Assembly (NCBI GenBank): GCA_038845975.1
Contig: JAWBQF010000015.1
Span: forward strand, 1-64,000
Direction: 5' to 3'
Source of the DNA: Candidatus Methanomethylicia archaeon
GTDB taxonomy: Archaea; Thermoproteota; Methanomethylicia; CALHIW01
Length of the DNA: 64,000 nt
Position numbers and translations under genes: made by a program. Below are positions 1 through 64,000 of this stretch, one piece after another (within the stretch, counting starts at the first letter, position 1; each line of letters starts with the position of its first letter). The notes beneath the pieces are model-generated. The model made no database searches. It worked only from the letters and a program-made list of their open reading frames with translations, and was not told where the DNA came from.

Positions 1-178
1 TAACTACATACCTTGTATGAAGGATAGATGTGATGGTGAACATGCATTAATGCTTATAAAATCAATAATATACATACTGAACGAAACATGGATTAACAGG
101 AAAATAAAAGCTAAGGAATTCATAGAAGATACAATACCAAAAATAGAGGTGATAAAACATGCTTAAGTTAACAAAGCC
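1..178 (+). mobile_element. IS6-family element A, copy 1 (3' end only, cut by window edge)
   Basis: Translates NYIPCMKDRCDGEHALMLIKSII...KHA*, ends in TIR aagttaacaaagcc (165-178); aligns with copies at 15292 and 18980. Confidence 0.8.
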
Positions 179-185
179 CTATTAG

Positions 186-245
186 CGTCTTGTGAACTTA
201 ATCTATCAATTATATATACTTCTCATATCTAAAGTTTACAGAACC
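186..245 (-). mobile_element. ~60-bp IS6-type mini-MITE (family C)
   Basis: Ends cgtcttgtgaactta...aaagtttacagaacc (GGTTCTGT-type TIR); flanked by cctattag/actattag (7/8 TSD); core shared with 43235 and 45789. Confidence 0.55.
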
Positions 246-390
246 ACTATTAGATTTACTATTGGCCTCCATATAGCTTATTTATATTATAGATAGGTTA
301 CGGTTTATTATTGTATTAACCCTTCAACAATATACCTATTGTTTAAGAAGTTTTAGGGGATACTCTCATCTGTAAGTTTAAATTTCAATA

Positions 391-1125
391 CTATGCCATA
401 TTTGATTTTAACTCTTCCATGTACCAGACTAGTTCTTTTATCATTACGTTTATACCTCTAATATCTTTAATAACATTTTCGCTTTTTAAGGTTTTTATTA
501 GTTCTTTTAGGATTATGCTTAACTCCTCAATATGTTTTTTCAATTCGTTTAGCTGTTCTATAGAGGTTTTTAGAAGTGTTTGAATTTCATTACAGGTTTT
601 AATAGCATCCATATATAATGGTTTAGCTACTGTACAATTAATATTTAGGTTCTCTTTTAATTCATTAATAGTTTTAGCTATCTTAATGTTTTCCTCAGCT
701 ATTGACTTAATTTCAATACCTAAATTTTTTAGGAATTCCATGATTTGGTTTTCTACTGATGATTTGCTATTGTTTCCCATATTTTCCTTCATGGTAACCA
801 TGAAGATTTCATTTAACTTCATTATGTTTTCACTAATATCCGCTACTTTACTGGATAGCCTAGTAATTTCCCTATTTATCCTGGTTGTTTGTGTATTCAA
901 CTCCTTAGTTACTTTAACCATCTGAATCATTAAGGATTGATGTAGTCTATTAGCTTCCTTTAAGACAACTTTAACAGCAGCATTAACAGTATCACTTATA
1001 ATGTTTCTTACTGTTTCAATGTTTTGTTTCAAGTCATTATCTATGTTTTTGCTAGTATTGTTTTCCTCTGGAATTATAGGAATTGATAGCGTAAGTTCCA
1101 TATTTGGTTTTTCCTGATCCTCCAA
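391..1125 (-). CDS. hypothetical coiled-coil protein
   Basis: 244-aa ORF, I/L/K/E/N heptad-like pattern, TATA-like element upstream; no recognised family. Confidence 0.65.
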   Translation of the reverse strand: MEDQEKPNMELTLSIPIIPEENNTSKNIDNDLKQNIETVRNIISDTVNAAVKVVLKEANRLHQSLMIQMVKVTKELNTQTTRINREITRLSSKVADISENIMKLNEIFMVTMKENMGNNSKSSVENQIMEFLKNLGIEIKSIAEENIKIAKTINELKENLNINCTVAKPLYMDAIKTCNEIQTLLKTSIEQLNELKKHIEELSIILKELIKTLKSENVIKDIRGINVMIKELVWYMEELKSNMA

Positions 1126-1208
1126 GCCCCTTTATAAATAGTGTTTAAGTAAAAGTTTAAATCTATCTATTGTATAAGTTTAAATTCTTAGATTTATAGA
1201 AAAAAAAG

Positions 1209-1652
1209 TTAAGTATCTTGATCTTCCTTACTTTCAAATAGACTACTTTTCTTTACAGCCCCCTCAGACATTATTTCTTTAGCAACATATATAGGGGCCT
1301 GAGCTCTAACAGCTAAGGCTATAGCATCACTTGACCTACATTCAATATCTTTTGCTGTACCTTTAATATCTAATGATACTTTTGCACAGTATCTATCTTC
1401 AACAACATCGTATATTGTGGCTTTGGAAACTTTAACCTCTAAATCCTTAAATATAGTCATCATTAAGTCATGTGTTAACGGAATCTCCGATCCTCCCTCA
1501 ACACCTACCTTAATTGATAATGCTTGTTGATTATCGATAAATATCGGTAAAACTCTCTCTTCACTATCAATAAGTAGAACTGCTGGTGTTACTCCTGAAG
1601 GTGTTCTAAATAGTGCAACGTCAAATACCTCCGTTCTAATAAACTCTTCCAC
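1209..1652 (-). CDS. bifunctional nuclease family protein (DUF151/BFN)
   Basis: RVLPIFI, PLTHDL, RSSDAIALAVR motifs. Confidence 0.9.
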   Translation of the reverse strand: MEEFIRTEVFDVALFRTPSGVTPAVLLIDSEERVLPIFIDNQQALSIKVGVEGGSEIPLTHDLMMTIFKDLEVKVSKATIYDVVEDRYCAKVSLDIKGTAKDIECRSSDAIALAVRAQAPIYVAKEIMSEGAVKKSSLFESKEDQDT

Positions 1653-1707
1653 TAAATCACCAAGAAGACATTGATTTTCCTACTTATAAACCTTCCTATT
1701 GTTTAAT

Positions 1708-2319
1708 GGTTTTTGTGGGTTTAATCATGTTTTATCATTTCTATTTTATATTGCTTCTATGAATTCCTAGCTTTATCTTCTTGTAATCCATGTTCGTTAA
1801 CTATAATATTGATTTCATAACATGAGTACATGTTCACTCTCACATTTATCCTTCATGCCTTATGTAATTATCGAATACTCTATCTGTTCTCGACTATATT
1901 CTCTCATTATACTCTTAACCTCTAAACTACATATTTCATTAAATTTAGTATTTTACATGATGATTTATAGTAGTGAATACAATTATATTGAGTTGTAAAC
2001 AGTTCTAATTCTCTTAATGTTAAAGATATAAACATATTACAAAATCACAATCATATGTATAGAATCCTATCAATAATGTCTTAGCAAAATGCTTATTTTA
2101 CTTCTAGAACCTATAATAATAGTATCATCAATCCTAACCCTTCCTCTAACAAATCTAAATAGGAGTAAGGGTTTAAACCATAATATAGATAAATTCTACA
2201 ATTAAGCTTAGAGTATTTGAAGTATCTAGATGAACGAAGTATATAAGCACCAACTAGAGTAAATAGAGTTCTCTCCTATAAACTAATAATTTTAGACATA
2301 AGCTTGCCATAAATAAGCT
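1708..2319 (-). mobile_element. IS6-family element A, copy 2 (heavily decayed)
   Basis: Colinear similarity to 15292-15987 (catgttttatca, ctatgaattcctagc, ataatagtatcatcaa, gagttctctcc); boundaries approximate. Confidence 0.75.
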
Positions 2320-2327
2320 AAAGTTTA

Positions 2328-2458
2328 TGCTTTGTGGCTTAATTCTGAAATTTGAAAATTCAAGTTTACATAAAGTACGAAAAAGCTTAATAAGCATTCC
2401 TATAACCATAGTATTTAATGATATAGATTACGAGAAATGAATATTAAGCCACAAAGCT
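2328..2458. mobile_element. 131-bp IS6-type MITE (family B)
   Basis: Perfect 15-bp TIR gctttgtggcttaat (2329-2343)/attaagccacaaagc (2443-2457); 8-bp TSD aaagttta (2320-2327, 2459-2466). Confidence 0.85.
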
Positions 2459-2562
2459 AAAGTTTACAAGGTCGCTTAAATTGCCTTGTAGGTAAGTCAT
2501 TAACTACATGGCTTTTCTAAATTCGTAGATTTGTTTTAATCTACATTACTAGTATGAATAAT

Positions 2563-3417
2563 CTATGTAAATATGTATAGTTCCTCATCATATTGTCTAT
2601 CAAGTACTTGACCTGGTGGTAGATGTTTAATTGTTTTCGATTTTAAATATTTTACTAGCATTTCATTGACATCAGTATATTCTAATTCGCTGTAGAGCCA
2701 TTCCAAAGGTATATTTATGAATAGTGGTCTTGCAGGTATTATGTGACGTGTTGATTTATGAGTGAAAACTTTTCCGCTTAATGCTGCTCTTACAACTTCC
2801 TCTTTAAATATTACTGGTATTGCAAGAATAAGTTTAGCTCTTCCTGTTTTAATGGCCTTAATGGAGGCCAACTCAGTATCATAGGTTACTCTGTAGCCTT
2901 TTAGTCTTAATTTAGATTCAACCTCCCCAACTATATCATAAACCTCCCTAATATCATGTTTAGAATCATCAATGATGTAACTCTCCTTCTTTGAGATCAA
3001 TGCTGCAACTATTTTTCTCTCTAATACAAGTTTGTATGCATTTCTACTGTCTTCCCTTCTAACTTTAAGGTTTAAGTCCTTAATGATGTTTAATACTGCT
3101 TTAAGATCTGCTGGTTCCTCTATCATTCTATACCATGCACCTACAGCTATACTTGGATTATTATAGTTAACTAGGCATACTGGAATATATTTACATCCAA
3201 GCCTCCTAATAGCTTCAACTCTATGAGTACCATCAAGAACAACCAAGCTGTTTTCATCAACAATAACTGGATGCTTAACAACACCATCTCTTCTAATTTC
3301 TAAAATAAGTTTGCTAAGAAGTTCAGGTATAATTTCTTCATGAATATGCAGTTTCTCAACTTTTTCAATCTTAATTCTAAGCTTAACTAATGGATGATCT
3401 ATAAGATATCCTGACAA
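2563..3417 (-). CDS. ParB/sulfiredoxin N-terminal domain protein (SbnI/SerK-like fold)
   Basis: LHIHEE, PVIVD...VLDGTHR ParB/Srx motif; C-terminal HKSTRH. Confidence 0.75.
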   Translation of the reverse strand: MSGYLIDHPLVKLRIKIEKVEKLHIHEEIIPELLSKLILEIRRDGVVKHPVIVDENSLVVLDGTHRVEAIRRLGCKYIPVCLVNYNNPSIAVGAWYRMIEEPADLKAVLNIIKDLNLKVRREDSRNAYKLVLERKIVAALISKKESYIIDDSKHDIREVYDIVGEVESKLRLKGYRVTYDTELASIKAIKTGRAKLILAIPVIFKEEVVRAALSGKVFTHKSTRHIIPARPLFINIPLEWLYSELEYTDVNEMLVKYLKSKTIKHLPPGQVLDRQYDEELYIFT

Positions 3418-3928
3418 GTCCGCTCAACAACAATTTTATGTAGTAAAATATAAATTTAATGTAGTAGTGTCTTTGTCTCGTCAATGTTAAAAGTTTACTA
3501 TTTTCATCAATATATTTCCATAATTTCAACATCTAAATTCTCCAAATTTATTATGTTACTTAACGTTAAAAGCAGTAAATCATTTCAAAATACCTAACAT
3601 ACATTTATCCTAAATATTATTCCCATATTTGCTCAACCCTACCAATACACTAAATATAAACATCTAGGTTAGGACATATTATAGATTAAACTCTTAACCA
3701 CTTATACTATATTATTCGGTATAGTATTCAGCTGGATTCCATGTATTTTAATATATGGATTTTCTTAATGTAAGTTTATAGTGTTTCCAATAATCTTGTA
3801 TTTATTGAATTTCAAATATAGTGTTGTTTAAGAGGATTCATTTAGATGAAATATTAATGTAGCCTTAACATTTTAGTCAGTAAATTCTTTATAGCTACGT
3901 TTAAATATTTCTCTCTAGTAAAGCTTGT

Positions 3929-4780
3929 ATGAAATTCAGAATATATTTACTGTTTTTCCTTTTCATAGTTATTACTGTTTTCAGCTTTAATTTTTTAAAT
4001 GCTCAGCTTGAAAGTATACATGTTGATATTAGTGAGTCTGGTCTTGCTGAAGTAACACATATTGTTACTGTTGAAAATATTACAACTCAAATTAAGCTTC
4101 TAGCTAAGCCTATTGATTGGTTAATAATTGTAACTGATGAGGATGGTATTCCTGTAAACTATACTTTAAATGATACGTTAATGATTGCTGAAACATATGG
4201 TGTTGAAAGGCTTAACATAACATATTTAACATATGGTATTGTAGAGATGGTTGAGGGCTTATGGTATGCTAGACTATCATCTACTAGCCGGTGTGAAATC
4301 ATTCTTCCTAGAAGTTCAAACATAGTATATATGAGTATAATACCTGAAGAATTGGAAGCTGTAAATGGAAGAATTAAATTATTAATGCCCCCTGGATCCT
4401 ATGAGGTACAGTATGTAATTCTACCGAGAGTAACAACTTCCCCCACTTCTACTCAACCCTACTCCACATTATATTCTCCCCCTCAAATTACTTTACAGCA
4501 TTTAAGCTTACAGCTTCTACTACTTCTTATAGTTATTATCTTAGTTTTTACTTTTCTACTGTACTTCATGATGAAGGCTAAAAGTAGAGCTAAGCTTTCA
4601 GGTGTTGAGTTACTAATTCTAGATTATTTAAAGCCTAGGGGTGGCGCCTATCAGGATGATATTGTTAAGGATCTAAAACTACCTAAATCCACAGTTTCAA
4701 GAGCATTAAATAATCTAATTAAAAACGGTCTTATTGAAGTGAGGAGAGTAGCTAGAAAAAACTATGTTAAGTTAAAATAG
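3929..4780 (+). CDS. membrane-anchored winged-HTH transcriptional regulator (COG2512-like)
   Basis: Signal peptide, beta-rich external domain, Pro/Thr/Ser linker, TM helix, C-terminal QDDIVKDLKLPKSTVSRALNNL HTH. Confidence 0.8.
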   Translation: MKFRIYLLFFLFIVITVFSFNFLNAQLESIHVDISESGLAEVTHIVTVENITTQIKLLAKPIDWLIIVTDEDGIPVNYTLNDTLMIAETYGVERLNITYLTYGIVEMVEGLWYARLSSTSRCEIILPRSSNIVYMSIIPEELEAVNGRIKLLMPPGSYEVQYVILPRVTTSPTSTQPYSTLYSPPQITLQHLSLQLLLLLIVIILVFTFLLYFMMKAKSRAKLSGVELLILDYLKPRGGAYQDDIVKDLKLPKSTVSRALNNLIKNGLIEVRRVARKNYVKLK

Positions 4781-4959
4781 TAACTACATAGCTTACTTAT
4801 ATTAACTGTATTTATGAAATACTTCTCTGAAAACTCTTAAATGCTGTTAAGACTTAATGTAGGTTATAAGTTAACCATCAATTATGGAGTTTTCAGACAA
4901 ACTCTATTCTCTACTTATTTCTTTCTGTTAACTATTGGTAATGAAATTTGTTAACTTAT

Positions 4960-5508
4960 CTACAATCCGCTGGGGTGGCAGAGTCTAATGTATCCTCTTA
5001 TTAATACTGGTAGGTTAAACTCTTCAGAGAGCTTAAATGCATATAAAACCATATCTTTAGCTTCCTGTGGTGTTGATGGTTCAAGCATAGGAATCTCAGC
5101 ATACCTACCTAGAAGCCTAGTATCCTGCTCATATGGTGAGCTATGTGACTGAGGATCATCAGCTGATACTATAATAAGCCCACCCCTACCACTACCAGAA
5201 AGGGATAGAGCTATAAGGAAGTCTATTACGGTATTTAAGCCATTATGCTTCATAGCTGTTAAAGCTCTCAACCCAGACCATGATGCTGAAGCGGCTACTT
5301 CAAGGGAAACAATTTCATTCACGCTCCACTCTACATGTAGATTAAATCTTTTAGCAGCCATAGCTAGAGTTTCTACAATTTCAGTTGATGGCGTTCCAGG
5401 ATATGCTGAAGCAACATGTAAACCAGCTTCAATAGCTCCCCTTGCAATAGCTTCATTTCCAGTAAGTAAAATCCTTAACCCCGGAGAATCAGTAAAAATA
5501 TCAAGCAT
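4960..5508 (-). pseudogene. iorA: truncated indolepyruvate:ferredoxin oxidoreductase alpha subunit
   Basis: LLTGNEAIARGA, AYPGTPSTEI, MKHNGLN, ADDP motifs; stops after 182 aa (family ~600 aa); no iorB. Confidence 0.85.
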
Positions 5509-6111
5509 AACTAGTTACCCAGTACCAGAAATATAAGTATTCCGATCTATGAATGAATAGGTATCTTAAGAGGATCTATTAGTTTTTATAATCATTCATA
5601 TAATGTCCATAGCATTTCAAGAAGTGATATTAAGCTTCTTACTAATTTAATGTTTCCATTAATGGTAACCACATAGATCTCATAAAGATTGAATAAATTT
5701 AGCAATAAGCTCATTAATATCTAACATTAAGCCTATACTAGACTATTAATCTTATTAATATTCCTATTCAGCTATTGATAGGGATTAGAGAAGTAATACC
5801 GTAAATATGGAGGAGCATTATGGATTACAAAAACTTAAAATATATACTGATGAATTCATTATATACGTAATCAAGAGAGCAGGATTCAACTAATAGTAGC
5901 AACTTAGGGACATACAAGAGGGAAATACATACCATCTATAGAGTGGATTTAGCCTAGAATATCAATAATAGAGAATATTGAAGATACTAAACTATTTAAA
6001 CTACAAGATAGGAAAATAGGCATAAACTAGTACACAATAAAAACTAATCACTAACAAACATTTAAATAAGAACATTTATAAATATTAATGATGAATTTCA
6101 TATGCATAATC

Positions 6112-6399
6112 TTAATTACCCCCAGCTAATGGGGGAAATATAGCTACTACATCTCCATCCTTTATTTCAACCCTTCCTTTAATATCCTTTATATTTCTCC
6201 CATTTATCATTAGGATCAAGTCATCCCTTACATTTTCTCCATCCTTACTTAAAATATCATTAATGAAGCTACTTCCAAGTATCTTAGCAGCATTCTCAAC
6301 AAGACTTTGAATAGTTCCATTACATTTAACATCTACTTCTTTAACTCCATACCTTTCACGTAGTGTAGCAAACAACAATATTTTAACAGATACTTCCAT
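6112..6399 (-). CDS. ubiquitin-like small archaeal modifier / MoaD-family sulfur carrier
   Basis: VKILLFATLRE, INGRNI, DGDVVAIFPPLAGG; one extra Asn after GG. Confidence 0.9.
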   Translation of the reverse strand: MEVSVKILLFATLRERYGVKEVDVKCNGTIQSLVENAAKILGSSFINDILSKDGENVRDDLILMINGRNIKDIKGRVEIKDGDVVAIFPPLAGGN

Positions 6400-6454
6400 A
6401 AGCTTCCAAATATATAGGGAAGACCTAGAAATAAGGTTTACGGTTCATAACAAC

Positions 6455-6677
6455 GTTCGTGAACTTAGCATGTTTGATTACCTCATTCTAGTATTGTTTC
6501 TATGGATTCTCTACTTTTTAATTCATTTTGTTAGCAATACTATTGACTTCATGTGCATGAATGCATGTTCATTATCATACCTATCCTCATATACAACATA
6601 TAATTACTGAATAGCTTTGCTCTACCTCAATATACTGTATGATTCTCTCCATTAATTCCTAACCTTTAAACTGTATT
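6455..6677 (-). mobile_element. IS6-family element A, copy 3 (3' fragment)
   Basis: aacttagcatgttt...tattgacttcat...gcatgttcatt...ctccattaattc matches copy 4. Confidence 0.65.
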
Positions 6678-6777
6678 ATTACAGTTAAGGAATCTATTTT
6701 CTATAGGGCTCCACATTATACTATCTAGATCAGATTCTGACATAATGTTTCATGAGTGTAAAATGAAGACTTCATTC

Positions 6778-7164
6778 TTAAAGTTCATCACTAGTCACTA
6801 CATTTACATATTTCTTACTTATATTATAGAGTTTTTCATCATCTGTTACTAGTATAAGGTTATTATCAATGGCTGCTTGAAGATATGCTGCATCATAATA
6901 TGTGATTTTATTCTTTACTACATGATTTAATATCTCTATAGTGTTTTCTTTGTTTATCTTCCTCATCTTATTGAAAATCTCTATTAATGTATTTAGTACT
7001 AGTTTAGCTTTTTCAAGATCTAATGTTCTATATAAATAAACTTGTTTCCATACAGCATTTCCCAATTCGTAAAATGCTAGGTTTAAAGTCCATCCTTCAA
7101 GTAGTTGATCCAGCCTTTTTCTACCGCAAATATTTATTATAGCTGAAGAATCAAAAAGCTTCAT
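6778..7164 (-). CDS. vapC: VapC PIN-domain toxin
   Basis: LFDSSAII, YELGNAVWK, ITYYDAAY, LVTDDEKL acidic PIN residues. Confidence 0.9.
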   Translation of the reverse strand: MKLFDSSAIINICGRKRLDQLLEGWTLNLAFYELGNAVWKQVYLYRTLDLEKAKLVLNTLIEIFNKMRKINKENTIEILNHVVKNKITYYDAAYLQAAIDNNLILVTDDEKLYNISKKYVNVVTSDEL

Positions 7165-7397
7165 TTCTCATCCCTACTCTCTCTTATAGCTCTTACCCAT
7201 TTCTCCCTTCCAACTTCTAAAATTATCTTACTTACTTCTTCAACACTTTTATAAAGCTTCTCCATCATCTTCTTCTCAACCTCCTTCTCAAGTGCTTCCT
7301 TTATAACTTTAGATGGCTTTATACCTAACTCTTTAAGCTTCATCCTTAACTCTTCATCAATTTTAGCAGAGACAGTTACATACTTCAAATACATCAC
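7161..7397 (-). CDS. vapB: VapB antitoxin (RHH/CopG-like)
   Basis: TVSAKIDEEL...VIKEALEKEV; IRESRDE end; 4-nt overlap with vapC. Confidence 0.85.
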   Translation of the reverse strand: MMYLKYVTVSAKIDEELRMKLKELGIKPSKVIKEALEKEVEKKMMEKLYKSVEEVSKIILEVGREKWVRAIRESRDEK

Positions 7398-7488
7398 TAA
7401 AATATACTACCAATTTGTAGTATAAAAATATTCCTATAAATTAAGATGTAACTTAATAAGTTATATAAATCCTGTATTTAACACTAGA

Positions 7489-8082
7489 GGTTTAGTAGGG
7501 ACTTGAAATTTTTGAAGGGTAAGATTCTATTTAAGGCTAGAATACCGGTACAACATTTCATATCCAGCTTGAGGAGAACTTTAGAGTATTATCTTAAGTT
7601 TAAAGGTATCTAGATAACCGTTAATAGATGAATGATAAACTTAAGAGGATAATATAAATCCATCAAGATTCTAGGGGCCAGCTTTAGATGACGGATTAGA
7701 GTTAATAGTAGCAGTATTGGTTTACAAAGTTTAGATATTGATTAATAGGATTAGATAAGAGCTACAGGAACATCATGAGATCCAGCAATTCATTAATGAG
7801 ATATTGTGATGGAAACCAAATCTTCGTCGACAAACATCATGGCTCTATATTGAAGTAGTTAAATTGTCTTGCCAGAACCTTCCAGCAAGAAGTATAGTAG
7901 AGTCGATATATTTATTGTTTAGTGAAAAGCTAGAATATTTCCAGCTTAATAATTTTAAACCAAATAAATCACCTAATAGGAAGGTTAGTGTTGCTACCCA
8001 CCAAAGCTATTCATACCATTTACAAATACTTAGAGTTAAACTTAAGTCGTCACACTTAGCTAATACACATTATAAGCTTTAG
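7489..8082 (+). mobile_element. decayed IS6-like transposase remnant (distinct element)
   Basis: Frameshifted pieces ALD..IRVN..QYW..LDID, CDG..IFVDK, ARSIVESI resemble IS6 DDE segments; boundaries uncertain. Confidence 0.5.
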
Positions 8083-8369
8083 ATTTATTTGAGAACTAGC
8101 TATTATTTTGGTGGATTTATGGTTAAGATTATTAAATGCTATTAACTTATGGTTAAGACTAAATGTTGTTTATAGGTTTAAACCAAACTTCTAGTTATTA
8201 CTGTTGTTTCTAGTTCTTCTAGCTTTATCCATTTACTATGTATTAGGTTAACTGTTAATATGAAGTTTAAAGTTGACATTATGGAGTATTGAGAATTTAT
8301 TTTGGGGCGTCAAGCTTAGAAAGTCAAGATTTATTAAGGAGTAATGTAGTAAATATATTGCTAGGATAG

Positions 8370-10226
8370 GTGGTTAAAATTCCAAATGGATATATGGGTA
8401 GGATTTTAAAGGTGGATTTAACTGCTAGAAACTTAAAGATTGAACCTATATCTGAGGAGATAACTAGAAAATATCTTGGCGGTAAGGGCTACTCAGTGTT
8501 TCTACTCTATAAATACTTAAAGGAGTATGAAGCTAAGGGCATATCCCCAAGAGATATTGATGCTTTCAGCTCCAAAAACGTTTTAATATTTTCAACAGGT
8601 CCAGGAACAGGTATACCTGGCTTCCCCTCCCCAAGTAGATATCATGTTATGGCTCTTAAATCCCCACTTACAGGCTCTATTGGAAGTGCTAATTCAGGTG
8701 GGGAATGGGGTGCATTCCTAAAATTTGCAGGTTTCGACGCTGTAGTTATAGAGGGGGTCTCTGATACTCCTGTATATTTAGCTATTACGAATGGAATGGC
8801 TGAAGTAAGAGATGCAAGTGACATCTGGGGGAGAAACGTATTTGAGACATGTAAAATTCTAAAAAGAGCTGTAGGAGGTAGAAATACAAGCGTTGCATGT
8901 ATAGGTCCAGCTGGAGAGAATTTAGTATATATGGCTTGTATAATGAATGATGAGCATAGGGCGGCTGGAAGAACAGGTTTAGGAGCCGTTATGGGTTCAA
9001 AGAAGCTTAAAGCTATTGTTGTTTCAGGAGATGAAAAAGTTCCAATAGCTAATCCTGAAAGGTTTAGAGAGGTCTCAATGAGGTGTATAGAGGCTATGAG
9101 GAAGAATCCTGTTACTGGACAGGGATTACCGACTTACGGTACATCAATCCTCATAAACATAATCAATACTGCTGGAGGACTCCCATATAAGAATTGGCAG
9201 ACAGGAGTAAATCCTGAAGCTGATAGAATAAGTGGGGAAACACTAGCTAAAACCTATTTAACCGATAGAAGAGCTTGTTGGGGATGTATTATAGGATGTG
9301 GAAGAGTTACAAGTGTAAAGTCAGGTCCATTCCAGATTCTCAGCTCTGAAGGACCTGAATACGAATCTGTATGGGCTCTTGGAAACGCTACAGGAGTTAA
9401 GGATCTTGATGCTGTCGTTAAGGCTAACCACTACTGCGATGAGCTTGGAATGGATCCTATAAGTCTAGGCTCAACAATAGCTGCAGCTATGGAGCTTAAT
9501 GAGAAGGGATACATTCCAGAAGAGGATCTTCAAGGATTAGACCTCCGCTTCGGGAATTCAGTAGCATTAGTTGATGCTGTATGGCGTACAGCTTACAAGA
9601 TAGGGTTCGGTAAGTATCTTGCATTAGGCTCCAGGAGACTGTGTGAAATCTATGGTCATCCAGAGTTCTCAATGAGTGTTAAGGGATTAGAAATGCCTGC
9701 CTATGATCCTAGAGCAATTAAGGGTATAGGATTAAACTACGCAACAGCAAATAGAGGAGGATGCCACGTAACAGGATATACTGTCTCCCCTGAAATTATA
9801 GGAATACCTAAAAAGATAGATCCACTAACCCCTGAGGGAAAGGCTGAATGGGTTAAGATCTTCCAAGACTTTACATGTGTAGTTAACTCAACTGTAAACT
9901 GTCTCTTTGTAACTTTTGCTTTAGGAGCAAAAGACTATGCTGACCTCCTCTCAGCAGTTACTGGATGGGATTTAACTGAAGAAGAAATCATGAAGATTGG
10001 AGAGAGAATATACAATCTTGAGAGAGTGATTATTAACAAGCTTGGATTTAATGGAAAAGATGATACATTACCTCCACGCCTACTTAAAGAGCCTATGCCT
10101 GAAGGCCCAGCTAAGGGACATGTAGTTGAGCTTGAAAGAATGAAGGAGGAATACTATAGATTACGTGGATGGATTAATGGAGTACCAACAACTGAGAAGC
10201 TTAAAGAACTTGAAATAGAACTCTAA
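8370..10226 (+). CDS. aor: tungsten-containing aldehyde:ferredoxin oxidoreductase
   Basis: KSPLTG, AAGRTGLGAVMGSKKLKA, CWGCIIGC, GPEYE, CDELGMDPIS. Confidence 0.95.
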   Translation: MVKIPNGYMGRILKVDLTARNLKIEPISEEITRKYLGGKGYSVFLLYKYLKEYEAKGISPRDIDAFSSKNVLIFSTGPGTGIPGFPSPSRYHVMALKSPLTGSIGSANSGGEWGAFLKFAGFDAVVIEGVSDTPVYLAITNGMAEVRDASDIWGRNVFETCKILKRAVGGRNTSVACIGPAGENLVYMACIMNDEHRAAGRTGLGAVMGSKKLKAIVVSGDEKVPIANPERFREVSMRCIEAMRKNPVTGQGLPTYGTSILINIINTAGGLPYKNWQTGVNPEADRISGETLAKTYLTDRRACWGCIIGCGRVTSVKSGPFQILSSEGPEYESVWALGNATGVKDLDAVVKANHYCDELGMDPISLGSTIAAAMELNEKGYIPEEDLQGLDLRFGNSVALVDAVWRTAYKIGFGKYLALGSRRLCEIYGHPEFSMSVKGLEMPAYDPRAIKGIGLNYATANRGGCHVTGYTVSPEIIGIPKKIDPLTPEGKAEWVKIFQDFTCVVNSTVNCLFVTFALGAKDYADLLSAVTGWDLTEEEIMKIGERIYNLERVIINKLGFNGKDDTLPPRLLKEPMPEGPAKGHVVELERMKEEYYRLRGWINGVPTTEKLKELEIEL

Positions 10227-10277
10227 CAATACTTTATTTTTATGTTTCTATAGTAATGTAGAACCATTCTCTAAACG

Positions 10278-11577
10278 GTGTTTAAGAGGGAAGCTTACGG
10301 ATTTTCCTAGAGCTCTACAGATAGAAGTTACAAATAGATGTAATTTTAACTGTTTAATGTGTGTTAGAAGAGTATGGAGAGCTAAACCTACTGATATAAA
10401 TCTGGATCTCTTCAGAAAGCTAGCTTCCAGCTTTAATGGTTTAGATAGACTTATCCTATATGGACAGGGAGAACCGTTTCTTAACCCTAATTTTCTTCAA
10501 ATACTTAAAATTTCAAGAGAGAATCTACCTAAAGATGGAGAAATATTTTTCAGTACTAATGGATCCCTCTTCTCTCCGCATATAGCTGAAAAGATAATTA
10601 TGAATATAGGAGTAGATTCTATTTCCTTCTCAATAGATACTGTAGACACTATGAAGCTAAGTAGTACTCGTAGAGGAGCTGAACCTAAAACCATAATGAA
10701 GAATTTCCAATACATAGCTGGAATGAGGGGGAAAGCTATTAGAGACTTTAAGCTAGGGATAGAAGCTGTCTTAATGAAGTGGAATCTTAATGATTTACCT
10801 AAACTGGTTGAGGAGCTGGCGGAATATGTTGATTACATTCTTGTCTCACATGCTATACCCTATACAGATGATGCTTTTAGGGAATTAACATATGTTACAT
10901 TAAGTAAAACACCTCTAGAGATCATGAAAACTTCCTTAAGTTACGGTTGGGATTTAATAAGGGAAGCATCCTATGGGCTTCTAGGTAGGGCATACGAGAT
11001 GGATATTGGAGCTAAAGCTATAGAGATTATTAATGAATTCTGGAGGAAAGCTGAGGATAATGGTTACTGGATTAATTTACCATTAATGTTTGAATCCATA
11101 GATAAGATCAAAATAATCAGTAGGGTAGAGAAATGCTTTCATGAATGTATGAGGATAGCTAGTAAATATCAAATAGAGCTAAAACTACCGAATTTATATC
11201 CTGATGCTAGAAGGAGGAAATGCCCATATGTTGATAAGAATGTAGCGTTTATAAGAGCTGACGGAAAAGTTACTCCATGCTTAGAGTTTGCATATTCCCA
11301 TCCAGTATATGTTAACATGCATGTAAAAGAAGTTAAGGAAGTTATTTTCGGAGACTTAAAATCAGAGAGAATAGATGATGTTTGGAATAAAAATTCATAT
11401 GTAAAGTTTAGAAAGATCAGGAGAAGTTTCACTAATAATATTCCTTGGTGTGGAGATTGCTCCTACTCCACTATGAAATGTTTCTTCACGAAAACAAATG
11501 AAATGGATTGTTATACTAATGAACCGGGATGTAATGAATGCATATATAGTGTTAACTTAGCACAATGTAATATTTAG
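10278..11577 (+). CDS. radical SAM/SPASM protein, probable tungsten-oxidoreductase maturase
   Basis: IEVTNRCNFNCLMC in frame at 10321-10362 (upstream of ORF-track start 10357), GQGEP, STNG, C-terminal SPASM cysteines; directly after aor; start uncertain. Confidence 0.8.
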
Positions 11578-11592
11578 CTAATAATAGTACTT

Positions 11593-11781
11593 TCAAGTAA
11601 ACGCTATAAGCCTAGCTAAATTAACTACATGTTTAACATCTCCAAGATTATAAGTAATCATCATAATACCTAAAGTATCCAGAATATGGAGCTTTACCTC
11701 ATTAATAACTTCCCTAGAAGTACTCTCTAACCTAAAATTATAAGTAAACTTGGGAGATTTATGGGATATAATTTCAACCAT
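11593..11781 (-). pseudogene. 5' fragment duplicate of MmgE/PrpD gene
   Basis: KLHILDTLGIMMITYNLGDVK vs KLHVLDTLGIMMATYNLEDVK in 30548..31951. Confidence 0.85.
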
Positions 11782-12048
11782 CTTTAAAACTAATACATCT
11801 ATGCTAGGTTATAATTTAAGGTTTTCAATAAGACTATGGATACGATGGCTCAACATCACAATACCTGCTAGCTTAAGTTTACTGCTTGAAAAATTTAAGA
11901 TTTTAAATGGATAGGATTCTTAACTTGCTTAAAACTTAGTTGATAACATTTATATGAATTATAATTGGAATATGTTAGCATGATTATAATGTTAAATTTA
12001 ATTCCTTAAATAGTTAAGGAATGCGTAAATGTTCCTGCTTCCAGTATA

Positions 12049-13203
12049 TTAGCTAACCTCTACTAGCTCGTACTCTATTGATCCTATACCTAGTTTTACA
12101 CATGCTTGAAGAAGCTCTACATGTGCTGGACCGCCGTAGGGCTCTACTAGAAAGGACATTGGTGTATATCTTCCTAGTGTTGAGAACTTATCTACTTCAC
12201 CTTTAAGCATATATTTTGCTGGACCTATAGGTATTGGTGGTGTTTTATTAACAAGGTCTAGAGAGCATGTATCTATTGCTACAGGGTCCTTAGAGGCTAC
12301 TACACCTATATCTGGAACTAATGGTAGATCACTCCAGTTAAAGCAGTCACAGTGTGGTGTTACGTCAACGATGTAGTTTACATATCCAATTCTCCCATTA
12401 AAGTATTCAATTATTGTTTTTAGGGCTTCAGCAATTCTTAAACTAAACTCCGCATTTGTTTTAACATGCATTTCACCCCACCCACTTATAGCCTTAACTG
12501 GACATATTGACCAGCATCCACAACCCCAAATACACTTATCCTGATTAATAACAGCCTTACCGTTAACCATGGATATAGCTGAAACAGGACAGAAACCTAC
12601 ACATATTCTACAGCCATTACATAGATCAGGCTTTACGTAAGGTTTCCTCTCCAAATGTATTGATGCTTTACCACGTTTTGTAGCACATCCAATAGTTATG
12701 TTTTTAATAGCTCCTCCAATACCTGTCCTGGGATGACCCTTAAAGTGGGCTACACTTATCATAGCGTCAGCTTCAGCAATTACTTGAGCTATCTCAACTC
12801 TTCTAGATCCTTCTGAACCTATCTCCACTCCATGATATCCCTTTAAGCCATCACCAATAATTACAGGTGCACCAAGAGTTTCCCATGTAAAACCATTTAT
12901 TCTAGCAAGCTCAAGCTGATCAATAGCATTCTGCCTACTACTCATTATCCCTATACCAGTAGTATCAACTACAAATGGGATCCCACCATTCTCCTTAACC
13001 TTCTCAACAATAACTCTTATAAATTGAGGTCTTAGAAATCTATACCCACCCTTCTCTCCAAGATGTGTCTTAATAGCAACAATATCACCCTTCCTAAAAA
13101 CGTCAGCTAACCCTGCAGCATCAAAAACCCTTTTAGCCCTTTCATGAAGAGTCTCCTGAAGCTTAGTTGCCTCAGCCGACGAGAAGAAAACCCTTGAAAC
13201 CAT
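12049..13203 (-). CDS. DUF362 Fe-S protein with 2x[4Fe-4S] ferredoxin domain
   Basis: VAIKTHLGE, HFKGH, CNGCRICVGFCP, CIWGCGCWSICP, PHCDC, ASKDPVAID. Confidence 0.9.
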   Translation of the reverse strand: MVSRVFFSSAEATKLQETLHERAKRVFDAAGLADVFRKGDIVAIKTHLGEKGGYRFLRPQFIRVIVEKVKENGGIPFVVDTTGIGIMSSRQNAIDQLELARINGFTWETLGAPVIIGDGLKGYHGVEIGSEGSRRVEIAQVIAEADAMISVAHFKGHPRTGIGGAIKNITIGCATKRGKASIHLERKPYVKPDLCNGCRICVGFCPVSAISMVNGKAVINQDKCIWGCGCWSICPVKAISGWGEMHVKTNAEFSLRIAEALKTIIEYFNGRIGYVNYIVDVTPHCDCFNWSDLPLVPDIGVVASKDPVAIDTCSLDLVNKTPPIPIGPAKYMLKGEVDKFSTLGRYTPMSFLVEPYGGPAHVELLQACVKLGIGSIEYELVEVS

Positions 13204-13488
13204 ATATAATCACAATACATTAAACAATTAAAGTATTTAATCTTTACTATCAGAATTCCAATTATTTCATATTGTTTTAGCATTGCTTTACGTAATGACT
13301 TGAGGATAAATTGATACTGTTTAAACAAGTGCTTTTAACAATCTCTATGTCTTATGATATGGTAGTAGATTATGAATAAATTTAGGAGGAGGTTAGATTT
13401 CTTATTCCTTTTATATGGTTTTTAGAGTTAAGCTTATGGTGGGACATCATAGTCCTCTCCTAAGATATCTGGGAATCTCTCTACTACT

Positions 13489-13596
13489 TAGACAATAGGA
13501 TTAGTAAATGAGATAAAGAGTGTAAGAGAAATAATTAATGATATAGTAGAAAACACTGTAAAAATCTATGAGAATCTAAGGAGAATCCTAACATAA
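13489..13596 (+). pseudogene. C-terminal relic of nitronate monooxygenase/FabK-like flavoenzyme
   Basis: *TIGLVNEIKSVREIINDIVE resembles the family C-terminus GQxxGLxxEIxxVxEII. Confidence 0.5.
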
Positions 13597-13799
13597 TAGA
13601 TTTAGCTATTTTCAATCATACCGGAAAAAATCAAAGTTCTCACAACTTAAAATCGATATTAATTAGGAGATGGAATATATATGTACTTTAAGTCATCTTA
13701 CTTCTAAATCTAGAAATGCTGTGTTTAATTATTAATGTTCTAGATTTAGAGAAGACTCCTTAAAGCTTACCATTAACAATTCTAAGTAAGATAGAGGTT

Positions 13800-15089
13800 T
13801 TAGATGTGTTCTGAAATGCTGGACATTACATGAACGATATGATATGGTATATCTATACATGCAGCATTTCTCGTATTGATTCCATAGTCCACTCTAGTAT
13901 TTACTTCATTTGGTTCAGGCTTGGAAACATTCAGATACTCTTCAGAGGCTTTCACGAGGTTTTTGTACTCCTCCATTTCCCTATATTTTCTAAAAACCTC
14001 AATGAGGCTGTTATCTACATCTTTAAAGTCTTTATCTTTAGTATAAGCATCTAGATTTCTACCATGTTTTGAGGCTAACTTTCTTATTGCCTTATTTAGT
14101 TGGGTTTTTACCTGTTCTATGTATTTATCTTTAAATGGTGAAATCTTTCTTGCAGCCTCGTAAACCCTCCTCCTTTCCAGAAAGCTATCACATCTTGGGA
14201 TAATGTCAACTCCAACTAGACAATAATCTACTAAATACCCGAAGGACTTCGCATAATTAACTATAGCCTTTACACAATCTACTGCTATCCTTCTATACTC
14301 TTCCGGTAAATCTATACCGATTGGAATACTACCGAGAGCAGTATTTTTAGCAATCTCCTCCTCTTTTCTCCCAACTCTACCTAAACAACCAATATATTGC
14401 GGCGATTCACCTCTTCGCATACTAACTATTACTCTTAAATCTAATGGATGGGGTATAAATTCCTCAGCAAAAACACCGATTGGATTTGATACGCATTGAT
14501 GAAGAGCTTCAGGAATCTTCCTCTCACTCCAATCATTAACATAGAGTTTATAGTATCTAAAACATTTCTCTAGAAAATCATTCTCACCTTCAATGAGACA
14601 AATTGATTTACCCCTACTACCGCCTATTGGCTTTATTACGGCTGGGAAACCTATTTCACGAGCTATTGTTTTAGCTATAGCTTTTGCTTTTTCACGATGA
14701 AATCTCAGCCTACCATCCTCCCTACGTCTAGAAAAGGGAAAGTCCGGAAGTAAAATATACCTTACTGTTTCTAAATTGAATTTTCTAAATGCTTCTTTCG
14801 TTCTGAACTTATCATTTGAAATATATTCAACCATATAGGGATTTAAAACCTTCAATCCAGCTCTTTCAAAAACTTCTGTTGATCTCTCCCTTAAGTTTTT
14901 ACTTATTGCTCTATTAACCATCATTACTAAATCATGTTCTTTAACGATTTTCTCATAAATATTTTCTGAAGACTTCATGAATAAGTTTTTTAAATCAATA
15001 AAATCCATCTTAACATCTAAACTCTCAGATGCACTATACAATAGTATTTCATCATAAGTTATCTCATCAGTTGCTAGACCAATCCTCAT
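13800..15089 (-). CDS. RimK/LysX-like ATP-grasp ligase
   Basis: VNR, VLNP, NDKF, FPAVIKPIGGSRG, EEFI, DLRV, GVDII, EVN motifs. Confidence 0.8.
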   Translation of the reverse strand: MRIGLATDEITYDEILLYSASESLDVKMDFIDLKNLFMKSSENIYEKIVKEHDLVMMVNRAISKNLRERSTEVFERAGLKVLNPYMVEYISNDKFRTKEAFRKFNLETVRYILLPDFPFSRRREDGRLRFHREKAKAIAKTIAREIGFPAVIKPIGGSRGKSICLIEGENDFLEKCFRYYKLYVNDWSERKIPEALHQCVSNPIGVFAEEFIPHPLDLRVIVSMRRGESPQYIGCLGRVGRKEEEIAKNTALGSIPIGIDLPEEYRRIAVDCVKAIVNYAKSFGYLVDYCLVGVDIIPRCDSFLERRRVYEAARKISPFKDKYIEQVKTQLNKAIRKLASKHGRNLDAYTKDKDFKDVDNSLIEVFRKYREMEEYKNLVKASEEYLNVSKPEPNEVNTRVDYGINTRNAACIDIPYHIVHVMSSISEHI

Positions 15090-15291
15090 TGACCATAATA
15101 GGTAATTGAGGTATTTAAGGTTTTCTTAGGTTTAATAAATTCTGTAAACTTAGATGAAGACTGTAAGCAATAATGCTTAACTAAAATGGTTAAGATGAAC
15201 TAAACCTCCTAGCATCTATAAATTTCAGTATGGTATTATTTCAGTCTTAGTATGCTTCTAAGTAGAATTTAAGTTATGCCTCTACCTAATA

Positions 15292-15987
15292 GGCTTTGTT
15301 AACTTAAGCATGTTTTATCACCTCTATTTTGGTATTGTATCTTCTATGAATTCCTTAGCTTTTATTTTCTTATCCATGTTTCGTTCAGTATGTATGCTAT
15401 TGACTTCATAAGCATTAATGCATGCTCATTCTCACATTTATCCTTCATGTACAGTATATAATTATCGAATAGCTTAGTTCTATCCTTAACTGTGTTATTA
15501 TCTCCATTAATTCTAACCTTGAACTATATAATGTTTAATTTTAATATTTTACATGATGCTTTATAATAATGAGCTCCATCACTTAATACAACTATATTTG
15601 AACCATAGATAGCTCTAATTTTCTAAGGAATGCTAGAGATGTAAGTATTTTGCAACATCGCAAACCCATATATAGAATCCTCCTCAATAATGACTCAAAC
15701 GCAACATAAACAATCTTACTCTTAGAACCTACACTAATAATAGTATCATCAACCATAATCCTAACATCCCTCCCATCAATAGAAGATTAAGATAAACCAC
15801 GATAATATAGAATAACTCCTAACAACAATAAAGCTTAAAATATCCGAAGCCATCCTAGAAGAACGAAAACATATGTAAGCACCATAAACAACTAGAATAA
15901 ATGGAGTTCTCTCCCTAACAAATTTAACTATATTAACACCATAAATAGGGGAGAGAACTCACAAATAAATCTAAAGTTAACAAAGCC
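15292..15987 (-). mobile_element. IS6-family element A, copy 4 (both ends intact, transposase broken)
   Basis: Perfect 14-bp TIR ggctttgttaactt/aagttaacaaagcc; 8-bp TSD acctaata (15284-15291, 15988-15995). Confidence 0.92.
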
Positions 15988-16051
15988 ACCTAATACTTTA
16001 CATGGAATTTTCCTATCTCTATATGAAAACATTATTCTATCATATCTAAAC

Positions 16052-16555
16052 TTATCTAGTTAATAGCTTCCCTTTAAGTAGTGGTATTACTCCACCAGCT
16101 TTCAATATTTCAATCATTTGCCTGGATAATGTTTTGGTTTTAAATATTTGTCCTGTATTTAGGTTTCTTATTTCACCTATTTCAAGATTAACCTCCAGTA
16201 AATCCCCATTACTAACTCTTTTACTTATCTCCTCACATATTACTACCGGTAAACCTAAACTTATAGCGTTCCTGAAGAAGATTCTAGCAAAGCTTTCAGC
16301 TATAACTACTGATATTCCTAATGCCTTTAATGCTGCAGGGGCTTGTTCTCTACTGGATCCACATCCAAAGTTTCTACCAGCTACTATAATGTCTCCGGGC
16401 TTTACCTTTCTTGAGAATTCAGGATCTATAGGTTCTAATGCGTAATTCTTCAATTCATCTATAGGTAGTATAAGGTATTTACCTGGAGTGATAACGTCTG
16501 TATCTATATTATCTCCAAACTTCCAGGCCCTACCCTTAAATATTAGTTGAGACAT
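16052..16555 (-). CDS. leuD: 3-isopropylmalate dehydratase/homoaconitase family small subunit
   Basis: [32 protein letters not shown]; substrate specificity not certain. Confidence 0.9.
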
Positions 16556-16563
16556 AATTTCAC

Positions 16564-17817
16564 CTATAGTTTTCTAGGATCTGTTATTTCCCCCATTATG
16601 GCTGAGGCTACTACTGTAGCTGGGGAAGCTAAATAAATTTCTGAATCTGGACTCCCCATACGTCCCTTAAAGTTTCTATTTGCACTACTAATACATTTCT
16701 CACCTGAAGCTAGAAGCCCTAAATGGCTTCCAAAACATGGACCGCATGCAGGGAAACAGATGGAAGCTCCTGCTTCAAGAAATATGTTGATTATTCCATT
16801 ATTTAGAGCCCTCATATATATCTCCCTAGAGGCTGGAACTATAATCATTCTAACATCTGGATGAATTTTCTTACCCTTTAATATTTCAGCAGCTATACTT
16901 AAATCTTCAAATCTACCATTTGTACATGATCCTAGAAATGCTTGATCTATTTTTATCCCTTCAACTTGAGATACTGGCTTAACATTATCTACACTATGTG
17001 GACAGGCAACTTGAGGCTCTAAATCACTTACATCGATGTAATATGTTTTATCATAGGTAGCATCAGGATCACTTTTAACTGGAGTAAACGGCTTCCCAGT
17101 TCTAGCCTTTACATATCCTACTGTTTTCTCATCCGGGGGTATGAAGGAGAATTTAGCCCCTATCTCAACAGACATGTTTGTAAGTGTCATTCTAGAATCT
17201 ATACTCATCTCATCAATAACTGGCCCTGTAAACTCTATTGACTTATACTGGGCAACATCAACCCCATACTTTCCAGCAATATGTAGAATTATATCCTTAG
17301 ACATAACTCTGTAGGGCATTTTTCCTGAAATTATGAATCTTACTGTTTCAGGAACTTTAAACCATAATTCACCTGTAGCCCAGACAACAGCCATTTCAAT
17401 AGCTCCAATACCTGTACTAGCAGCTCCGAACGCACCGTAGGTTATTGTATGGGAATCTGTTCCAACAATTAATTCTCCAGGTCTTACATGTCCCTTTTCA
17501 GGCATAACTTGATGACATATACCTTCCTTGATATCGTAAAAGTATTTTATCCCTTGTTCTTTAACGAAGCTTCTAATGGATTTATGGACTTCAGCAGCCA
17601 TCACTGTTGGAGGAGGAGTATAGTGATCAAACAGTATCACTATTCTTTCAGGATCCCAAACCCTTTTAACACCGGCCTCCCTGAAGTGTAAGAGTACTCT
17701 TCTTGATTCTTCATGTGACATAGCTACATCTATTCTAGCAGTAACATAATCTCCAGCGTAAACCTCTCTTGAACCTGAAGCTCTTGCAAGTATTTTCTCA
17801 GCTATAGTCATACCCAT
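16564..17817 (-). CDS. leuC: 3-isopropylmalate dehydratase/homoaconitase family large subunit
   Basis: DH, GICHQ, DSHT, GSCTNGR, CGPCFG, NRNFKGRMG. Confidence 0.92.
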   Translation of the reverse strand: MGMTIAEKILARASGSREVYAGDYVTARIDVAMSHEESRRVLLHFREAGVKRVWDPERIVILFDHYTPPPTVMAAEVHKSIRSFVKEQGIKYFYDIKEGICHQVMPEKGHVRPGELIVGTDSHTITYGAFGAASTGIGAIEMAVVWATGELWFKVPETVRFIISGKMPYRVMSKDIILHIAGKYGVDVAQYKSIEFTGPVIDEMSIDSRMTLTNMSVEIGAKFSFIPPDEKTVGYVKARTGKPFTPVKSDPDATYDKTYYIDVSDLEPQVACPHSVDNVKPVSQVEGIKIDQAFLGSCTNGRFEDLSIAAEILKGKKIHPDVRMIIVPASREIYMRALNNGIINIFLEAGASICFPACGPCFGSHLGLLASGEKCISSANRNFKGRMGSPDSEIYLASPATVVASAIMGEITDPRKL

Positions 17818-18933
17818 TTAATCCACCTGCTTCACAATGCTTGCTATAGCATCTCCTACTTCACTTGTCCTTGAGGAACCTCCTAAATCAGGTGTTCTCA
17901 CCCTACCATCAGCTAAAACCCTTTTAACGGCTTCCTCTATTCTTAAAGCAGCTTTCCTAGCAGATTCATCCTCATACTTATCTCCAAGCCATTCAAGCAT
18001 CATCTTAGCTGATAGTATAGTAGCTATAGGATTTGCAATTCCCTTACCAGCTATGTCTGGAGCTGTACCATGTATAGGTTCAAACATAGCCTTTCCATCA
18101 CCGATTTCCCCAGATGGAGCCATCCCCATACCTCCCTGCAGTACTGAAGTTAAATCGGTAACTATATCTCCAAACATGTTTGTTGTAACACAAACATCGT
18201 ATCTTTCCGGTCTTGTAATAATCCACTGGGTAAATGCATCTACATATGCATAATCTTTATCAACATCACTATACTTTCCAGCTACCTCATCAAATATCTG
18301 CCTAAAGAATAGGCATCCCCTTAAAACATTACTCTTATCAATGCATGTTACCCTCCTCCTACCATCAATAGGTGCCCCATTCCTCCTCCTACATAGCTCA
18401 AAAGCATACTTAATAACTCTTTCAGAACCTCTCCTCGTAACAACCCTTACATCAATAGCAAGCTCTCTAGTCTCACCACGTTCAAGAAAGCCTCTAATAG
18501 GTATGTAGAGGTCTTCAGTATTTTCTCTAACAATAACGAAATCTATATCTTTAGGCTTCTTCCCAATTAGTGGACATGGAACACCGTCATAAAGCTTTAC
18601 AGGTCTTACATTAGCATAGAGGTCAAGCCCAAATCTAAGACTAAATATAACCTTATTACCTACTGATGTTCCGTCAGGATAATTTACACCAGGAATCCCA
18701 ACAGCACCAAACAGTATAGCATCGGAATCCTTACATATGGAATAAGCTTCAGGAGGCCATTCCTCTCTTCTTCCGGTTTTCAGCCAATATGTAGCTCCTC
18801 CCTCTACAGGAATAAATTCAAAGTTTAGATTTGAAAGCTCTTCTACAGCTCTTAACACTTTCAAAGCTTCTGGAATAACTTCACGGCCAATTCCATCACC
18901 AGGTAAAAAAGCTATCTTATATTTTCTAGGCAT
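17818..18933 (-). CDS. isocitrate/isopropylmalate (beta-decarboxylating) dehydrogenase
   Basis: PGDGIGREV, YANVRP, RENTE, DKSNV, NMFGDI, FEPIHGTAPDIAG. Confidence 0.92.
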   Translation of the reverse strand: MPRKYKIAFLPGDGIGREVIPEALKVLRAVEELSNLNFEFIPVEGGATYWLKTGRREEWPPEAYSICKDSDAILFGAVGIPGVNYPDGTSVGNKVIFSLRFGLDLYANVRPVKLYDGVPCPLIGKKPKDIDFVIVRENTEDLYIPIRGFLERGETRELAIDVRVVTRRGSERVIKYAFELCRRRNGAPIDGRRRVTCIDKSNVLRGCLFFRQIFDEVAGKYSDVDKDYAYVDAFTQWIITRPERYDVCVTTNMFGDIVTDLTSVLQGGMGMAPSGEIGDGKAMFEPIHGTAPDIAGKGIANPIATILSAKMMLEWLGDKYEDESARKAALRIEEAVKRVLADGRVRTPDLGGSSRTSEVGDAIASIVKQVD

Positions 18934-18979
18934 GCATAGAAGATGCTACCTACTATTTAAGTTTTTACTCTAGTTTTAT

Positions 18980-19673
18980 GGCTTTGTTAACTTTAGATTT
19001 ATTTGGGAGTTCTCGCCCTTATTATGGTGAATTCATGTCTAAAGTTATTAGGTTTTTAGGGAGAGAACTCCATTTATTCTAGTTGTTTATGGTGCTTATA
19101 TATATTTTCGTTCTTCTAGAATGGCTTCAGATATTTAGTTTATTGTTGTTAGGAGTTATTCTATATTATCGTGGTTTATCTTAATCTTCTATTGATGGGA
19201 GGGATGTTAGGATTATGGTTGATGATACTATTATTAGTGTAGGTTCTAAGAGTAAGGTTATTTATGTTGCGTTTGAGCCATTATTGAGGAGGATTCTCTA
19301 CATATAGGTTTGTGATGTTGCAAACATACTTACATCACTAGCATTCCTTAAAAAGATTAAAACTACCTATGGTTCTAATATAATTGTATTAAGTGATGGT
19401 GCTCAATACTATAAAGCATCATGCAGAATATTAAAATTAAAACATGGATTGTATAGTTTAGAGGTTAGGAATCTAATGGAGTGAATCATACAGTATATTA
19501 AGGATAGAACTAGAATATTCGATAATTACATGCCATATATGAAAATAAATTTGGTAATGAACAGCTATTAATGCTTATAAAATCAATAGAGAGCAAACAT
19601 GCAATAAGAAGATAAAGCTAAGAATCCATAGAAACAAAATAGAGGTAATAAACATGCTTAAATTAACAAAGTC
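18980..19673 (+). mobile_element. IS6-family element A, copy 5
   Basis: Left TIR ggctttgttaactt, right aaattaacaaagtc; relic IMVDDTII and IKDRTRIFDNYMP; no TSD. Confidence 0.88.
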
Positions 19674-19723
19674 TGAGTAAATTATGAAAACGATATTAAG
19701 TCACAAAACTAGTTAATAAAATC

Positions 19724-20113
19724 CTACTTTAGGACTTCTTCAACGTCTCTTAAACACTTTTCAACTTTTCTCAACTCCTCTTTAGCAATATCCCAATCTA
19801 TTATTCCATTGTAAAATCCATGTATATGTAAGTTAGATTCTCTAGCTCCAAATCTGTCGTAGAGCCCTAATTTATTAACTAAATCATTCTCCATACTTAG
19901 TCTCCATAGCTTATCCCTCCTCTCCTTATAGCTTTCCCCTCTTCCTAACCCTTTCCCCTCTAGAAGAGCATCAGTAGCTTTAACTATAGCTAACCAACCC
20001 TTCTCACAGGCATTTCTAAGAAGCATTAAATCCCTCTTTGTAAAGCTTTCCCTAAGCTCCTCTATAGCCTTAAAATAGGCATTCCAAGCATCTATTAATA
20101 GAGATTCATTCAA
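19724..20113 (-). CDS. PaREP1/HEPN-like protein
   Basis: ACEKGWLAIVKATDAL and LHIHGFY signature. Confidence 0.8.
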   Translation of the reverse strand: MNESLLIDAWNAYFKAIEELRESFTKRDLMLLRNACEKGWLAIVKATDALLEGKGLGRGESYKERRDKLWRLSMENDLVNKLGLYDRFGARESNLHIHGFYNGIIDWDIAKEELRKVEKCLRDVEEVLK

Positions 20114-20452
20114 AACTTATTCACCATAAATACAGAGTAATATACTAAAATTTAAATCTTAATTAGTCTTAAGTACATGAAGAACATTAGCACATACGAA
20201 AAGTAATAGGATAACTCTAACAATTCATCATTATTGTTTAAATGAAGATGAATTAAATCTAAAAACTGTATGAATGATGGCTTGAGTTCATAAGACACTT
20301 ATAAATTAAGTTTATTTAGCTGATACTTGTCAATTACTAGTGATTTACAGGGTCTCCAAATAGCATTAATGTGCCATGTAGAAAGTTTATATTTCATCTA
20401 ATATGTAAGTTACCGTTTCCATTATGCTTAATGATTAGTATTCAATTAATAA

Positions 20453-21598
20453 TTACTCTCTAATTAAGATAATTAATGGAATAGTTGTACAGGCTATAAT
20501 TCCAGTAAATAGAAATGCTGAATTAAATCCGTAGAGATCCGTTAGTAATCCGAAGACGTATGGACCTATTGAGCTTCCTAGAAACCCCATAGCATTATAT
20601 AAGCCGAGAGCTGTACCAATAGTAGATGGAGAGGAAGTATCTGTAACGAAAACAGAGAGAACTGTTAATATAGCTCTAATCATAAAGCCTATAAGTATAA
20701 GACTGATGAAGAATAGCATAGGGGATTTAGCTAGTGGAAGAATACTAGATATAAATGCTATTACTAAAAGGCCGGTAATGGATACGTACTTCTTCCCAAT
20801 TTTATCAGCTAGAAGTCCTCCAAGAGGTCCAGCTGGAATTTCAAATAGTGGTAAAGCCATAAATATAATGTTTGCAAATAGGAGACTTAACTTAGCCTCT
20901 ACTGTAAGATAGGTTGGTATAAATGTGTTTAGACTAAAGTATGCAGCTAAAACTAGGAAATGTATTATTGTAAGGTTAGTTAAGGATTTACTCTTAAAAA
21001 CGCTCATATACGGAATTCTATAATTCCTAATATTTCCAATATGCTTTCTATTCTCCTTTACTAGTCTCCAGAAAAGAATAGTACCTATTAATCCAGGTAT
21101 GGTGAATGTGAGGAAGACTAAACGCCAGCTGTTCAGTTCAGCAATTAAGCCACCCAGAAAAACAGCAGTTACTGTACCAACACCAATACCTGAGGATGTT
21201 AAGCCTATAGGTTTACCCCTCTTGCCAGCTGGGAAAGCATCTGAAATTATGGATGTGCTTGCAGAGAAGTAGGTTCCAGCACCTAAACCAGTTAGGAAAC
21301 GGTAGAGAACCATATGAGTAAAATCACTACTTAAACCAATAAATATATTAGATAGAGAGGAAATAAGAAGACCGAGAACAATCATATATTTCCTCCCAAA
21401 TCTATCACTAAAAATACCTGCTGGAATCTGCATTATAGCATATGCTAAGAGGTAGCTGGACATTAGTAAGCCAGCTTCAGAATGAAGTATACTGAATTCA
21501 TTCTCAATAAGAGATAGAATAGGAGAAATGGAGAAACGATTAAGAAAAACTATAAACCATCCAAGCCAACATGCAGTTAATAATGAATATTTAAACAT
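20453..21598 (-). CDS. MFS transporter
   Basis: 12 TM pattern, GIFSDRFGRK motif A, second GLLADKIGKK. Confidence 0.92.
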   Translation of the reverse strand: MFKYSLLTACWLGWFIVFLNRFSISPILSLIENEFSILHSEAGLLMSSYLLAYAIMQIPAGIFSDRFGRKYMIVLGLLISSLSNIFIGLSSDFTHMVLYRFLTGLGAGTYFSASTSIISDAFPAGKRGKPIGLTSSGIGVGTVTAVFLGGLIAELNSWRLVFLTFTIPGLIGTILFWRLVKENRKHIGNIRNYRIPYMSVFKSKSLTNLTIIHFLVLAAYFSLNTFIPTYLTVEAKLSLLFANIIFMALPLFEIPAGPLGGLLADKIGKKYVSITGLLVIAFISSILPLAKSPMLFFISLILIGFMIRAILTVLSVFVTDTSSPSTIGTALGLYNAMGFLGSSIGPYVFGLLTDLYGFNSAFLFTGIIACTTIPLIILIRE

Positions 21599-21628
21599 TC
21601 AATTTACCTAAAACCATTCTAACACGAG

Positions 21629-23140
21629 TTAGTATTGTGCTGCTATATCCTTAACATCATTCCAGAACTCTATAGCTGCTTCAAAATCTATGGGTTCATG
21701 TCCTCCCTGTCTCTTAGCTTTTTCAAGATATCTGTATAGTAAGTCCTTAAATTTAGGATGTGAACATTTATCTATAATTGCTTTTGCCCTCTCTACTGGT
21801 GGTAGCCCTCTCAGATCAATCCATCCATTCTCAGTAACAATAACATCAACATCGTGTTCAGGTATATCAACATGGGAGATTATTGGAACTATTCTAGGTG
21901 TTTTAAGATCACCTGTTGTTGAGGGCATAGCTAAAATTGTTAGATATGCTGATCTCGTAAACTCTATAGATCCACCTACACCTCCATACATGTTACCTCT
22001 TATATGGGATACGTTAACATGACCATATACATCGATTTCTATAGCTTGCTGTATTGAAACAGTATTAAATCTAGATATAATCTCAGGATTATTCGTAACC
22101 TCGTAGGGCCTTAACACAACGCACTTCTTAACCTCCTCTATTTCCTCATACAGTTTACTTCTATATTCAGCTTCCCCGGGTAACGTATACAATACAGAGG
22201 ATGAAACTCCTTTAACAATACCGCTTAAAGCTAACGGTATCCATGTAGTTGATAAGGCCTCAGCCCAGATGTTTAAGCTAGTAGGTAATTCAGATATTTT
22301 CCTTGCAAGAGCACTTGACATAGGCCCAGCTCCAGGCTGGAAAACAGTATACTCATCCTTAAGGTTAGGATCCCTACTAAACTCATAATTAAGGAAATCC
22401 AGTATGTTTTCAGCTATACGTAGATCGGTTTGAGTAATACCACTATATAGTGGAGTAGCATCCTCAGACTTGCTTAAAACTATAGCTTCTATCTTCGACT
22501 CAGGACACTTAATAAATGGATGTCCAATTCTATCCAGTACTCTTGAAATAGGGATAGGCTGGCCTGTTGCTGGGAGATAAATGTCATGTAGTCCAGTTAA
22601 GTTAGGTCTTAAAAGATTTACCTCAACAATTAGTTTATTACAGGACTCTATAAATGCAGGCACTACATCAACAGATAGTGATGGAATAATATATCCCTCC
22701 CTAGTTATACCTGCTGCCTCAATAATAGCTACATCTATTCGACCTATAGATCTTAAATAAATCCCCTTCCTAACCCATCGTGAATGCTCATAAAGCCCCA
22801 TATCAAACAATCCAAATTTACGAGTATTTACAGCTTCACGTAGCTTCCTAGATGAGCCACCGAACGGAATCCTCATAACCATCGTTACCGAGGAGATCCA
22901 CTCATCAAACTCAGGAGTTGTACTACCAGCCTGAAAAACTACTAAGGAAAACTTTTCACCAGTCTTAGAGATATAGTCATGTAAAGCCTTAGGCACTTCC
23001 TTAGGTAAGGATGTTCCAGCCATTCCAGCAAAAGCTATAATTCCAGTTTTAGGAATATACTTCTCAACGACCTCATATGGATCCAGAATTCTAGATCTTA
23101 ATGATTCGCATTCCACTCTAGAATACATAAGATCGTGCAT
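21629..23140 (-). CDS. acetyl-CoA hydrolase / succinate CoA-transferase (family I)
   Basis: AIEIDVYGHVNVSH, GVGGS.EF.R, HVD.PEHDVDVIVTE.G.IDLRG, candidate catalytic Glu in WAEA. Confidence 0.88.
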   Translation of the reverse strand: MHDLMYSRVECESLRSRILDPYEVVEKYIPKTGIIAFAGMAGTSLPKEVPKALHDYISKTGEKFSLVVFQAGSTTPEFDEWISSVTMVMRIPFGGSSRKLREAVNTRKFGLFDMGLYEHSRWVRKGIYLRSIGRIDVAIIEAAGITREGYIIPSLSVDVVPAFIESCNKLIVEVNLLRPNLTGLHDIYLPATGQPIPISRVLDRIGHPFIKCPESKIEAIVLSKSEDATPLYSGITQTDLRIAENILDFLNYEFSRDPNLKDEYTVFQPGAGPMSSALARKISELPTSLNIWAEALSTTWIPLALSGIVKGVSSSVLYTLPGEAEYRSKLYEEIEEVKKCVVLRPYEVTNNPEIISRFNTVSIQQAIEIDVYGHVNVSHIRGNMYGGVGGSIEFTRSAYLTILAMPSTTGDLKTPRIVPIISHVDIPEHDVDVIVTENGWIDLRGLPPVERAKAIIDKCSHPKFKDLLYRYLEKAKRQGGHEPIDFEAAIEFWNDVKDIAAQY

Positions 23141-23422
23141 ATTTTACTATCATAGTTGAATATTTAAGTTTTGCTCAGCTTAAAATCCAGTAGCTTAGAA
23201 TTAAATGTTAGCTATAGCTTCCAGAGAGACTTGAAGTTAAGCCCTAACATTTATTTAGTGTAAAGTTATTAGCAATTATATTATGGTTATTAATAAACTT
23301 CTATAACTTCAAATATTAATGTCATTTAATTCGCTAATAACAGTAGGTACATCTAAATTTGGAGAGCTATAAAATATGTTTAGCTATTCTATAATGAATT
23401 CGATATGAAAAGAGGATTGGAT

Positions 23423-24274
23423 TTATTTCCTGGCAAGCATTAATATTTTCCTTGCTTTCTTCACTACAGCTTCATCGATCATTTTTCCCTCTAATGCTAC
23501 TGCTCCTAATCCCTTCCTAATAGCTTCTTCATATACATCTATAACTTTCCTAGCATACTCAACCTCGCTTTCAGATGGCGTGAAAACCTTATTTATAACA
23601 TCGATCTGGATAGGATGTATAGCGAATTTTCCAGTATACCCCATAGCCTTACTTATCCTCGCCTCCTTTTCTAAGCCTTCAACATCTTTGAAGTTTAAAT
23701 ATACTGTATCTAGTGCTTGAATACCTGCTGTTGCTGCAGCAAAGGATGTAATTATTTTCGGTATGAAGAGTATATCCTCTCTATCCTCACATCCAACATC
23801 AGCTGTAAAGTCAGCTCTTCCGAAACCTATGCTAATAACTCTATCGCTTGCCTTCACAATATCGTATATATTTCTTAAACCCTCAGAATCCTCTATAGCT
23901 ATTGATAGATATGTCTTCTTTAAGTTGTAATATCCTTCAAGAGATGTTAAAATCTTATCGATAGCTATTATGTCAATTGGACTTTTAACCTTAGGAATTA
24001 CTAGAAAGTCAGGAGAACCCTTAATAACTTCATATATATCTAGAACCCAATACTTCGTATCTAGACCGTTTATTCTTACCCCTCTATCCTTACCGCCCCA
24101 GTTTAGCTCTCTTAATGCTTTTAGAACCATACTTCTAGCTTCATCCTTCTGATCGATGGGTACTGAATCCTCCAAATCGAGGAGGATAGCATCAGGATTT
24201 AATGTACTTGCCTTCTCGATTCTGCTCCACTGATTTCCAGGAGTAAATAGTATACTTCTATAGAGTTTTACCAT
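23423..24274 (-). CDS. CitE-family CoA-ester lyase (citramalyl/malyl-CoA lyase-like)
   Basis: RSILFTPG, LDLEDSV, VRIN, IPKV, FGRADF, GKFAIHP.Q, GKMID. Confidence 0.92.
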   Translation of the reverse strand: MVKLYRSILFTPGNQWSRIEKASTLNPDAILLDLEDSVPIDQKDEARSMVLKALRELNWGGKDRGVRINGLDTKYWVLDIYEVIKGSPDFLVIPKVKSPIDIIAIDKILTSLEGYYNLKKTYLSIAIEDSEGLRNIYDIVKASDRVISIGFGRADFTADVGCEDREDILFIPKIITSFAAATAGIQALDTVYLNFKDVEGLEKEARISKAMGYTGKFAIHPIQIDVINKVFTPSESEVEYARKVIDVYEEAIRKGLGAVALEGKMIDEAVVKKARKILMLARK

Positions 24275-24281
24275 ATTCCCC

Positions 24282-24815
24282 CTACATTTTCTGTATCGGT
24301 ATCTTCCATCTTGGAAGATAATCTCTTCTATATACTAGAATTTCCCTTTCAGCCTCCATGACCAGCTGGCTGAAGTTGTTTTTATATGTACGATGCTTTA
24401 ATACAACTATTCCAACATCTTTTCTTTCAGGATGATCCTTAACGTCAATAACCTCCGTTTCAACATGTAATGTATCACCATCAAATACCGGAGCAAGCAT
24501 TCTTAGATTTCTTACCTCAACCTCACCAGCTATGTTTTTCAATTCCTCGGAAGCAATACCGCAGGTAATTCCGAAGGTCATGGTCATAACTAGAAGTGGC
24601 TGTTTAAATTCTGTAAGCTCCATGTACTCCTTATCAAAATGAAGTGGAGCCGTATTAAGGAGGAAGTGGGTGAAGAACAGATTATCCTGGTATGTTACTG
24701 TACGTCCATATCTATGTATTATCTTCTCCCCCTTAACAAAGTCCTCAAAGCATCTTCCAGGATATCCTGAAACAACGCTCATATCTTTCCGACCTTCTTT
24801 AAGTACTCCCTCCAT
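24282..24815 (-). CDS. MaoC-family (R)-specific hydratase
   Basis: GRCFEDF, GRTVT..DN..FT..LN..PLHFD, APVFDGDTL; real start probably ATG at 24782. Confidence 0.9.
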   Translation of the reverse strand: MEGVLKEGRKDMSVVSGYPGRCFEDFVKGEKIIHRYGRTVTYQDNLFFTHFLLNTAPLHFDKEYMELTEFKQPLLVMTMTFGITCGIASEELKNIAGEVEVRNLRMLAPVFDGDTLHVETEVIDVKDHPERKDVGIVVLKHRTYKNNFSQLVMEAEREILVYRRDYLPRWKIPIQKM

Positions 24816-25306
24816 GGAGAGTATCCCTTCTTATACATGAGGTTTGTCCTCTTAACCTCAGCTACAAGCTCTCCTCTTTGATTATATCCTCTATGAATCC
24901 ACGTTACTATTCCCGCTTCAGGTCTTGATTTAGATTCTCTCTTCATAACTACTTCAGCCTCAGTATATATCGTATCACCTGGATATACTGGCTTATAGAT
25001 TCTCTGATATTCAGCTCCAAGAAAGGCAACGGAGTTTTGGCTTGTATCCTTTACGCTCATAGCTACTATTGAGCTTAAAACTATTAATGGATGTATAATA
25101 ACTTTTCCGTATTCTGTATGTTTTGCGTACTCCTCATCTATGTATAGAGGTGTACAGTCACCCGTATAGGCTGTCCATATTAGGTTATCGTTTATTGTGA
25201 ACGTTCTTCCAGGCCATGACTTTATTTTCATACCGACCTCGAAATCCTCAAAGTATGGACCTTCAGCATCCCATGGGGGATACCATTTAGGTTTTTCTCC
25301 AGTCAT
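24779..25306 (-). CDS. MaoC-family (R)-specific hydratase
   Basis: YFEDFEVG, GRTFT..DN, PLYIDEEYA, PVYPGDTI, RESKSRP. Confidence 0.9.
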   Translation of the reverse strand: MTGEKPKWYPPWDAEGPYFEDFEVGMKIKSWPGRTFTINDNLIWTAYTGDCTPLYIDEEYAKHTEYGKVIIHPLIVLSSIVAMSVKDTSQNSVAFLGAEYQRIYKPVYPGDTIYTEAEVVMKRESKSRPEAGIVTWIHRGYNQRGELVAEVKRTNLMYKKGYSPWREYLKKVGKI

Positions 25307-25308
25307 AG

Positions 25309-26517
25309 CTATTCACCATATGATCTAGGCATACCGAGTACATTAATTGCTACATAGTTTAGAATCATATGTGGAGATATTTGTCCTGGACCTGCTCCAA
25401 GCTCAGCTCCTCTCCAAAGCCTCTCAATATCCATTTCACATGAATATCCATATCCTCCAAGCGTCCACATAGCTGCTCTACATGCCTGATATCCGGCTTC
25501 ACCAGCTAGATATTTAGCTATGTTTGCATAGTATCCTATCTCTCTTGGATTAGCGCCCTTCTCAAGAAGTTCAAGAGCCTTCCATTTAAGCCAGTCAGCA
25601 GCTTCAAGTCTCATCCATGCCTCAGCTAGTGGAAACTGTATACCCTGATATTTAGCTATTGGATCAGGTGGAAATACAACTCTCTGCTTAGCATACTCTA
25701 CAGCCTTCCTAATAGCATATCTACCTACAGCTACGCTTTGACCTGCAATCAATGTTCTTTCAGCATTGGCTTCCTCAAGAAGATGATAGAAGCCCCTCAT
25801 CTTATCTCCAAGTAAATTCTCAGCTGGAACAGGAAGATCCTCAATATACATGGTGCTTGTATCTATACATCTCCTAACATTATTTGGAATTTCCTCAAGC
25901 TTTATATGTTTACCCTTAGCCTCCCTAAGATCAATTAGGAAGAGGGCAATTCCAAGAGTTTTCTTCTCAACCTTATCATATGGAACAACTCTAGCAGCAA
26001 GCACTCCAAGATCCGAATGTCTAACACGCGATATAAATGTTTTCTGACCATTAATTATATAATAGTCCCCTTCTTGACGTGCAAAAGTACTAATTCTTGC
26101 AGTATTAAATCCTGCATGAGGTTCAGTAACAGCAAATACTTGAGCTCTCAGATTTCCCTTAGCGATTTCAGGTAAATACTTCTGCTTAACAGCTTCACCT
26201 CCATACTTTACAATTATATGATTATTAAAGAATGCAGCATGAACAGTATTCGAAGCAGTAATTCCTCCAGGGGAAGCAGCTATCTCCTCAAGAATTAGAT
26301 CACCCTCAACAAGCCCATAACCTGAGCCACCATATTCCTCAGGAATATTAGCCCCCATCAACTCATGCTTCTCCAAATCCTGAATAAACTCTAGAGGATA
26401 CTCTCTACGCTCATCCTTATCAATCCAGTAGCGAGAATCATACCTATCAACAATACTTCTCACAGTCTTCCTAATAACCTCAATTGCCTTTTTCCTCTCC
26501 TCAGAAATCCACCACAT
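25309..26517 (-). CDS. acyl-CoA dehydrogenase
   Basis: IPEEYGG, AVTEPHAG, INGQKTFIS, YAKQR.VF, QGIQFPLA, GGYGY. Confidence 0.93.
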   Translation of the reverse strand: MWWISEERKKAIEVIRKTVRSIVDRYDSRYWIDKDERREYPLEFIQDLEKHELMGANIPEEYGGSGYGLVEGDLILEEIAASPGGITASNTVHAAFFNNHIIVKYGGEAVKQKYLPEIAKGNLRAQVFAVTEPHAGFNTARISTFARQEGDYYIINGQKTFISRVRHSDLGVLAARVVPYDKVEKKTLGIALFLIDLREAKGKHIKLEEIPNNVRRCIDTSTMYIEDLPVPAENLLGDKMRGFYHLLEEANAERTLIAGQSVAVGRYAIRKAVEYAKQRVVFPPDPIAKYQGIQFPLAEAWMRLEAADWLKWKALELLEKGANPREIGYYANIAKYLAGEAGYQACRAAMWTLGGYGYSCEMDIERLWRGAELGAGPGQISPHMILNYVAINVLGMPRSYGE

Positions 26518-26571
26518 AATACCCCGAAAGTGTAATATTCTAGTCTATTTAAACCTTTCTATGCTTATATA

Positions 26572-27468
26572 GGTTCTGTCCGGATAAAAGTTGGGCTGGG
26601 TAATTAATATTATGGAGATTTCAGCCCAGTTAATAGATTGGGCTAGGAGCTAAATATCTTTAAGGAATGAAAAGCCAATTGAGCTGAAGGTGAAGGCTTT
26701 TTTGCTTTGGCTTATATTGAGCTCTTGTAGGAAAGCTTCTAAGCTTCTTGAGCTTTGGGGGGAATTTGCCAGCAAATCTAAACGAGTGGTGCTTGAAGTT
26801 CAGGGCCATTTTGGAAGCTAAAGAATGGGAGAAATCAAAGAAGCATGCAACCATAGCTATAGATGAGGCTTGCCTCAAGCTCAAGGGCGAGAAGTTTTGG
26901 GTTTATGCTTCCATAGACGTGGATACCAGGGAGCTTGTAGAGGTAAGGGCTTACCCTAATAGAAGTTCTTAGCAACTAGACTTTTCCTTCAAGAGTCTTA
27001 ATAAATGCCTAAAAAAGCAAGGATAATAAGGGATGGGGCGGGTTGGCTTAAGGAAGGGGTTGAGCAGCTAGGATTAGAGCAAGAGAATCAAAACATGGAG
27101 AAAGAAACTTGGTGGAAAGGCTCTTTGCCTACCTGAAGCATCGCACAAGTATATTCTTCCATAACATCAACGTTAACTTAAGGAATACCATTAGAAAGCT
27201 AAGAGAGAGCGAACAAAGCCTAGCTTTAAATCATCTAAACAGCTTCTAAGAGCTTTTAAGTTCTACTACGATTTTCTAGGCAAAGAAAGCAAGAGATGAC
27301 TTATTATCATATCATCATATTTAACATTAAAATTTTTTAAAAAAAAAGCAAGAGATGACTAAAATATTAAACTTTTTAAGATAAGAATAGCAACAATACT
27401 TTAGGAAGAGAAACAAAACAGGAAAAGATTAAACTTATTCTCAACCTATATCTTATCCGGACAGAACC
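26572..27468 (+). mobile_element. IS6-family element D with frameshifted transposase
   Basis: 16-bp TIR ggttctgtccggataa/ttatccggacagaacc; IAIDEACLKLKGEKFWVYASIDVDTREL DDE segment; no TSD. Confidence 0.9.
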
Positions 27469-27522
27469 TATGAGATATCCACTAAATTTATAAGGATGCT
27501 TGTGACTTGATATGGGGTAAAT

Positions 27523-28656
27523 ATGTATTCTAAAAGGGGAGCTTTAAAAACATCATATATAGCTATAGCAGTTATTGTAGTAATAATTATTGCCGCTCTC
27601 GCCATATACTTCACTACAGCACCAACTCCACCTCCAACAACTCCAACAACTCCACCTCCAACAACTCCAACAACTCCACCTCCAACAACTCCAACAACTC
27701 CTGCATTAACTGTGTGGAGGTGGGCTGTTCCTGATCCTGGGAGTATGGGGTATAGGATTACTACTTGGCCAACTTATGTTTTGATGCAAAAGATGCCTAA
27801 GTATACTCAGGTTATTCTTCCTTACTCTATTACATCAGCTGCTATAAAGGGGTTATGTAAGGGAGAGTCTGAGATTGTTTGGTGTGGATGTTTTGGGATG
27901 ATGCAGCTATATACATTTACAGGACCTTATGAAGGTTTTAAGCCTGAGGTTAAGAAGATGCCTGCTGCAGCTTGGTTTGCTACAACAACTGTTATTCACT
28001 TCTTAACAACACCTGAGAAGGCGAAGGAGATACGTTCATGGAAGGATCTTAATGGGAGAAATGTTTTCTTAGGTCCTTCAGGATATGTTACTCATCAAAC
28101 AATCAAATATGCATTGGAGAAGATGGGTATTAAGGTGAACCATATTGAGATGAGTACTGGAATGGCTGCTGAAGCTCTTAGGAAGGGGACTATTGATGTA
28201 TGCTATATGTATGGTTCCACTTCACTACCTACATGGGGTAAGGAGCTTGATATAGCGATAGATGTTGTAGTTATAAATCCAAGTGAGGAGGATATGAAGC
28301 TGATTGAGAAGGCCGGATTTGTAGTTGGAGTGTTGGATGCCAAGAAACTATATACGCAGGATGTTGGTGTAGATAAGATTTACGGTGTGAATGATCCTTG
28401 GGGTTATTGGGCTGGACTAGATATTCCTGAGGAGGATATTTACAATATGCTTAAAATACTTGAGGAAAATGTTAAGGATCTTAAGGATCCTGAATATGAT
28501 TATATTAGGGGGGTGGGATTTGCTGAGTGGCAGCAGGCAGGAGTAAAGGCTTCAATTGGTTATGGTGTTGGTATTAAGATTCATCCTGGGCTTGCTAAGT
28601 ATCTTAGGGAGAAGGGGTTATGGGATCCTGCATGGGATCAACACATAGCAAAATAA
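27523..28656 (+). CDS. TAXI-family TRAP substrate-binding protein
   Basis: N-terminal TM anchor, Pro/Thr linker, SWKDLNGRNVFLG, IHPGLAKYLRE; adjacent fused permease. Confidence 0.85.
   Translation: MYSKRGALKTSYIAIAVIVVIIIAALAIYFTTAPTPPPTTPTTPPPTTPTTPPPTTPTTPALTVWRWAVPDPGSMGYRITTWPTYVLMQKMPKYTQVILPYSITSAAIKGLCKGESEIVWCGCFGMMQLYTFTGPYEGFKPEVKKMPAAAWFATTTVIHFLTTPEKAKEIRSWKDLNGRNVFLGPSGYVTHQTIKYALEKMGIKVNHIEMSTGMAAEALRKGTIDVCYMYGSTSLPTWGKELDIAIDVVVINPSEEDMKLIEKAGFVVGVLDAKKLYTQDVGVDKIYGVNDPWGYWAGLDIPEEDIYNMLKILEENVKDLKDPEYDYIRGVGFAEWQQAGVKASIGYGVGIKIHPGLAKYLREKGLWDPAWDQHIAK
27625..27701 (+). repeat. 3.2 x 24-bp tandem repeat encoding TPPPTTPT linker
   Basis: Exact unit actccacctccaacaactccaaca at 27625, 27649, 27673. 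Confidence 0.95.
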
Positions 28657-30551
28657 ATAAAATAATCTCTATTTTTTTCTTTGCTGCATGTCTTACATAT
28701 TTAATGTTTTCAGTTCACTACTTCGCTACGGGCTTTGGTGGGGAGGAGCTTCTTGCTATTACTCTTGTTCCCATAGCATTCATCATATATGTACTTGATA
28801 GATTGAAACGTAATGCATTATATCCACGTTTAGGATTTAAAGCTAACCTAGTAATAGCGTCGATTCTTGTCTCTTTATGTATCTATATAAGCATATACAT
28901 GAGAACTGAATACATACCCATGCTTTATAGAGCGGGAGCATTTAACGTGATGGATAAAATACTTGCATTAATTATCTTCATATTGATGATGGAGTTTATG
29001 AGGAGGGAGCATTTAATCCTGTTCTTCCTTAATATAGCTTTAGTTATATACTGTGTTTACGGCTATGTTTTCCCTGGAATACTCTATGTTCCAGGTATTT
29101 CTTGGAGTAGAGTTGTGGAGTCGTCTACTCTCGAAATTAAGCTTGGAGTTTTTGGAACATATGCTCAACTAGGAGTTTCAATACTTGCTGCATTCCTACT
29201 CCTACAGGGTTTTGCTGCAGGGTTTGGTGTTCAGGATTCTATTGTTAGAACGATTGTATACACGTTTGGAAGGTATAGGAGGCTTGTTCCACAGTCAGCT
29301 GTTGTTAGTAGTATGGCTGTAGCTATGGTTAGTGGGAGTGGGAGTGCTAATGTTGCTATAACAGGTCAGTTTACAATTCCATTGATGAAGAGATATGGAT
29401 TTCACCCAAGATATGCTGGAGCTACAGAAGCATCGGCATCTCTAGGAGGATTAATAATGCCTCCAGTAATGGCTGCAGCAGCATTCCTAATGGCTGATTT
29501 TATAGGTGTAAGCTACTGGCAGGTTGTTGTTAGAGGGTTTGCCCCTGCAATAGTATACTACGTTACAATTGCTCTCTCAGTATATCTTGTAGCTATAAGA
29601 TATGTTGGAAAGTCTAATGGGGGAGGAGATGAATCCTTCACTCTACCGAAACCCAGTAGATCAGATGCAATTAATACCCTAATATTCTTTGCATGTATAG
29701 TTATTCTATGCTATTTAATGGGTGTTTTATGGATGGCTGCTGAGGCAGCTGCATTTAATACTGTAACAGTATTTTTAGTTTCAACGTTAATAATCCAAAT
29801 AATATTTACAAAGCCTAAACCATTAACAATAGCTAGCTGGTTTAGAAATTCTGTAGAGAGCTTCGGTAAGATAACTATGGAACTACTTCTCCTACTAGCA
29901 TCTCTCGGCATTCTAATAAATCTTTTCACAGTTAGTGGATGGATTATGAAGCTAGGCATGATGTTGATGACGATAGGTGGGGAGAATATATTGTATCTAA
30001 TAGCTATAGCTTTTGCTTTAGGAATATTTCTAGGTCTCGGCTTACCTCCATCAGCAACATATCTATTAGCAGCTGTAATAATAGCTCCAGTAATGGTTAG
30101 GCTTGGATTTAATCCATGGGTTGCTCACTTTTATGCATTCTTCCTAGGAATAATTTCAGAATATACACCTCCAACATCTCTTACAGCTGCAGTTGCATCT
30201 AGAATTTCAGGCGCAGGCTTTATGGAGACAATGTTTGAAACCCTACGCTTATCCCTACCTGTATTTCTATTAACATTTGCAATATTTAAGTGGTCTTATC
30301 TAGTAGTTGAGCCTGGATTAATGCAGCTTTACTCTCTTGGAGTTGTAGCTACTGGATGTATTGGATCAGCATGCTCCTTCTACGCTAAGTATAGTAAGAA
30401 TAGAGTTCTAGACATATTGTTAAGATCAGTATCAATGCTTCTAGCATTAATAATCCTATTTCATCCAGACCCTACATATACATCAATATCCATCCCAATA
30501 AGCATACCAATAATAGTATTAGGAATATATAGAACTAGGAAAATGTATTAG
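28620..30551 (+). CDS. TRAP transporter 4TM/12TM fused permease
   Basis: SGSGSANV..TG.FTIPLM, GGLIMPPVM, GLPPSATY, TPP motifs. Confidence 0.92.
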   Translation: MGSCMGSTHSKINKIISIFFFAACLTYLMFSVHYFATGFGGEELLAITLVPIAFIIYVLDRLKRNALYPRLGFKANLVIASILVSLCIYISIYMRTEYIPMLYRAGAFNVMDKILALIIFILMMEFMRREHLILFFLNIALVIYCVYGYVFPGILYVPGISWSRVVESSTLEIKLGVFGTYAQLGVSILAAFLLLQGFAAGFGVQDSIVRTIVYTFGRYRRLVPQSAVVSSMAVAMVSGSGSANVAITGQFTIPLMKRYGFHPRYAGATEASASLGGLIMPPVMAAAAFLMADFIGVSYWQVVVRGFAPAIVYYVTIALSVYLVAIRYVGKSNGGGDESFTLPKPSRSDAINTLIFFACIVILCYLMGVLWMAAEAAAFNTVTVFLVSTLIIQIIFTKPKPLTIASWFRNSVESFGKITMELLLLLASLGILINLFTVSGWIMKLGMMLMTIGGENILYLIAIAFALGIFLGLGLPPSATYLLAAVIIAPVMVRLGFNPWVAHFYAFFLGIISEYTPPTSLTAAVASRISGAGFMETMFETLRLSLPVFLLTFAIFKWSYLVVEPGLMQLYSLGVVATGCIGSACSFYAKYSKNRVLDILLRSVSMLLALIILFHPDPTYTSISIPISIPIIVLGIYRTRKMY

Positions 30552-31951
30552 GTAAGAATTTCAACTATCTCTCTAACACTACATTTTTCAATGTTTAATA
30601 TTTTATCTACTACCTCCCTTCCTACATCTCTATACTTAGACTGCTTTATATTATCCATGAACTTGGTTATTACCTCATCTCTTGTTAGTGGGTTTTTAGG
30701 TGTTCCCTTATGCTCTATGACTTCCTCCTCATATGTTCTACCATTCCTCAATGTAATTCTAGCTTTAGCTGGAATTACCTCACTTCCACCATACTTATCA
30801 TATCCCTTATCATATACAGCTTTAATTCTAGATGTATAATTCAGTATTTCAGGATTTCTTATTGATTCATCTGTAAAGTCCCATAGCCCAACCCATCCTC
30901 TTCTTAATGCAACAACTACAGTATATGGGAGGCTGAACTTCGCACCGTATGGGGTTTGAGGCTTTATCTTCTCCTCGTAGGGCTCAACTACAAGATTAAT
31001 TGCAACCTTAGGTACATAGTATATGCATTCTTCAATATCTTCAAGTTTAACATCATACTTCCTCTTAAATGCTAATGCAACATCTATTGAGGAATGGGTT
31101 GCATGACATGTTGGATAGGGCTTAATAGATATGTTTAAAGTCTCCCACTTCTCCCCTAATCCTTCAGTAGCTTGCTTGAGATCGAATTTATCCCCCTTAA
31201 GATATGCATTGAATAATCCTTGTCTCCCCTCAAATACTTGTAGTGGACCTCTACATCCCTCCCTAGCTAGTAGTGCGGCCAGTATTCCTGCATGAGAGGC
31301 AAAGCCTGGATGCATAGGCTTAACCCATACACCTTCAGGTATACATTGAAGTATTCCTGATGATAGACTTCCAGCTATACCTAAAGCCCATGCTAACTGC
31401 TCAATAGATAGCTTCATTAACCTACCGGCAATCAATGCAGATCCGAAAACACCAATAGCTGATGTTGGATGTATACCTCGAATATGGAATAGCCATGGAG
31501 CAACTAATCCAAGCCTGGAGTTAACCTCGTAAGCTGCAATTACAGCCTCCAGAAACTCTCTCCCAGATGCATTAGTTATCTCCCCTACTGCTAATGCTGT
31601 AGGTATAGCTGTACAGCTTTGATGTATTCCTGATCCTAGATGTGTATCATCATAGTCTACACTATGAGCCATAACAGCATTAGCTATAACAGCATTCAGA
31701 GCTGATACTTTAAATCCATATCCAACAACAGTACTTTCAGGGGAGCCGCCTAAAAGCCTAATTACATTAACAACACGTTTAACGTCTTCAAGATTATATG
31801 TAGCCATCATAATACCTAAAGTATCCAAGACATGAAGCTTAGCTCTACTAACAACTTCTTCAGGAATATCCTTCAACCTTAAATTATAAGTAAACTCAGA
31901 AAACTTATAGGATATAGTTTCACCCATATTTACCACATAACCACTATGCAA
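30548..31951 (-). CDS. MmgE/PrpD family protein
   Basis: LDTLG, AHSVDYDDTH, HPTS, KPMHPG, KPYPTCHATH, AKFSLPY; start likely 31927. Confidence 0.92.
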   Translation of the reverse strand: MHSGYVVNMGETISYKFSEFTYNLRLKDIPEEVVSRAKLHVLDTLGIMMATYNLEDVKRVVNVIRLLGGSPESTVVGYGFKVSALNAVIANAVMAHSVDYDDTHLGSGIHQSCTAIPTALAVGEITNASGREFLEAVIAAYEVNSRLGLVAPWLFHIRGIHPTSAIGVFGSALIAGRLMKLSIEQLAWALGIAGSLSSGILQCIPEGVWVKPMHPGFASHAGILAALLAREGCRGPLQVFEGRQGLFNAYLKGDKFDLKQATEGLGEKWETLNISIKPYPTCHATHSSIDVALAFKRKYDVKLEDIEECIYYVPKVAINLVVEPYEEKIKPQTPYGAKFSLPYTVVVALRRGWVGLWDFTDESIRNPEILNYTSRIKAVYDKGYDKYGGSEVIPAKARITLRNGRTYEEEVIEHKGTPKNPLTRDEVITKFMDNIKQSKYRDVGREVVDKILNIEKCSVREIVEILT

Positions 31952-32191
31952 GCTATAATTTAAGGCTTTCGTACAAGGCTTACCTTAAAACTTTGAGTTT
32001 TGCATTATTTCACCATGTTTCTTAGGATATTTGTTTAACCATATCTTTAAAATCTATGAGTCTTAAACCATAATGTTTAGAATCAGGTAGCTAAGTAATA
32101 TATTTAAGCCTTTAACTAGTGCTAGTATTGATCTTTAAGCTATTCATAAAGAGTAGAAGTGTTGGGATAAATTATTTCTAGAATTAGGAGT

Positions 32192-32866
32192 TTAGAATGT
32201 ATAGCTTTCTCCAGGTTTTAATATTATGCATTTAACTCCTTTACTGGATGCAAGCTCCCTAAATCTTTCAGGATCTGCTTTAATTACTGGGAAGGTATTG
32301 TAATGCATTGGAATAACTACTTCAGGCTTAATAAGATCTATAGCTACTAATGCTTCATTAACACTCATAGTGTAGTATCCACCAATAGGTAGTAGACTTA
32401 TTTTCGGCTTATATAGCTCTCCTATAAGCTTCATATCACCAAATAAGCCAGTATCACCAGCATGATATATTGATGATTCCCTACCAGTAACAACATATCC
32501 TACTGGTGAGCCTCTACTAGATGTATGGAATGCTTGAGTCATAACTATCTTCAATCCCTTAAATTCAACGGAGCCGCCAATATTCATACCTATAGTGTTT
32601 AATCCCTGTTCTTTAAGATAGTTTGAAAGTTCAGGAACACTTAAAACTTGAGCACTTGTCTTTCTAGCTATCTCTACAGTTTCGCCTAAATGGTCAAAAT
32701 GGTCATGAGTAACAAGAATTAAATCTACATTTTTAAGCTCATCAATTTTTACCGGCGATAATGGATTTGAAATCCATGGATCAATTAAAAACCTAACACC
32801 ATCAATACTTAACTCGAAAGCGGCATGACCGAGCCATCTAGCATAACCCATAAAACCACCAAGCAA
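32192..32866 (-). CDS. metal-dependent hydrolase, MBL fold (UPF0173)
   Basis: WLGHA, IDPW, THDHFDH, YHAGDT, PMHY. Confidence 0.92.
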   Translation of the reverse strand: MLGGFMGYARWLGHAAFELSIDGVRFLIDPWISNPLSPVKIDELKNVDLILVTHDHFDHLGETVEIARKTSAQVLSVPELSNYLKEQGLNTIGMNIGGSVEFKGLKIVMTQAFHTSSRGSPVGYVVTGRESSIYHAGDTGLFGDMKLIGELYKPKISLLPIGGYYTMSVNEALVAIDLIKPEVVIPMHYNTFPVIKADPERFRELASSKGVKCIILKPGESYTF

Positions 32867-33175
32867 ATATTTTAAGCAAAAATATAAACCCTTCGCTGAG
32901 TAGTAAAGAGATGAATTAGCTTGAATGCTAGGCTATATTTGATGAGTTGCGGGGAATTAATGGTAAAAGTATTATGAAGAAAATAGACTATGAAGCTAAA
33001 CTTATATCTCTTAACATATTTACTTCATCGACTTCATACCTATATTATTTCACACTCTAAATTATTTGCTGTCTGTGTTTTGGTTTTTACTTCCTAATGA
33101 TACTCATTTATTAATGGGTTCCTACAAGTATAAAAGGGTGATGAAATAATTAGTAGAGAGGTGGAATTGAGGGTT

Positions 33176-33310
33176 ATGGATTATCCCTCCCACCTAATAG
33201 ATTGGATTCTCTTTAAACATAATTTAGGTTCTCCGGAAATGAGGAAAATATTTAATGAAAAGATGTTTATTGAAAAGATACTTAAAGTTGAAGCTACTTT
33301 AGCAGATATT
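33176..33310 (+). pseudogene. 5' relic of adenylosuccinate lyase family gene
   Basis: PSHLID.ILFKHNLGSPEMRKIFNE..FIEKILKVEATLA resembles PurB/PcaB N-terminus, then runs into a convergent gene. Confidence 0.6.
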
Positions 33311-33313
33311 ATC

Positions 33314-34147
33314 TTACTTAATTGGTGCTGGACAATTAATAATACACCTACCACACATGCTTGCTGCTCTTTCCATCTTCTGCCATGGATCCTCTCTTCC
33401 AAGAGCTTTTAGAAAATCTTCAGGTATAGGATCTTTAGGTATTTCTACATCTTGACGTCCTAATGCTTTTCTAATTAAGCCACTAGTACCATATCTACAT
33501 AGAGTCTTATTTATTTTTGCATATTCAAAAACTCTATTATCTATCTCAACCTTTACATACTTATCCCCACTAATAGCATTTGTAGGGCAGACGGATATAC
33601 ATATACCGCATTTCTCTCTTTTACATAGTCTATCTCCAGAATACATAGGACTTGGCTCTAATTCAGCTTCTGTTAGGATTGAAACTAATCTAACCCTAGA
33701 GCCTGCGTCAGGTGTTATTAAAAGCCCATTCCATCCAAATTCTCCAAGACCTGCAGCAACAGCGGCATGTCTATGAGAGAAAACACCTCTAAGCTCATAA
33801 GGATCTGAAGGCCTAGAGGCAGGAATAGGAATTGATATGTAACCTCTCTTCTCTAATAGTCTAGAAATTCGTAAAGCTGCAAGATCAAGTTTATCATTTA
33901 GAACTATATAGCCGAAGTTCATGTATATATAGATACAATTTCTAAGTCCACTATAGGCTTTTTGATTTGCAATCTTAACGCCATCACTTATTTTAATCCC
34001 TAAGGAGATAACAGATTTACAGCTTTCTAATATATCATTAGGCCTATAACCATTAGGAGCATTTTTAAAACGAACAATAGGAGCTACACCTACATAATCT
34101 ATATCCTCTAGTAAAGCTAGCTTTTTCACTTCATCGATTAAACTCAT
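33314..34147 (-). CDS. epoxyqueuosine reductase (QueG)-like Fe-S protein
   Basis: FSHRHAAVAAGLGEFG.NGLLITP, RVRL, CGICISVCP, CGRCIINCP. Confidence 0.85.
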   Translation of the reverse strand: MSLIDEVKKLALLEDIDYVGVAPIVRFKNAPNGYRPNDILESCKSVISLGIKISDGVKIANQKAYSGLRNCIYIYMNFGYIVLNDKLDLAALRISRLLEKRGYISIPIPASRPSDPYELRGVFSHRHAAVAAGLGEFGWNGLLITPDAGSRVRLVSILTEAELEPSPMYSGDRLCKREKCGICISVCPTNAISGDKYVKVEIDNRVFEYAKINKTLCRYGTSGLIRKALGRQDVEIPKDPIPEDFLKALGREDPWQKMERAASMCGRCIINCPAPIK

Positions 34148-34189
34148 ATCCTTACTTAAGCATTACCCTATAAAAAGCTTACTGGCTGA

Positions 34190-34318
34190 TGCCTTGCAGT
34201 TCAATTCTGAAATTTGTAAATTCAAATTTACATAAAATACAGAAATTCTAATAGGGATTCCCATGATCATAGTATTTAATGGATAAAATACGAGAAACAA
34301 GCATTAAGCCATGGAGCT
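34190..34318. mobile_element. MITE family B, copy 2
   Basis: aattctgaaatttg..ttca..tttacataaa...catagtatttaatg...acgagaaa..attaagcca colinear with 2328-2458; TIRs decayed. Confidence 0.75.
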
Positions 34319-34541
34319 TAGCTAGTAGACATTATCTTGTCAAGGAAAGCTGATGAAACATACCGGATATATTTAATCTACTCATAAATCTATCTTACCT
34401 TAACCTTTAGGTATAAAGTAGGTTTAATGAGACTTAAAATACAATAACTTATTTATAGCTAATAATTAAGCTTCCTTAGTATTTCATTAAATATAATTAG
34501 AACCGGCCATTATGTCTGAAGGGATTTAAAAATAAGTTGAT

Positions 34542-35186
34542 TTATGGTAGGATACGTTTTGAAAAGTAGTGCATTGAATATAGTGGTGCAGCTGGACTGT
34601 GACCTGTAGCTCTATCCTTAGCTATTAAGTAAACTATGGGGGCTTTTGAATACATCATGAATATCGTATCGTGACCTACGCATAGTCCCACAATAACATT
34701 CAGCTCCGTACCAACATGGTTTAACATCATTGCTTGAAGTACTGGATTACATATTGATTCATGAGAGCCTGGTTTTAACTTATCTCTCTCCCCTAATCCA
34801 ATCCATGTCTTATCGATAGAGCCGCATTTACATCCTATAGAGTAGACATCAAACCCCCATGATTCAAATAATTTATCTAGCTTACCAGCCTCCTCGCTTA
34901 AACCTATACAGAATGCAATTCCAATCTTTTTAATGTTAAGTCTTTTACAAAGCTCAGCAACTTCCCTAACTCTAGGCCAGAAGCCATATCCTTCCTTCTC
35001 AATAAGAGTGGAGAGGCGATGAATATTTTTAATAAGTTCATTTTCATACTCCCTCATAGATTCCTTAACGATATCAGGATATACAGTCATAGGGCAGAAA
35101 ATAGGCTTTTTAGCTTCTGGATCGCGATAGCAAGGCTTCAATGAACACTTAGTACATTGAGGAGATTTTTCACTCATAACAATCAA
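34542..35186 (-). CDS. DUF1847 Cys-rich metal-binding protein
   Basis: PRVRE, GIAFCIGL, CKCG, CNPVLQA, GLCVGHD, KDR. Confidence 0.88.
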   Translation of the reverse strand: MIVMSEKSPQCTKCSLKPCYRDPEAKKPIFCPMTVYPDIVKESMREYENELIKNIHRLSTLIEKEGYGFWPRVREVAELCKRLNIKKIGIAFCIGLSEEAGKLDKLFESWGFDVYSIGCKCGSIDKTWIGLGERDKLKPGSHESICNPVLQAMMLNHVGTELNVIVGLCVGHDTIFMMYSKAPIVYLIAKDRATGHSPAAPLYSMHYFSKRILP

Positions 35187-35234
35187 GCTTTAACAATAGA
35201 GATATATTTAAAGCTTAGTGTTAAATCTAGGATT

Positions 35235-35705
35235 ATGAATGGCTTAGATAAAGTGGAGAAGTTTATTAAGGATTATAATGTTGAAGGAGAATTTTTAAGG
35301 CTGGATAGATATACGAAATCCTCAAATGATGCATCTAAAGCAGTAGGAATACCTAAGAACCACATAGTAAAGACAATTATAGTGATTGGAAGCGATAATA
35401 AACCCTACGCTATACTATTACCAGGTGATAAAAAAATAAACTATGATAAGCTAAAGAAGATTCTTAAAGTTAGAGATGTAAAACTTGCTAGTTTTGAAGT
35501 TGTAAAGAATACTACTGGACTAGAACCCGGGGAGGTTTCCCCATTTACTGAGGAAATTAAGGGGTTAACATGTATCCTAGATTCATCCGTAACTGGAAAA
35601 GACATTATAGTTGTTGGTGGTGGATCCCACTATACCCTAATCAGAACTAAGACTAGCGAAATAATACGTACTCTTAAACCCATAATTGCTGAAATATCAA
35701 AATGA
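35235..35705 (+). CDS. YbaK/EbsC aminoacyl-tRNA deacylase
   Basis: IVKTI, TG..PGEVSPF, VGGG; start set at ATG 35235 after TATA. Confidence 0.85.
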   Translation: MNGLDKVEKFIKDYNVEGEFLRLDRYTKSSNDASKAVGIPKNHIVKTIIVIGSDNKPYAILLPGDKKINYDKLKKILKVRDVKLASFEVVKNTTGLEPGEVSPFTEEIKGLTCILDSSVTGKDIIVVGGGSHYTLIRTKTSEIIRTLKPIIAEISK

Positions 35706-35775
35706 ACTACATTACCAACTCAGAATATGTTGAAAAACGGCATTATGATATCTATAAAATGAATATATTTGGAAT

Positions 35776-35940
35776 ATAGGAAGCTAAACTTGGAGGCTAT
35801 AGAGCTAGGATAAGGAATGACTTCTTCAAAGAATCCTCTACAGGGCTGTAGACGGGAACTCTTTAGAGTCCTAACTGTAAAGTTCAGAGACCAGTTCAAG
35901 ACAAGGAGAAGAAAGACCGAAGAGACAAAAGCCTTCTAAG
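35776..35940 (+). pseudogene. possible RelE/ParE toxin relic
   Basis: Frameshifted GYRARI..DF / RILYR.VD / FRVLTV pieces. Confidence 0.35.
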
Positions 35941-36049
35941 GCTTATGACCTACTCTCTGAAGATCCTGCCAAGCAGCTATACAGATGAATACTTTAATAC
36001 GCCCCGTCTTAACGAAAAACTTATAAATATTCCTATATGGTAAAATAGG

Positions 36050-36328
36050 ATGGGGCTGGTACGAGCATATGTAAGGATTTATGGGCTTGTTCAAGGAGTA
36101 TTCTTTAGAGCATATACTAGAAGAATGGCTAAGTCGCTGGGTTTAAATGGTTATGTAAGGAATATGGATGATGGAAGTGTGGAAGCTGTTTTTGAAGGGG
36201 AGAAGGAGAGGGTAATGGAAGCTGTTAAATGGTGTCATCATGGACCGCCTCACGCAATAGTTGTAAAAGTAGATGTGAAATGGGAGGAGTATAAAGGGGA
36301 ATATAATGATTTCCACATCCTATACTAA
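36050..36328 (+). CDS. acyP: acylphosphatase
   Basis: [24 protein letters not shown]. Confidence 0.95.
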
Positions 36329-36338
36329 TCAATATGCT

Positions 36339-36809
36339 TTAATACTCTGAATATGTTATGAAGTTTGACCTTAAAAGTATTCCACCTTTAGATATTAGCT
36401 TTTCAATAAGGTTTCTACTTGTCTTTGTAATATCTAGATTTACAGCTTCTCTAATAGGAATAACAGCAATTTCAAGAACATCACTGGAGGCCTTAGCATT
36501 TTCAATAGGGGTTTTAGGTTTAACTAATACATCAATAAGGACGTAGTGATATTTAATCCTCTTCTTATCATCATATACTACAAGCTCATCAATATTTACA
36601 ATACCAATAGGATCCCCATTAATACCTGTTTCTTCGTAGAGCTCTCTAATAGCAGCTTCATAGAGGGATTCTCCAAGCTCTAAATGACCGCCTGGAATAC
36701 TCCACTTTCCAGCTCCTGGAGGATATTTCCTCTTTACTAGGAGGATTCTATTACTTTCATCTATAACAACAACTCCAACGCCAACTTCAGGATTTGTAGG
36801 ATATTTCAT
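36339..36809 (-). CDS. NUDIX hydrolase
   Basis: Nudix box GGHLELGESLYEAAIRELYEETG. Confidence 0.93.
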   Translation of the reverse strand: MKYPTNPEVGVGVVVIDESNRILLVKRKYPPGAGKWSIPGGHLELGESLYEAAIRELYEETGINGDPIGIVNIDELVVYDDKKRIKYHYVLIDVLVKPKTPIENAKASSDVLEIAVIPIREAVNLDITKTSRNLIEKLISKGGILLRSNFITYSEY

Positions 36810-36833
36810 AGTGATCTAATAATTATGGATTAT

Positions 36834-38372
36834 TTATGGTATTGCTATAGCTATTCCATCACTTCTTGGATCAGCTGTTGCTTGAAGAAGGCCATTCACC
36901 CTCCTATATAGGGCTTGAACTATTCCAGTAGCTGAGCTATAGTATGGTAGAGGTATGGCTTTTATACTTATATTTGGATGTTTTATTCTACCTTCATAGA
37001 TTATCTCCTTATTTAACCCCCAATTCGTTAAAACTATTCTAGGAGCATCTATGGCTTCAGCTATATTCATTTTGAAATCGATAATGTTTGAGAGAACTTG
37101 AGCATGGATTTGAGGTCTTAAGTTACCTCCAGCACATCCAATAATGCCGAAACCGTTTTGATCTTGAAATCCTAGAATGGATAATGTATGAAGAGGTCTT
37201 TTACATGGTTCAAATCTATTCGGACTATTCTCATCTAAACTGAAACCTAAACCCCTGCCTTGAAATGTTACTCCTTCAACTGTTATCAATGAGCCGAAGG
37301 AATAGAAGAGACTCTGTATAAACCCTACAATATTACCCCATTTATCAGCAACGGTGAAAAACGTTGTATCTTCACTATTAGCTTTAAAACTAACATTAGG
37401 TATGATACTTCTCCTATTTGAAGCATATCTCTTTGATAGTAGTTGATCTATTGGAGCTCTATAGTATACTGGATCAGCTACATATTTATCTCTATCCTCA
37501 TATGCAAGTATTGATGCATTAACTAAAATATTTACATGTTCACTATTATAGTAACTAATAGATTTAAAGTCGTACCCTTCAAGAATGTTGAGAAGTATTA
37601 AAGTTGTAATACCTTGAGAATTTGGAGGTATTTCATAGACTCTACAATCCCTATAATTAATCCCTATAGGATTAACCCATTCAGATCTATGTGAAGCAAA
37701 GTCTTCATAATCTACTGGACATCCATAGCCTTTTAAGCCATCTACAAGCCTCTTAGCTACCGAACCATTATAGAATGAGGATAAGCCATCCCTAATAAGC
37801 ATATCTAAAATATCTGCAAGCATGGGTTGGATAAGTATATCCCCAATATTTAGAGGCTTATCACCCCTTAAAAATACTTGAACCCAACCCTTCGAATACC
37901 ATTCCTCACTATATGCAAGCCTTATAGCTCCAGCTAAACCACGACTAACTGGAAAACCGTTTCTAGCTAGATTGATTGCAGGCTGTAATAGTTTTCTTAG
38001 AGGCATTGTACAGTATTCCTGATAAATCTGAGCCCATGAATCTACAAGACCTGGTACAGTAACTATCCATGGCCCACGTTTAGGAAGCTGAGAGCCAAAC
38101 ATTTTCTTAACATCATTAAAGCTAACGTTCCTAAATGATCGACCAGATCCGTTTAAAACTTTAACTTTACCATTACTATCCACAGCCATAATGAAGGAGT
38201 CCCCACCTAAACCACAAGCATACGGCATAGTAACTGATAATACAGCACTTACAGCTATAGAAGCATCGAAGGCATTACCACCCTCTTCCAATATCCTAAG
38301 ACCAGCAAGAACAGCATTAGGCTCCTCAGCAGCCACAATACCTCTAAACCCGAGAGCTAACATACCTGGCAT
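36834..38372 (-). CDS. ggt: gamma-glutamyltransferase
   Basis: GGNAFDA, GLGGD, VPG, PPNSQG, DTT autoproteolysis site, KRPLHTL, ADPR. Confidence 0.93.
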   Translation of the reverse strand: MPGMLALGFRGIVAAEEPNAVLAGLRILEEGGNAFDASIAVSAVLSVTMPYACGLGGDSFIMAVDSNGKVKVLNGSGRSFRNVSFNDVKKMFGSQLPKRGPWIVTVPGLVDSWAQIYQEYCTMPLRKLLQPAINLARNGFPVSRGLAGAIRLAYSEEWYSKGWVQVFLRGDKPLNIGDILIQPMLADILDMLIRDGLSSFYNGSVAKRLVDGLKGYGCPVDYEDFASHRSEWVNPIGINYRDCRVYEIPPNSQGITTLILLNILEGYDFKSISYYNSEHVNILVNASILAYEDRDKYVADPVYYRAPIDQLLSKRYASNRRSIIPNVSFKANSEDTTFFTVADKWGNIVGFIQSLFYSFGSLITVEGVTFQGRGLGFSLDENSPNRFEPCKRPLHTLSILGFQDQNGFGIIGCAGGNLRPQIHAQVLSNIIDFKMNIAEAIDAPRIVLTNWGLNKEIIYEGRIKHPNISIKAIPLPYYSSATGIVQALYRRVNGLLQATADPRSDGIAIAIP

Positions 38373-38556
38373 ACTCTAACCATACATAGTATATTATAAA
38401 CTTATAGTAGGCTTAAGCAATAAATAAACTTTACATTTTCTTTATTAATGAAGTTAGTATGAAATGTTAATGTATAATTGTTATCCTCTTAAACTATGTT
38501 AAGCCAATTAAGGATGATGTAGTTAATATTTATATTTCTGTGTTTTTGATTATTTT

Positions 38557-39171
38557 GTGATTAAACATTTAAAGCTTGTTGCTCCAAGCTGGGATGAATT
38601 GTTTGTAGATACTATTAGGCTAGCGGAAATGATTGAGTCTAGTGGTTTTAAACCTGATGTAATTGTAGCTATTGCTAGAGGAGGATGGATTATTGGTAGA
38701 TTACTTTCAGATTTTATGGCTCAACCAAATATAACAGATATTAGAGTTGAGTTTTACAAGGATATATACGCAACTGAGCCTAAGCCACGTATTACGCAGT
38801 CTATTGGAACTGATATTAAGGGGTTGAAGGTACTTGTTGCTGATGACGTTGCTGATACAGGCGAATCCTTAATTATAACTGTTGAATATCTTAAATCTCT
38901 TGGAGCTGAAGATGTTAAGGTAGCAACAATCTATGTTAAGCCATGGTCTAAAATTAGGCCGGACTACTATGTTAAGAAGACGGATGCATGGATAATATTT
39001 CCACATGAAGTTAGGGAAACAATTGATAAGCTATATTTAAAATGGGCTTCTGAAGGAAAAACCATTGATTGGATGCTTAAAACCCTAGTAGATTCAGGTA
39101 TGAAGAGGGAATATGCAGAATACTTTCTAAAAAAGGCATCTAGAAGCGATGAAAACTATACCGTAGCTTAA
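38557..39171 (+). CDS. purine phosphoribosyltransferase family protein
   Basis: AIARGG, VLVADDVADTGES, WIIFP.E. Confidence 0.9.
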   Translation: MIKHLKLVAPSWDELFVDTIRLAEMIESSGFKPDVIVAIARGGWIIGRLLSDFMAQPNITDIRVEFYKDIYATEPKPRITQSIGTDIKGLKVLVADDVADTGESLIITVEYLKSLGAEDVKVATIYVKPWSKIRPDYYVKKTDAWIIFPHEVRETIDKLYLKWASEGKTIDWMLKTLVDSGMKREYAEYFLKKASRSDENYTVA

Positions 39172-39272
39172 TTCTGAAGTTTGCAAATTCTTTTACATGA
39201 TAAGAAACCTTAATAGGTAGTTTATAATCATAGTATATAGATGAAAATACAGAAGTAATACTAGGTCATAAT
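39157..39272. mobile_element. MITE family B, copy 3 (decayed)
   Basis: gcttaattctgaagtttgcaaattc..tttaca..catagtat..aaatac aligns to 2328-2458. Confidence 0.6.
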
Positions 39273-39276
39273 GTAT

Positions 39277-39340
39277 ACGGTGATGAAATTTGCACGTTAC
39301 TGAGTAATGATGATCCTCCATCAAACTGATAATAAACCGT
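39277..39340 (+). ncRNA. C/D box guide sRNA (two guides, probable 23S rRNA targets)
   Basis: Box C GTGATGA 39280-86, D' CTGA 39300-03, C' ATGATGA 39307-13, D CTGA 39326-29; 13- and 12-nt guides; terminal acggt/accgt. Confidence 0.9.
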
Positions 39341-40144
39341 TATGGAATCCATAGATTTCCATCATCCCCTATTTCTATATTTAAGAGCTTATTGAAAATC
39401 TTTAGAAGCAATGACCTCGTATTAATACTCTTATCAACCTATTTAGCCATATATCAGGCATTTCTTAAACATTATTACAGGTATATATACAAATCCATCT
39501 ACTTGAGATTGTTTCAAATTTTAAGTTTATCATACTTTATATTTCATGTATATTACTATGTATGTAAAGCATTACCACTTCTCAGTTCTCATTGAAATTA
39601 AAGTTTTATGCTAAACATTAATTAAATGGAAATTAGAGTTTAAATGTACTGAAATATTATTCAGAAAATGTATTTGTTAAATCCAAACAATATTAAGCTT
39701 TAAATAGGATTCAATAAGAAAATCTAGAACTTTATTTCCGGAATGAATTCTTACTAGGTTAAATATTGGTTTAATATGATTTAAAGCAAGTTGCTTATAT
39801 GTGAATGAAATGTTTAAAGCCTGAATGAAAACTCCATCGAAGTAAGATTTCAGCGGGAAAAGTAAAACTATGATCTAGGTCTCTACTAAACAGGGATAGC
39901 AAGCCAGTAGCATAGTTTTACGGATAGCTATAGAGTGGTAGGTGACAAACGCTACTACACATATACCCTAATATTAAAGCAGCTAATTTTAAAAATTCAG
40001 ATATTAGCTGTGAAGAAAGTTAAATACAAAACTTACTAAATAACTAACATAATAAAACTACTGAATCATGTAGTAATTTAACCTTAAAGTAGATATAAGT
40101 GTTAAAGTTAGCAAAATAAAGATGTTCATAAAAAGTATGTAGAG

Positions 40145-41074
40145 CTATTTGGAGAATTTCTTTCCAATTTTCTCTATATGATCTATTTCCCCTCTTATTT
40201 TTGTTATTGCTTCACTAATTTCTTTAGCTTTTTTCCCCTTTTCTTCTAGATACTTTTTAAGTTGATTAAGCTTATTTGAGGATTCATTAAGTTTATCTAT
40301 TACTTCTTTTAAGTGACTTATTGCCTCCTCTCTTCCCTTCTTTGCTACTTCATTCTCTATGTTTCTTGTTATTTCCTCCATTCTTCTTATATGCTTACCT
40401 ATTTCCTTAGCTATTCTAGCTTCCTCTATTTCTTTCCTTATTAGCTTGTTTAATTCACCTATTATTCCAGCTATTATTCTCTTAGACTCTCCAAGTAACT
40501 TAGCAGTTTCATTAATTCTACCCTCTTCAAGTAGGCTTAAAGCCTCTCTTAGGATTTTATTAGCATCATCAATAGCTTTAGTAATGTCTTCATCAACAGT
40601 TATACCTTTTTCTTTTAAGAGTTCCACGGTGTCGTTTAGTTTATTTATGAATTTTTGATGAGTTTGTATTGCTACTTTAAGACCTATTGCAGTTCTTTCC
40701 TGAACCATTTCCCTTACTTCCTCACGTACCTGCCTACAAACATAGTTTGCAACTATTCTTAGACAGCCCATAGCCTCCTGTATACATTTCCTAGTTTCAT
40801 TATATTTTCCCTCATTAATGAAGTTTCTAGCAGATTCTAGTAGTTCACCAGCTTTAGTTAAGTTTCCCTTAATATCTTCTGGAAGCTTAATTCCTCTACC
40901 TTCAATGAATTCCTCAATTCTCGTTTTTGAAGATTCCAACTGGCCTATACATTTTTCCAGATTCGTTTTTTGCCTACTATCTGCAGCATGTAGAGTTATT
41001 GAGGTAAGTATTGAGGTTACTAGTACTAATACCATTGTTATTGAAGCTATTTTTAATATATTTTTAGTACTCAT
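40145..41074 (-). CDS. secreted all-helical hypothetical protein
   Basis: Signal peptide, then E/K/R/A-rich helical repeats (GKYNET / GRINET). Confidence 0.7.
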   Translation of the reverse strand: MSTKNILKIASITMVLVLVTSILTSITLHAADSRQKTNLEKCIGQLESSKTRIEEFIEGRGIKLPEDIKGNLTKAGELLESARNFINEGKYNETRKCIQEAMGCLRIVANYVCRQVREEVREMVQERTAIGLKVAIQTHQKFINKLNDTVELLKEKGITVDEDITKAIDDANKILREALSLLEEGRINETAKLLGESKRIIAGIIGELNKLIRKEIEEARIAKEIGKHIRRMEEITRNIENEVAKKGREEAISHLKEVIDKLNESSNKLNQLKKYLEEKGKKAKEISEAITKIRGEIDHIEKIGKKFSK

Positions 41075-41121
41075 TAAACCACCACTATAAATAGTGCAAG
41101 CAAATATTTAGATGTTAAGTA

Positions 41122-41138
41122 CTTGGAACTGTTCCAAG
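41122..41138. promoter_or_regulatory. putative operator palindrome
   Basis: Perfect CTTGGAAC-T-GTTCCAAG just upstream of the TATA region of 40145..41074. Confidence 0.5.
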
Positions 41139-41510
41139 AAGCAACGTATTAAAATCGTAGTTATCCCATTTTTGCATATCATTAATATTTTACGAGTACT
41201 ATGAAGATAATTTAAAATGATTACGTACTAGATCTTTATGATTCCTTACTAGTAATAAGCTTAATTTACATAGTTAGAGATTTTCAAGTTTATTTATGCT
41301 TATATGTTGATGTTAGTTTATTAATAAGTTACTTAAGCTTCTACTAGTTCTTAATGAATCCCATAGTTTCCTAAATTATCTTGCTTCAGGCCTATGGTGA
41401 AATGTAATTTCCTATTGGTGTACATGCCTCTGAATCTCTCATATATTTAAATATTGTTACTTCTACGTGTTATGTATACAGCTGATTTTAAGGGTAATTA
41501 GTTATGATTG

Positions 41511-43130
41511 TTATGTTCTACTTAGTACTTTCCCAGGTTTTGCGCCTGTATGTTTACCTTTATCGATAACAGGTATTCCGTTTACAAGTAAGTATTCTAT
41601 TCCTTCAGCATATATTGTTGGGTTTTGATATGTTGCTTTATCAATTAGCTTTAAAACATCGAATACAACTATATCAGCCCACATACCTTCACGTAATATA
41701 CCTCTATCCTTTAACTTAAGTTTTCTAGCTGGTAGTGAAGTCATCCTCCTAATAGCCTCCCCTAAAGATAATAGTATATCTTCCCTTACATATTTCGCTA
41801 TAACTCTTGGAAAGGTTCCGTAGGCTCTAGGATGCTGAATACCTCCTAAAGGCCCTTCACCTACTTTAATTCCATTATGATCTGAACCTATCATAACCCA
41901 TCGTCTACTTAGAAAATTTTTAAGATCATCCTCGCATCCATAAAATAGAATTATAGATACGCTTCCATTCTCATCCCTTAAAAGCTTGAAAACAGTTTCT
42001 AATGGGTTTAATCCCCAGAGCTCAGCTATCTGGGATATCGTCTTTCCCTCGATAAACTTATTCTTTTCTGTGGTAGCTATAACTATATTGTCCCAGCCGA
42101 TTTCTGAAGCTATACTTCTCCATCCATTTACGCCATCCTCCATATCTTTTCTAATTCTATCCTTAATTGTGGGATTACTGATTCTTTCAAGAAGCTTCCT
42201 AATACCTCCTTCATGAACCCATGGGGGTAAAATAGCATATAGACCTGTTTGCCCAGCAATATATGGATACTGATCAGCAGTTATATTAACTCCACTTTTC
42301 CTCGCTTCCTCTATAGCTTTTATAATCTCACTACTTCTACCCCAATTTTTCCTACCCATAACTTTAATATGGGATATTTCGATAGATACGTTGGCTTCCC
42401 TACCTATTCTTATAGCCTCCATAATAGCATTCATAATGTTGGATCCTTCATCCCTAATATGGCTAGCATATAGTCCATCATACTCTCCAATAATTCTTGC
42501 TAACTCTACCAGTTCATCTGTTTCCGTAAATAATCCTGGAGGATACGTTAATCCTACACTCATACCGAAGGCTCCTTCCTCCATAGCTTGCTTAACCAGC
42601 ATCTTCATAGAGTCAAGTTCACCTCTACTTGGCTTATATGTTTCAAAACCCATTACAGCTATTCTAATAACTCCATGACCTACTAGGGGAACCATATTTA
42701 CTGAAATACCTTGATTTGCAACTTTCTCATAATATTCTTTAAGAGTCAGCCATGTCCACGGTAAGTATTCAGATATCTTACCGAAAAACGAGTCTAAGTA
42801 TTGTTTAAGTAGTGAAAGATTATTTCTATTAACTGGTGCAGGAGATAAACCGCAGTTTCCTACGACTTCCGTCGCTACACCTTGATATACTTTACTATTA
42901 GCCTCCGGGTAAATTAATGCTGTTATATCTGAATGGGAATGCATATCAATAAAGCCTGGAGCTACTATAAGTCCTCTAGCATCAATTACAAGATCTGCTT
43001 TAGAAGTAGAAATTCTCCCTATCTTCACTATTCTACCTTCATATATTCCAACATCAGCTCTACGCCACTGAGTACTAAGCCCATCCACTATAAATCCATC
43101 CTTAATTAGAATACTATACTCTACAGTCAT
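41511..43130 (-). CDS. N-acyl-D-amino-acid deacylase (D-aminoacylase)
   Basis: APGFIDMHSHSD, GNCG, SHIR.E, SHIK, GSD, HPRAYGTFPR. Confidence 0.92.
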   Translation of the reverse strand: MTVEYSILIKDGFIVDGLSTQWRRADVGIYEGRIVKIGRISTSKADLVIDARGLIVAPGFIDMHSHSDITALIYPEANSKVYQGVATEVVGNCGLSPAPVNRNNLSLLKQYLDSFFGKISEYLPWTWLTLKEYYEKVANQGISVNMVPLVGHGVIRIAVMGFETYKPSRGELDSMKMLVKQAMEEGAFGMSVGLTYPPGLFTETDELVELARIIGEYDGLYASHIRDEGSNIMNAIMEAIRIGREANVSIEISHIKVMGRKNWGRSSEIIKAIEEARKSGVNITADQYPYIAGQTGLYAILPPWVHEGGIRKLLERISNPTIKDRIRKDMEDGVNGWRSIASEIGWDNIVIATTEKNKFIEGKTISQIAELWGLNPLETVFKLLRDENGSVSIILFYGCEDDLKNFLSRRWVMIGSDHNGIKVGEGPLGGIQHPRAYGTFPRVIAKYVREDILLSLGEAIRRMTSLPARKLKLKDRGILREGMWADIVVFDVLKLIDKATYQNPTIYAEGIEYLLVNGIPVIDKGKHTGAKPGKVLSRT

Positions 43131-43234
43131 TAAGTCTAGAGTATGTTGAGATAAAAATACTTTACGTTTAAGTTTACAGATGTAGTAACTTGGTATATTA
43201 TGGCTTTCTTACTAAATTGCTAGATTTAAGTTTA

Positions 43235-43287
43235 CCTGTAAACTTAGATTTAAAAGTATTGTAATTGATGGCTTAAGGTTTCATAGG
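43235..43287 (+). mobile_element. mini-MITE family C copy
   Basis: cctgtaaactta...tgtaattgatggcttaagg...atagg; shared core and inverted ends. Confidence 0.45.
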
Positions 43288-43305
43288 CAAGGTTTACAGC
43301 TTAAA

Positions 43306-44280
43306 CTATTTAAATACTGTTTTAAGGAATTCCTTGTACTTATCTATTGACTTGGTTTGAAGTGGATTTATATTTTTTGCTTTAGCAATCATTACCGATA
43401 ATAGTCCAGCTATGTGTGAGCCGTAGATAAGCTTTGTAAGCGGTGAGGATCCTTTAAGTTCAAGGCTTAATACTTTAAACTCTAAGTCTCTCAGGTAGTT
43501 TAGGATAAAGCTTCTAAGCATATACGTATATATAGACTCATCTTTAGGATCAAGTATTAGTACTTTAAAGTTTCCCCTAGATCCTTCATATCCTACTATG
43601 TCATTATGAAAGTATTCAGGTATTATTTCATACTTAGCTATCATTTTAGAGTTTTCATTAAGCTCATTTTTAAATCTTACAGCTAGGGGCTCATATCTTA
43701 CATCAGCTATTATTATAGGTATTGAATCTATAAGTATATTAGATATTTTCCTAGCGTCTTCTATGTTTCCATTAACATCTTTAAGTACGTCGATGCTTTC
43801 ATTAATCTCCCATTCCTCAACAATATTTACATCTAACATTAAAAGAATTCTTAGTAGTGAGTATAGTAGTAGGGGAAATGCTGATCTAGGAGTATAGCCG
43901 CTATCAACTTTAATATAGGTGAAACAATTATCTAAAGCTATCTTCTCCAGTAATCCACCTGAAGATATGGCTATGATTTTAGCATTATACTTAATTCCAT
44001 GTTTAACAGACTCTATGGTTTCAATAGTATTGCCTGAATATGAAATGGCTATAAGTAATGTTCCACTATTAATCCATTTAGGAATATTAAAATCCTTAAT
44101 GACGTGTACTGGAATATTAAGTCTTCCAGATCCTAAAGCCTTAATAAAATCTCCAGCAATACCTGAGCCCCCCATACCTAAAACAGCAATATTATTGAAT
44201 GAATACGTTTTAAAGTTTTCTACGGGATATTTTAATGCTTTAGAAGCCATATCAAACCAGGAAATATAATAGTCCAGCAT
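43306..44280 (-). CDS. bifunctional phosphoglucose/phosphomannose isomerase
   Basis: GMGGSG, SYSGNT.ET, SSGG, RFKNELNENSK, PE..HN. Confidence 0.92.
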   Translation of the reverse strand: MLDYYISWFDMASKALKYPVENFKTYSFNNIAVLGMGGSGIAGDFIKALGSGRLNIPVHVIKDFNIPKWINSGTLLIAISYSGNTIETIESVKHGIKYNAKIIAISSGGLLEKIALDNCFTYIKVDSGYTPRSAFPLLLYSLLRILLMLDVNIVEEWEINESIDVLKDVNGNIEDARKISNILIDSIPIIIADVRYEPLAVRFKNELNENSKMIAKYEIIPEYFHNDIVGYEGSRGNFKVLILDPKDESIYTYMLRSFILNYLRDLEFKVLSLELKGSSPLTKLIYGSHIAGLLSVMIAKAKNINPLQTKSIDKYKEFLKTVFK

Positions 44281-44292
44281 TACAACACCTAT

Positions 44293-45063
44293 TTAATCAG
44301 GTATCTTTATGGAGCATGGTACACCGGATGAGCATTTACCACATGCATCACATACTCCACCAATAATATCCCTATACTTCCTATCATTGTCTTCAAGCCA
44401 GTCTCTACATTTAAATTTACCAGTATCCCAACTATCCAGAGCATTTACTGGACATTTCAAAACACATTCCCTACACTTCCCACCTCTCTTAGTAATACAA
44501 TACTCAATTTCAGGCTTAGAATCTGGATTTAGCTTTAAACTAGTTAGAACAGTTCCAAGTCTAACAGCAACTCCCTTAGAAGTTATGAGGAGGTTATGTA
44601 TTCCAAAGGTTCCTAACCCAGCAATATAGCCTGCATGTCTATGACTCCAATGTGATTTAAGATTATCCCTATCATAGTCATGGGTTGCCTTAAGCCCAAT
44701 GGATTCAAAACCTTCAATACGTAGAATATTAGCAGTTTTCTGAACTAAATAATCAATCAGCTTGTTTGTTAGAAAGTATTCCCTAAGCCACTGAGGGGAG
44801 GGGTCTTTACCGGTAGAATTGCTTTCTACAGCTTCAAGACTTAACGGTACTGCAAATACGATAATGCTTTCAACATTTTTAAGAAGCTCTTTAGGATGAT
44901 GAATCCATGGATGAATATTCTTAACCCTAAGCCATAATGGATCATTAGCTGATGCTACTCCCAAAACAGATGGTAGTCTATAGTTAACCCCCATATTAAA
45001 ACTGAAAGCCCTTATTTCGTTATCAATTAAAATTTTAATATCTTCAGTATGCATGAAAACCAT
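44293..45063 (-). CDS. epoxyqueuosine reductase (QueG)-like Fe-S protein
   Basis: WSHRHAGYIAGLGTFG, VRLG, CRECVLKCP, CGKC...VPC. Confidence 0.85.
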   Translation of the reverse strand: MVFMHTEDIKILIDNEIRAFSFNMGVNYRLPSVLGVASANDPLWLRVKNIHPWIHHPKELLKNVESIIVFAVPLSLEAVESNSTGKDPSPQWLREYFLTNKLIDYLVQKTANILRIEGFESIGLKATHDYDRDNLKSHWSHRHAGYIAGLGTFGIHNLLITSKGVAVRLGTVLTSLKLNPDSKPEIEYCITKRGGKCRECVLKCPVNALDSWDTGKFKCRDWLEDNDRKYRDIIGGVCDACGKCSSGVPCSIKIPD

Positions 45064-45248
45064 AGTATGAGGGTATATTTAAATATTAATGAAGCTTACT
45101 TTAAATCCATAGCTACCATGCTCTATTTCAGTATCCCTACAAGAACTCTATTACCTTACCAAGAATTCTATAGGCAGCTATATTTAAGTATCAGCTTAGT
45201 CTATGTTTGTTGGAGCTGTAATAGAGGTTAGATTACTATAACTATAGT

Positions 45249-45663
45249 TAATCAAACCAATACTCAGCTTCTACAATTTCTCTAACTCTGGATTACCCAA
45301 GAAATCTCCACAATCCCTTCCTTGGCCTTATTATTTCTATTCTCATACTCTTCAATTAAAGCATCACTTAGTAAAACTTCGTATTCTCCAGCTACACTAA
45401 TAGCTTCAGCTCCCATCCATGGGCTTACTCTATCTGAAGCTACTATACGAACATTGACATAGCCTAATACTTCAACACCTACAGCACGATACTTCTCAAT
45501 TCGAAGAGCTTCTAGCGGAAATCCAAGCCTCTTAGCTATGGTGATGGGAGCATGGATTTCTGAATGATCACTTTCATAACCACTATTTACAAGAGCTGAA
45601 GTCTTAACAATATTATTATCCCTTCTAACCTCAACAGGTAACCTAACACCTAGAGCTTCTCAC
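45249..45663 (-). pseudogene. frameshifted archaeal aspartic-protease-like (PaREP-type) small protein
   Basis: Not in ORF track: ...KTSALVNSGYESD.SEIHAP...EVLLSDALIEE / IEIIRPRKGLWRFLG* in broken frames. Confidence 0.6.
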
Positions 45664-45788
45664 CCTGTGAAGCTTTTCAAATCTCCTTTTTAATTTAGCA
45701 TATTCAAGACGGGATGAAGTAAACTTTCCAAGTCTTTTCATAAGGGAATATATTCTAAGATCCAAGTATACTTTACGATTTACTATGA

Positions 45789-45839
45789 CTCTATAAACTT
45801 ATGAAGATATATGTAGTTGATGGCTTAAGTTTATAGACC
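45789..45839 (+). mobile_element. mini-MITE family C copy
   Basis: tctataaactta/taagtttataga inverted ends; actatga direct repeat on both flanks. Confidence 0.55.
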
Positions 45840-45999
45840 ACTATGAGCTACTTAAATAGGTTTTAAACCTCCTAATTTGAAATATACTCTACTTTTCTAA
45901 GCTTTCATGATTTATTCTAAAACTTCAATATGTAAGGATTAAACTACCCTTATAAATTCGTATTTTCAAGAGGCTTAAGAACCTTGCAAGTAATATATT

Positions 46000-46647
46000 A
46001 TGGAGATGAAGAAGTCGAAAGTGGAGATAAGAGGATTATTCTATAGTTTTATATCATCATATATAGTGAATATGCTTTCAGGAGTATGTCCTGAAAAATC
46101 GTTTCTATATGCATTGGAGAATATTGAAGATGAAGTTGATATCGATAAGAATATTAAGATTAAGCTATTAACCGGTACCCCTATTTTTAAAGTAATAGAT
46201 GATTTAGAAAGAATATTTAATCCTTTTGAGGTTACTATGACTAAGTTTATTACAAGGGTAAGTATTGAAAGTCCACATAGCCTTAATAGTATTGGTAAAA
46301 TCGTAACGAAAATAGTTTCAGTAATGTATGACTGTATTAGATATGAGGAAACCAAACTTAAAATAATGAAGTATAGAGTTAAAGCAATAATTACGATTAT
46401 TAGCTTTGTTTCAGGAATGATTGTTAATGTTCTCCCACATATTATAGCTCTCCTTATTCATGGGGCTGTAATAGACCCTGTAGTAAATACACTTCTCACA
46501 ATATCTCTAGTAGCTAACCTTACAGTTTCCTCATTTATAATTTCAATAATAGTTATGAATGAAAAACCGGAAGTGGATTCAATAATATCGATTTCTAGCT
46601 TCATTCTTGCATACATAATAGCTAAATCAATATTTAGACTTGCATGA
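46000..46647 (+). CDS. membrane protein, possibly TadB/TadC (T2SSF)-like
   Basis: Helical N-domain with ML.SG..PEKS, three C-terminal TM helices. Confidence 0.5.
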   Translation: MEMKKSKVEIRGLFYSFISSYIVNMLSGVCPEKSFLYALENIEDEVDIDKNIKIKLLTGTPIFKVIDDLERIFNPFEVTMTKFITRVSIESPHSLNSIGKIVTKIVSVMYDCIRYEETKLKIMKYRVKAIITIISFVSGMIVNVLPHIIALLIHGAVIDPVVNTLLTISLVANLTVSSFIISIIVMNEKPEVDSIISISSFILAYIIAKSIFRLA

Positions 46648-46733
46648 AACATAACGAAATAATTCTTACTAGCTATTAAGCTAGAACTATTAGGTAGAGA
46701 TGATGAAGAATTGGCTTTAATCATAGGGTTTAA

Positions 46734-47630
46734 TCATATGTTTTCATTCTTAAATCTTGAGAGAATATTTAGTATTTGCCTATCAAGTGGTGGATGTTTT
46801 CTTCTCCTATTCTTCATAGGTTTTATATAGGAACCAACAGTATTGAATGATTTTAACGCTAATTCGTCACCTTCACCCTCAATATATCTATCCCAGTCAT
46901 TAAAATGTTTAAAGTCATGTGGCCTAGCCATTTCCAGCGTAAAATCAAGTATTCTATATGGATCAATACATACACAAACCATATCTAAGCTTCTATGAAG
47001 GCTTAAGGGAGCTGTAAAAAGCCTCTGTACATCAATTTTATTCTCAACCTTTAAGCTCCCAGCATTATAGCTTAAAGCAACATCAACAATTCTACTATGA
47101 AGCCTTAAAATAACATATTCAACAATAGCATATGCTAAATCTAATGGATGAATTCTTCTATATATATCTTTTGAGAACGCTAATGGATGTATATGTACAT
47201 GACATCCTCTACCACTCCACTTAACAATAATAGATCTTTTTAAACCCTCCCTATCTAGAAATCTAGATATTTCATCTACAATAGCTAGTGTTGTTTTCCA
47301 ATTCTCCAATGTATTATCTACATCCCATGTAGGCATGCAAGCATTAATATTTGAAAGATCAGTAACATCCTCAAAAACCTCAATTCTAGAATACAAACTT
47401 ATAGTTGCATATATTGTTCTCGGCTTAAGCTTTTCAAGAACTTTGAGGATACTTAAAATATCATTAACCCCATCAATCTTTAGGGGTTTACCCCTAAGGT
47501 AACGTATAAGTATTTGATATCCACTACTATTCTTTTCCTCAACATGTACTCCAACCCATCTACCCTTACAAAACCTCACAATATTACTGGAAACAATATT
47601 GCTTAAATAATGTCTAAATACGTCAACCAT
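46734..47630 (-). CDS. archaeo-eukaryotic primase (AEP) superfamily protein
   Basis: Motif I WDVD, motif II WSGRGCHVH, NKID, RLFTAPLSLH (cf. PriS R..R.P.SLH). Confidence 0.75.
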   Translation of the reverse strand: MVDVFRHYLSNIVSSNIVRFCKGRWVGVHVEEKNSSGYQILIRYLRGKPLKIDGVNDILSILKVLEKLKPRTIYATISLYSRIEVFEDVTDLSNINACMPTWDVDNTLENWKTTLAIVDEISRFLDREGLKRSIIVKWSGRGCHVHIHPLAFSKDIYRRIHPLDLAYAIVEYVILRLHSRIVDVALSYNAGSLKVENKIDVQRLFTAPLSLHRSLDMVCVCIDPYRILDFTLEMARPHDFKHFNDWDRYIEGEGDELALKSFNTVGSYIKPMKNRRRKHPPLDRQILNILSRFKNENI

Positions 47631-47972
47631 ATAAGTAGTAAGCAGTAGAGTAGAAATAGGTTAGTAAATGCTTTCTAGAATACTTTAGCTTAACTACGCT
47701 TACATGGAAACCTATAGATCCCACTTTAATACTAAGTATAAACATATATTTTCAGGCAGGGTTAAATCGGAATTTAAGGATGCTAACTGCTTATCAGTAC
47801 TTACCATATAAGTTAAACATTGCAATACGGTATAATGTTCTTCTATAATATGAATTTACGTTTAAGCTAAATAGTATTAGTTAGCTTAGATTATCTTCAT
47901 TTTTATATCCTCCATAAATGAATTTAGGATTTCAATTATACTTCATGGTGAATTGCTAAGTCTTATGGAATT

Positions 47973-48548
47973 TCAAGTATTTGTTTGAGAACCATTAATC
48001 TTAGGTAGAAGGAGGTTTGTGAAAACTTTATTAAATATGTTGAATGCTCTATCATCATAGAGACATAAAATAACCTTAGCTAGGGATGTGGGTTTATTGG
48101 AGAATTCCATTAAGACATTAGCCATAATTTCAGCACATTTTTCAAGAGGATATCCATATACACCTGTAGATATTGCAGGTAAAGCTATAGTGTTAAGCTT
48201 TAACTCTTCAGCTTTATTGAGAGCTGATCTTACAGCTGATGAGAGCTTTCTATCACTATCCTTTTCACCGTAGATTGGACCTACAGCATGAATAATGTAC
48301 TTAGCCTTCAATCTTCCAGCGCTAGTAACAGCAACACTTCCAACAGATACTGGACCGTGAATCCTTACATACTCATCACTTTCCATCTGTATAATGTATC
48401 CACCCTTCCTAACAATAGCTCCAGCAACACCTCCACCATGTTTAAGATGAGGATTTGCAGCATTAACAATAGCGTCAGCTTCAATATTTGTAATATCACC
48501 TTTCACAATCACAACCTCTAACCTATTAAGAGTAAATTTAGAATGCAT
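47973..48548 (-). CDS. macrodomain ADP-ribose-binding / O-acetyl-ADP-ribose deacetylase
   Basis: GDIT, IVNAAN, HGGGVAGAI, IIHAVGP, PAISTG.YG. Confidence 0.95.
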   Translation of the reverse strand: MHSKFTLNRLEVVIVKGDITNIEADAIVNAANPHLKHGGGVAGAIVRKGGYIIQMESDEYVRIHGPVSVGSVAVTSAGRLKAKYIIHAVGPIYGEKDSDRKLSSAVRSALNKAEELKLNTIALPAISTGVYGYPLEKCAEIMANVLMEFSNKPTSLAKVILCLYDDRAFNIFNKVFTNLLLPKINGSQTNT

Positions 48549-49114
48549 AGTTACATATTACATCTAAAAACTTAAGAATTTAACTCTAAGCTAAACATGA
48601 CTTACATGTTTTACTAGCAGGAGGAAAAGACTTCACAACTAGAGATTATTGGCTGGAATTGTGGGGCTTTATACTAGTAGGCATTGTTGATTATGGTTTA
48701 TTTCTGTTTAAGATGTTGATGTAGGGTATCGTCTACTATTATGTATTCTCCTCTACTTTCCTTCCGGGTGTAGCTGTATTGTAGAAATCTTTTAATGTAG
48801 ATTGGGGAATTTTGATTCAGAAGTAGTCTTCCCTATAGTAATTAAGCAATTTTTAAGGAGGAATTTCTTACCTCATGCTTAACTACCTTAAGTTCTAGCT
48901 ATATCTAGGGAAATGATTTAATTTTAATAAGTATAAAACTCATGTAAAACGGTTTCTCTAGAACTTAAAATATTTGATATCATACTTAACAGTTAATCCT
49001 ATTACTACATAAATAATGTTTCTCTAATGTTGAAATATACTTATTCGCTAAATTCTTAGGTCTCTAATAAACTTTAAGTTATTAATGAATATTGGCGAAT
49101 AAGGATGTATAACA

Positions 49115-49621
49115 TTAAATAGCTTCACCTAAACTCTCAGAAGCTCTACAGGCTAATAGTCTATACCATTCTGGAGTACATATGTTATTAACTCTTCTAC
49201 TTGCTGTATATGGTTTAATGTCAAGTATAGGTGTTTCGTTGAAGAGATCTAAGCCATCAACATGTAAACATAGATCTTCACGTCTAATAAGCTTAACTAT
49301 TGTTAGAGCTATAGGGTTAGGTCTATGTGGGGAGTCAGTACAGAATACACCTACTTCAGGTAGGTCGCTAATTTTAATATTAAATCTTAAGAATCTTTTA
49401 GGTCTAACCTTAAGAATTCTACGTTGATCATCAGTAACCTTATGAAGATATGCTATAAGTATTAAATGTGAAAATCCATCAATACCGTGAAGTCCATCAG
49501 CATACTCTCTAAAAACCTCAATAACCCCCTTAACACCACTCCATGAATTTCTAATAGTTTCATCATCAACATCTACATGTACAACGCCTATAGGTTTAAT
49601 CTGTATGTTCAATTCAACCAT
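49115..49621 (-). CDS. tsaA: TsaA/TrmO-family SAM-binding tRNA methyltransferase
   Basis: PIG, GFSH, GVF.T.SP.RPNPI, TPILDIKPY. Confidence 0.9.
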   Translation of the reverse strand: MVELNIQIKPIGVVHVDVDDETIRNSWSGVKGVIEVFREYADGLHGIDGFSHLILIAYLHKVTDDQRRILKVRPKRFLRFNIKISDLPEVGVFCTDSPHRPNPIALTIVKLIRREDLCLHVDGLDLFNETPILDIKPYTASRRVNNICTPEWYRLLACRASESLGEAI

Positions 49622-49624
49622 CCA

Positions 49625-50494
49625 TTAAACTCTTAACTTAGCTCCAACTCCACCTACATGGTAAACATTAGGGATTTCCTCTTGAAATCTAGCTTCAGCA
49701 ACAATTCCAGTACAGTGTAGGGGCATTACAGCCTTAACATTTTGAGTAAATATAAAGCTAATAACATCATTAATTCTATCTCTTGAAGAGTATAGTAGAT
49801 GTAGTCCACCAACAATACCATAAATACCCTCAGCTTTAGTTATTTCCTTAGAGTAGTTTACTATGTTTTCAAGTCCAGCGTGACAGCATCCTATAACGAT
49901 GATAAGTCCCTTACCATCAACATTTATTATGAGGGCTAATTCATCAACAACATCATCACCTACAATTTTCCCATCAGCAATCCTATAAAGTCTACTAGTA
50001 CTAGTAGGACCCCATAACCTAGGTATTTCACCTGTTAATACAATACCTGGAGTAATACTTACTGATGATCTTACTGGAATTAGATTACAGCCTAAAGTCA
50101 TAACCTGCTCTCTAGTTTCAGGAAAACCTATACTTCTAAGTTTAGGAAGGATAGCTAGAGCAGGCTCAAAAAGGTCTGGATGAGCTAGTACCGGTATGTT
50201 TCCACCTCTTAACTCTAGAAGCTTTTTAAGACCTCCAGTATGATCATAATGTCTATGGCTTAAAACTACATAGTCAACATCTCTAATATCAATACCTAGC
50301 ACATCAGCATTTTCACTAAGCACTCTACCTGTCGATCCAGTATCGAAGAGTATGTATGTTTCCTCCTCACCTAAAGCATGGATGAGAATTGATAAACCAT
50401 ACTCAGCAGTTAAATACTTATTTCTAGGTAGAGGAATACTATTATCAACAATTATATCTAGTTCCACAGTCTTAACAGAATCTGTACTATCCAT
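49625..50494 (-). CDS. MBL-fold hydrolase (COG1237 type)
   Basis: EYGLS, LFDTG, SHRHYDHTGG, GCCHAG, GGLHL, HCTG. Confidence 0.88.
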   Translation of the reverse strand: MDSTDSVKTVELDIIVDNSIPLPRNKYLTAEYGLSILIHALGEEETYILFDTGSTGRVLSENADVLGIDIRDVDYVVLSHRHYDHTGGLKKLLELRGGNIPVLAHPDLFEPALAILPKLRSIGFPETREQVMTLGCNLIPVRSSVSITPGIVLTGEIPRLWGPTSTSRLYRIADGKIVGDDVVDELALIINVDGKGLIIVIGCCHAGLENIVNYSKEITKAEGIYGIVGGLHLLYSSRDRINDVISFIFTQNVKAVMPLHCTGIVAEARFQEEIPNVYHVGGVGAKLRV

Positions 50495-50624
50495 AACATC
50501 CTAATTGAAACCTAACTAATAAGTCTTCATACTGTAGCTACATATTAAGTGTGAAGATATTAAGAATAGTAGTAGCTCTAAAGCTAAGTCTGATTAATGA
50601 TAGATGATTAATTCCTAATTACTG

Positions 50625-51296
50625 CTATAAGTATAGGCTATCATAAATTTTAGGTTTTAAACCATACTTCATTCTAAACATCGCTATAAGCCTATCAGCT
50701 GTTAATTCAGCCAATAATACAATATCACTTGGAGATAAATTATAGCTAGTAATACCGGTATTGTAAGTTATTGAGGATCCTGGAGGGATATCGTCTTCAC
50801 CCTGCCAGTAAGCTATTTGAATACCTATCCCTCTAGCTACTGGGAAACAGCATGCCCATGTAGCGTTTGGATGCTTAACCATAAAACCATTTAGGCTATT
50901 AACAATAGAATTAACCTGCTCTACACTAACATCTATAAGTTCACTAGCTATGAATTTCACTATTCGTCCCTCATATCTCTTAATAGATAAACCTCCAGGA
51001 AGCCTTAATGCATCAACATAATCATCTGAAGAAATAGCTACAGGTAAACTGGAAATTATACTATGTAGAATGCGTAAAATCAACTCGGAATCTTTTACCC
51101 TACCATTAAGAACATCGTTAACAGTAATGCTTATAGGGGATATGTTAATTAGCATTCCTAAAGTATTAATTTCTACTAGACCATTTCTAACACTCCAACC
51201 AATATCACTAACATAATGTAGCAATGTATTAAAACCCTTCTGATGAATTATATTTAACAATTTCAACTCCATACTAAACCTTATACATCTAAACAT
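50625..51296 (-). CDS. DUF3786-like hypothetical protein
   Basis: LPGG, FP, YWQGEDDIPP pattern. Confidence 0.6.
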   Translation of the reverse strand: MFRCIRFSMELKLLNIIHQKGFNTLLHYVSDIGWSVRNGLVEINTLGMLINISPISITVNDVLNGRVKDSELILRILHSIISSLPVAISSDDYVDALRLPGGLSIKRYEGRIVKFIASELIDVSVEQVNSIVNSLNGFMVKHPNATWACCFPVARGIGIQIAYWQGEDDIPPGSSITYNTGITSYNLSPSDIVLLAELTADRLIAMFRMKYGLKPKIYDSLYL

Positions 51297-51543
51297 TTAT
51301 CTCTTACGTATATTACTAACTAAAATCAGTAATGATTTAACCGAATCCGTAATTATCATTCAGCAAGACAACATTTTTAATATCAATAAAATAATATATT
51401 AGTTAAAGAAGTGAATTCAGTGTACTGGATAAACTACTGATTTAACGAACCTACTTAAATTTACTTTAAAATAACTTAAGCTAAACATTATTTGCTATTA
51501 GATTTAGCATTAAGTTTAAATAATACCTTTAATAGAAGGCTTT

Positions 51544-52701
51544 GTGAAACTCTCAAGACGTGTCCTAGCAATTAAGCCTTCACCTATACGTAAACTTATA
51601 GATATAGTTGAAACAATGGAAGGTGTTTTAAAGCTTCATGTTGGGGAACCTGATTTTGATACACCTAAAAATATTAAGGAAGCTGTAAAGAAGGCTTTTG
51701 ATGAAGGCTATACTCACTATACATTTACTGCTGGAATACCTAAGCTAAGAGAAGCAATAGCGGAGAAGCTTAAACGGGAAAATGGAGTAAATGCAGATCC
51801 AGAAAATGAAATAACAGTTACTGCTGGAGGATATGGAGCATTGTTTAGCGTTATGTATGCAGTTATTGATGATGGAGATGAAGTACTTATTCCTGAGCCT
51901 GCATGGCCTGCATATAAGGGATTTATTAAGCTTGCAGGAGGAAAACCTATACCAATACCTTTAAGCCCACCAGAATATAATTTAGACATTAAGCTAATAG
52001 AGGAGAAAATAAGTGAAAAAACAAAAATGATAATAATTAACACTCCAAACAATCCTACTGGAGCTGTCTATAGTGAAGAGAAGCTTAAACAGCTAGCTTA
52101 TCTAGCTATTAAGAATGGTATCTACATATTAGCTGATGAAGTATATGAAAGAATAGTATTTGATGATACTAAACACTTCAGTATAGCATCAATACCTGAA
52201 GCAAGAAATTATACGATATCTATATATTCATTCTCAAAAACATATGCCATGACAGGATGGAGAATAGGATACGTAGTAGCTCCAGAGGAAGTAACATCAT
52301 CCATACGTACAATACATTCATACATGATTTCCTGTATAAGTCCAGCAATACAGCTAGCAGCTCTAGAAGCTTTAACAGAATCTCAGGATTACGTGGAGTA
52401 CATGGTTAACGAGTATAGAGAGAGAAGAAATATAGCCTTCAACCTCTTAAATGAAATACCCGGTGTAGAATGTGTAAAGCCTAAAGGTACCTTCTACCTA
52501 TTCCCCGACTTCAGTAAAATAGAGAGAAACTCAGTAAGTCTTGCTGAAAAACTACTTAACGAAGTAAAAGTCTCAACAGTTCCAGGAGTTGCTTTTGGAG
52601 AAGCAGGAGAGGGACATCTAAGAGTATCTGTTGCAGCTTCAAAAGAAACAATAATAGAAGCTATAAAGAAAATAAAGGAGTATATTAGTAATTCATTATA
52701 A
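51544..52701 (+). CDS. class I/II PLP aminotransferase (aspartate aminotransferase-like)
   Basis: GEPDF, NTPNNPTG, DEVY, SFSKTYAMTGWRIG. Confidence 0.95.
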   Translation: MKLSRRVLAIKPSPIRKLIDIVETMEGVLKLHVGEPDFDTPKNIKEAVKKAFDEGYTHYTFTAGIPKLREAIAEKLKRENGVNADPENEITVTAGGYGALFSVMYAVIDDGDEVLIPEPAWPAYKGFIKLAGGKPIPIPLSPPEYNLDIKLIEEKISEKTKMIIINTPNNPTGAVYSEEKLKQLAYLAIKNGIYILADEVYERIVFDDTKHFSIASIPEARNYTISIYSFSKTYAMTGWRIGYVVAPEEVTSSIRTIHSYMISCISPAIQLAALEALTESQDYVEYMVNEYRERRNIAFNLLNEIPGVECVKPKGTFYLFPDFSKIERNSVSLAEKLLNEVKVSTVPGVAFGEAGEGHLRVSVAASKETIIEAIKKIKEYISNSL

Positions 52702-52932
52702 AATAAATACCTAAGAAACTAATCTATTCTACAACTGGAATAATTTCAAAACATCTTCTAAGAGGTACAATCTATTTCTAGCAAGATTTAAACATGTAGA
52801 AGTTAACTTACAACTATACTAAACTACTAATATCTAGCTTAAACGTTAACTATTATTAAGGTTTAAGATTCTAAGCTAGTAGGCCATAGTTAAGCGAGAT
52901 GTTTAAATAGTTGTAAGTAAAGTATAATAATT

Positions 52933-54354
52933 GTGATACAACTATTTATAAATAGAGAGGATGAATTGAATTTTCTTGAAAGAAAATATCTAGAGGATTC
53001 TGCTCAACTAATTATTATTTATGGTAGAAGAAGAATTGGTAAGACAGAACTTATTAAAAAATTTATTCAAGGAAAAAACAGCGTATATTTCCTATGTACT
53101 CATGATAGTCTACAGGAAAATCTAAAGGGGCTAAAAACTAAATTCTATGAACTTACTGGTAGAGAATACTTTTTAAAACTTGAAGTAAACTCATTTTTCG
53201 ACCTTTTCAAATATCTAATCGATGAAATTAGGGACAAAAAGGTAGTTATAGTACTTGATGAATTCCCATATCTAATTGAAATCAATAAAGGTATTGTTTC
53301 AGTATTTCAGAAGATATGGGATGAACTTTTAGTAAATAAAAAAATTTTCCTAGTAATCTGTGGATCAAGTATAGGCATAATGGAGACAGAAATTCTTAAC
53401 TATAGATCTCCACTATATGGAAGAAGAACTGGAGAGTGGAATGTTGGACCTCTTAGATTTAAAGATATAGCCCTAATGTTTAAAACATTTCCAGTTGAGA
53501 ACCTAGTTAAGCTATGGGCTATATATGGAGGAGTTCCCTTCTACTTAATTCAAATAGATCCAAAAAAGACCATTGAAGAGAATATAAAGTTGAAAATATT
53601 AAGTAAAGGGGAGGTTCTCTACAATGAACCGATAATTATACTTAGAGAGGAATTTAGAGAACCAAGAATATATATGCTCATTCTAAAATATCTATCAATC
53701 GGATACAATACTCAAGGAGCATTAACCTCAGCTATAGGAATAAATAAGGGAAACCTATCAAAGTATCTTGCAACCCTAGAGGAAACGAAATTAGTAAAAT
53801 ATGTTTTACCATTAGGACAAAGAAAGAGAGGAATATATATTATTAATGATCCCTTCTTCAATTTTTGGTTTAGATTCGTATATCCCAATCTATCTGATTT
53901 AGAGCTTGGACTTGTAGATGAAGTTTTCTCCAGAATCTCCACTCAAATAAACTCATATTATGGATTAATGTTTGAACAGTTAATATTCGATTTAGTATCA
54001 AGAGGAGACATAGAGCTCCCCCTCCAATTTAATGAAGTTAGAAAATGGTGGTATAAGGATAAGGAGATAGATCTAATAGCTTTAAATGAACATACAAGAG
54101 AAATCTTATTTGCTGAATGTAAATGGAGTGATCAAGTAGATGCTGAGAGAACCCTTAAGGGTTTAAGATGGAAAACACAATATATTAACTGGCACAATGA
54201 GGAAAGAAGAGAATACTATGCAATATTCGCAAAGTCCTTTAAGGAAAAAATAGAAGAACCAAGACTAATACTCTTCGACTTGAAGGATCTGGAAAAGACA
54301 ATAAGTAGAAGATTAAATCGTAAGCATGATATTTCAACGTGTTATACATCTTAA
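52933..54354 (+). CDS. archaeal ATPase with wHTH and DUF234 PD-(D/E)xK domain
   Basis: GRRRIGKT, LDEF, GGVPFY, DPFFNFWFRF, EIDLI..ECKW. Confidence 0.92.
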   Translation: MIQLFINREDELNFLERKYLEDSAQLIIIYGRRRIGKTELIKKFIQGKNSVYFLCTHDSLQENLKGLKTKFYELTGREYFLKLEVNSFFDLFKYLIDEIRDKKVVIVLDEFPYLIEINKGIVSVFQKIWDELLVNKKIFLVICGSSIGIMETEILNYRSPLYGRRTGEWNVGPLRFKDIALMFKTFPVENLVKLWAIYGGVPFYLIQIDPKKTIEENIKLKILSKGEVLYNEPIIILREEFREPRIYMLILKYLSIGYNTQGALTSAIGINKGNLSKYLATLEETKLVKYVLPLGQRKRGIYIINDPFFNFWFRFVYPNLSDLELGLVDEVFSRISTQINSYYGLMFEQLIFDLVSRGDIELPLQFNEVRKWWYKDKEIDLIALNEHTREILFAECKWSDQVDAERTLKGLRWKTQYINWHNEERREYYAIFAKSFKEKIEEPRLILFDLKDLEKTISRRLNRKHDISTCYTS

Positions 54355-54665
54355 GTTAAAGGAACCCTTAAGTCTTCAAGTCTAGTTGACAGTTAGTTAC
54401 TGCTATCTCTCATAGCCTATCTTCAAGAAACAATACTGCCAACTAGATCATAAGCTAGTGTAGTAAGAAACTTAAACTACATGAGTAATGCTTACCTATA
54501 TAATAGAATCTTATATGTAGGATCAAGCTAATAATTATCTTGCAATTAAGTTTGCATTAAAGAAAGCATTTGAAGTTTGAATAATAAATTAGTTTACAAT
54601 ATTAAGAATTCAATATGTAAGTTATTTAAGATAAATATATGGTGGATTATAGGATTTATTAAGCT

Positions 54666-55070
54666 CTACTTTACGGCAGTAAACACTATCTTAGGACGTA
54701 TTGGCCAGCCTTCCATTACCTCCCCACTTTCAACTTCGATTTTTACCTTTAAGCCTACCTTAACTTTATCTATATCCTCCTTAAGCATTCCTATAATTTT
54801 AATGTTGTTTTTAAGCTTCACTACTGCAACCACATATGGAGGTTTAAGGCTAGGGGGAGCTACATGAATTATCGTGTATGTAATTATCTCACCCTCTTTC
54901 TCCAACTCTATCCATACAAGAGATTCTGAATAGCAGCTTGGACATATGGGTCTAGGCGGGAAAACTATTACACCACATTTACTGCATTTAGCTGCTACTA
55001 GCTTCCCCTCCTCAAGCTTCCTATAGAAGTTTTCTATTGTGGTTTCTGAAAGTTTAATGGAGAACTCCAT
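54666..55070 (-). CDS. DUF35 Zn-ribbon/OB-fold protein
   Basis: CSKCG..FPPR.ICPSC, OB fold; paired with thiolase. Confidence 0.92.
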   Translation of the reverse strand: MEFSIKLSETTIENFYRKLEEGKLVAAKCSKCGVIVFPPRPICPSCYSESLVWIELEKEGEIITYTIIHVAPPSLKPPYVVAVVKLKNNIKIIGMLKEDIDKVKVGLKVKIEVESGEVMEGWPIRPKIVFTAVK

Positions 55071-55074
55071 TCAG

Positions 55075-56241
55075 TCACCTACTACATATAGTTACTACAG
55101 CTGATGCGCCTGGTCCTCCTAGATTATGTGTAAGACCTATCTCCGCTCCTCTAACCTGTCTTCTACCTGCTTGATTAGTTAACTGTAAATATATTTCATA
55201 GAGTTGAGCTGTACCTGTAGCTCCTACTGGATGCCCCTTACATTTTAATCCTCCACTTGTATTTATAGGTATCTTACCTCCAAGCTCAACAACTCCCTCC
55301 CTAATCATCTTAGATCCCTCTCCCTTACGGCAGAATCCAAGATCCTCGTACTCTATAAGTTCAGCTATTGTAAAGCAATCATGAACCTCAGCTACATCAA
55401 CATCTTTAGGCTCTATCTTAGCCATAGAGTATGCTTGTCTAGCTGCTTCAATATTAGCTTGGAAAGATACATTTTCAAAATCCTTCTCAAACGCTAATAT
55501 ACTCCCACATGCAAACCCCTGACCTATAATGTTTACAGGCGTATCAGTAAATCTTCTAGCTATTTCCGGTTTTGTTATTAATAGTAGTGAAGCACCATCA
55601 GTTATTGGGCAGCAATCATAAAGCTTAAGAGGCCAAGCAATAACCCTAGACTTTAAAGCCTCCTCTAAAGTTATTTCTTTCTGGAAGTGAGCTTTAGGAT
55701 TTAAAGCACCATTCCTATGACTCTTAACAGCAATTCTAGCTAAGTCCTCTTCTGTTGATCCATACTTATTAAAGTGGGCTACAGCCATTAATGCAAAAAA
55801 TCCTGGAAATGTTAATCCATGCCATTGATCAAAGTGGAAATCATCAGCAGTAGCAAGAATACTTGTTACTTCAGAAGTGGATCTATGAGTCATCTTTTCA
55901 ACACCGCCAACAAGCACTACGTCATGTAGACCAGAAGCAATCATAGCTACTCCAAACCTTACAGCAGCTCCAGCAGAAGCACATGCAGCCTCTGTTCTAA
56001 TAGCTTCTAAGGGCAGTAATCCAGCCCATGTTGAAACAGTAGCTCCACTATGTCCCTGCCTCTCATATTCACTACTCATCATCCCAAGATATATAGCCTT
56101 TATATCCTTTTTAGGATCTAGATTAGGACATCTATCAATAACCTCCTTGAAGGCCTCAAGGAAGAGTTCTCTCCAATAGAGGTTATCACGCCTACCAAAC
56201 TTACTCATTCCAGCTGAAACTATGGATGCAAGAGGAGGCAT
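55075..56241 (-). CDS. archaeal thiolase (acetyl-CoA acyltransferase family)
   Basis: EAACASA, EVHDCF, GHPVGATG, THNLGG. Confidence 0.93.
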   Translation of the reverse strand: MPPLASIVSAGMSKFGRRDNLYWRELFLEAFKEVIDRCPNLDPKKDIKAIYLGMMSSEYERQGHSGATVSTWAGLLPLEAIRTEAACASAGAAVRFGVAMIASGLHDVVLVGGVEKMTHRSTSEVTSILATADDFHFDQWHGLTFPGFFALMAVAHFNKYGSTEEDLARIAVKSHRNGALNPKAHFQKEITLEEALKSRVIAWPLKLYDCCPITDGASLLLITKPEIARRFTDTPVNIIGQGFACGSILAFEKDFENVSFQANIEAARQAYSMAKIEPKDVDVAEVHDCFTIAELIEYEDLGFCRKGEGSKMIREGVVELGGKIPINTSGGLKCKGHPVGATGTAQLYEIYLQLTNQAGRRQVRGAEIGLTHNLGGPGASAVVTICSR

Positions 56242-56321
56242 AAAATAACCCTTCTAAACCAGTAGACTTTAAGAGAGTTTAAAAATTTTAGCATAATCAT
56301 ACTATTATTGTACATGTAAGC

Positions 56322-57119
56322 TTACTTACGGATTACCACTCCATAAGGATCTAGACTTCTAAGTATCTTAAGCTCCTCGTCTGTTGGTTCAGGTGTTACT
56401 TCAATTCTACTTGGAATTTTTATTGGAAAACTACTATTTTCCTGTATATTTTTCACATTTACACCCGGATGTATTGATAATAAAGTCATTTTCTTATCTT
56501 CGTCGAAACCATAAATCCCCAATTGTGTAACAATTCTCCATGGTCCAGTATTACGTGGTAGTCCAGCTTTTTCCCTAGCACCTGGCCCTGTTAAGTAGCC
56601 AGGTGTTGTAATAAAGTCAAGCTTCTCAACAAATCGTAGTTTATCTTGCCTCATTAAAACAATTATTCTCCAGCAAAGAGAGCCGAAATCATTTGCCCCA
56701 CCACTTCCCGGTAGTCTAACCTTCGGCTTATCATAGGGGCCTATAACAGTTGTATTTATATTTCCATGCATGTCTATTTGCGCTGCACCGAGAAAAGCGT
56801 ATTCTCCATATCCAGCTTGAATGAATGACATAACATAATCCATGCTTGCCGTCATTATTGCCTTATGAGCTGTCATGGAGTCCCCTACAGATAATGGTAT
56901 GGTTGGAGGTCTAGTTGGGCACATACCGCCCGCCTCATAGATAATAGCTAATTTTGGAGCATGAGTGTTTTGAGCTAGAAGCGCTGCAAGTATAGGCATA
57001 CCTGTACCTGTAAATACTGTTTTTCCATCCTCTAAAAGTCTTGAAGCTGCAACAATCATCATTTCAATTTGCGTATATTTAGGATTAGACATAATCAACT
57101 CCCCTAAGACTGTATCCAT
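56322..57119 (-). CDS. gctB: glutaconate CoA-transferase-like beta subunit
   Basis: TG.P, YEAG, LGAAQID..GN.N, RLPGSGG.ND; start likely ATG 57092. Confidence 0.85.
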   Translation of the reverse strand: MDTVLGELIMSNPKYTQIEMMIVAASRLLEDGKTVFTGTGMPILAALLAQNTHAPKLAIIYEAGGMCPTRPPTIPLSVGDSMTAHKAIMTASMDYVMSFIQAGYGEYAFLGAAQIDMHGNINTTVIGPYDKPKVRLPGSGGANDFGSLCWRIIVLMRQDKLRFVEKLDFITTPGYLTGPGAREKAGLPRNTGPWRIVTQLGIYGFDEDKKMTLLSIHPGVNVKNIQENSSFPIKIPSRIEVTPEPTDEELKILRSLDPYGVVIRK

Positions 57120-58126
57120 GGATAAACAAATTTTGCTCTTCCCTGTTCAAGCTTTTTAAGATAGTGCAGTTTTTCTACACCTCCTACAAGTTGAAGATAC
57201 TGGTTGAAGTTATTAACACTATACACATATTTATTAAAATATTCCTTCGTTCCCTCCTCAGTCTGCGTCATTTTCAAGTATTCAGCAATATGCTCCTCAT
57301 CAAAGTAATAACAGTTCGGCATATTACATGGGTGACATCCATACGGTACTTCAACAACAGCATCTACGTAAAAGTATGGTATACATGTCCGCCAAGGCTC
57401 TTCCCTAATCTTTTCGTTTGGAATTATTTCCTCAGTTGTTACTATTAGTCTCCTAGCAGCTCTTGCAAGTTCAAAATCCTCAACTAATATACCATCTATT
57501 TGACAATTCCCATATTTATCACAGCGATGAACATGTATTAATACTACATCCGGGAAGCATGCAGGAATGAGGCATATGGGCCTACCAGTAAAAGGATCTT
57601 TAACAATTTTTGCTGAACTGTACTTAAAGGTATCAGTACCCATCATTATGTAGGCTGGAATCCAAGGTAAACCTGAAGCAGCAGCCTTAAATCTCCATTG
57701 AAGTGCAGCATTACTCCATTCTGCAGCAACCTTCACTTGACCAGTTTCAACAGCTCTTCTAGATGCAGGAGATAAACCACGTAATTCATGTCCGAAGGAG
57801 TAAGCTACCTCAACTTTACTTACACATCCAGCAGCTATGAGAACATCAAGATCGTGAACAGCCGTTTTCCCTGAAACAATTAAATTCCTTCTCCTTTGTC
57901 GGATAATTTCATAAATCGCCGCCATTGGAACCCTTACATGTCCAAATCCTCCTATTGCAATATAGCTACCATCCTGTATAAATTTCGATATAGCTTCATG
58001 GAGATCCATAACTTTATCCTCCATGCTTAAACATTTATTTTTTCGAACCCATTCACGATGCTCATCAGGATCAAGCCAAGCTAACAATTCCCCTCTCCCT
58101 TCATCAAGTACTTCCACATTCACCAC
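57104..58126 (-). CDS. gctA: glutaconate CoA-transferase-like alpha subunit
   Basis: GGFG..R.P, EIIRQ, IHVHRCD.YGN, VDAVV.VPYG.HP. Confidence 0.85.
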   Translation of the reverse strand: MVNVEVLDEGRGELLAWLDPDEHREWVRKNKCLSMEDKVMDLHEAISKFIQDGSYIAIGGFGHVRVPMAAIYEIIRQRRRNLIVSGKTAVHDLDVLIAAGCVSKVEVAYSFGHELRGLSPASRRAVETGQVKVAAEWSNAALQWRFKAAASGLPWIPAYIMMGTDTFKYSSAKIVKDPFTGRPICLIPACFPDVVLIHVHRCDKYGNCQIDGILVEDFELARAARRLIVTTEEIIPNEKIREEPWRTCIPYFYVDAVVEVPYGCHPCNMPNCYYFDEEHIAEYLKMTQTEEGTKEYFNKYVYSVNNFNQYLQLVGGVEKLHYLKKLEQGRAKFVYPWIQS

Positions 58127-58462
58127 CTCTCTTTTCTAACCCTACGACCTAAACCTAACTTATAGACATACATCTTTCAACCCCCGGCAGATATCTACTT
58201 AATCTGCTATATATATTTTGAATTTACAAGAGGACATGACAGCTTAGAAGCCATATAAGCTCTCTACTTGGTATTAGGGTTTGGTAGGGGTCTTTAAGCT
58301 TCAGAAGAGATAGGGCTCCATTAGATGTTAGGATTCTGGTATAGTATTCTACATTCAGATGTTTGAGAAGAATTCTAGAGTGTTATCTGAGGCCCATAAG
58401 GCATTTATTAGGACGGCTATTGATAGGATAATTCAGGAGAAGATAAATATTAATCCATAGAA

Positions 58463-58999
58463 TCTAGGATAGCTTTAGATATTTTAAGTATTGTATAGTT
58501 ATGCGTCAATATTATGGTTTAGTCTTTAAGCTTCCTATTTGATAAGAAGGAAGTTAGAATTGATTGTTGATGATACTATTATGAGTGTTAGGTTCTAAAA
58601 TAGGATTATGTATTTACTTTCGAGACTATTGAGAAGGATTCTTTACATATGTTTGATTTTGCAATATGTTTACATCTCTCATTCCTTAAAATCAGGGCTA
58701 TTTATGGCTTTAAGATAATTGTATTGAGTAATATGCTTACTACTATAGCATGTAAAATATTGAGTTTAAGTATGATATAGTTTAGAGTAGGAATAGTGAG
58801 TAAAATACAATATATTAAGATAAAATTAAGCTATTCAATAATTATATATCATGAAGGATAAATGTGATGGTGGGCATGTATCCATTTTATAAGTCGATGA
58901 CTTCATGTTAAAACATGGATTGATAAGAAGATAAAAGCTAGAATTCATAGAACAATACTGAAAATAGAAGGTGATAAACATGATTAAGTTAACAAAGCC
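58463..58999 (+). mobile_element. IS6-family element A, copy 6
   Basis: gttgatgatactatt, gaaggataaatgtga, right TIR aagttaacaaagcc 58986-58999. Confidence 0.8.
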
Positions 59000-59047
59000 C
59001 ATAATATTTAGATAAAGCTTATATGATTGCTAGTATTTAAATTATTA

Positions 59048-59282
59048 ATGGATTTGGAGAGGTTTATTGAGGAGTGGAGAAGAGAAGATGAAGAGGCTAA
59101 GGAGATTAGAGGAAGAGAAGTAGACTGGAACTTCATAGAGAAACAAAAGGAACCAATAAAAACAGCATTAAAACTACTAATAGAAACAGGAGATTTAAGA
59201 CTAATATCGAAAATTACAGGAATATGTATTGATAAATTAAAACAACATAAGAATTAAAGCTAAAGTACTATTAGTACTTTAA
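59048..59282 (+). pseudogene. small conserved archaeal protein, probable C-terminal frameshift
   Basis: MDLERFIEEW...ETGDLRL; continuation IRIKAKVLLVL* lies in another frame after the A-run near 59238. Confidence 0.45.
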
Positions 59283-59691
59283 GTAGACGTAGAATTAAGG
59301 ATTACTTTCATAAAGCTTGTATGAAATCTATACTTTACCTCTTAAGTTGCAATACAGCTTTACTAAGCTTAATAATCAGTTTTTCATGCTGTAGATTATT
59401 TCACCTAAGAGTAAGCTAATACATAAGTATTTGCTATGAAATATTAGTTCTAATATCTCAGTATTTTCAGGTAGGGCTATTGAGAGATTCATTGAAGCAG
59501 CTGGTTGAAGTTGAATGCTTAGATGTTTAACTATAATGATTAAACATAGCAGTATAAAATAGGAGTTTTCATAGTGAATTTGAAGCTAGATGTGAAATCT
59601 TAGAGCATTATATATTAATCGATAATGTGTTCTAATATTTTAGTATGTATTCTTCGTTATCTAAGTAGCTGATACATGCTATATATACTAA

Positions 59692-61923
59692 CTAGGCTAT
59701 AGGTTTACCTGTTAATATTGGTTCAGCTTTAATTTTGGTTTTAGTCCCTATTACTGATTTGATGAGTTTTAATGCTTTCCTTCTAGATAGTGTTCTATTA
59801 TTATTGCCGCAGAATGGGTCGTAGATGCATCTTGGACATCCATCATCACATCTACATTTGCTTAGAATTTGGTAAGCTATTTTATGTGCTTTTTCAAGTT
59901 TCATGTATAGTAGCTTAGTTAATCCTGATCCTCCAGGTGTTGAATCGTAAATTACGATATGACCGTCTGGATAGCTTATTCCTCCCAAATCATTTATGCT
60001 AGCGCCTACTACAGGTCTAGCAGCATGTATTATAGCATGCTCTAATGCATGTATTGCCTCAGGCTCTACATAGTCAGCATACCTACTAATCATTATCTTT
60101 GTATTGTAGGACCATGATACTGGATTATCTAGAAACTCTATGCTTTCCGGTTTCTGGTTTACTCCTCCATATAGACTATATGTAGCATAGCCTATAACAG
60201 TCTTTGTTACTAGACCGCTACCGTAAACTATGGGAATTTCATTCTCTATTCTTTCCTCCTTAATATCTACATTGTCGATATTAGCATCGTATAAGGGTCT
60301 AGTATAATATGGCCATTCATAATCTAAATCCTTAACAATAGCTATTCCTCTTTTAATGTTTAAATCAGTAACTTCATATATTCTTCCTTGATGTAGATAT
60401 ATAGCATGGGGATGTAGGTCGTGGAGGGCTGCTGGCAATTCCCTACGACCAATTATATTCTGCCCGTCAGATATAAGGATTTCAGGACCTGCACTTCTAA
60501 GACTTCTCTCCCTAAACTCCCTCCAAACTCTACTAGTTGGCCTATATGATTCGTTACGCTTAGTTAGGTAACCCTCATTAACAAGCTCTTCAATAATGCT
60601 TCCCCATTCATTAGGTATTAGGTTTTCAGAAATCTTAAAGTATTGTAGAGCTAGAGCTAAAATATGAGTTTTAAGAATCTCCATATTGTTAGGCTCGAAA
60701 ACTATTGGTGTCAATTCTTGGGAGTAATATTCTTTAGGCTTCCTTTCATAGTAGGCATCTATAGGATCATCTCCTAAAATAAGGAATACATAGCCAACCC
60801 TACCACGTCTACCAGCTCTACCAGCCCTCTGTAAATACTTAACATAGCTTGGTGGTGGTGCAGCCATAACTACAGCATCAAGAGAACCTATATCAACACC
60901 AAGCTCAAGAGTTGGTGTTGATACTACACCATCAATCATACTGGATTTGATAGCTTCCTCAACTCTTACCCTATCCTCTCTTAATAAGCCTGCTCTATGT
61001 ACAAGAATTTTAGATCCATTCTCTCTAGCTATTCTAGCAACAACCTCAGCCATTTGCTGACTATCAGTAAACGTAAGTACTTTAAGACCTAGAGATGATA
61101 GTATTGATATGAGTTTACCTGTAATAGTCCATCTACTTAAACCCCCTGTACTAACTAGAACGTGATATGCTAAACCCCTCCTTCTAGAGGGGCCTTGAAC
61201 TACATCCACATCCTCATTGAGAAGCAGTTTACCAAACTCACCTGGATTACCAATAGTCGCACTACTAGCTATAAATTGAAGGTTATTATCTAGTAGTTTT
61301 TTAAGTCTTTCAATAATCATCCTCATATGCGATCCAAGGACCCCCTCATAAACATGAGCTTCATCAAGAACAATTACCTCAATACCTTCAAGAATTCTTC
61401 TAAATCTTGGGGAGTATACTAGTCCAAAATGAATCATGTCTGGATTGGATATAAGAATGTTTGGAGGATTTTCTACTATTCTTCTACGTTCACTTTCTGA
61501 AGTATCACCATCAAAAATATCAGTTCTACAGCCTGAAAGAAAGCTAAACTGTTTAAATCTAGTAAGCTGATCTCTAGCTAATGCTTTGGTTGGATATATT
61601 ACTAAGGCTCTTAAACAATCTTTAAGAATCCTATCAATAACAGGAATTATAAAAGCTTCAGTTTTCCCAGTTGCAGTTCCAGAAACAATGAAAACACTAC
61701 TACCATTCATAATCTTTAAGTAGGCTTCATACTGGAAGCTATAAAGCCTTTCAATACCGTAATCTAGAAGAGCTCTAGATAGTATTGGATGAATACCTAT
61801 TTCATTAATCATAGGTCCATATTCAGGATCACCTACAGCTTCACGCCTAACATAAACTATCCTACAATTCCTTGATATTCTCTGAAGCTCAACGTTAACA
61901 CTGTCTATAACTTTATTAACCAA
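59692..61923 (-). CDS. DEAH-box helicase with DUF1998 Zn domain (Hrq1/MrfA-like)
   Basis: TATGKT, DEAH, SAT, TLELGVDIG, QRAGRAGR, C-terminal CRC..GCPRC..CGN. Confidence 0.92.
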   Translation of the reverse strand: MVNKVIDSVNVELQRISRNCRIVYVRREAVGDPEYGPMINEIGIHPILSRALLDYGIERLYSFQYEAYLKIMNGSSVFIVSGTATGKTEAFIIPVIDRILKDCLRALVIYPTKALARDQLTRFKQFSFLSGCRTDIFDGDTSESERRRIVENPPNILISNPDMIHFGLVYSPRFRRILEGIEVIVLDEAHVYEGVLGSHMRMIIERLKKLLDNNLQFIASSATIGNPGEFGKLLLNEDVDVVQGPSRRRGLAYHVLVSTGGLSRWTITGKLISILSSLGLKVLTFTDSQQMAEVVARIARENGSKILVHRAGLLREDRVRVEEAIKSSMIDGVVSTPTLELGVDIGSLDAVVMAAPPPSYVKYLQRAGRAGRRGRVGYVFLILGDDPIDAYYERKPKEYYSQELTPIVFEPNNMEILKTHILALALQYFKISENLIPNEWGSIIEELVNEGYLTKRNESYRPTSRVWREFRERSLRSAGPEILISDGQNIIGRRELPAALHDLHPHAIYLHQGRIYEVTDLNIKRGIAIVKDLDYEWPYYTRPLYDANIDNVDIKEERIENEIPIVYGSGLVTKTVIGYATYSLYGGVNQKPESIEFLDNPVSWSYNTKIMISRYADYVEPEAIHALEHAIIHAARPVVGASINDLGGISYPDGHIVIYDSTPGGSGLTKLLYMKLEKAHKIAYQILSKCRCDDGCPRCIYDPFCGNNNRTLSRRKALKLIKSVIGTKTKIKAEPILTGKPIA

Positions 61924-61973
61924 TTTAACCCATTAACTAGTAAAGCTTAGCTAAATAAATCTTACATGAATAG

Positions 61974-62312
61974 TTAAGTTGTTAGGACTAGAGGTCTACG
62001 CTCAATAATTGCCTGAGTAACCTTCCTCCTTCCACTTTCAAGAGATCTCCAAAAAGTTCCTCTTGAAACCCTCATTCTTCTAGATGCTTCATCCTGAGTT
62101 AAACCTTCCAAATATACTAGCCGCATAGATTCCAATTCATCAGGAGTAACATATATAGGTTCCCCCATAATAGGCTCATTACGTTCATTTAAAGGTATAA
62201 ACTTAACTGCTTGAAGATTAAAACCGATAAATCTATGTATTGGAGGCCTTCCAGGACCTCTTCTCCTCCAAGACCAGAAGCAGGGAGAGCAACCGTAAGC
62301 CATCAATAACAC
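61974..62312 (-). CDS. DUF134 DNA-binding protein
   Basis: GRP, ELE.MRL..LEGLTQ.EA..M.VSR.T. Confidence 0.88.
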   Translation of the reverse strand: MLLMAYGCSPCFWSWRRRGPGRPPIHRFIGFNLQAVKFIPLNERNEPIMGEPIYVTPDELESMRLVYLEGLTQDEASRRMRVSRGTFWRSLESGRRKVTQAIIERRPLVLTT

Positions 62313-62518
62313 CTAAGTATACACTATATAAAACTTATAAACCTTATTAAGATATTAAATTTTCCCGCTGATTTGAACGAAATATTCTAGATATTCTTTA
62401 AAGGGGTAGTATGACTTAGCAATGATCCATAATATTTAAAGTGGTAAGCTATAGTAATGCTTAACCATCCTACTATAAGCAAAGGTTGATGGGATAAGTT
62501 AAATAATGTTTTATACTT

Positions 62519-63370
62519 CTATGGTTTACTTTGGTTTTTACTGAATATGTTTTCAATCTTTTCAACAATACTCATGAAGGCTTTAGCTGCTGGTGTTTCG
62601 TAATATTCAACTATGAAGGGAACACCCTTATCCGATGCTTCACATATTCTCTGGTCTAGAGGAATTCTACCGAGAAATTCTATACTCATATCCTTAGCTA
62701 TTCTTTCACCACCACCATACCTAAGTATGTTTATTTCTACCCCACATTTTGGACATATAAATCCACTCATATTCTCAATAATACCGATTATTGGTAGGTT
62801 AAGCATTCTACAGAATGATACAGCCTTTCTTACTACTAGCTGAGAAACCTCTGATGGAATTGTTACTATAACTACTCCATTTATGCTTGGTATGGATTGA
62901 GCAATGGTTAAAGCTTCATCTCCGGTTCCTGGAGGTAAATCTACAAGTAGGTATTCAAGATCTCCCCATACAATCTCTGCAAGAAACTGCCTAATTGCTG
63001 ATGCCTTCATAGGTCCTCTCCAAATAACTGGAGTTTCATCATTTGGTAGAAGATAATCCATGGAAATGATTTTTATACCTAGAGGACCTATAGCTGGAAA
63101 TATTCCAGGTGGACCGACTGATAAAAACTGTTTTCTAGCATTAAGAATTTTAGGTATGCTAGGACCGGTTATGTCAGCATCTAAAACACCAATAAGATTT
63201 GGTCTACCATGCCATGCAAGAGCTAATGCAAGATTTGCTGTAACAACACTTTTACCAACACCACCCTTACCACTTAAAACAACTATTTTACGCTTAATCT
63301 TACTCATTCTAGTCTTTATCAACTCGTTAATCTCACTGATTTCCCTCATCTTCTCCTCATCACCACTCAT
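62519..63370 (-). CDS. mrp: Mrp/NBP35 Fe-S carrier ATPase
   Basis: SGKGGVGKS, DADI.GP, WRGP, DLPPGTGD, ENMS..CPKC. Confidence 0.93.
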   Translation of the reverse strand: MSGDEEKMREISEINELIKTRMSKIKRKIVVLSGKGGVGKSVVTANLALALAWHGRPNLIGVLDADITGPSIPKILNARKQFLSVGPPGIFPAIGPLGIKIISMDYLLPNDETPVIWRGPMKASAIRQFLAEIVWGDLEYLLVDLPPGTGDEALTIAQSIPSINGVVIVTIPSEVSQLVVRKAVSFCRMLNLPIIGIIENMSGFICPKCGVEINILRYGGGERIAKDMSIEFLGRIPLDQRICEASDKGVPFIVEYYETPAAKAFMSIVEKIENIFSKNQSKP

Positions 63371-63578
63371 ATAATCACCTAGTAACTAAATCCACTCATA
63401 TTTAGTGGAATATATAGTTTTAGCTAATACTAACCTCCATAAATAGGGTAAAGATACTCCTAGGTATTTTACAGCTTAGTGAACTATAAGTGATATTTTG
63501 TTCTTCATAGTTTATATCTCCAAGATTTTCTATAATAGTAGTCATTTTATATGAAGCGCCCAACTTAATAGAGTAAAA

Positions 63579-63839
63579 TTATTTTTTAGTAATTCTTCTT
63601 AATTCTTCAATTCTTGCTTCAACACTTTTAAGTTCATCTTCAATATCTCTTAAATCCATTTCAAGATCTCTTTTATATTCTTCAAGCATTTTAAGTTCGT
63701 CTTCGGGGCTTATAGGTGGATACATTGGACCTGGCTGTGGAGGATACTGCTGTATTGGGGGATAATGCCATCCATGCCATGGATAATACATTGAGCTTAA
63801 ACATCTACGCCACCATCTTCTAGGATACCAGTAGCTCAA
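63579..63839 (-). CDS. DUF5320-like Pro/Tyr/Trp-rich protein with C-terminal coiled coil
   Basis: TTG start 63839 after GGTGG; EDELKMLEEYK..LE...IE.RIEEL. Confidence 0.7.
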   Translation of the reverse strand: MSYWYPRRWWRRCLSSMYYPWHGWHYPPIQQYPPQPGPMYPPISPEDELKMLEEYKRDLEMDLRDIEDELKSVEARIEELRRITKK

Positions 63840-63841
63840 AC

Positions 63842-64000
63842 TTACCACCAAGTATATGGTGTCATCCACGGTACTGGCCTATACCATGGCATAAACCAGA
63901 ATGGAGTATACCCCCACTGCCATGCATATGGTCCGAATAGCCACCAGCATGCTCTCCTACCATATAGCCATCCAGGTCTCATCCATGGTGGTAGATAGCT
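63842..64000 (-). CDS. partial Trp/Pro-rich small protein (DUF5320-like)
   Basis: Not in ORF track: SYLPPWMRPGWLYGRRACWWLFGP...PYTWW*; runs off window. Confidence 0.7.
   Translation of the reverse strand, partial: SYLPPWMRPGWLYGRRACWWLFGPYAWQWGYTPFWFMPWYRPVPWMTPYTWW

Follow-up and report, generated by a model that had tools for sequence, protein, structure and literature searches.

A candidate archaeal gene cluster for the catabolism of branched C5 dicarboxylates via CoA esters

What could an uncultured archaeon gain from a locus in which an acyl-CoA dehydrogenase (ACAD), two MaoC proteins, a CitE-like lyase, a CoA-transferase, an MmgE/PrpD-family protein and transporters are encoded together? 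We analyzed a window of 64,000 nucleotides from Candidatus Methanomethylicia archaeon (contig JAWBQF010000015.1). A first-pass annotation had read the locus as a CoA-dependent C5-dicarboxylate module similar to the itaconate clusters of Yersinia and Pseudomonas, and the orthology of the ACAD and the co-occurrence of the genes in relatives sustained this reading. We consider it fairly probable that this archaeal locus serves to catabolize branched C5 dicarboxylates via CoA esters; its substrate would most likely be methylsuccinate, and possibly itaconate or mesaconate as well. This pathway has so far been worked out in bacteria only, and the archaeal version would use partly different enzymes. 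A literature search yielded no archaeal description of such a cluster, in agreement with the novelty claimed earlier.

In the proposed sequence, uptake of the diacid would fall to the TAXI-TRAP system and/or the MFS transporter, and the MmgE/PrpD protein would turn a free-acid isomer into a form accepted by the CoA-transferase. The AarC/ScpC-like transferase would form the C4-CoA ester with succinyl-CoA or acetyl-CoA as the donor, after which the ACAD would convert methylsuccinyl-C4-CoA to mesaconyl-C4-CoA and pass the electrons to one of the electron transfer flavoproteins (ETFs) of the genome. A heteromeric hot-dog hydratase formed by MaoC1 and MaoC2 would produce (S)-citramalyl-CoA, and the CitE-family lyase would cleave this ester to pyruvate and acetyl-CoA.

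Gene content and recurrence of the cluster

Open reading frame (ORF) and family calls located the previously named genes where they had been placed:

16052-16555, minus strand: LeuD-like protein (ORF and family call)
16564-17817, minus strand: LeuC-like protein (ORF and family call)
17818-18933, minus strand: LeuB, IPMDH-like (ORF and family call)
20453-21598, minus strand: MFS transporter (MFS_1, 226 bits)
21629-23140, minus strand: CoA-transferase of the acetyl-CoA hydrolase/transferase family (Pfam AcetylCoA_hyd_C and AcetylCoA_hydro)
23423-24274, minus strand: CitE-like lyase (HpcH_HpaI, 148.8 bits)
24282-24782 (ORF to 24815), minus strand: MaoC2 (Pfam MaoC_dehydratas and MC_hydratase)
24779-25306, minus strand: MaoC1 (Pfam MaoC_dehydratas and MC_hydratase)
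25309-26517, minus strand: ACAD (three ACAD Pfam domains)
27523-28656, plus strand: TAXI binding protein (NMT1_3, 46.9 bits)
28620-30551, plus strand: fused TRAP permease of the DctQM type (TIGR02123, 406.3 bits; cutoff 320.65)
30548-31927 (ORF to 31951), minus strand: MmgE/PrpD-family protein (both MmgE/PrpD domains)

The TAXI-TRAP genes are divergent from the ACAD gene, and the permease gene meets the MmgE/PrpD gene tail to tail. The MaoC1 start codon lies 2 nt past the ACAD stop codon, and the ATG of MaoC2 at 24782, which is likely its start, overlaps the MaoC1 stop codon as ATGA; the orthologous MaoC2 ORFs in two related loci (L121 and L122) are 164 aa long. The MFS gene follows the CoA-transferase gene after 30 nt. 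The reported lack of CitD and CitF extended to the whole source genome, in which neither PF06857 nor PF04223 was found; this genome is 93% complete, so such absences are provisional. The LeuBCD genes had been counted as part of the island, a view that did not hold. They are probably outside the C5 pathway, because LeuC and LeuD are the only copies in the genome and lie on an invertible segment, which is bounded by an inverted repeat of ~600 nt and flipped in a near-identical contig.

The co-occurrence expected in related genomes was found. The order ACAD-MaoC1-MaoC2-CitE was present in all six metagenome loci that extend far enough, and across metagenome contigs and Caldarchaeaceae genomes this core recurred in three arrangements, accompanied by its own CoA-transferase and often also by an MmgE/PrpD gene. 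In particular, the arrangement of the window was retained in three loci with an ACAD ~95% identical to that of the window (L121, L122 and L128), and in two loci with 77% ACAD identity (L123 and L124) ACAD, MaoC1, MaoC2, CitE and PrpD were co-stranded, with the CoA-transferase adjoining and the MmgE/PrpD gene directly after CitE. In some Caldarchaeaceae genomes, ACAD-MaoC1-MaoC2 had the CoA-transferase, CitE and an MFS gene in its vicinity, and others grouped CitE, PrpD and ACAD. In a set of 80 ACAD-homologue loci from other species, a CitE homologue occurred in 27 and a PrpD homologue in 22; 16 loci had the two together. The grouping exceeds chance, given that relatives repeatedly show it.

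The acyl-CoA dehydrogenase and the direction of flux

The window ACAD and the ACAD of an itaconate-type cluster in Pseudomonas plecoglossicida showed 43.6% identity and were reciprocal best hits; with the latter as the query, the window ACAD scored 327 bits and the next protein in the genome 193. A tree of 46 rows united the 36 family members with an SH-aLRT of 100 and kept them separate from the 10 further ACADs that the source genome encodes. The likeness to the Pseudomonas ACAD proposed earlier is thus at the level of orthologues. We also found that E253-R254 (numbering of the window ACAD) was invariant and the canonical YEG glutamate missing in 29 of 29 aligned sequences of the family. We take this Glu-Arg layout to be the arrangement of isovaleryl-CoA dehydrogenase, which serves acyl chains branched at C3, and the layout would therefore fit the C4 ester.

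The Pseudomonas and Cupriavidus orthologues were characterized in vitro in 2025 as (RS)-methylsuccinyl-C4-CoA dehydrogenases, and belong to a five-gene cluster in Pseudomonas aeruginosa and Cupriavidus necator that comprises Ich, Mcd (PA0879), Msi (PA0881), Ict and Ccl (PMC12290011). By sequence comparison, the window ACAD is in the orthogroup of this enzyme, and we predict that it is an Mcd-like methylsuccinyl-C4-CoA dehydrogenase. The archaeal locus also shares with the bacterial clusters an ACAD-linked MmgE/PrpD gene and the clustering of a CitE lyase with an enoyl-CoA hydratase.

These results bear on a route through C1 esters like that in the haloarchaeal methylaspartate cycle or the lower part of the ethylmalonyl-CoA pathway. 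In such a route, methylsuccinyl-C1-CoA or mesaconate would yield mesaconyl-C1-CoA, the MaoC pair would convert this to beta-methylmalyl-CoA, and the lyase would release propionyl-CoA and glyoxylate. We regard it as unlikely, since the ACAD is orthologous to a C4-specific enzyme, has an active-site layout presumably suited to C3-branched chains, and differs from the C1-specific Mcd of the ethylmalonyl-CoA pathway (6es9), whose 77 bits were the weakest among the 57 matches listed.

The source genome encodes five ETF pairs, none within the window or beside the cluster, and a homologue of COX1, the heme-copper oxidase subunit I (210 bits). The earlier description of the host as anaerobic is unsupported because of these two features. 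They also bear on the direction of flux. The ACAD might work mainly in reverse, with reduced ETF driving mesaconyl-CoA to methylsuccinyl-CoA; the mesaconyl-CoA would arise from pyruvate and acetyl-CoA or from imported itaconate or mesaconate, and methylsuccinate would be exported by the MFS transporter, serving as an electron sink. The abundance of ferredoxin-linked enzymes in the genome (the window itself contains AFOR and a POR-like gene) and the five ETF pairs are consistent with this direction, as are enoyl-CoA reductases among ACAD/ETF pairs elsewhere, with CarC and Clostridium Bcd among the closest solved relatives of the window ACAD. Gut bacteria are known to reduce itaconate to methylsuccinate, but the characterized orthologues are oxidative and catabolic (PMC12290011 for both). 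With the COX1 homologue as an oxidative outlet for electrons, and with no ETF gene beside the cluster, a mainly reductive role appears very improbable. TRAP systems are uptake systems, and the conservation of one beside the operon likewise argues for the catabolic direction.

Hydratase, lyase and end products

MaoC1 aligned with residues 6-147 and MaoC2 with residues 188-318 of 8hgn, a solved double-hot-dog mesaconyl-CoA hydratase (beta-methylmalyl-CoA dehydratase), so the pair matched both halves of this enzyme. We predict that MaoC1 and MaoC2 are equivalent to the N- and C-halves, respectively, of such hydratases. MaoC2 is probably the catalytic subunit; it retains the N..PLH motif of single-subunit RipB/Ich-like MaoC proteins, whereas MaoC1 has D..PLY at the site where single-subunit forms have N..P[IL]H. 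MaoC1 scored 87.8 bits on PF19315. A fused relative of 354 aa (P0241) was 57% identical to MaoC1, and its C-half 45% identical to MaoC2; in a diatom protein, a CitE domain is fused to a hydratase of this kind. The Pseudomonas-type hydratase, which differs from this two-subunit hot-dog enzyme, had no match in the source genome at E <= 1e-5.

The closest solved structures of both enzymes belong to the Mch/Mcl systems of the ethylmalonyl-CoA pathway, the 3-hydroxypropionate bi-cycle and the methylaspartate cycle: 8hgn and 4e3e for the hydratase, and 5ugr and 4l9y for the lyase. The window lyase scored 187.5 bits on the Methylobacterium malyl-CoA/beta-methylmalyl-CoA lyase Mcl1 (5ugr) and 161.6 on the Rhodobacter enzyme (4l9y), and lower on the citramalyl-CoA lyases CLYBL (142.5) and RipC (3qll, 141.6); the second CitE paralogue of the genome reached just 128.5 bits on 5ugr. 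Both MaoC subunits match Pfam MC_hydratase, as in the Mch group, and all relatives of the hydratase with solved structures are C1-ester enzymes. These matches count against the C4 reading and for the C1 route; two methylmalonyl-CoA-mutase homologues in the genome also favor the latter. In contrast, Mch is one fused polypeptide of ~350 aa, and the curated models ranked the other way: RipB_Ich (cutoff 340) exceeded haloarchaeal Mch on MaoC1 (126.5 versus 90.5 bits) and MaoC2 (90.2 versus 44), and RipC_Ccl (cutoff 375) exceeded haloarchaeal Mcl on the lyase (217.4 versus 70.4). The lyase also fell under the cutoff of TIGR01588 (241.5 bits) and scored only 71.9 bits on the Pseudomonas-type lyase 8khl, whereas the lyase of the P. 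plecoglossicida locus (order: hydratase, ACAD, MmgE/PrpD, family III CoA-transferase, CitE) scored 324 on this solved "acyl-CoA lyase beta chain" (8khl/9nzb). Its clade is small and distinct (15 clusters at >=53% identity).

We keep the CitE-family protein as a predicted (S)-citramalyl-CoA lyase that may alternatively be a beta-methylmalyl-CoA lyase. Of the two product pairs considered earlier, pyruvate and acetyl-CoA are most likely the end products. Glyoxylate and propionyl-CoA are disfavored, since the genome, at 93% completeness, yielded no hit for malate synthase (PF01274) or for any carboxyltransferase (PF01039) and this pair would be without its usual sinks; pyruvate and acetyl-CoA need none.

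CoA-transferase, MmgE/PrpD protein and transporters

The CoA-transferase is a predicted AarC/ScpC-like dicarboxylate:acyl-CoA CoA-transferase. It scored 247 bits on 2g39 and 233 on AarC, but only 75 on Yersinia RipA (3qli), over the C-terminal part only, and it belongs to another family than the family III enzyme of Pseudomonas and Cupriavidus. On the ScpC equivalog it reached 340.6 bits (cutoff 500). All seven full-length archaeal homologues that are linked to the cluster in other organisms were closer to it than to the ScpC-like paralogue on contig C13. The cluster of Yersinia pestis, ripABC, likewise combines a CoA-transferase of the acetyl-CoA hydrolase/transferase superfamily with a CitE lyase and a hot-dog hydratase of the MaoC type, and RipB_Ich and RipC_Ccl were the best or near-best curated matches of the archaeal hydratase subunits and lyase. 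The archaeal hydratase is heteromeric, unlike that of Yersinia, and the archaeal cluster adds an ACAD and an MmgE/PrpD protein, both absent from the three-gene cluster (PMC12290011). The transferase, the split hydratase and the lyase are not orthologous to their counterparts in Pseudomonas or Yersinia.

The parallel drawn earlier with the Pseudomonas MmgE/PrpD gene stood for its linkage to ACAD and failed at orthology. The bacterial protein was assigned experimentally in 2025 as the methylsuccinate isomerase Msi (PMC12290011). The archaeal ACAD-linked proteins formed a clade of 6 rows (support 100/98), apart from the 14-row bacterial Msi clade; the ligands His, Asp, His, His, Lys and Lys were conserved, but the catalytic Tyr148 of Msi was replaced by Ile, Leu or Gln. 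Additionally, a Pseudomonas isomerase query matched the other PrpD paralogue of the genome better (189 bits) than the window protein (158 bits), and we rejected the latter as an Msi orthologue. Its best PDB matches were IDS-epimerase (129.5 bits), the B. subtilis IRG1 homologue and cis-aconitate decarboxylase. Our best guess is an isomerase or epimerase acting on the free C5 diacid. The Atlas record of the protein starts at residue 9.

The missing second base of epimerases, together with the cis-aconitate decarboxylases among the solved relatives, would also fit a different substrate: another substituted succinate, a C6 acid (such as aconitate, which the Tyr-less protein would decarboxylate to itaconate), or an HMG-CoA/leucine-type route. 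The Mycobacterium tuberculosis operon Rv2498c-Rv2504c, with an ACAD, a MaoC hydratase, a CitE lyase and a CoA-transferase, is a parallel for the last. The RipC_Ccl, RipB_Ich and ScpC equivalog models all stayed under cutoff, which counts against the C5 reading, and the archaeal lyase, hydratase and transferase fall in clades of their own. Nevertheless, we judge a different substrate to be quite unlikely, as the ACAD orthology indicates methylsuccinyl-CoA and the leucine route requires methylcrotonyl-CoA carboxylase, whose carboxyltransferase domain was not found in the genome. The characterized bacterial isomerase, albeit from a different clade, had no activity with aconitates (PMC12290011).

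For uptake of C5 diacids, Pseudomonas has a TRAP-type itaconate system (PMC12599236); the archaeal transporter is of the TAXI type, unlike those of Pseudomonas and Cupriavidus. The TAXI protein scored 48.8 bits on TIGR02122, below the cutoff of 84, and has an N-terminal helix, a predicted membrane anchor, with a Thr/Pro-rich linker. Its gene was also divergent from ACAD in L121, L122 and L128, and the permease was kept in L121 and L128 at 81-83% identity. In L127, a distant TAXI-TRAP pair adjoined the ACAD-MaoC1-MaoC2-CitE core. The MFS gene was kept downstream of the CoA-transferase in L120, L121 and L122 (77-99% identity), and in the Caldarchaeaceae loci L020 and L111 an MFS gene likewise occurred close to the cluster.

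Gene row and host genome

The gene row named in the first-pass annotation was correct, and each of its genes was found at the positions below.

Genes of the candidate cluster and its neighbors
26517-25309, minus strand: acyl-CoA dehydrogenase (ACAD), head of a tight gene row
25306-24779, minus strand: hydratase subunit MaoC1, starting 2 nt past the ACAD stop
24782-24282, minus strand: hydratase subunit MaoC2, its ATG overlapping the MaoC1 stop as ATGA
24274-23423, minus strand: CitE-family lyase, after a 7-nt gap from MaoC2
23140-21629, minus strand: CoA-transferase of the acetyl-CoA hydrolase/transferase family, 282 nt beyond CitE
21598-20453, minus strand: MFS transporter, 30 nt beyond the CoA-transferase
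27523-28656, divergent from ACAD: TAXI binding protein, with a 1-kb spacer between the two genes
28620-30551, divergent from ACAD: fused TRAP permease, tail-to-tail with the MmgE/PrpD gene
31927/31951-30548, opposite to the permease: MmgE/PrpD gene, convergent with the permease
18933-16052: LeuB-, LeuC- and LeuD-like genes

The permease adjoins the TAXI gene and scored 406.3 bits with TIGR02123 (fused DctQM; cutoff 320.65). The TAXI protein passed the Pfam model NMT1_3 (46.9 bits vs 27) and did not reach TIGR02122 (48.8 bits vs a cutoff of 84.35); permease and binding protein are predicted to form a TAXI-TRAP transporter. Protein Atlas look-ups of the PrpD and TAXI proteins gave a family-level assignment only. 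In the whole 93%-complete genome, CitE stands without the CitD acyl carrier protein or the CitF alpha subunit of a citrate lyase CitDEF; the absence of both subunits, already noted in the first pass, was confirmed, as PF06857 and PF04223 were not found.

The genome comprises 2.77 Mb on 76 contigs, of which the window is C15. By whole-genome kinship, the host belongs to a class of 62 species representatives, within the phylum that also holds the Candidatus Caldarchaeum genomes, and the window contains typically archaeal families (PaREP1, an archaeal ATPase with DUF234, AFOR and DUF134). These two grounds place the host among the archaea, in the GTDB phylum Thermoproteota. The earlier description of this archaeon as anaerobic was unsupported, as the genome encodes a COX1 homolog (210 bits) with a weak COX2-like neighbor beside it and five pairs of ETF genes.

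Scans for tRNAs and Rfam families over the whole window gave no matches, and a promoter/terminator scan, in which a bacterial model was applied to an archaeal host, gave 37 promoter-like sites vs a mean of 49 in shuffled sequence. Two small ORFs in the spacer between the ACAD and TAXI genes (26748-27249) gave the impression of decayed transposase fragments, with no Pfam match at E ≤ 1e-4.

Dehydrogenase, partner enzymes and predicted products

When the ACAD of a Pseudomonas plecoglossicida cluster was compared with the genome, the window ACAD was the best match (327 bits, 43.6% identity), followed by a protein at 193 bits, and the match was reciprocal. This orthology link runs via the P. plecoglossicida protein and not via PA0879 itself; the CitE encoded beside it reached 324 bits with the solved 'acyl-CoA lyase beta chain' 8khl/9nzb. 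[quoted passage not shown] According to Gonner et al. (2025, PMC12290011), the bacterial ACAD is a (RS)-methylsuccinyl-C4-CoA dehydrogenase that forms mesaconyl-C4-CoA in vitro, and the assays of methylsuccinyl-C4-CoA oxidation, with both stereoisomers, cover bacterial enzymes only.

A 46-row tree gathered all 36 family members in one clade (SH-aLRT 100), with the ten other ACADs of the genome outside it across a branch of 0.72, and placed the window ACAD within an archaeal subclade together with Caldarchaeaceae. The tree was built by a quick method from 35 loci selected by hand, with three over-long ORFs trimmed to their last 405 residues, and was midpoint-rooted with the paralogs of this genome as the only outgroup. 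The nearest homologs of ACAD comprise 31 clusters at 52-97% identity, their named sources being Caldarchaeum, 'Nitrososphaerota', 'Desulfurococcales' and 'archaeon HR01' MAGs, and the next tier, at ~45% identity, is mostly bacterial and in part haloarchaeal.

Glu253-Arg254 was present in 29/29 aligned family members, and the canonical C-terminal glutamate in 0/29. A Glu-Arg pair without the canonical glutamate is the layout of isovaleryl-CoA dehydrogenase, which serves acyl chains branched at C3; it suits methylsuccinyl-C4-CoA, since that chain too is branched at C3. The layout is not treated in PMC12290011. Two other readings of ACAD were rejected: as the Mcd of the ethylmalonyl pathway, whose structure 6es9 gave 77 bits, the lowest among 57 matches listed, and as an enzyme rendered dead by loss of the canonical YEG glutamate, because E253-R254 is invariant in the family and its bacterial members are active (PMC12290011).

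The CoA-transferase was nearest to succinyl-CoA:acetate transferases (2g39, 247 bits; AarC, 233 bits), and Yersinia RipA reached only 75 bits. With the ScpC/AarC model NF053853 (cutoff 500), it scored 340.6, below the cutoff, and a paralog on another contig (C13) passed with 522.8. All seven full-length, cluster-linked CoA-transferases of other archaeal loci were closer to the window copy than to the C13 copy (7/7) and therefore form a dedicated subfamily with it.

The hydratase is split across two genes. Aligned with the solved β-methylmalyl-CoA dehydratase 8hgn, a double-hot-dog structure, MaoC1 covered residues 6-147 and MaoC2 residues 188-318. Both subunits passed the Pfam model PF19315 MC_hydratase (87.8 and 42.9 bits; gathering threshold 26.5) and stayed below the cutoff of 340 of the RipB/Ich model NF038241, which describes a single hot-dog subunit (MaoC1 126.5, MaoC2 90.2). 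A fused relative of 354 aa (P0241) shared 57% identity with MaoC1 and 45% with MaoC2. The two are different subunits with complementary motifs: MaoC1 carries D..P-L-Y, and MaoC2 carries N..P-L-H, as do single-subunit RipB/Ich-like proteins of two Gemmatimonadota clusters. We also observed a 646-aa protein of the diatom Thalassiosira exigua (P0242, flagged as low quality at its source), in which an N-terminal CitE-like domain is joined to a C-terminal hot-dog domain resembling mesaconyl-CoA hydratase; it shares 41% identity with MaoC1.

Among solved structures, the lyase was closest to Mcl1 (5ugr, 187.5 bits), ahead of CLYBL (142.5), RipC (141.6) and the Pseudomonas type (71.9). It scored 217.4 with the RipC/Ccl model NF038242, below the cutoff of 375, and the lyase of a Pseudomonas-type cluster and the other CitE paralog of the genome scored 153.4 and 172.3 bits, respectively; the haloarchaeal Mcl model gave the window lyase 70.4 bits. 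It has a small clade to itself, in which 15 clusters reach ≥ 53% identity; 275 proteins matched at E ≤ 1e-40.

Two pairs of products had been proposed for the pathway in the first pass, pyruvate with acetyl-CoA or glyoxylate with propionyl-CoA. Ranked by their matches to solved structures, lyase and hydratase favor the second pair, which would arise by a route over C1 esters and β-methylmalyl-CoA. In opposition to this, the orthology of ACAD and an active site suited to C3-branched chains point to C4 esters, the RipB/RipC model scores exceed those of the haloarchaeal Mch/Mcl models, and neither a malate synthase nor a carboxyltransferase domain was found in the 93%-complete genome. For these reasons, we favor the first pair: judged from sequence comparisons, the cluster probably converts methylsuccinate over C4 esters into pyruvate and acetyl-CoA, and the C1 route is unlikely despite the leaning of the lyase and hydratase structures.

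The second CitE of the genome lies on C13 (locus L011, C13:49000-67328) beside genes that resemble the alpha and beta subunits of succinyl-CoA synthetase and include a citrate-binding domain; together they look like a citryl-CoA synthetase/lyase or a malate thiokinase/malyl-CoA lyase. Nearby are a 4-hydroxybutyryl-CoA-dehydratase-like gene (HpaB family) and the ScpC-type CoA-transferase, whose score lies above the equivalog cutoff. CitE proteins of relatives in the same class were rejected as orthologs of the window lyase, since a CitE was present in 8/40 and all eight (8/8) were closer to this second CitE; in these eight relatives, its orthologs stand beside genes for fumarase, fumarate reductase or oxaloacetate decarboxylase.

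The MmgE/PrpD protein

The MmgE/PrpD protein of the bacterial cluster is, in vitro, a (S)-(R)-methylsuccinate isomerase (Msi), in which His88, Glu/Asp91, His102, His152, Lys202 and Lys266 (P. aeruginosa numbering) bind the carboxylates or act as the first catalytic residues, with Tyr148 as the second base (Gonner et al. 2025, PMC12290011). All six (His, Asp, His, His, Lys, Lys) were kept in every member of the archaeal clade, the window protein and five others. At the Tyr148 column, alignment by MAFFT and by profile-profile comparison (probability 100%, 25% identity) alike placed Ile in the window protein and Leu or Gln elsewhere in the clade; in the register of IDS epimerase, the position of Tyr145 was occupied by a His invariant in the clade. 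The second catalytic base Tyr of Msi was thus absent from the archaeal clade in both registers.

A tree of 28 rows, built by a careful method with two duplicate rows removed and three over-long ORFs trimmed to their last 465 residues, united the window protein with those of loci L121, L123 and L124 and of genomes G236 and G391 in an ACAD-linked archaeal clade (support 100/98), distinct from a clade of 14 bacterial isomerases (Msi; support 100/100). The genes for MmgE/PrpD and ACAD share one operon in L123 and L124, are divergent neighbors in G236 and G391, and lie 4 kb apart in the window. As evident from this linkage and the separate clade, the protein is tied to the pathway yet stands outside the characterized isomerase family. 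A Pseudomonas isomerase matched a PrpD paralog on contig C7 of the genome (189 bits) better than the window protein (158 bits).

It is conceivable, though improbable when both parts are taken together, that the Tyr-less clade with its His/Lys cradle catalyzes a reaction new to the family and that the cluster funnels several unsaturated C5/C6 acids. The reaction may then be a one-base allylic isomerization among itaconate, mesaconate and citraconate, or it may be the decarboxylation of aconitate to itaconate; with either, C5/C6 acids beyond methylsuccinate would be converted to pyruvate and acetyl-CoA in thermophilic Thermoproteota.

Two further occurrences of such genes were observed. A 62-aa ORF (window 11593-11781, minus strand) shares 60% amino acid identity with residues 9-68 of the window MmgE/PrpD protein, and its region is 76% identical in nucleotides to the MmgE/PrpD gene over 250 nt, upstream part included. 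It adjoins a DUF362/Fe-S gene (12049-13203). Since DUF362 directly adjoins the full PrpD gene in L121, the ORF appears to be what is left of a second PrpD/DUF362 junction after rearrangement. In a genome of the same class, locus L015 (G015:C1:39000-58000) encodes a TAXI protein, a fused TRAP permease and a Tyr-bearing MmgE/PrpD protein, at 41%, 54% and 37% identity, respectively, directly adjoining citryl-CoA-synthetase/lyase-like genes; a transporter-PrpD module independent of the ACAD operon therefore occurs in the class.

Distribution, relation to bacterial clusters and adjacent genes

Species-representative genomes were scanned with ACAD, and the flanks of the best 80 loci of at least 600 stretches were searched by tblastn with the window proteins. 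Among these best 80, a CitE homolog was found at 27, an MmgE/PrpD homolog at 22, both together at 16 and a MaoC homolog at 4, and 46 had none of the three. The order ACAD, MmgE/PrpD, one gene, CitE was seen in Pseudomonas, Halomonas, Variovorax and others; in P. plecoglossicida, whose locus is a Pseudomonas-type itaconate cluster, the intervening gene encodes a family III CoA-transferase. Homologs of the cluster were also found at 12 metagenome loci.

Metagenome loci with cluster homologs (identity to the window ACAD; arrangement)
L120: protein 100%, DNA 99.4% over the aligned stretch; row as in the window
L121, L122, L128: ~95%; PrpD, TRAP and TAXI divergent from ACAD-MaoC1-MaoC2-CitE-CoA-transferase-MFS, within contig reach
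L123, L124: 77%; ACAD-MaoC1-MaoC2-CitE-PrpD co-stranded, then a luciferase-like gene; CoA-transferase opposite
L127: 77%; distant TAXI-TRAP pair, double MaoC gene, then ACAD-MaoC1-MaoC2-CitE
L125, L126: 76%; contigs stop within or shortly past MaoC1
L129-L131: 41-43%; distant homologs

In a sample of the phylum, 9/401 genomes, the host's own included, matched ACAD at E ≤ 1e-90, and six of the nine were among the 17 genomes of the family containing the Caldarchaeum MAG. Three of these six have ACAD-MaoC1-MaoC2 with a CoA-transferase within 2 kb and MFS and/or CitE within about 7 kb, and two have CitE, PrpD and ACAD together; the ORF scores of locus L020 and of the locus in genome G112 were identical. 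Co-occurrence in relatives, proposed earlier as a check of the cluster, was borne out by the retention of ACAD-MaoC1-MaoC2-CitE in L121-L124, L127 and L128 and by the related sets in the Caldarchaeum family. Within the host's class, 3/62 genomes matched ACAD at E ≤ 1e-60, namely its own and two with distant homologs (41-45% identity) that are basal in the ACAD family, and the sole genome of the same genus (62% complete) gave no ACAD match. This patchy distribution is compatible with lateral transfer.

So far, only bacteria have been shown to degrade itaconate and methylsuccinate by a CoA-dependent route, and the survey in PMC12290011 counts 1767 species with methylsuccinate isomerase, Pseudomonadota making up 96.2%. 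Full-text literature searches gave no archaeal description of such a cluster, as the first-pass annotation had supposed, although papers or supplements beyond these searches could hold one; the four files of supplementary text available for PMC12290011 never mention Archaea, Thermoproteota, Caldarchae or Halobacter. The kind of pathway is already known in bacteria, and the archaeal version differs in its enzymes. The dehydrogenase is orthologous to that of the Pseudomonas-type cluster, whereas the archaeal cluster has a CoA-transferase of another family, a split hydratase, lyase and MmgE/PrpD clades of its own and a TAXI-type transporter. If the predicted route is correct, archaea of the Thermoproteota, namely some Caldarchaeaceae and a lineage with 62 species representatives, would also use these diacids, and branched C5 diacids would be substrates in their habitats. 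The cluster would then be a third, partly convergent solution alongside the Pseudomonas and Yersinia types, built from a different CoA-transferase, a two-subunit hydratase, a lyase from a separate clade and an MmgE/PrpD enzyme that has diverged, and would offer a defined protein set for probing the function of the Tyr-less MmgE/PrpD clade.

We judged it unlikely that the LeuBCD block is a pathway partner. LeuC and LeuD are single copies in the genome, where no other aconitase-family genes were seen, and LeuB has one paralog, on contig C8 beside an HMGL-like gene. An inverted repeat of ~600 nt (arms 15397-15988 and 18979-19589; six collinear pairs, 80-97% complementary) flanks the block (16052-18933). 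In L120, a near-identical contig (DNA identity 99.4% and 97.9% in two aligned stretches), the orientation of LeuBCD is reversed, which suggests either that the segment can invert or that it has alternative assemblies. The block follows the MFS gene in L122 and is missing from the more distant clusters. We read LeuBCD as housekeeping genes that are neighbors by chance, though it is conceivable that they help to convert citramalate or citraconate. Elsewhere in the window (54666-58126), a thiolase and its DUF35/OB-fold (ChsH2-type) partner adjoin a two-subunit CoA_trans (AtoDA-like) transferase, which is a further acyl-CoA module.
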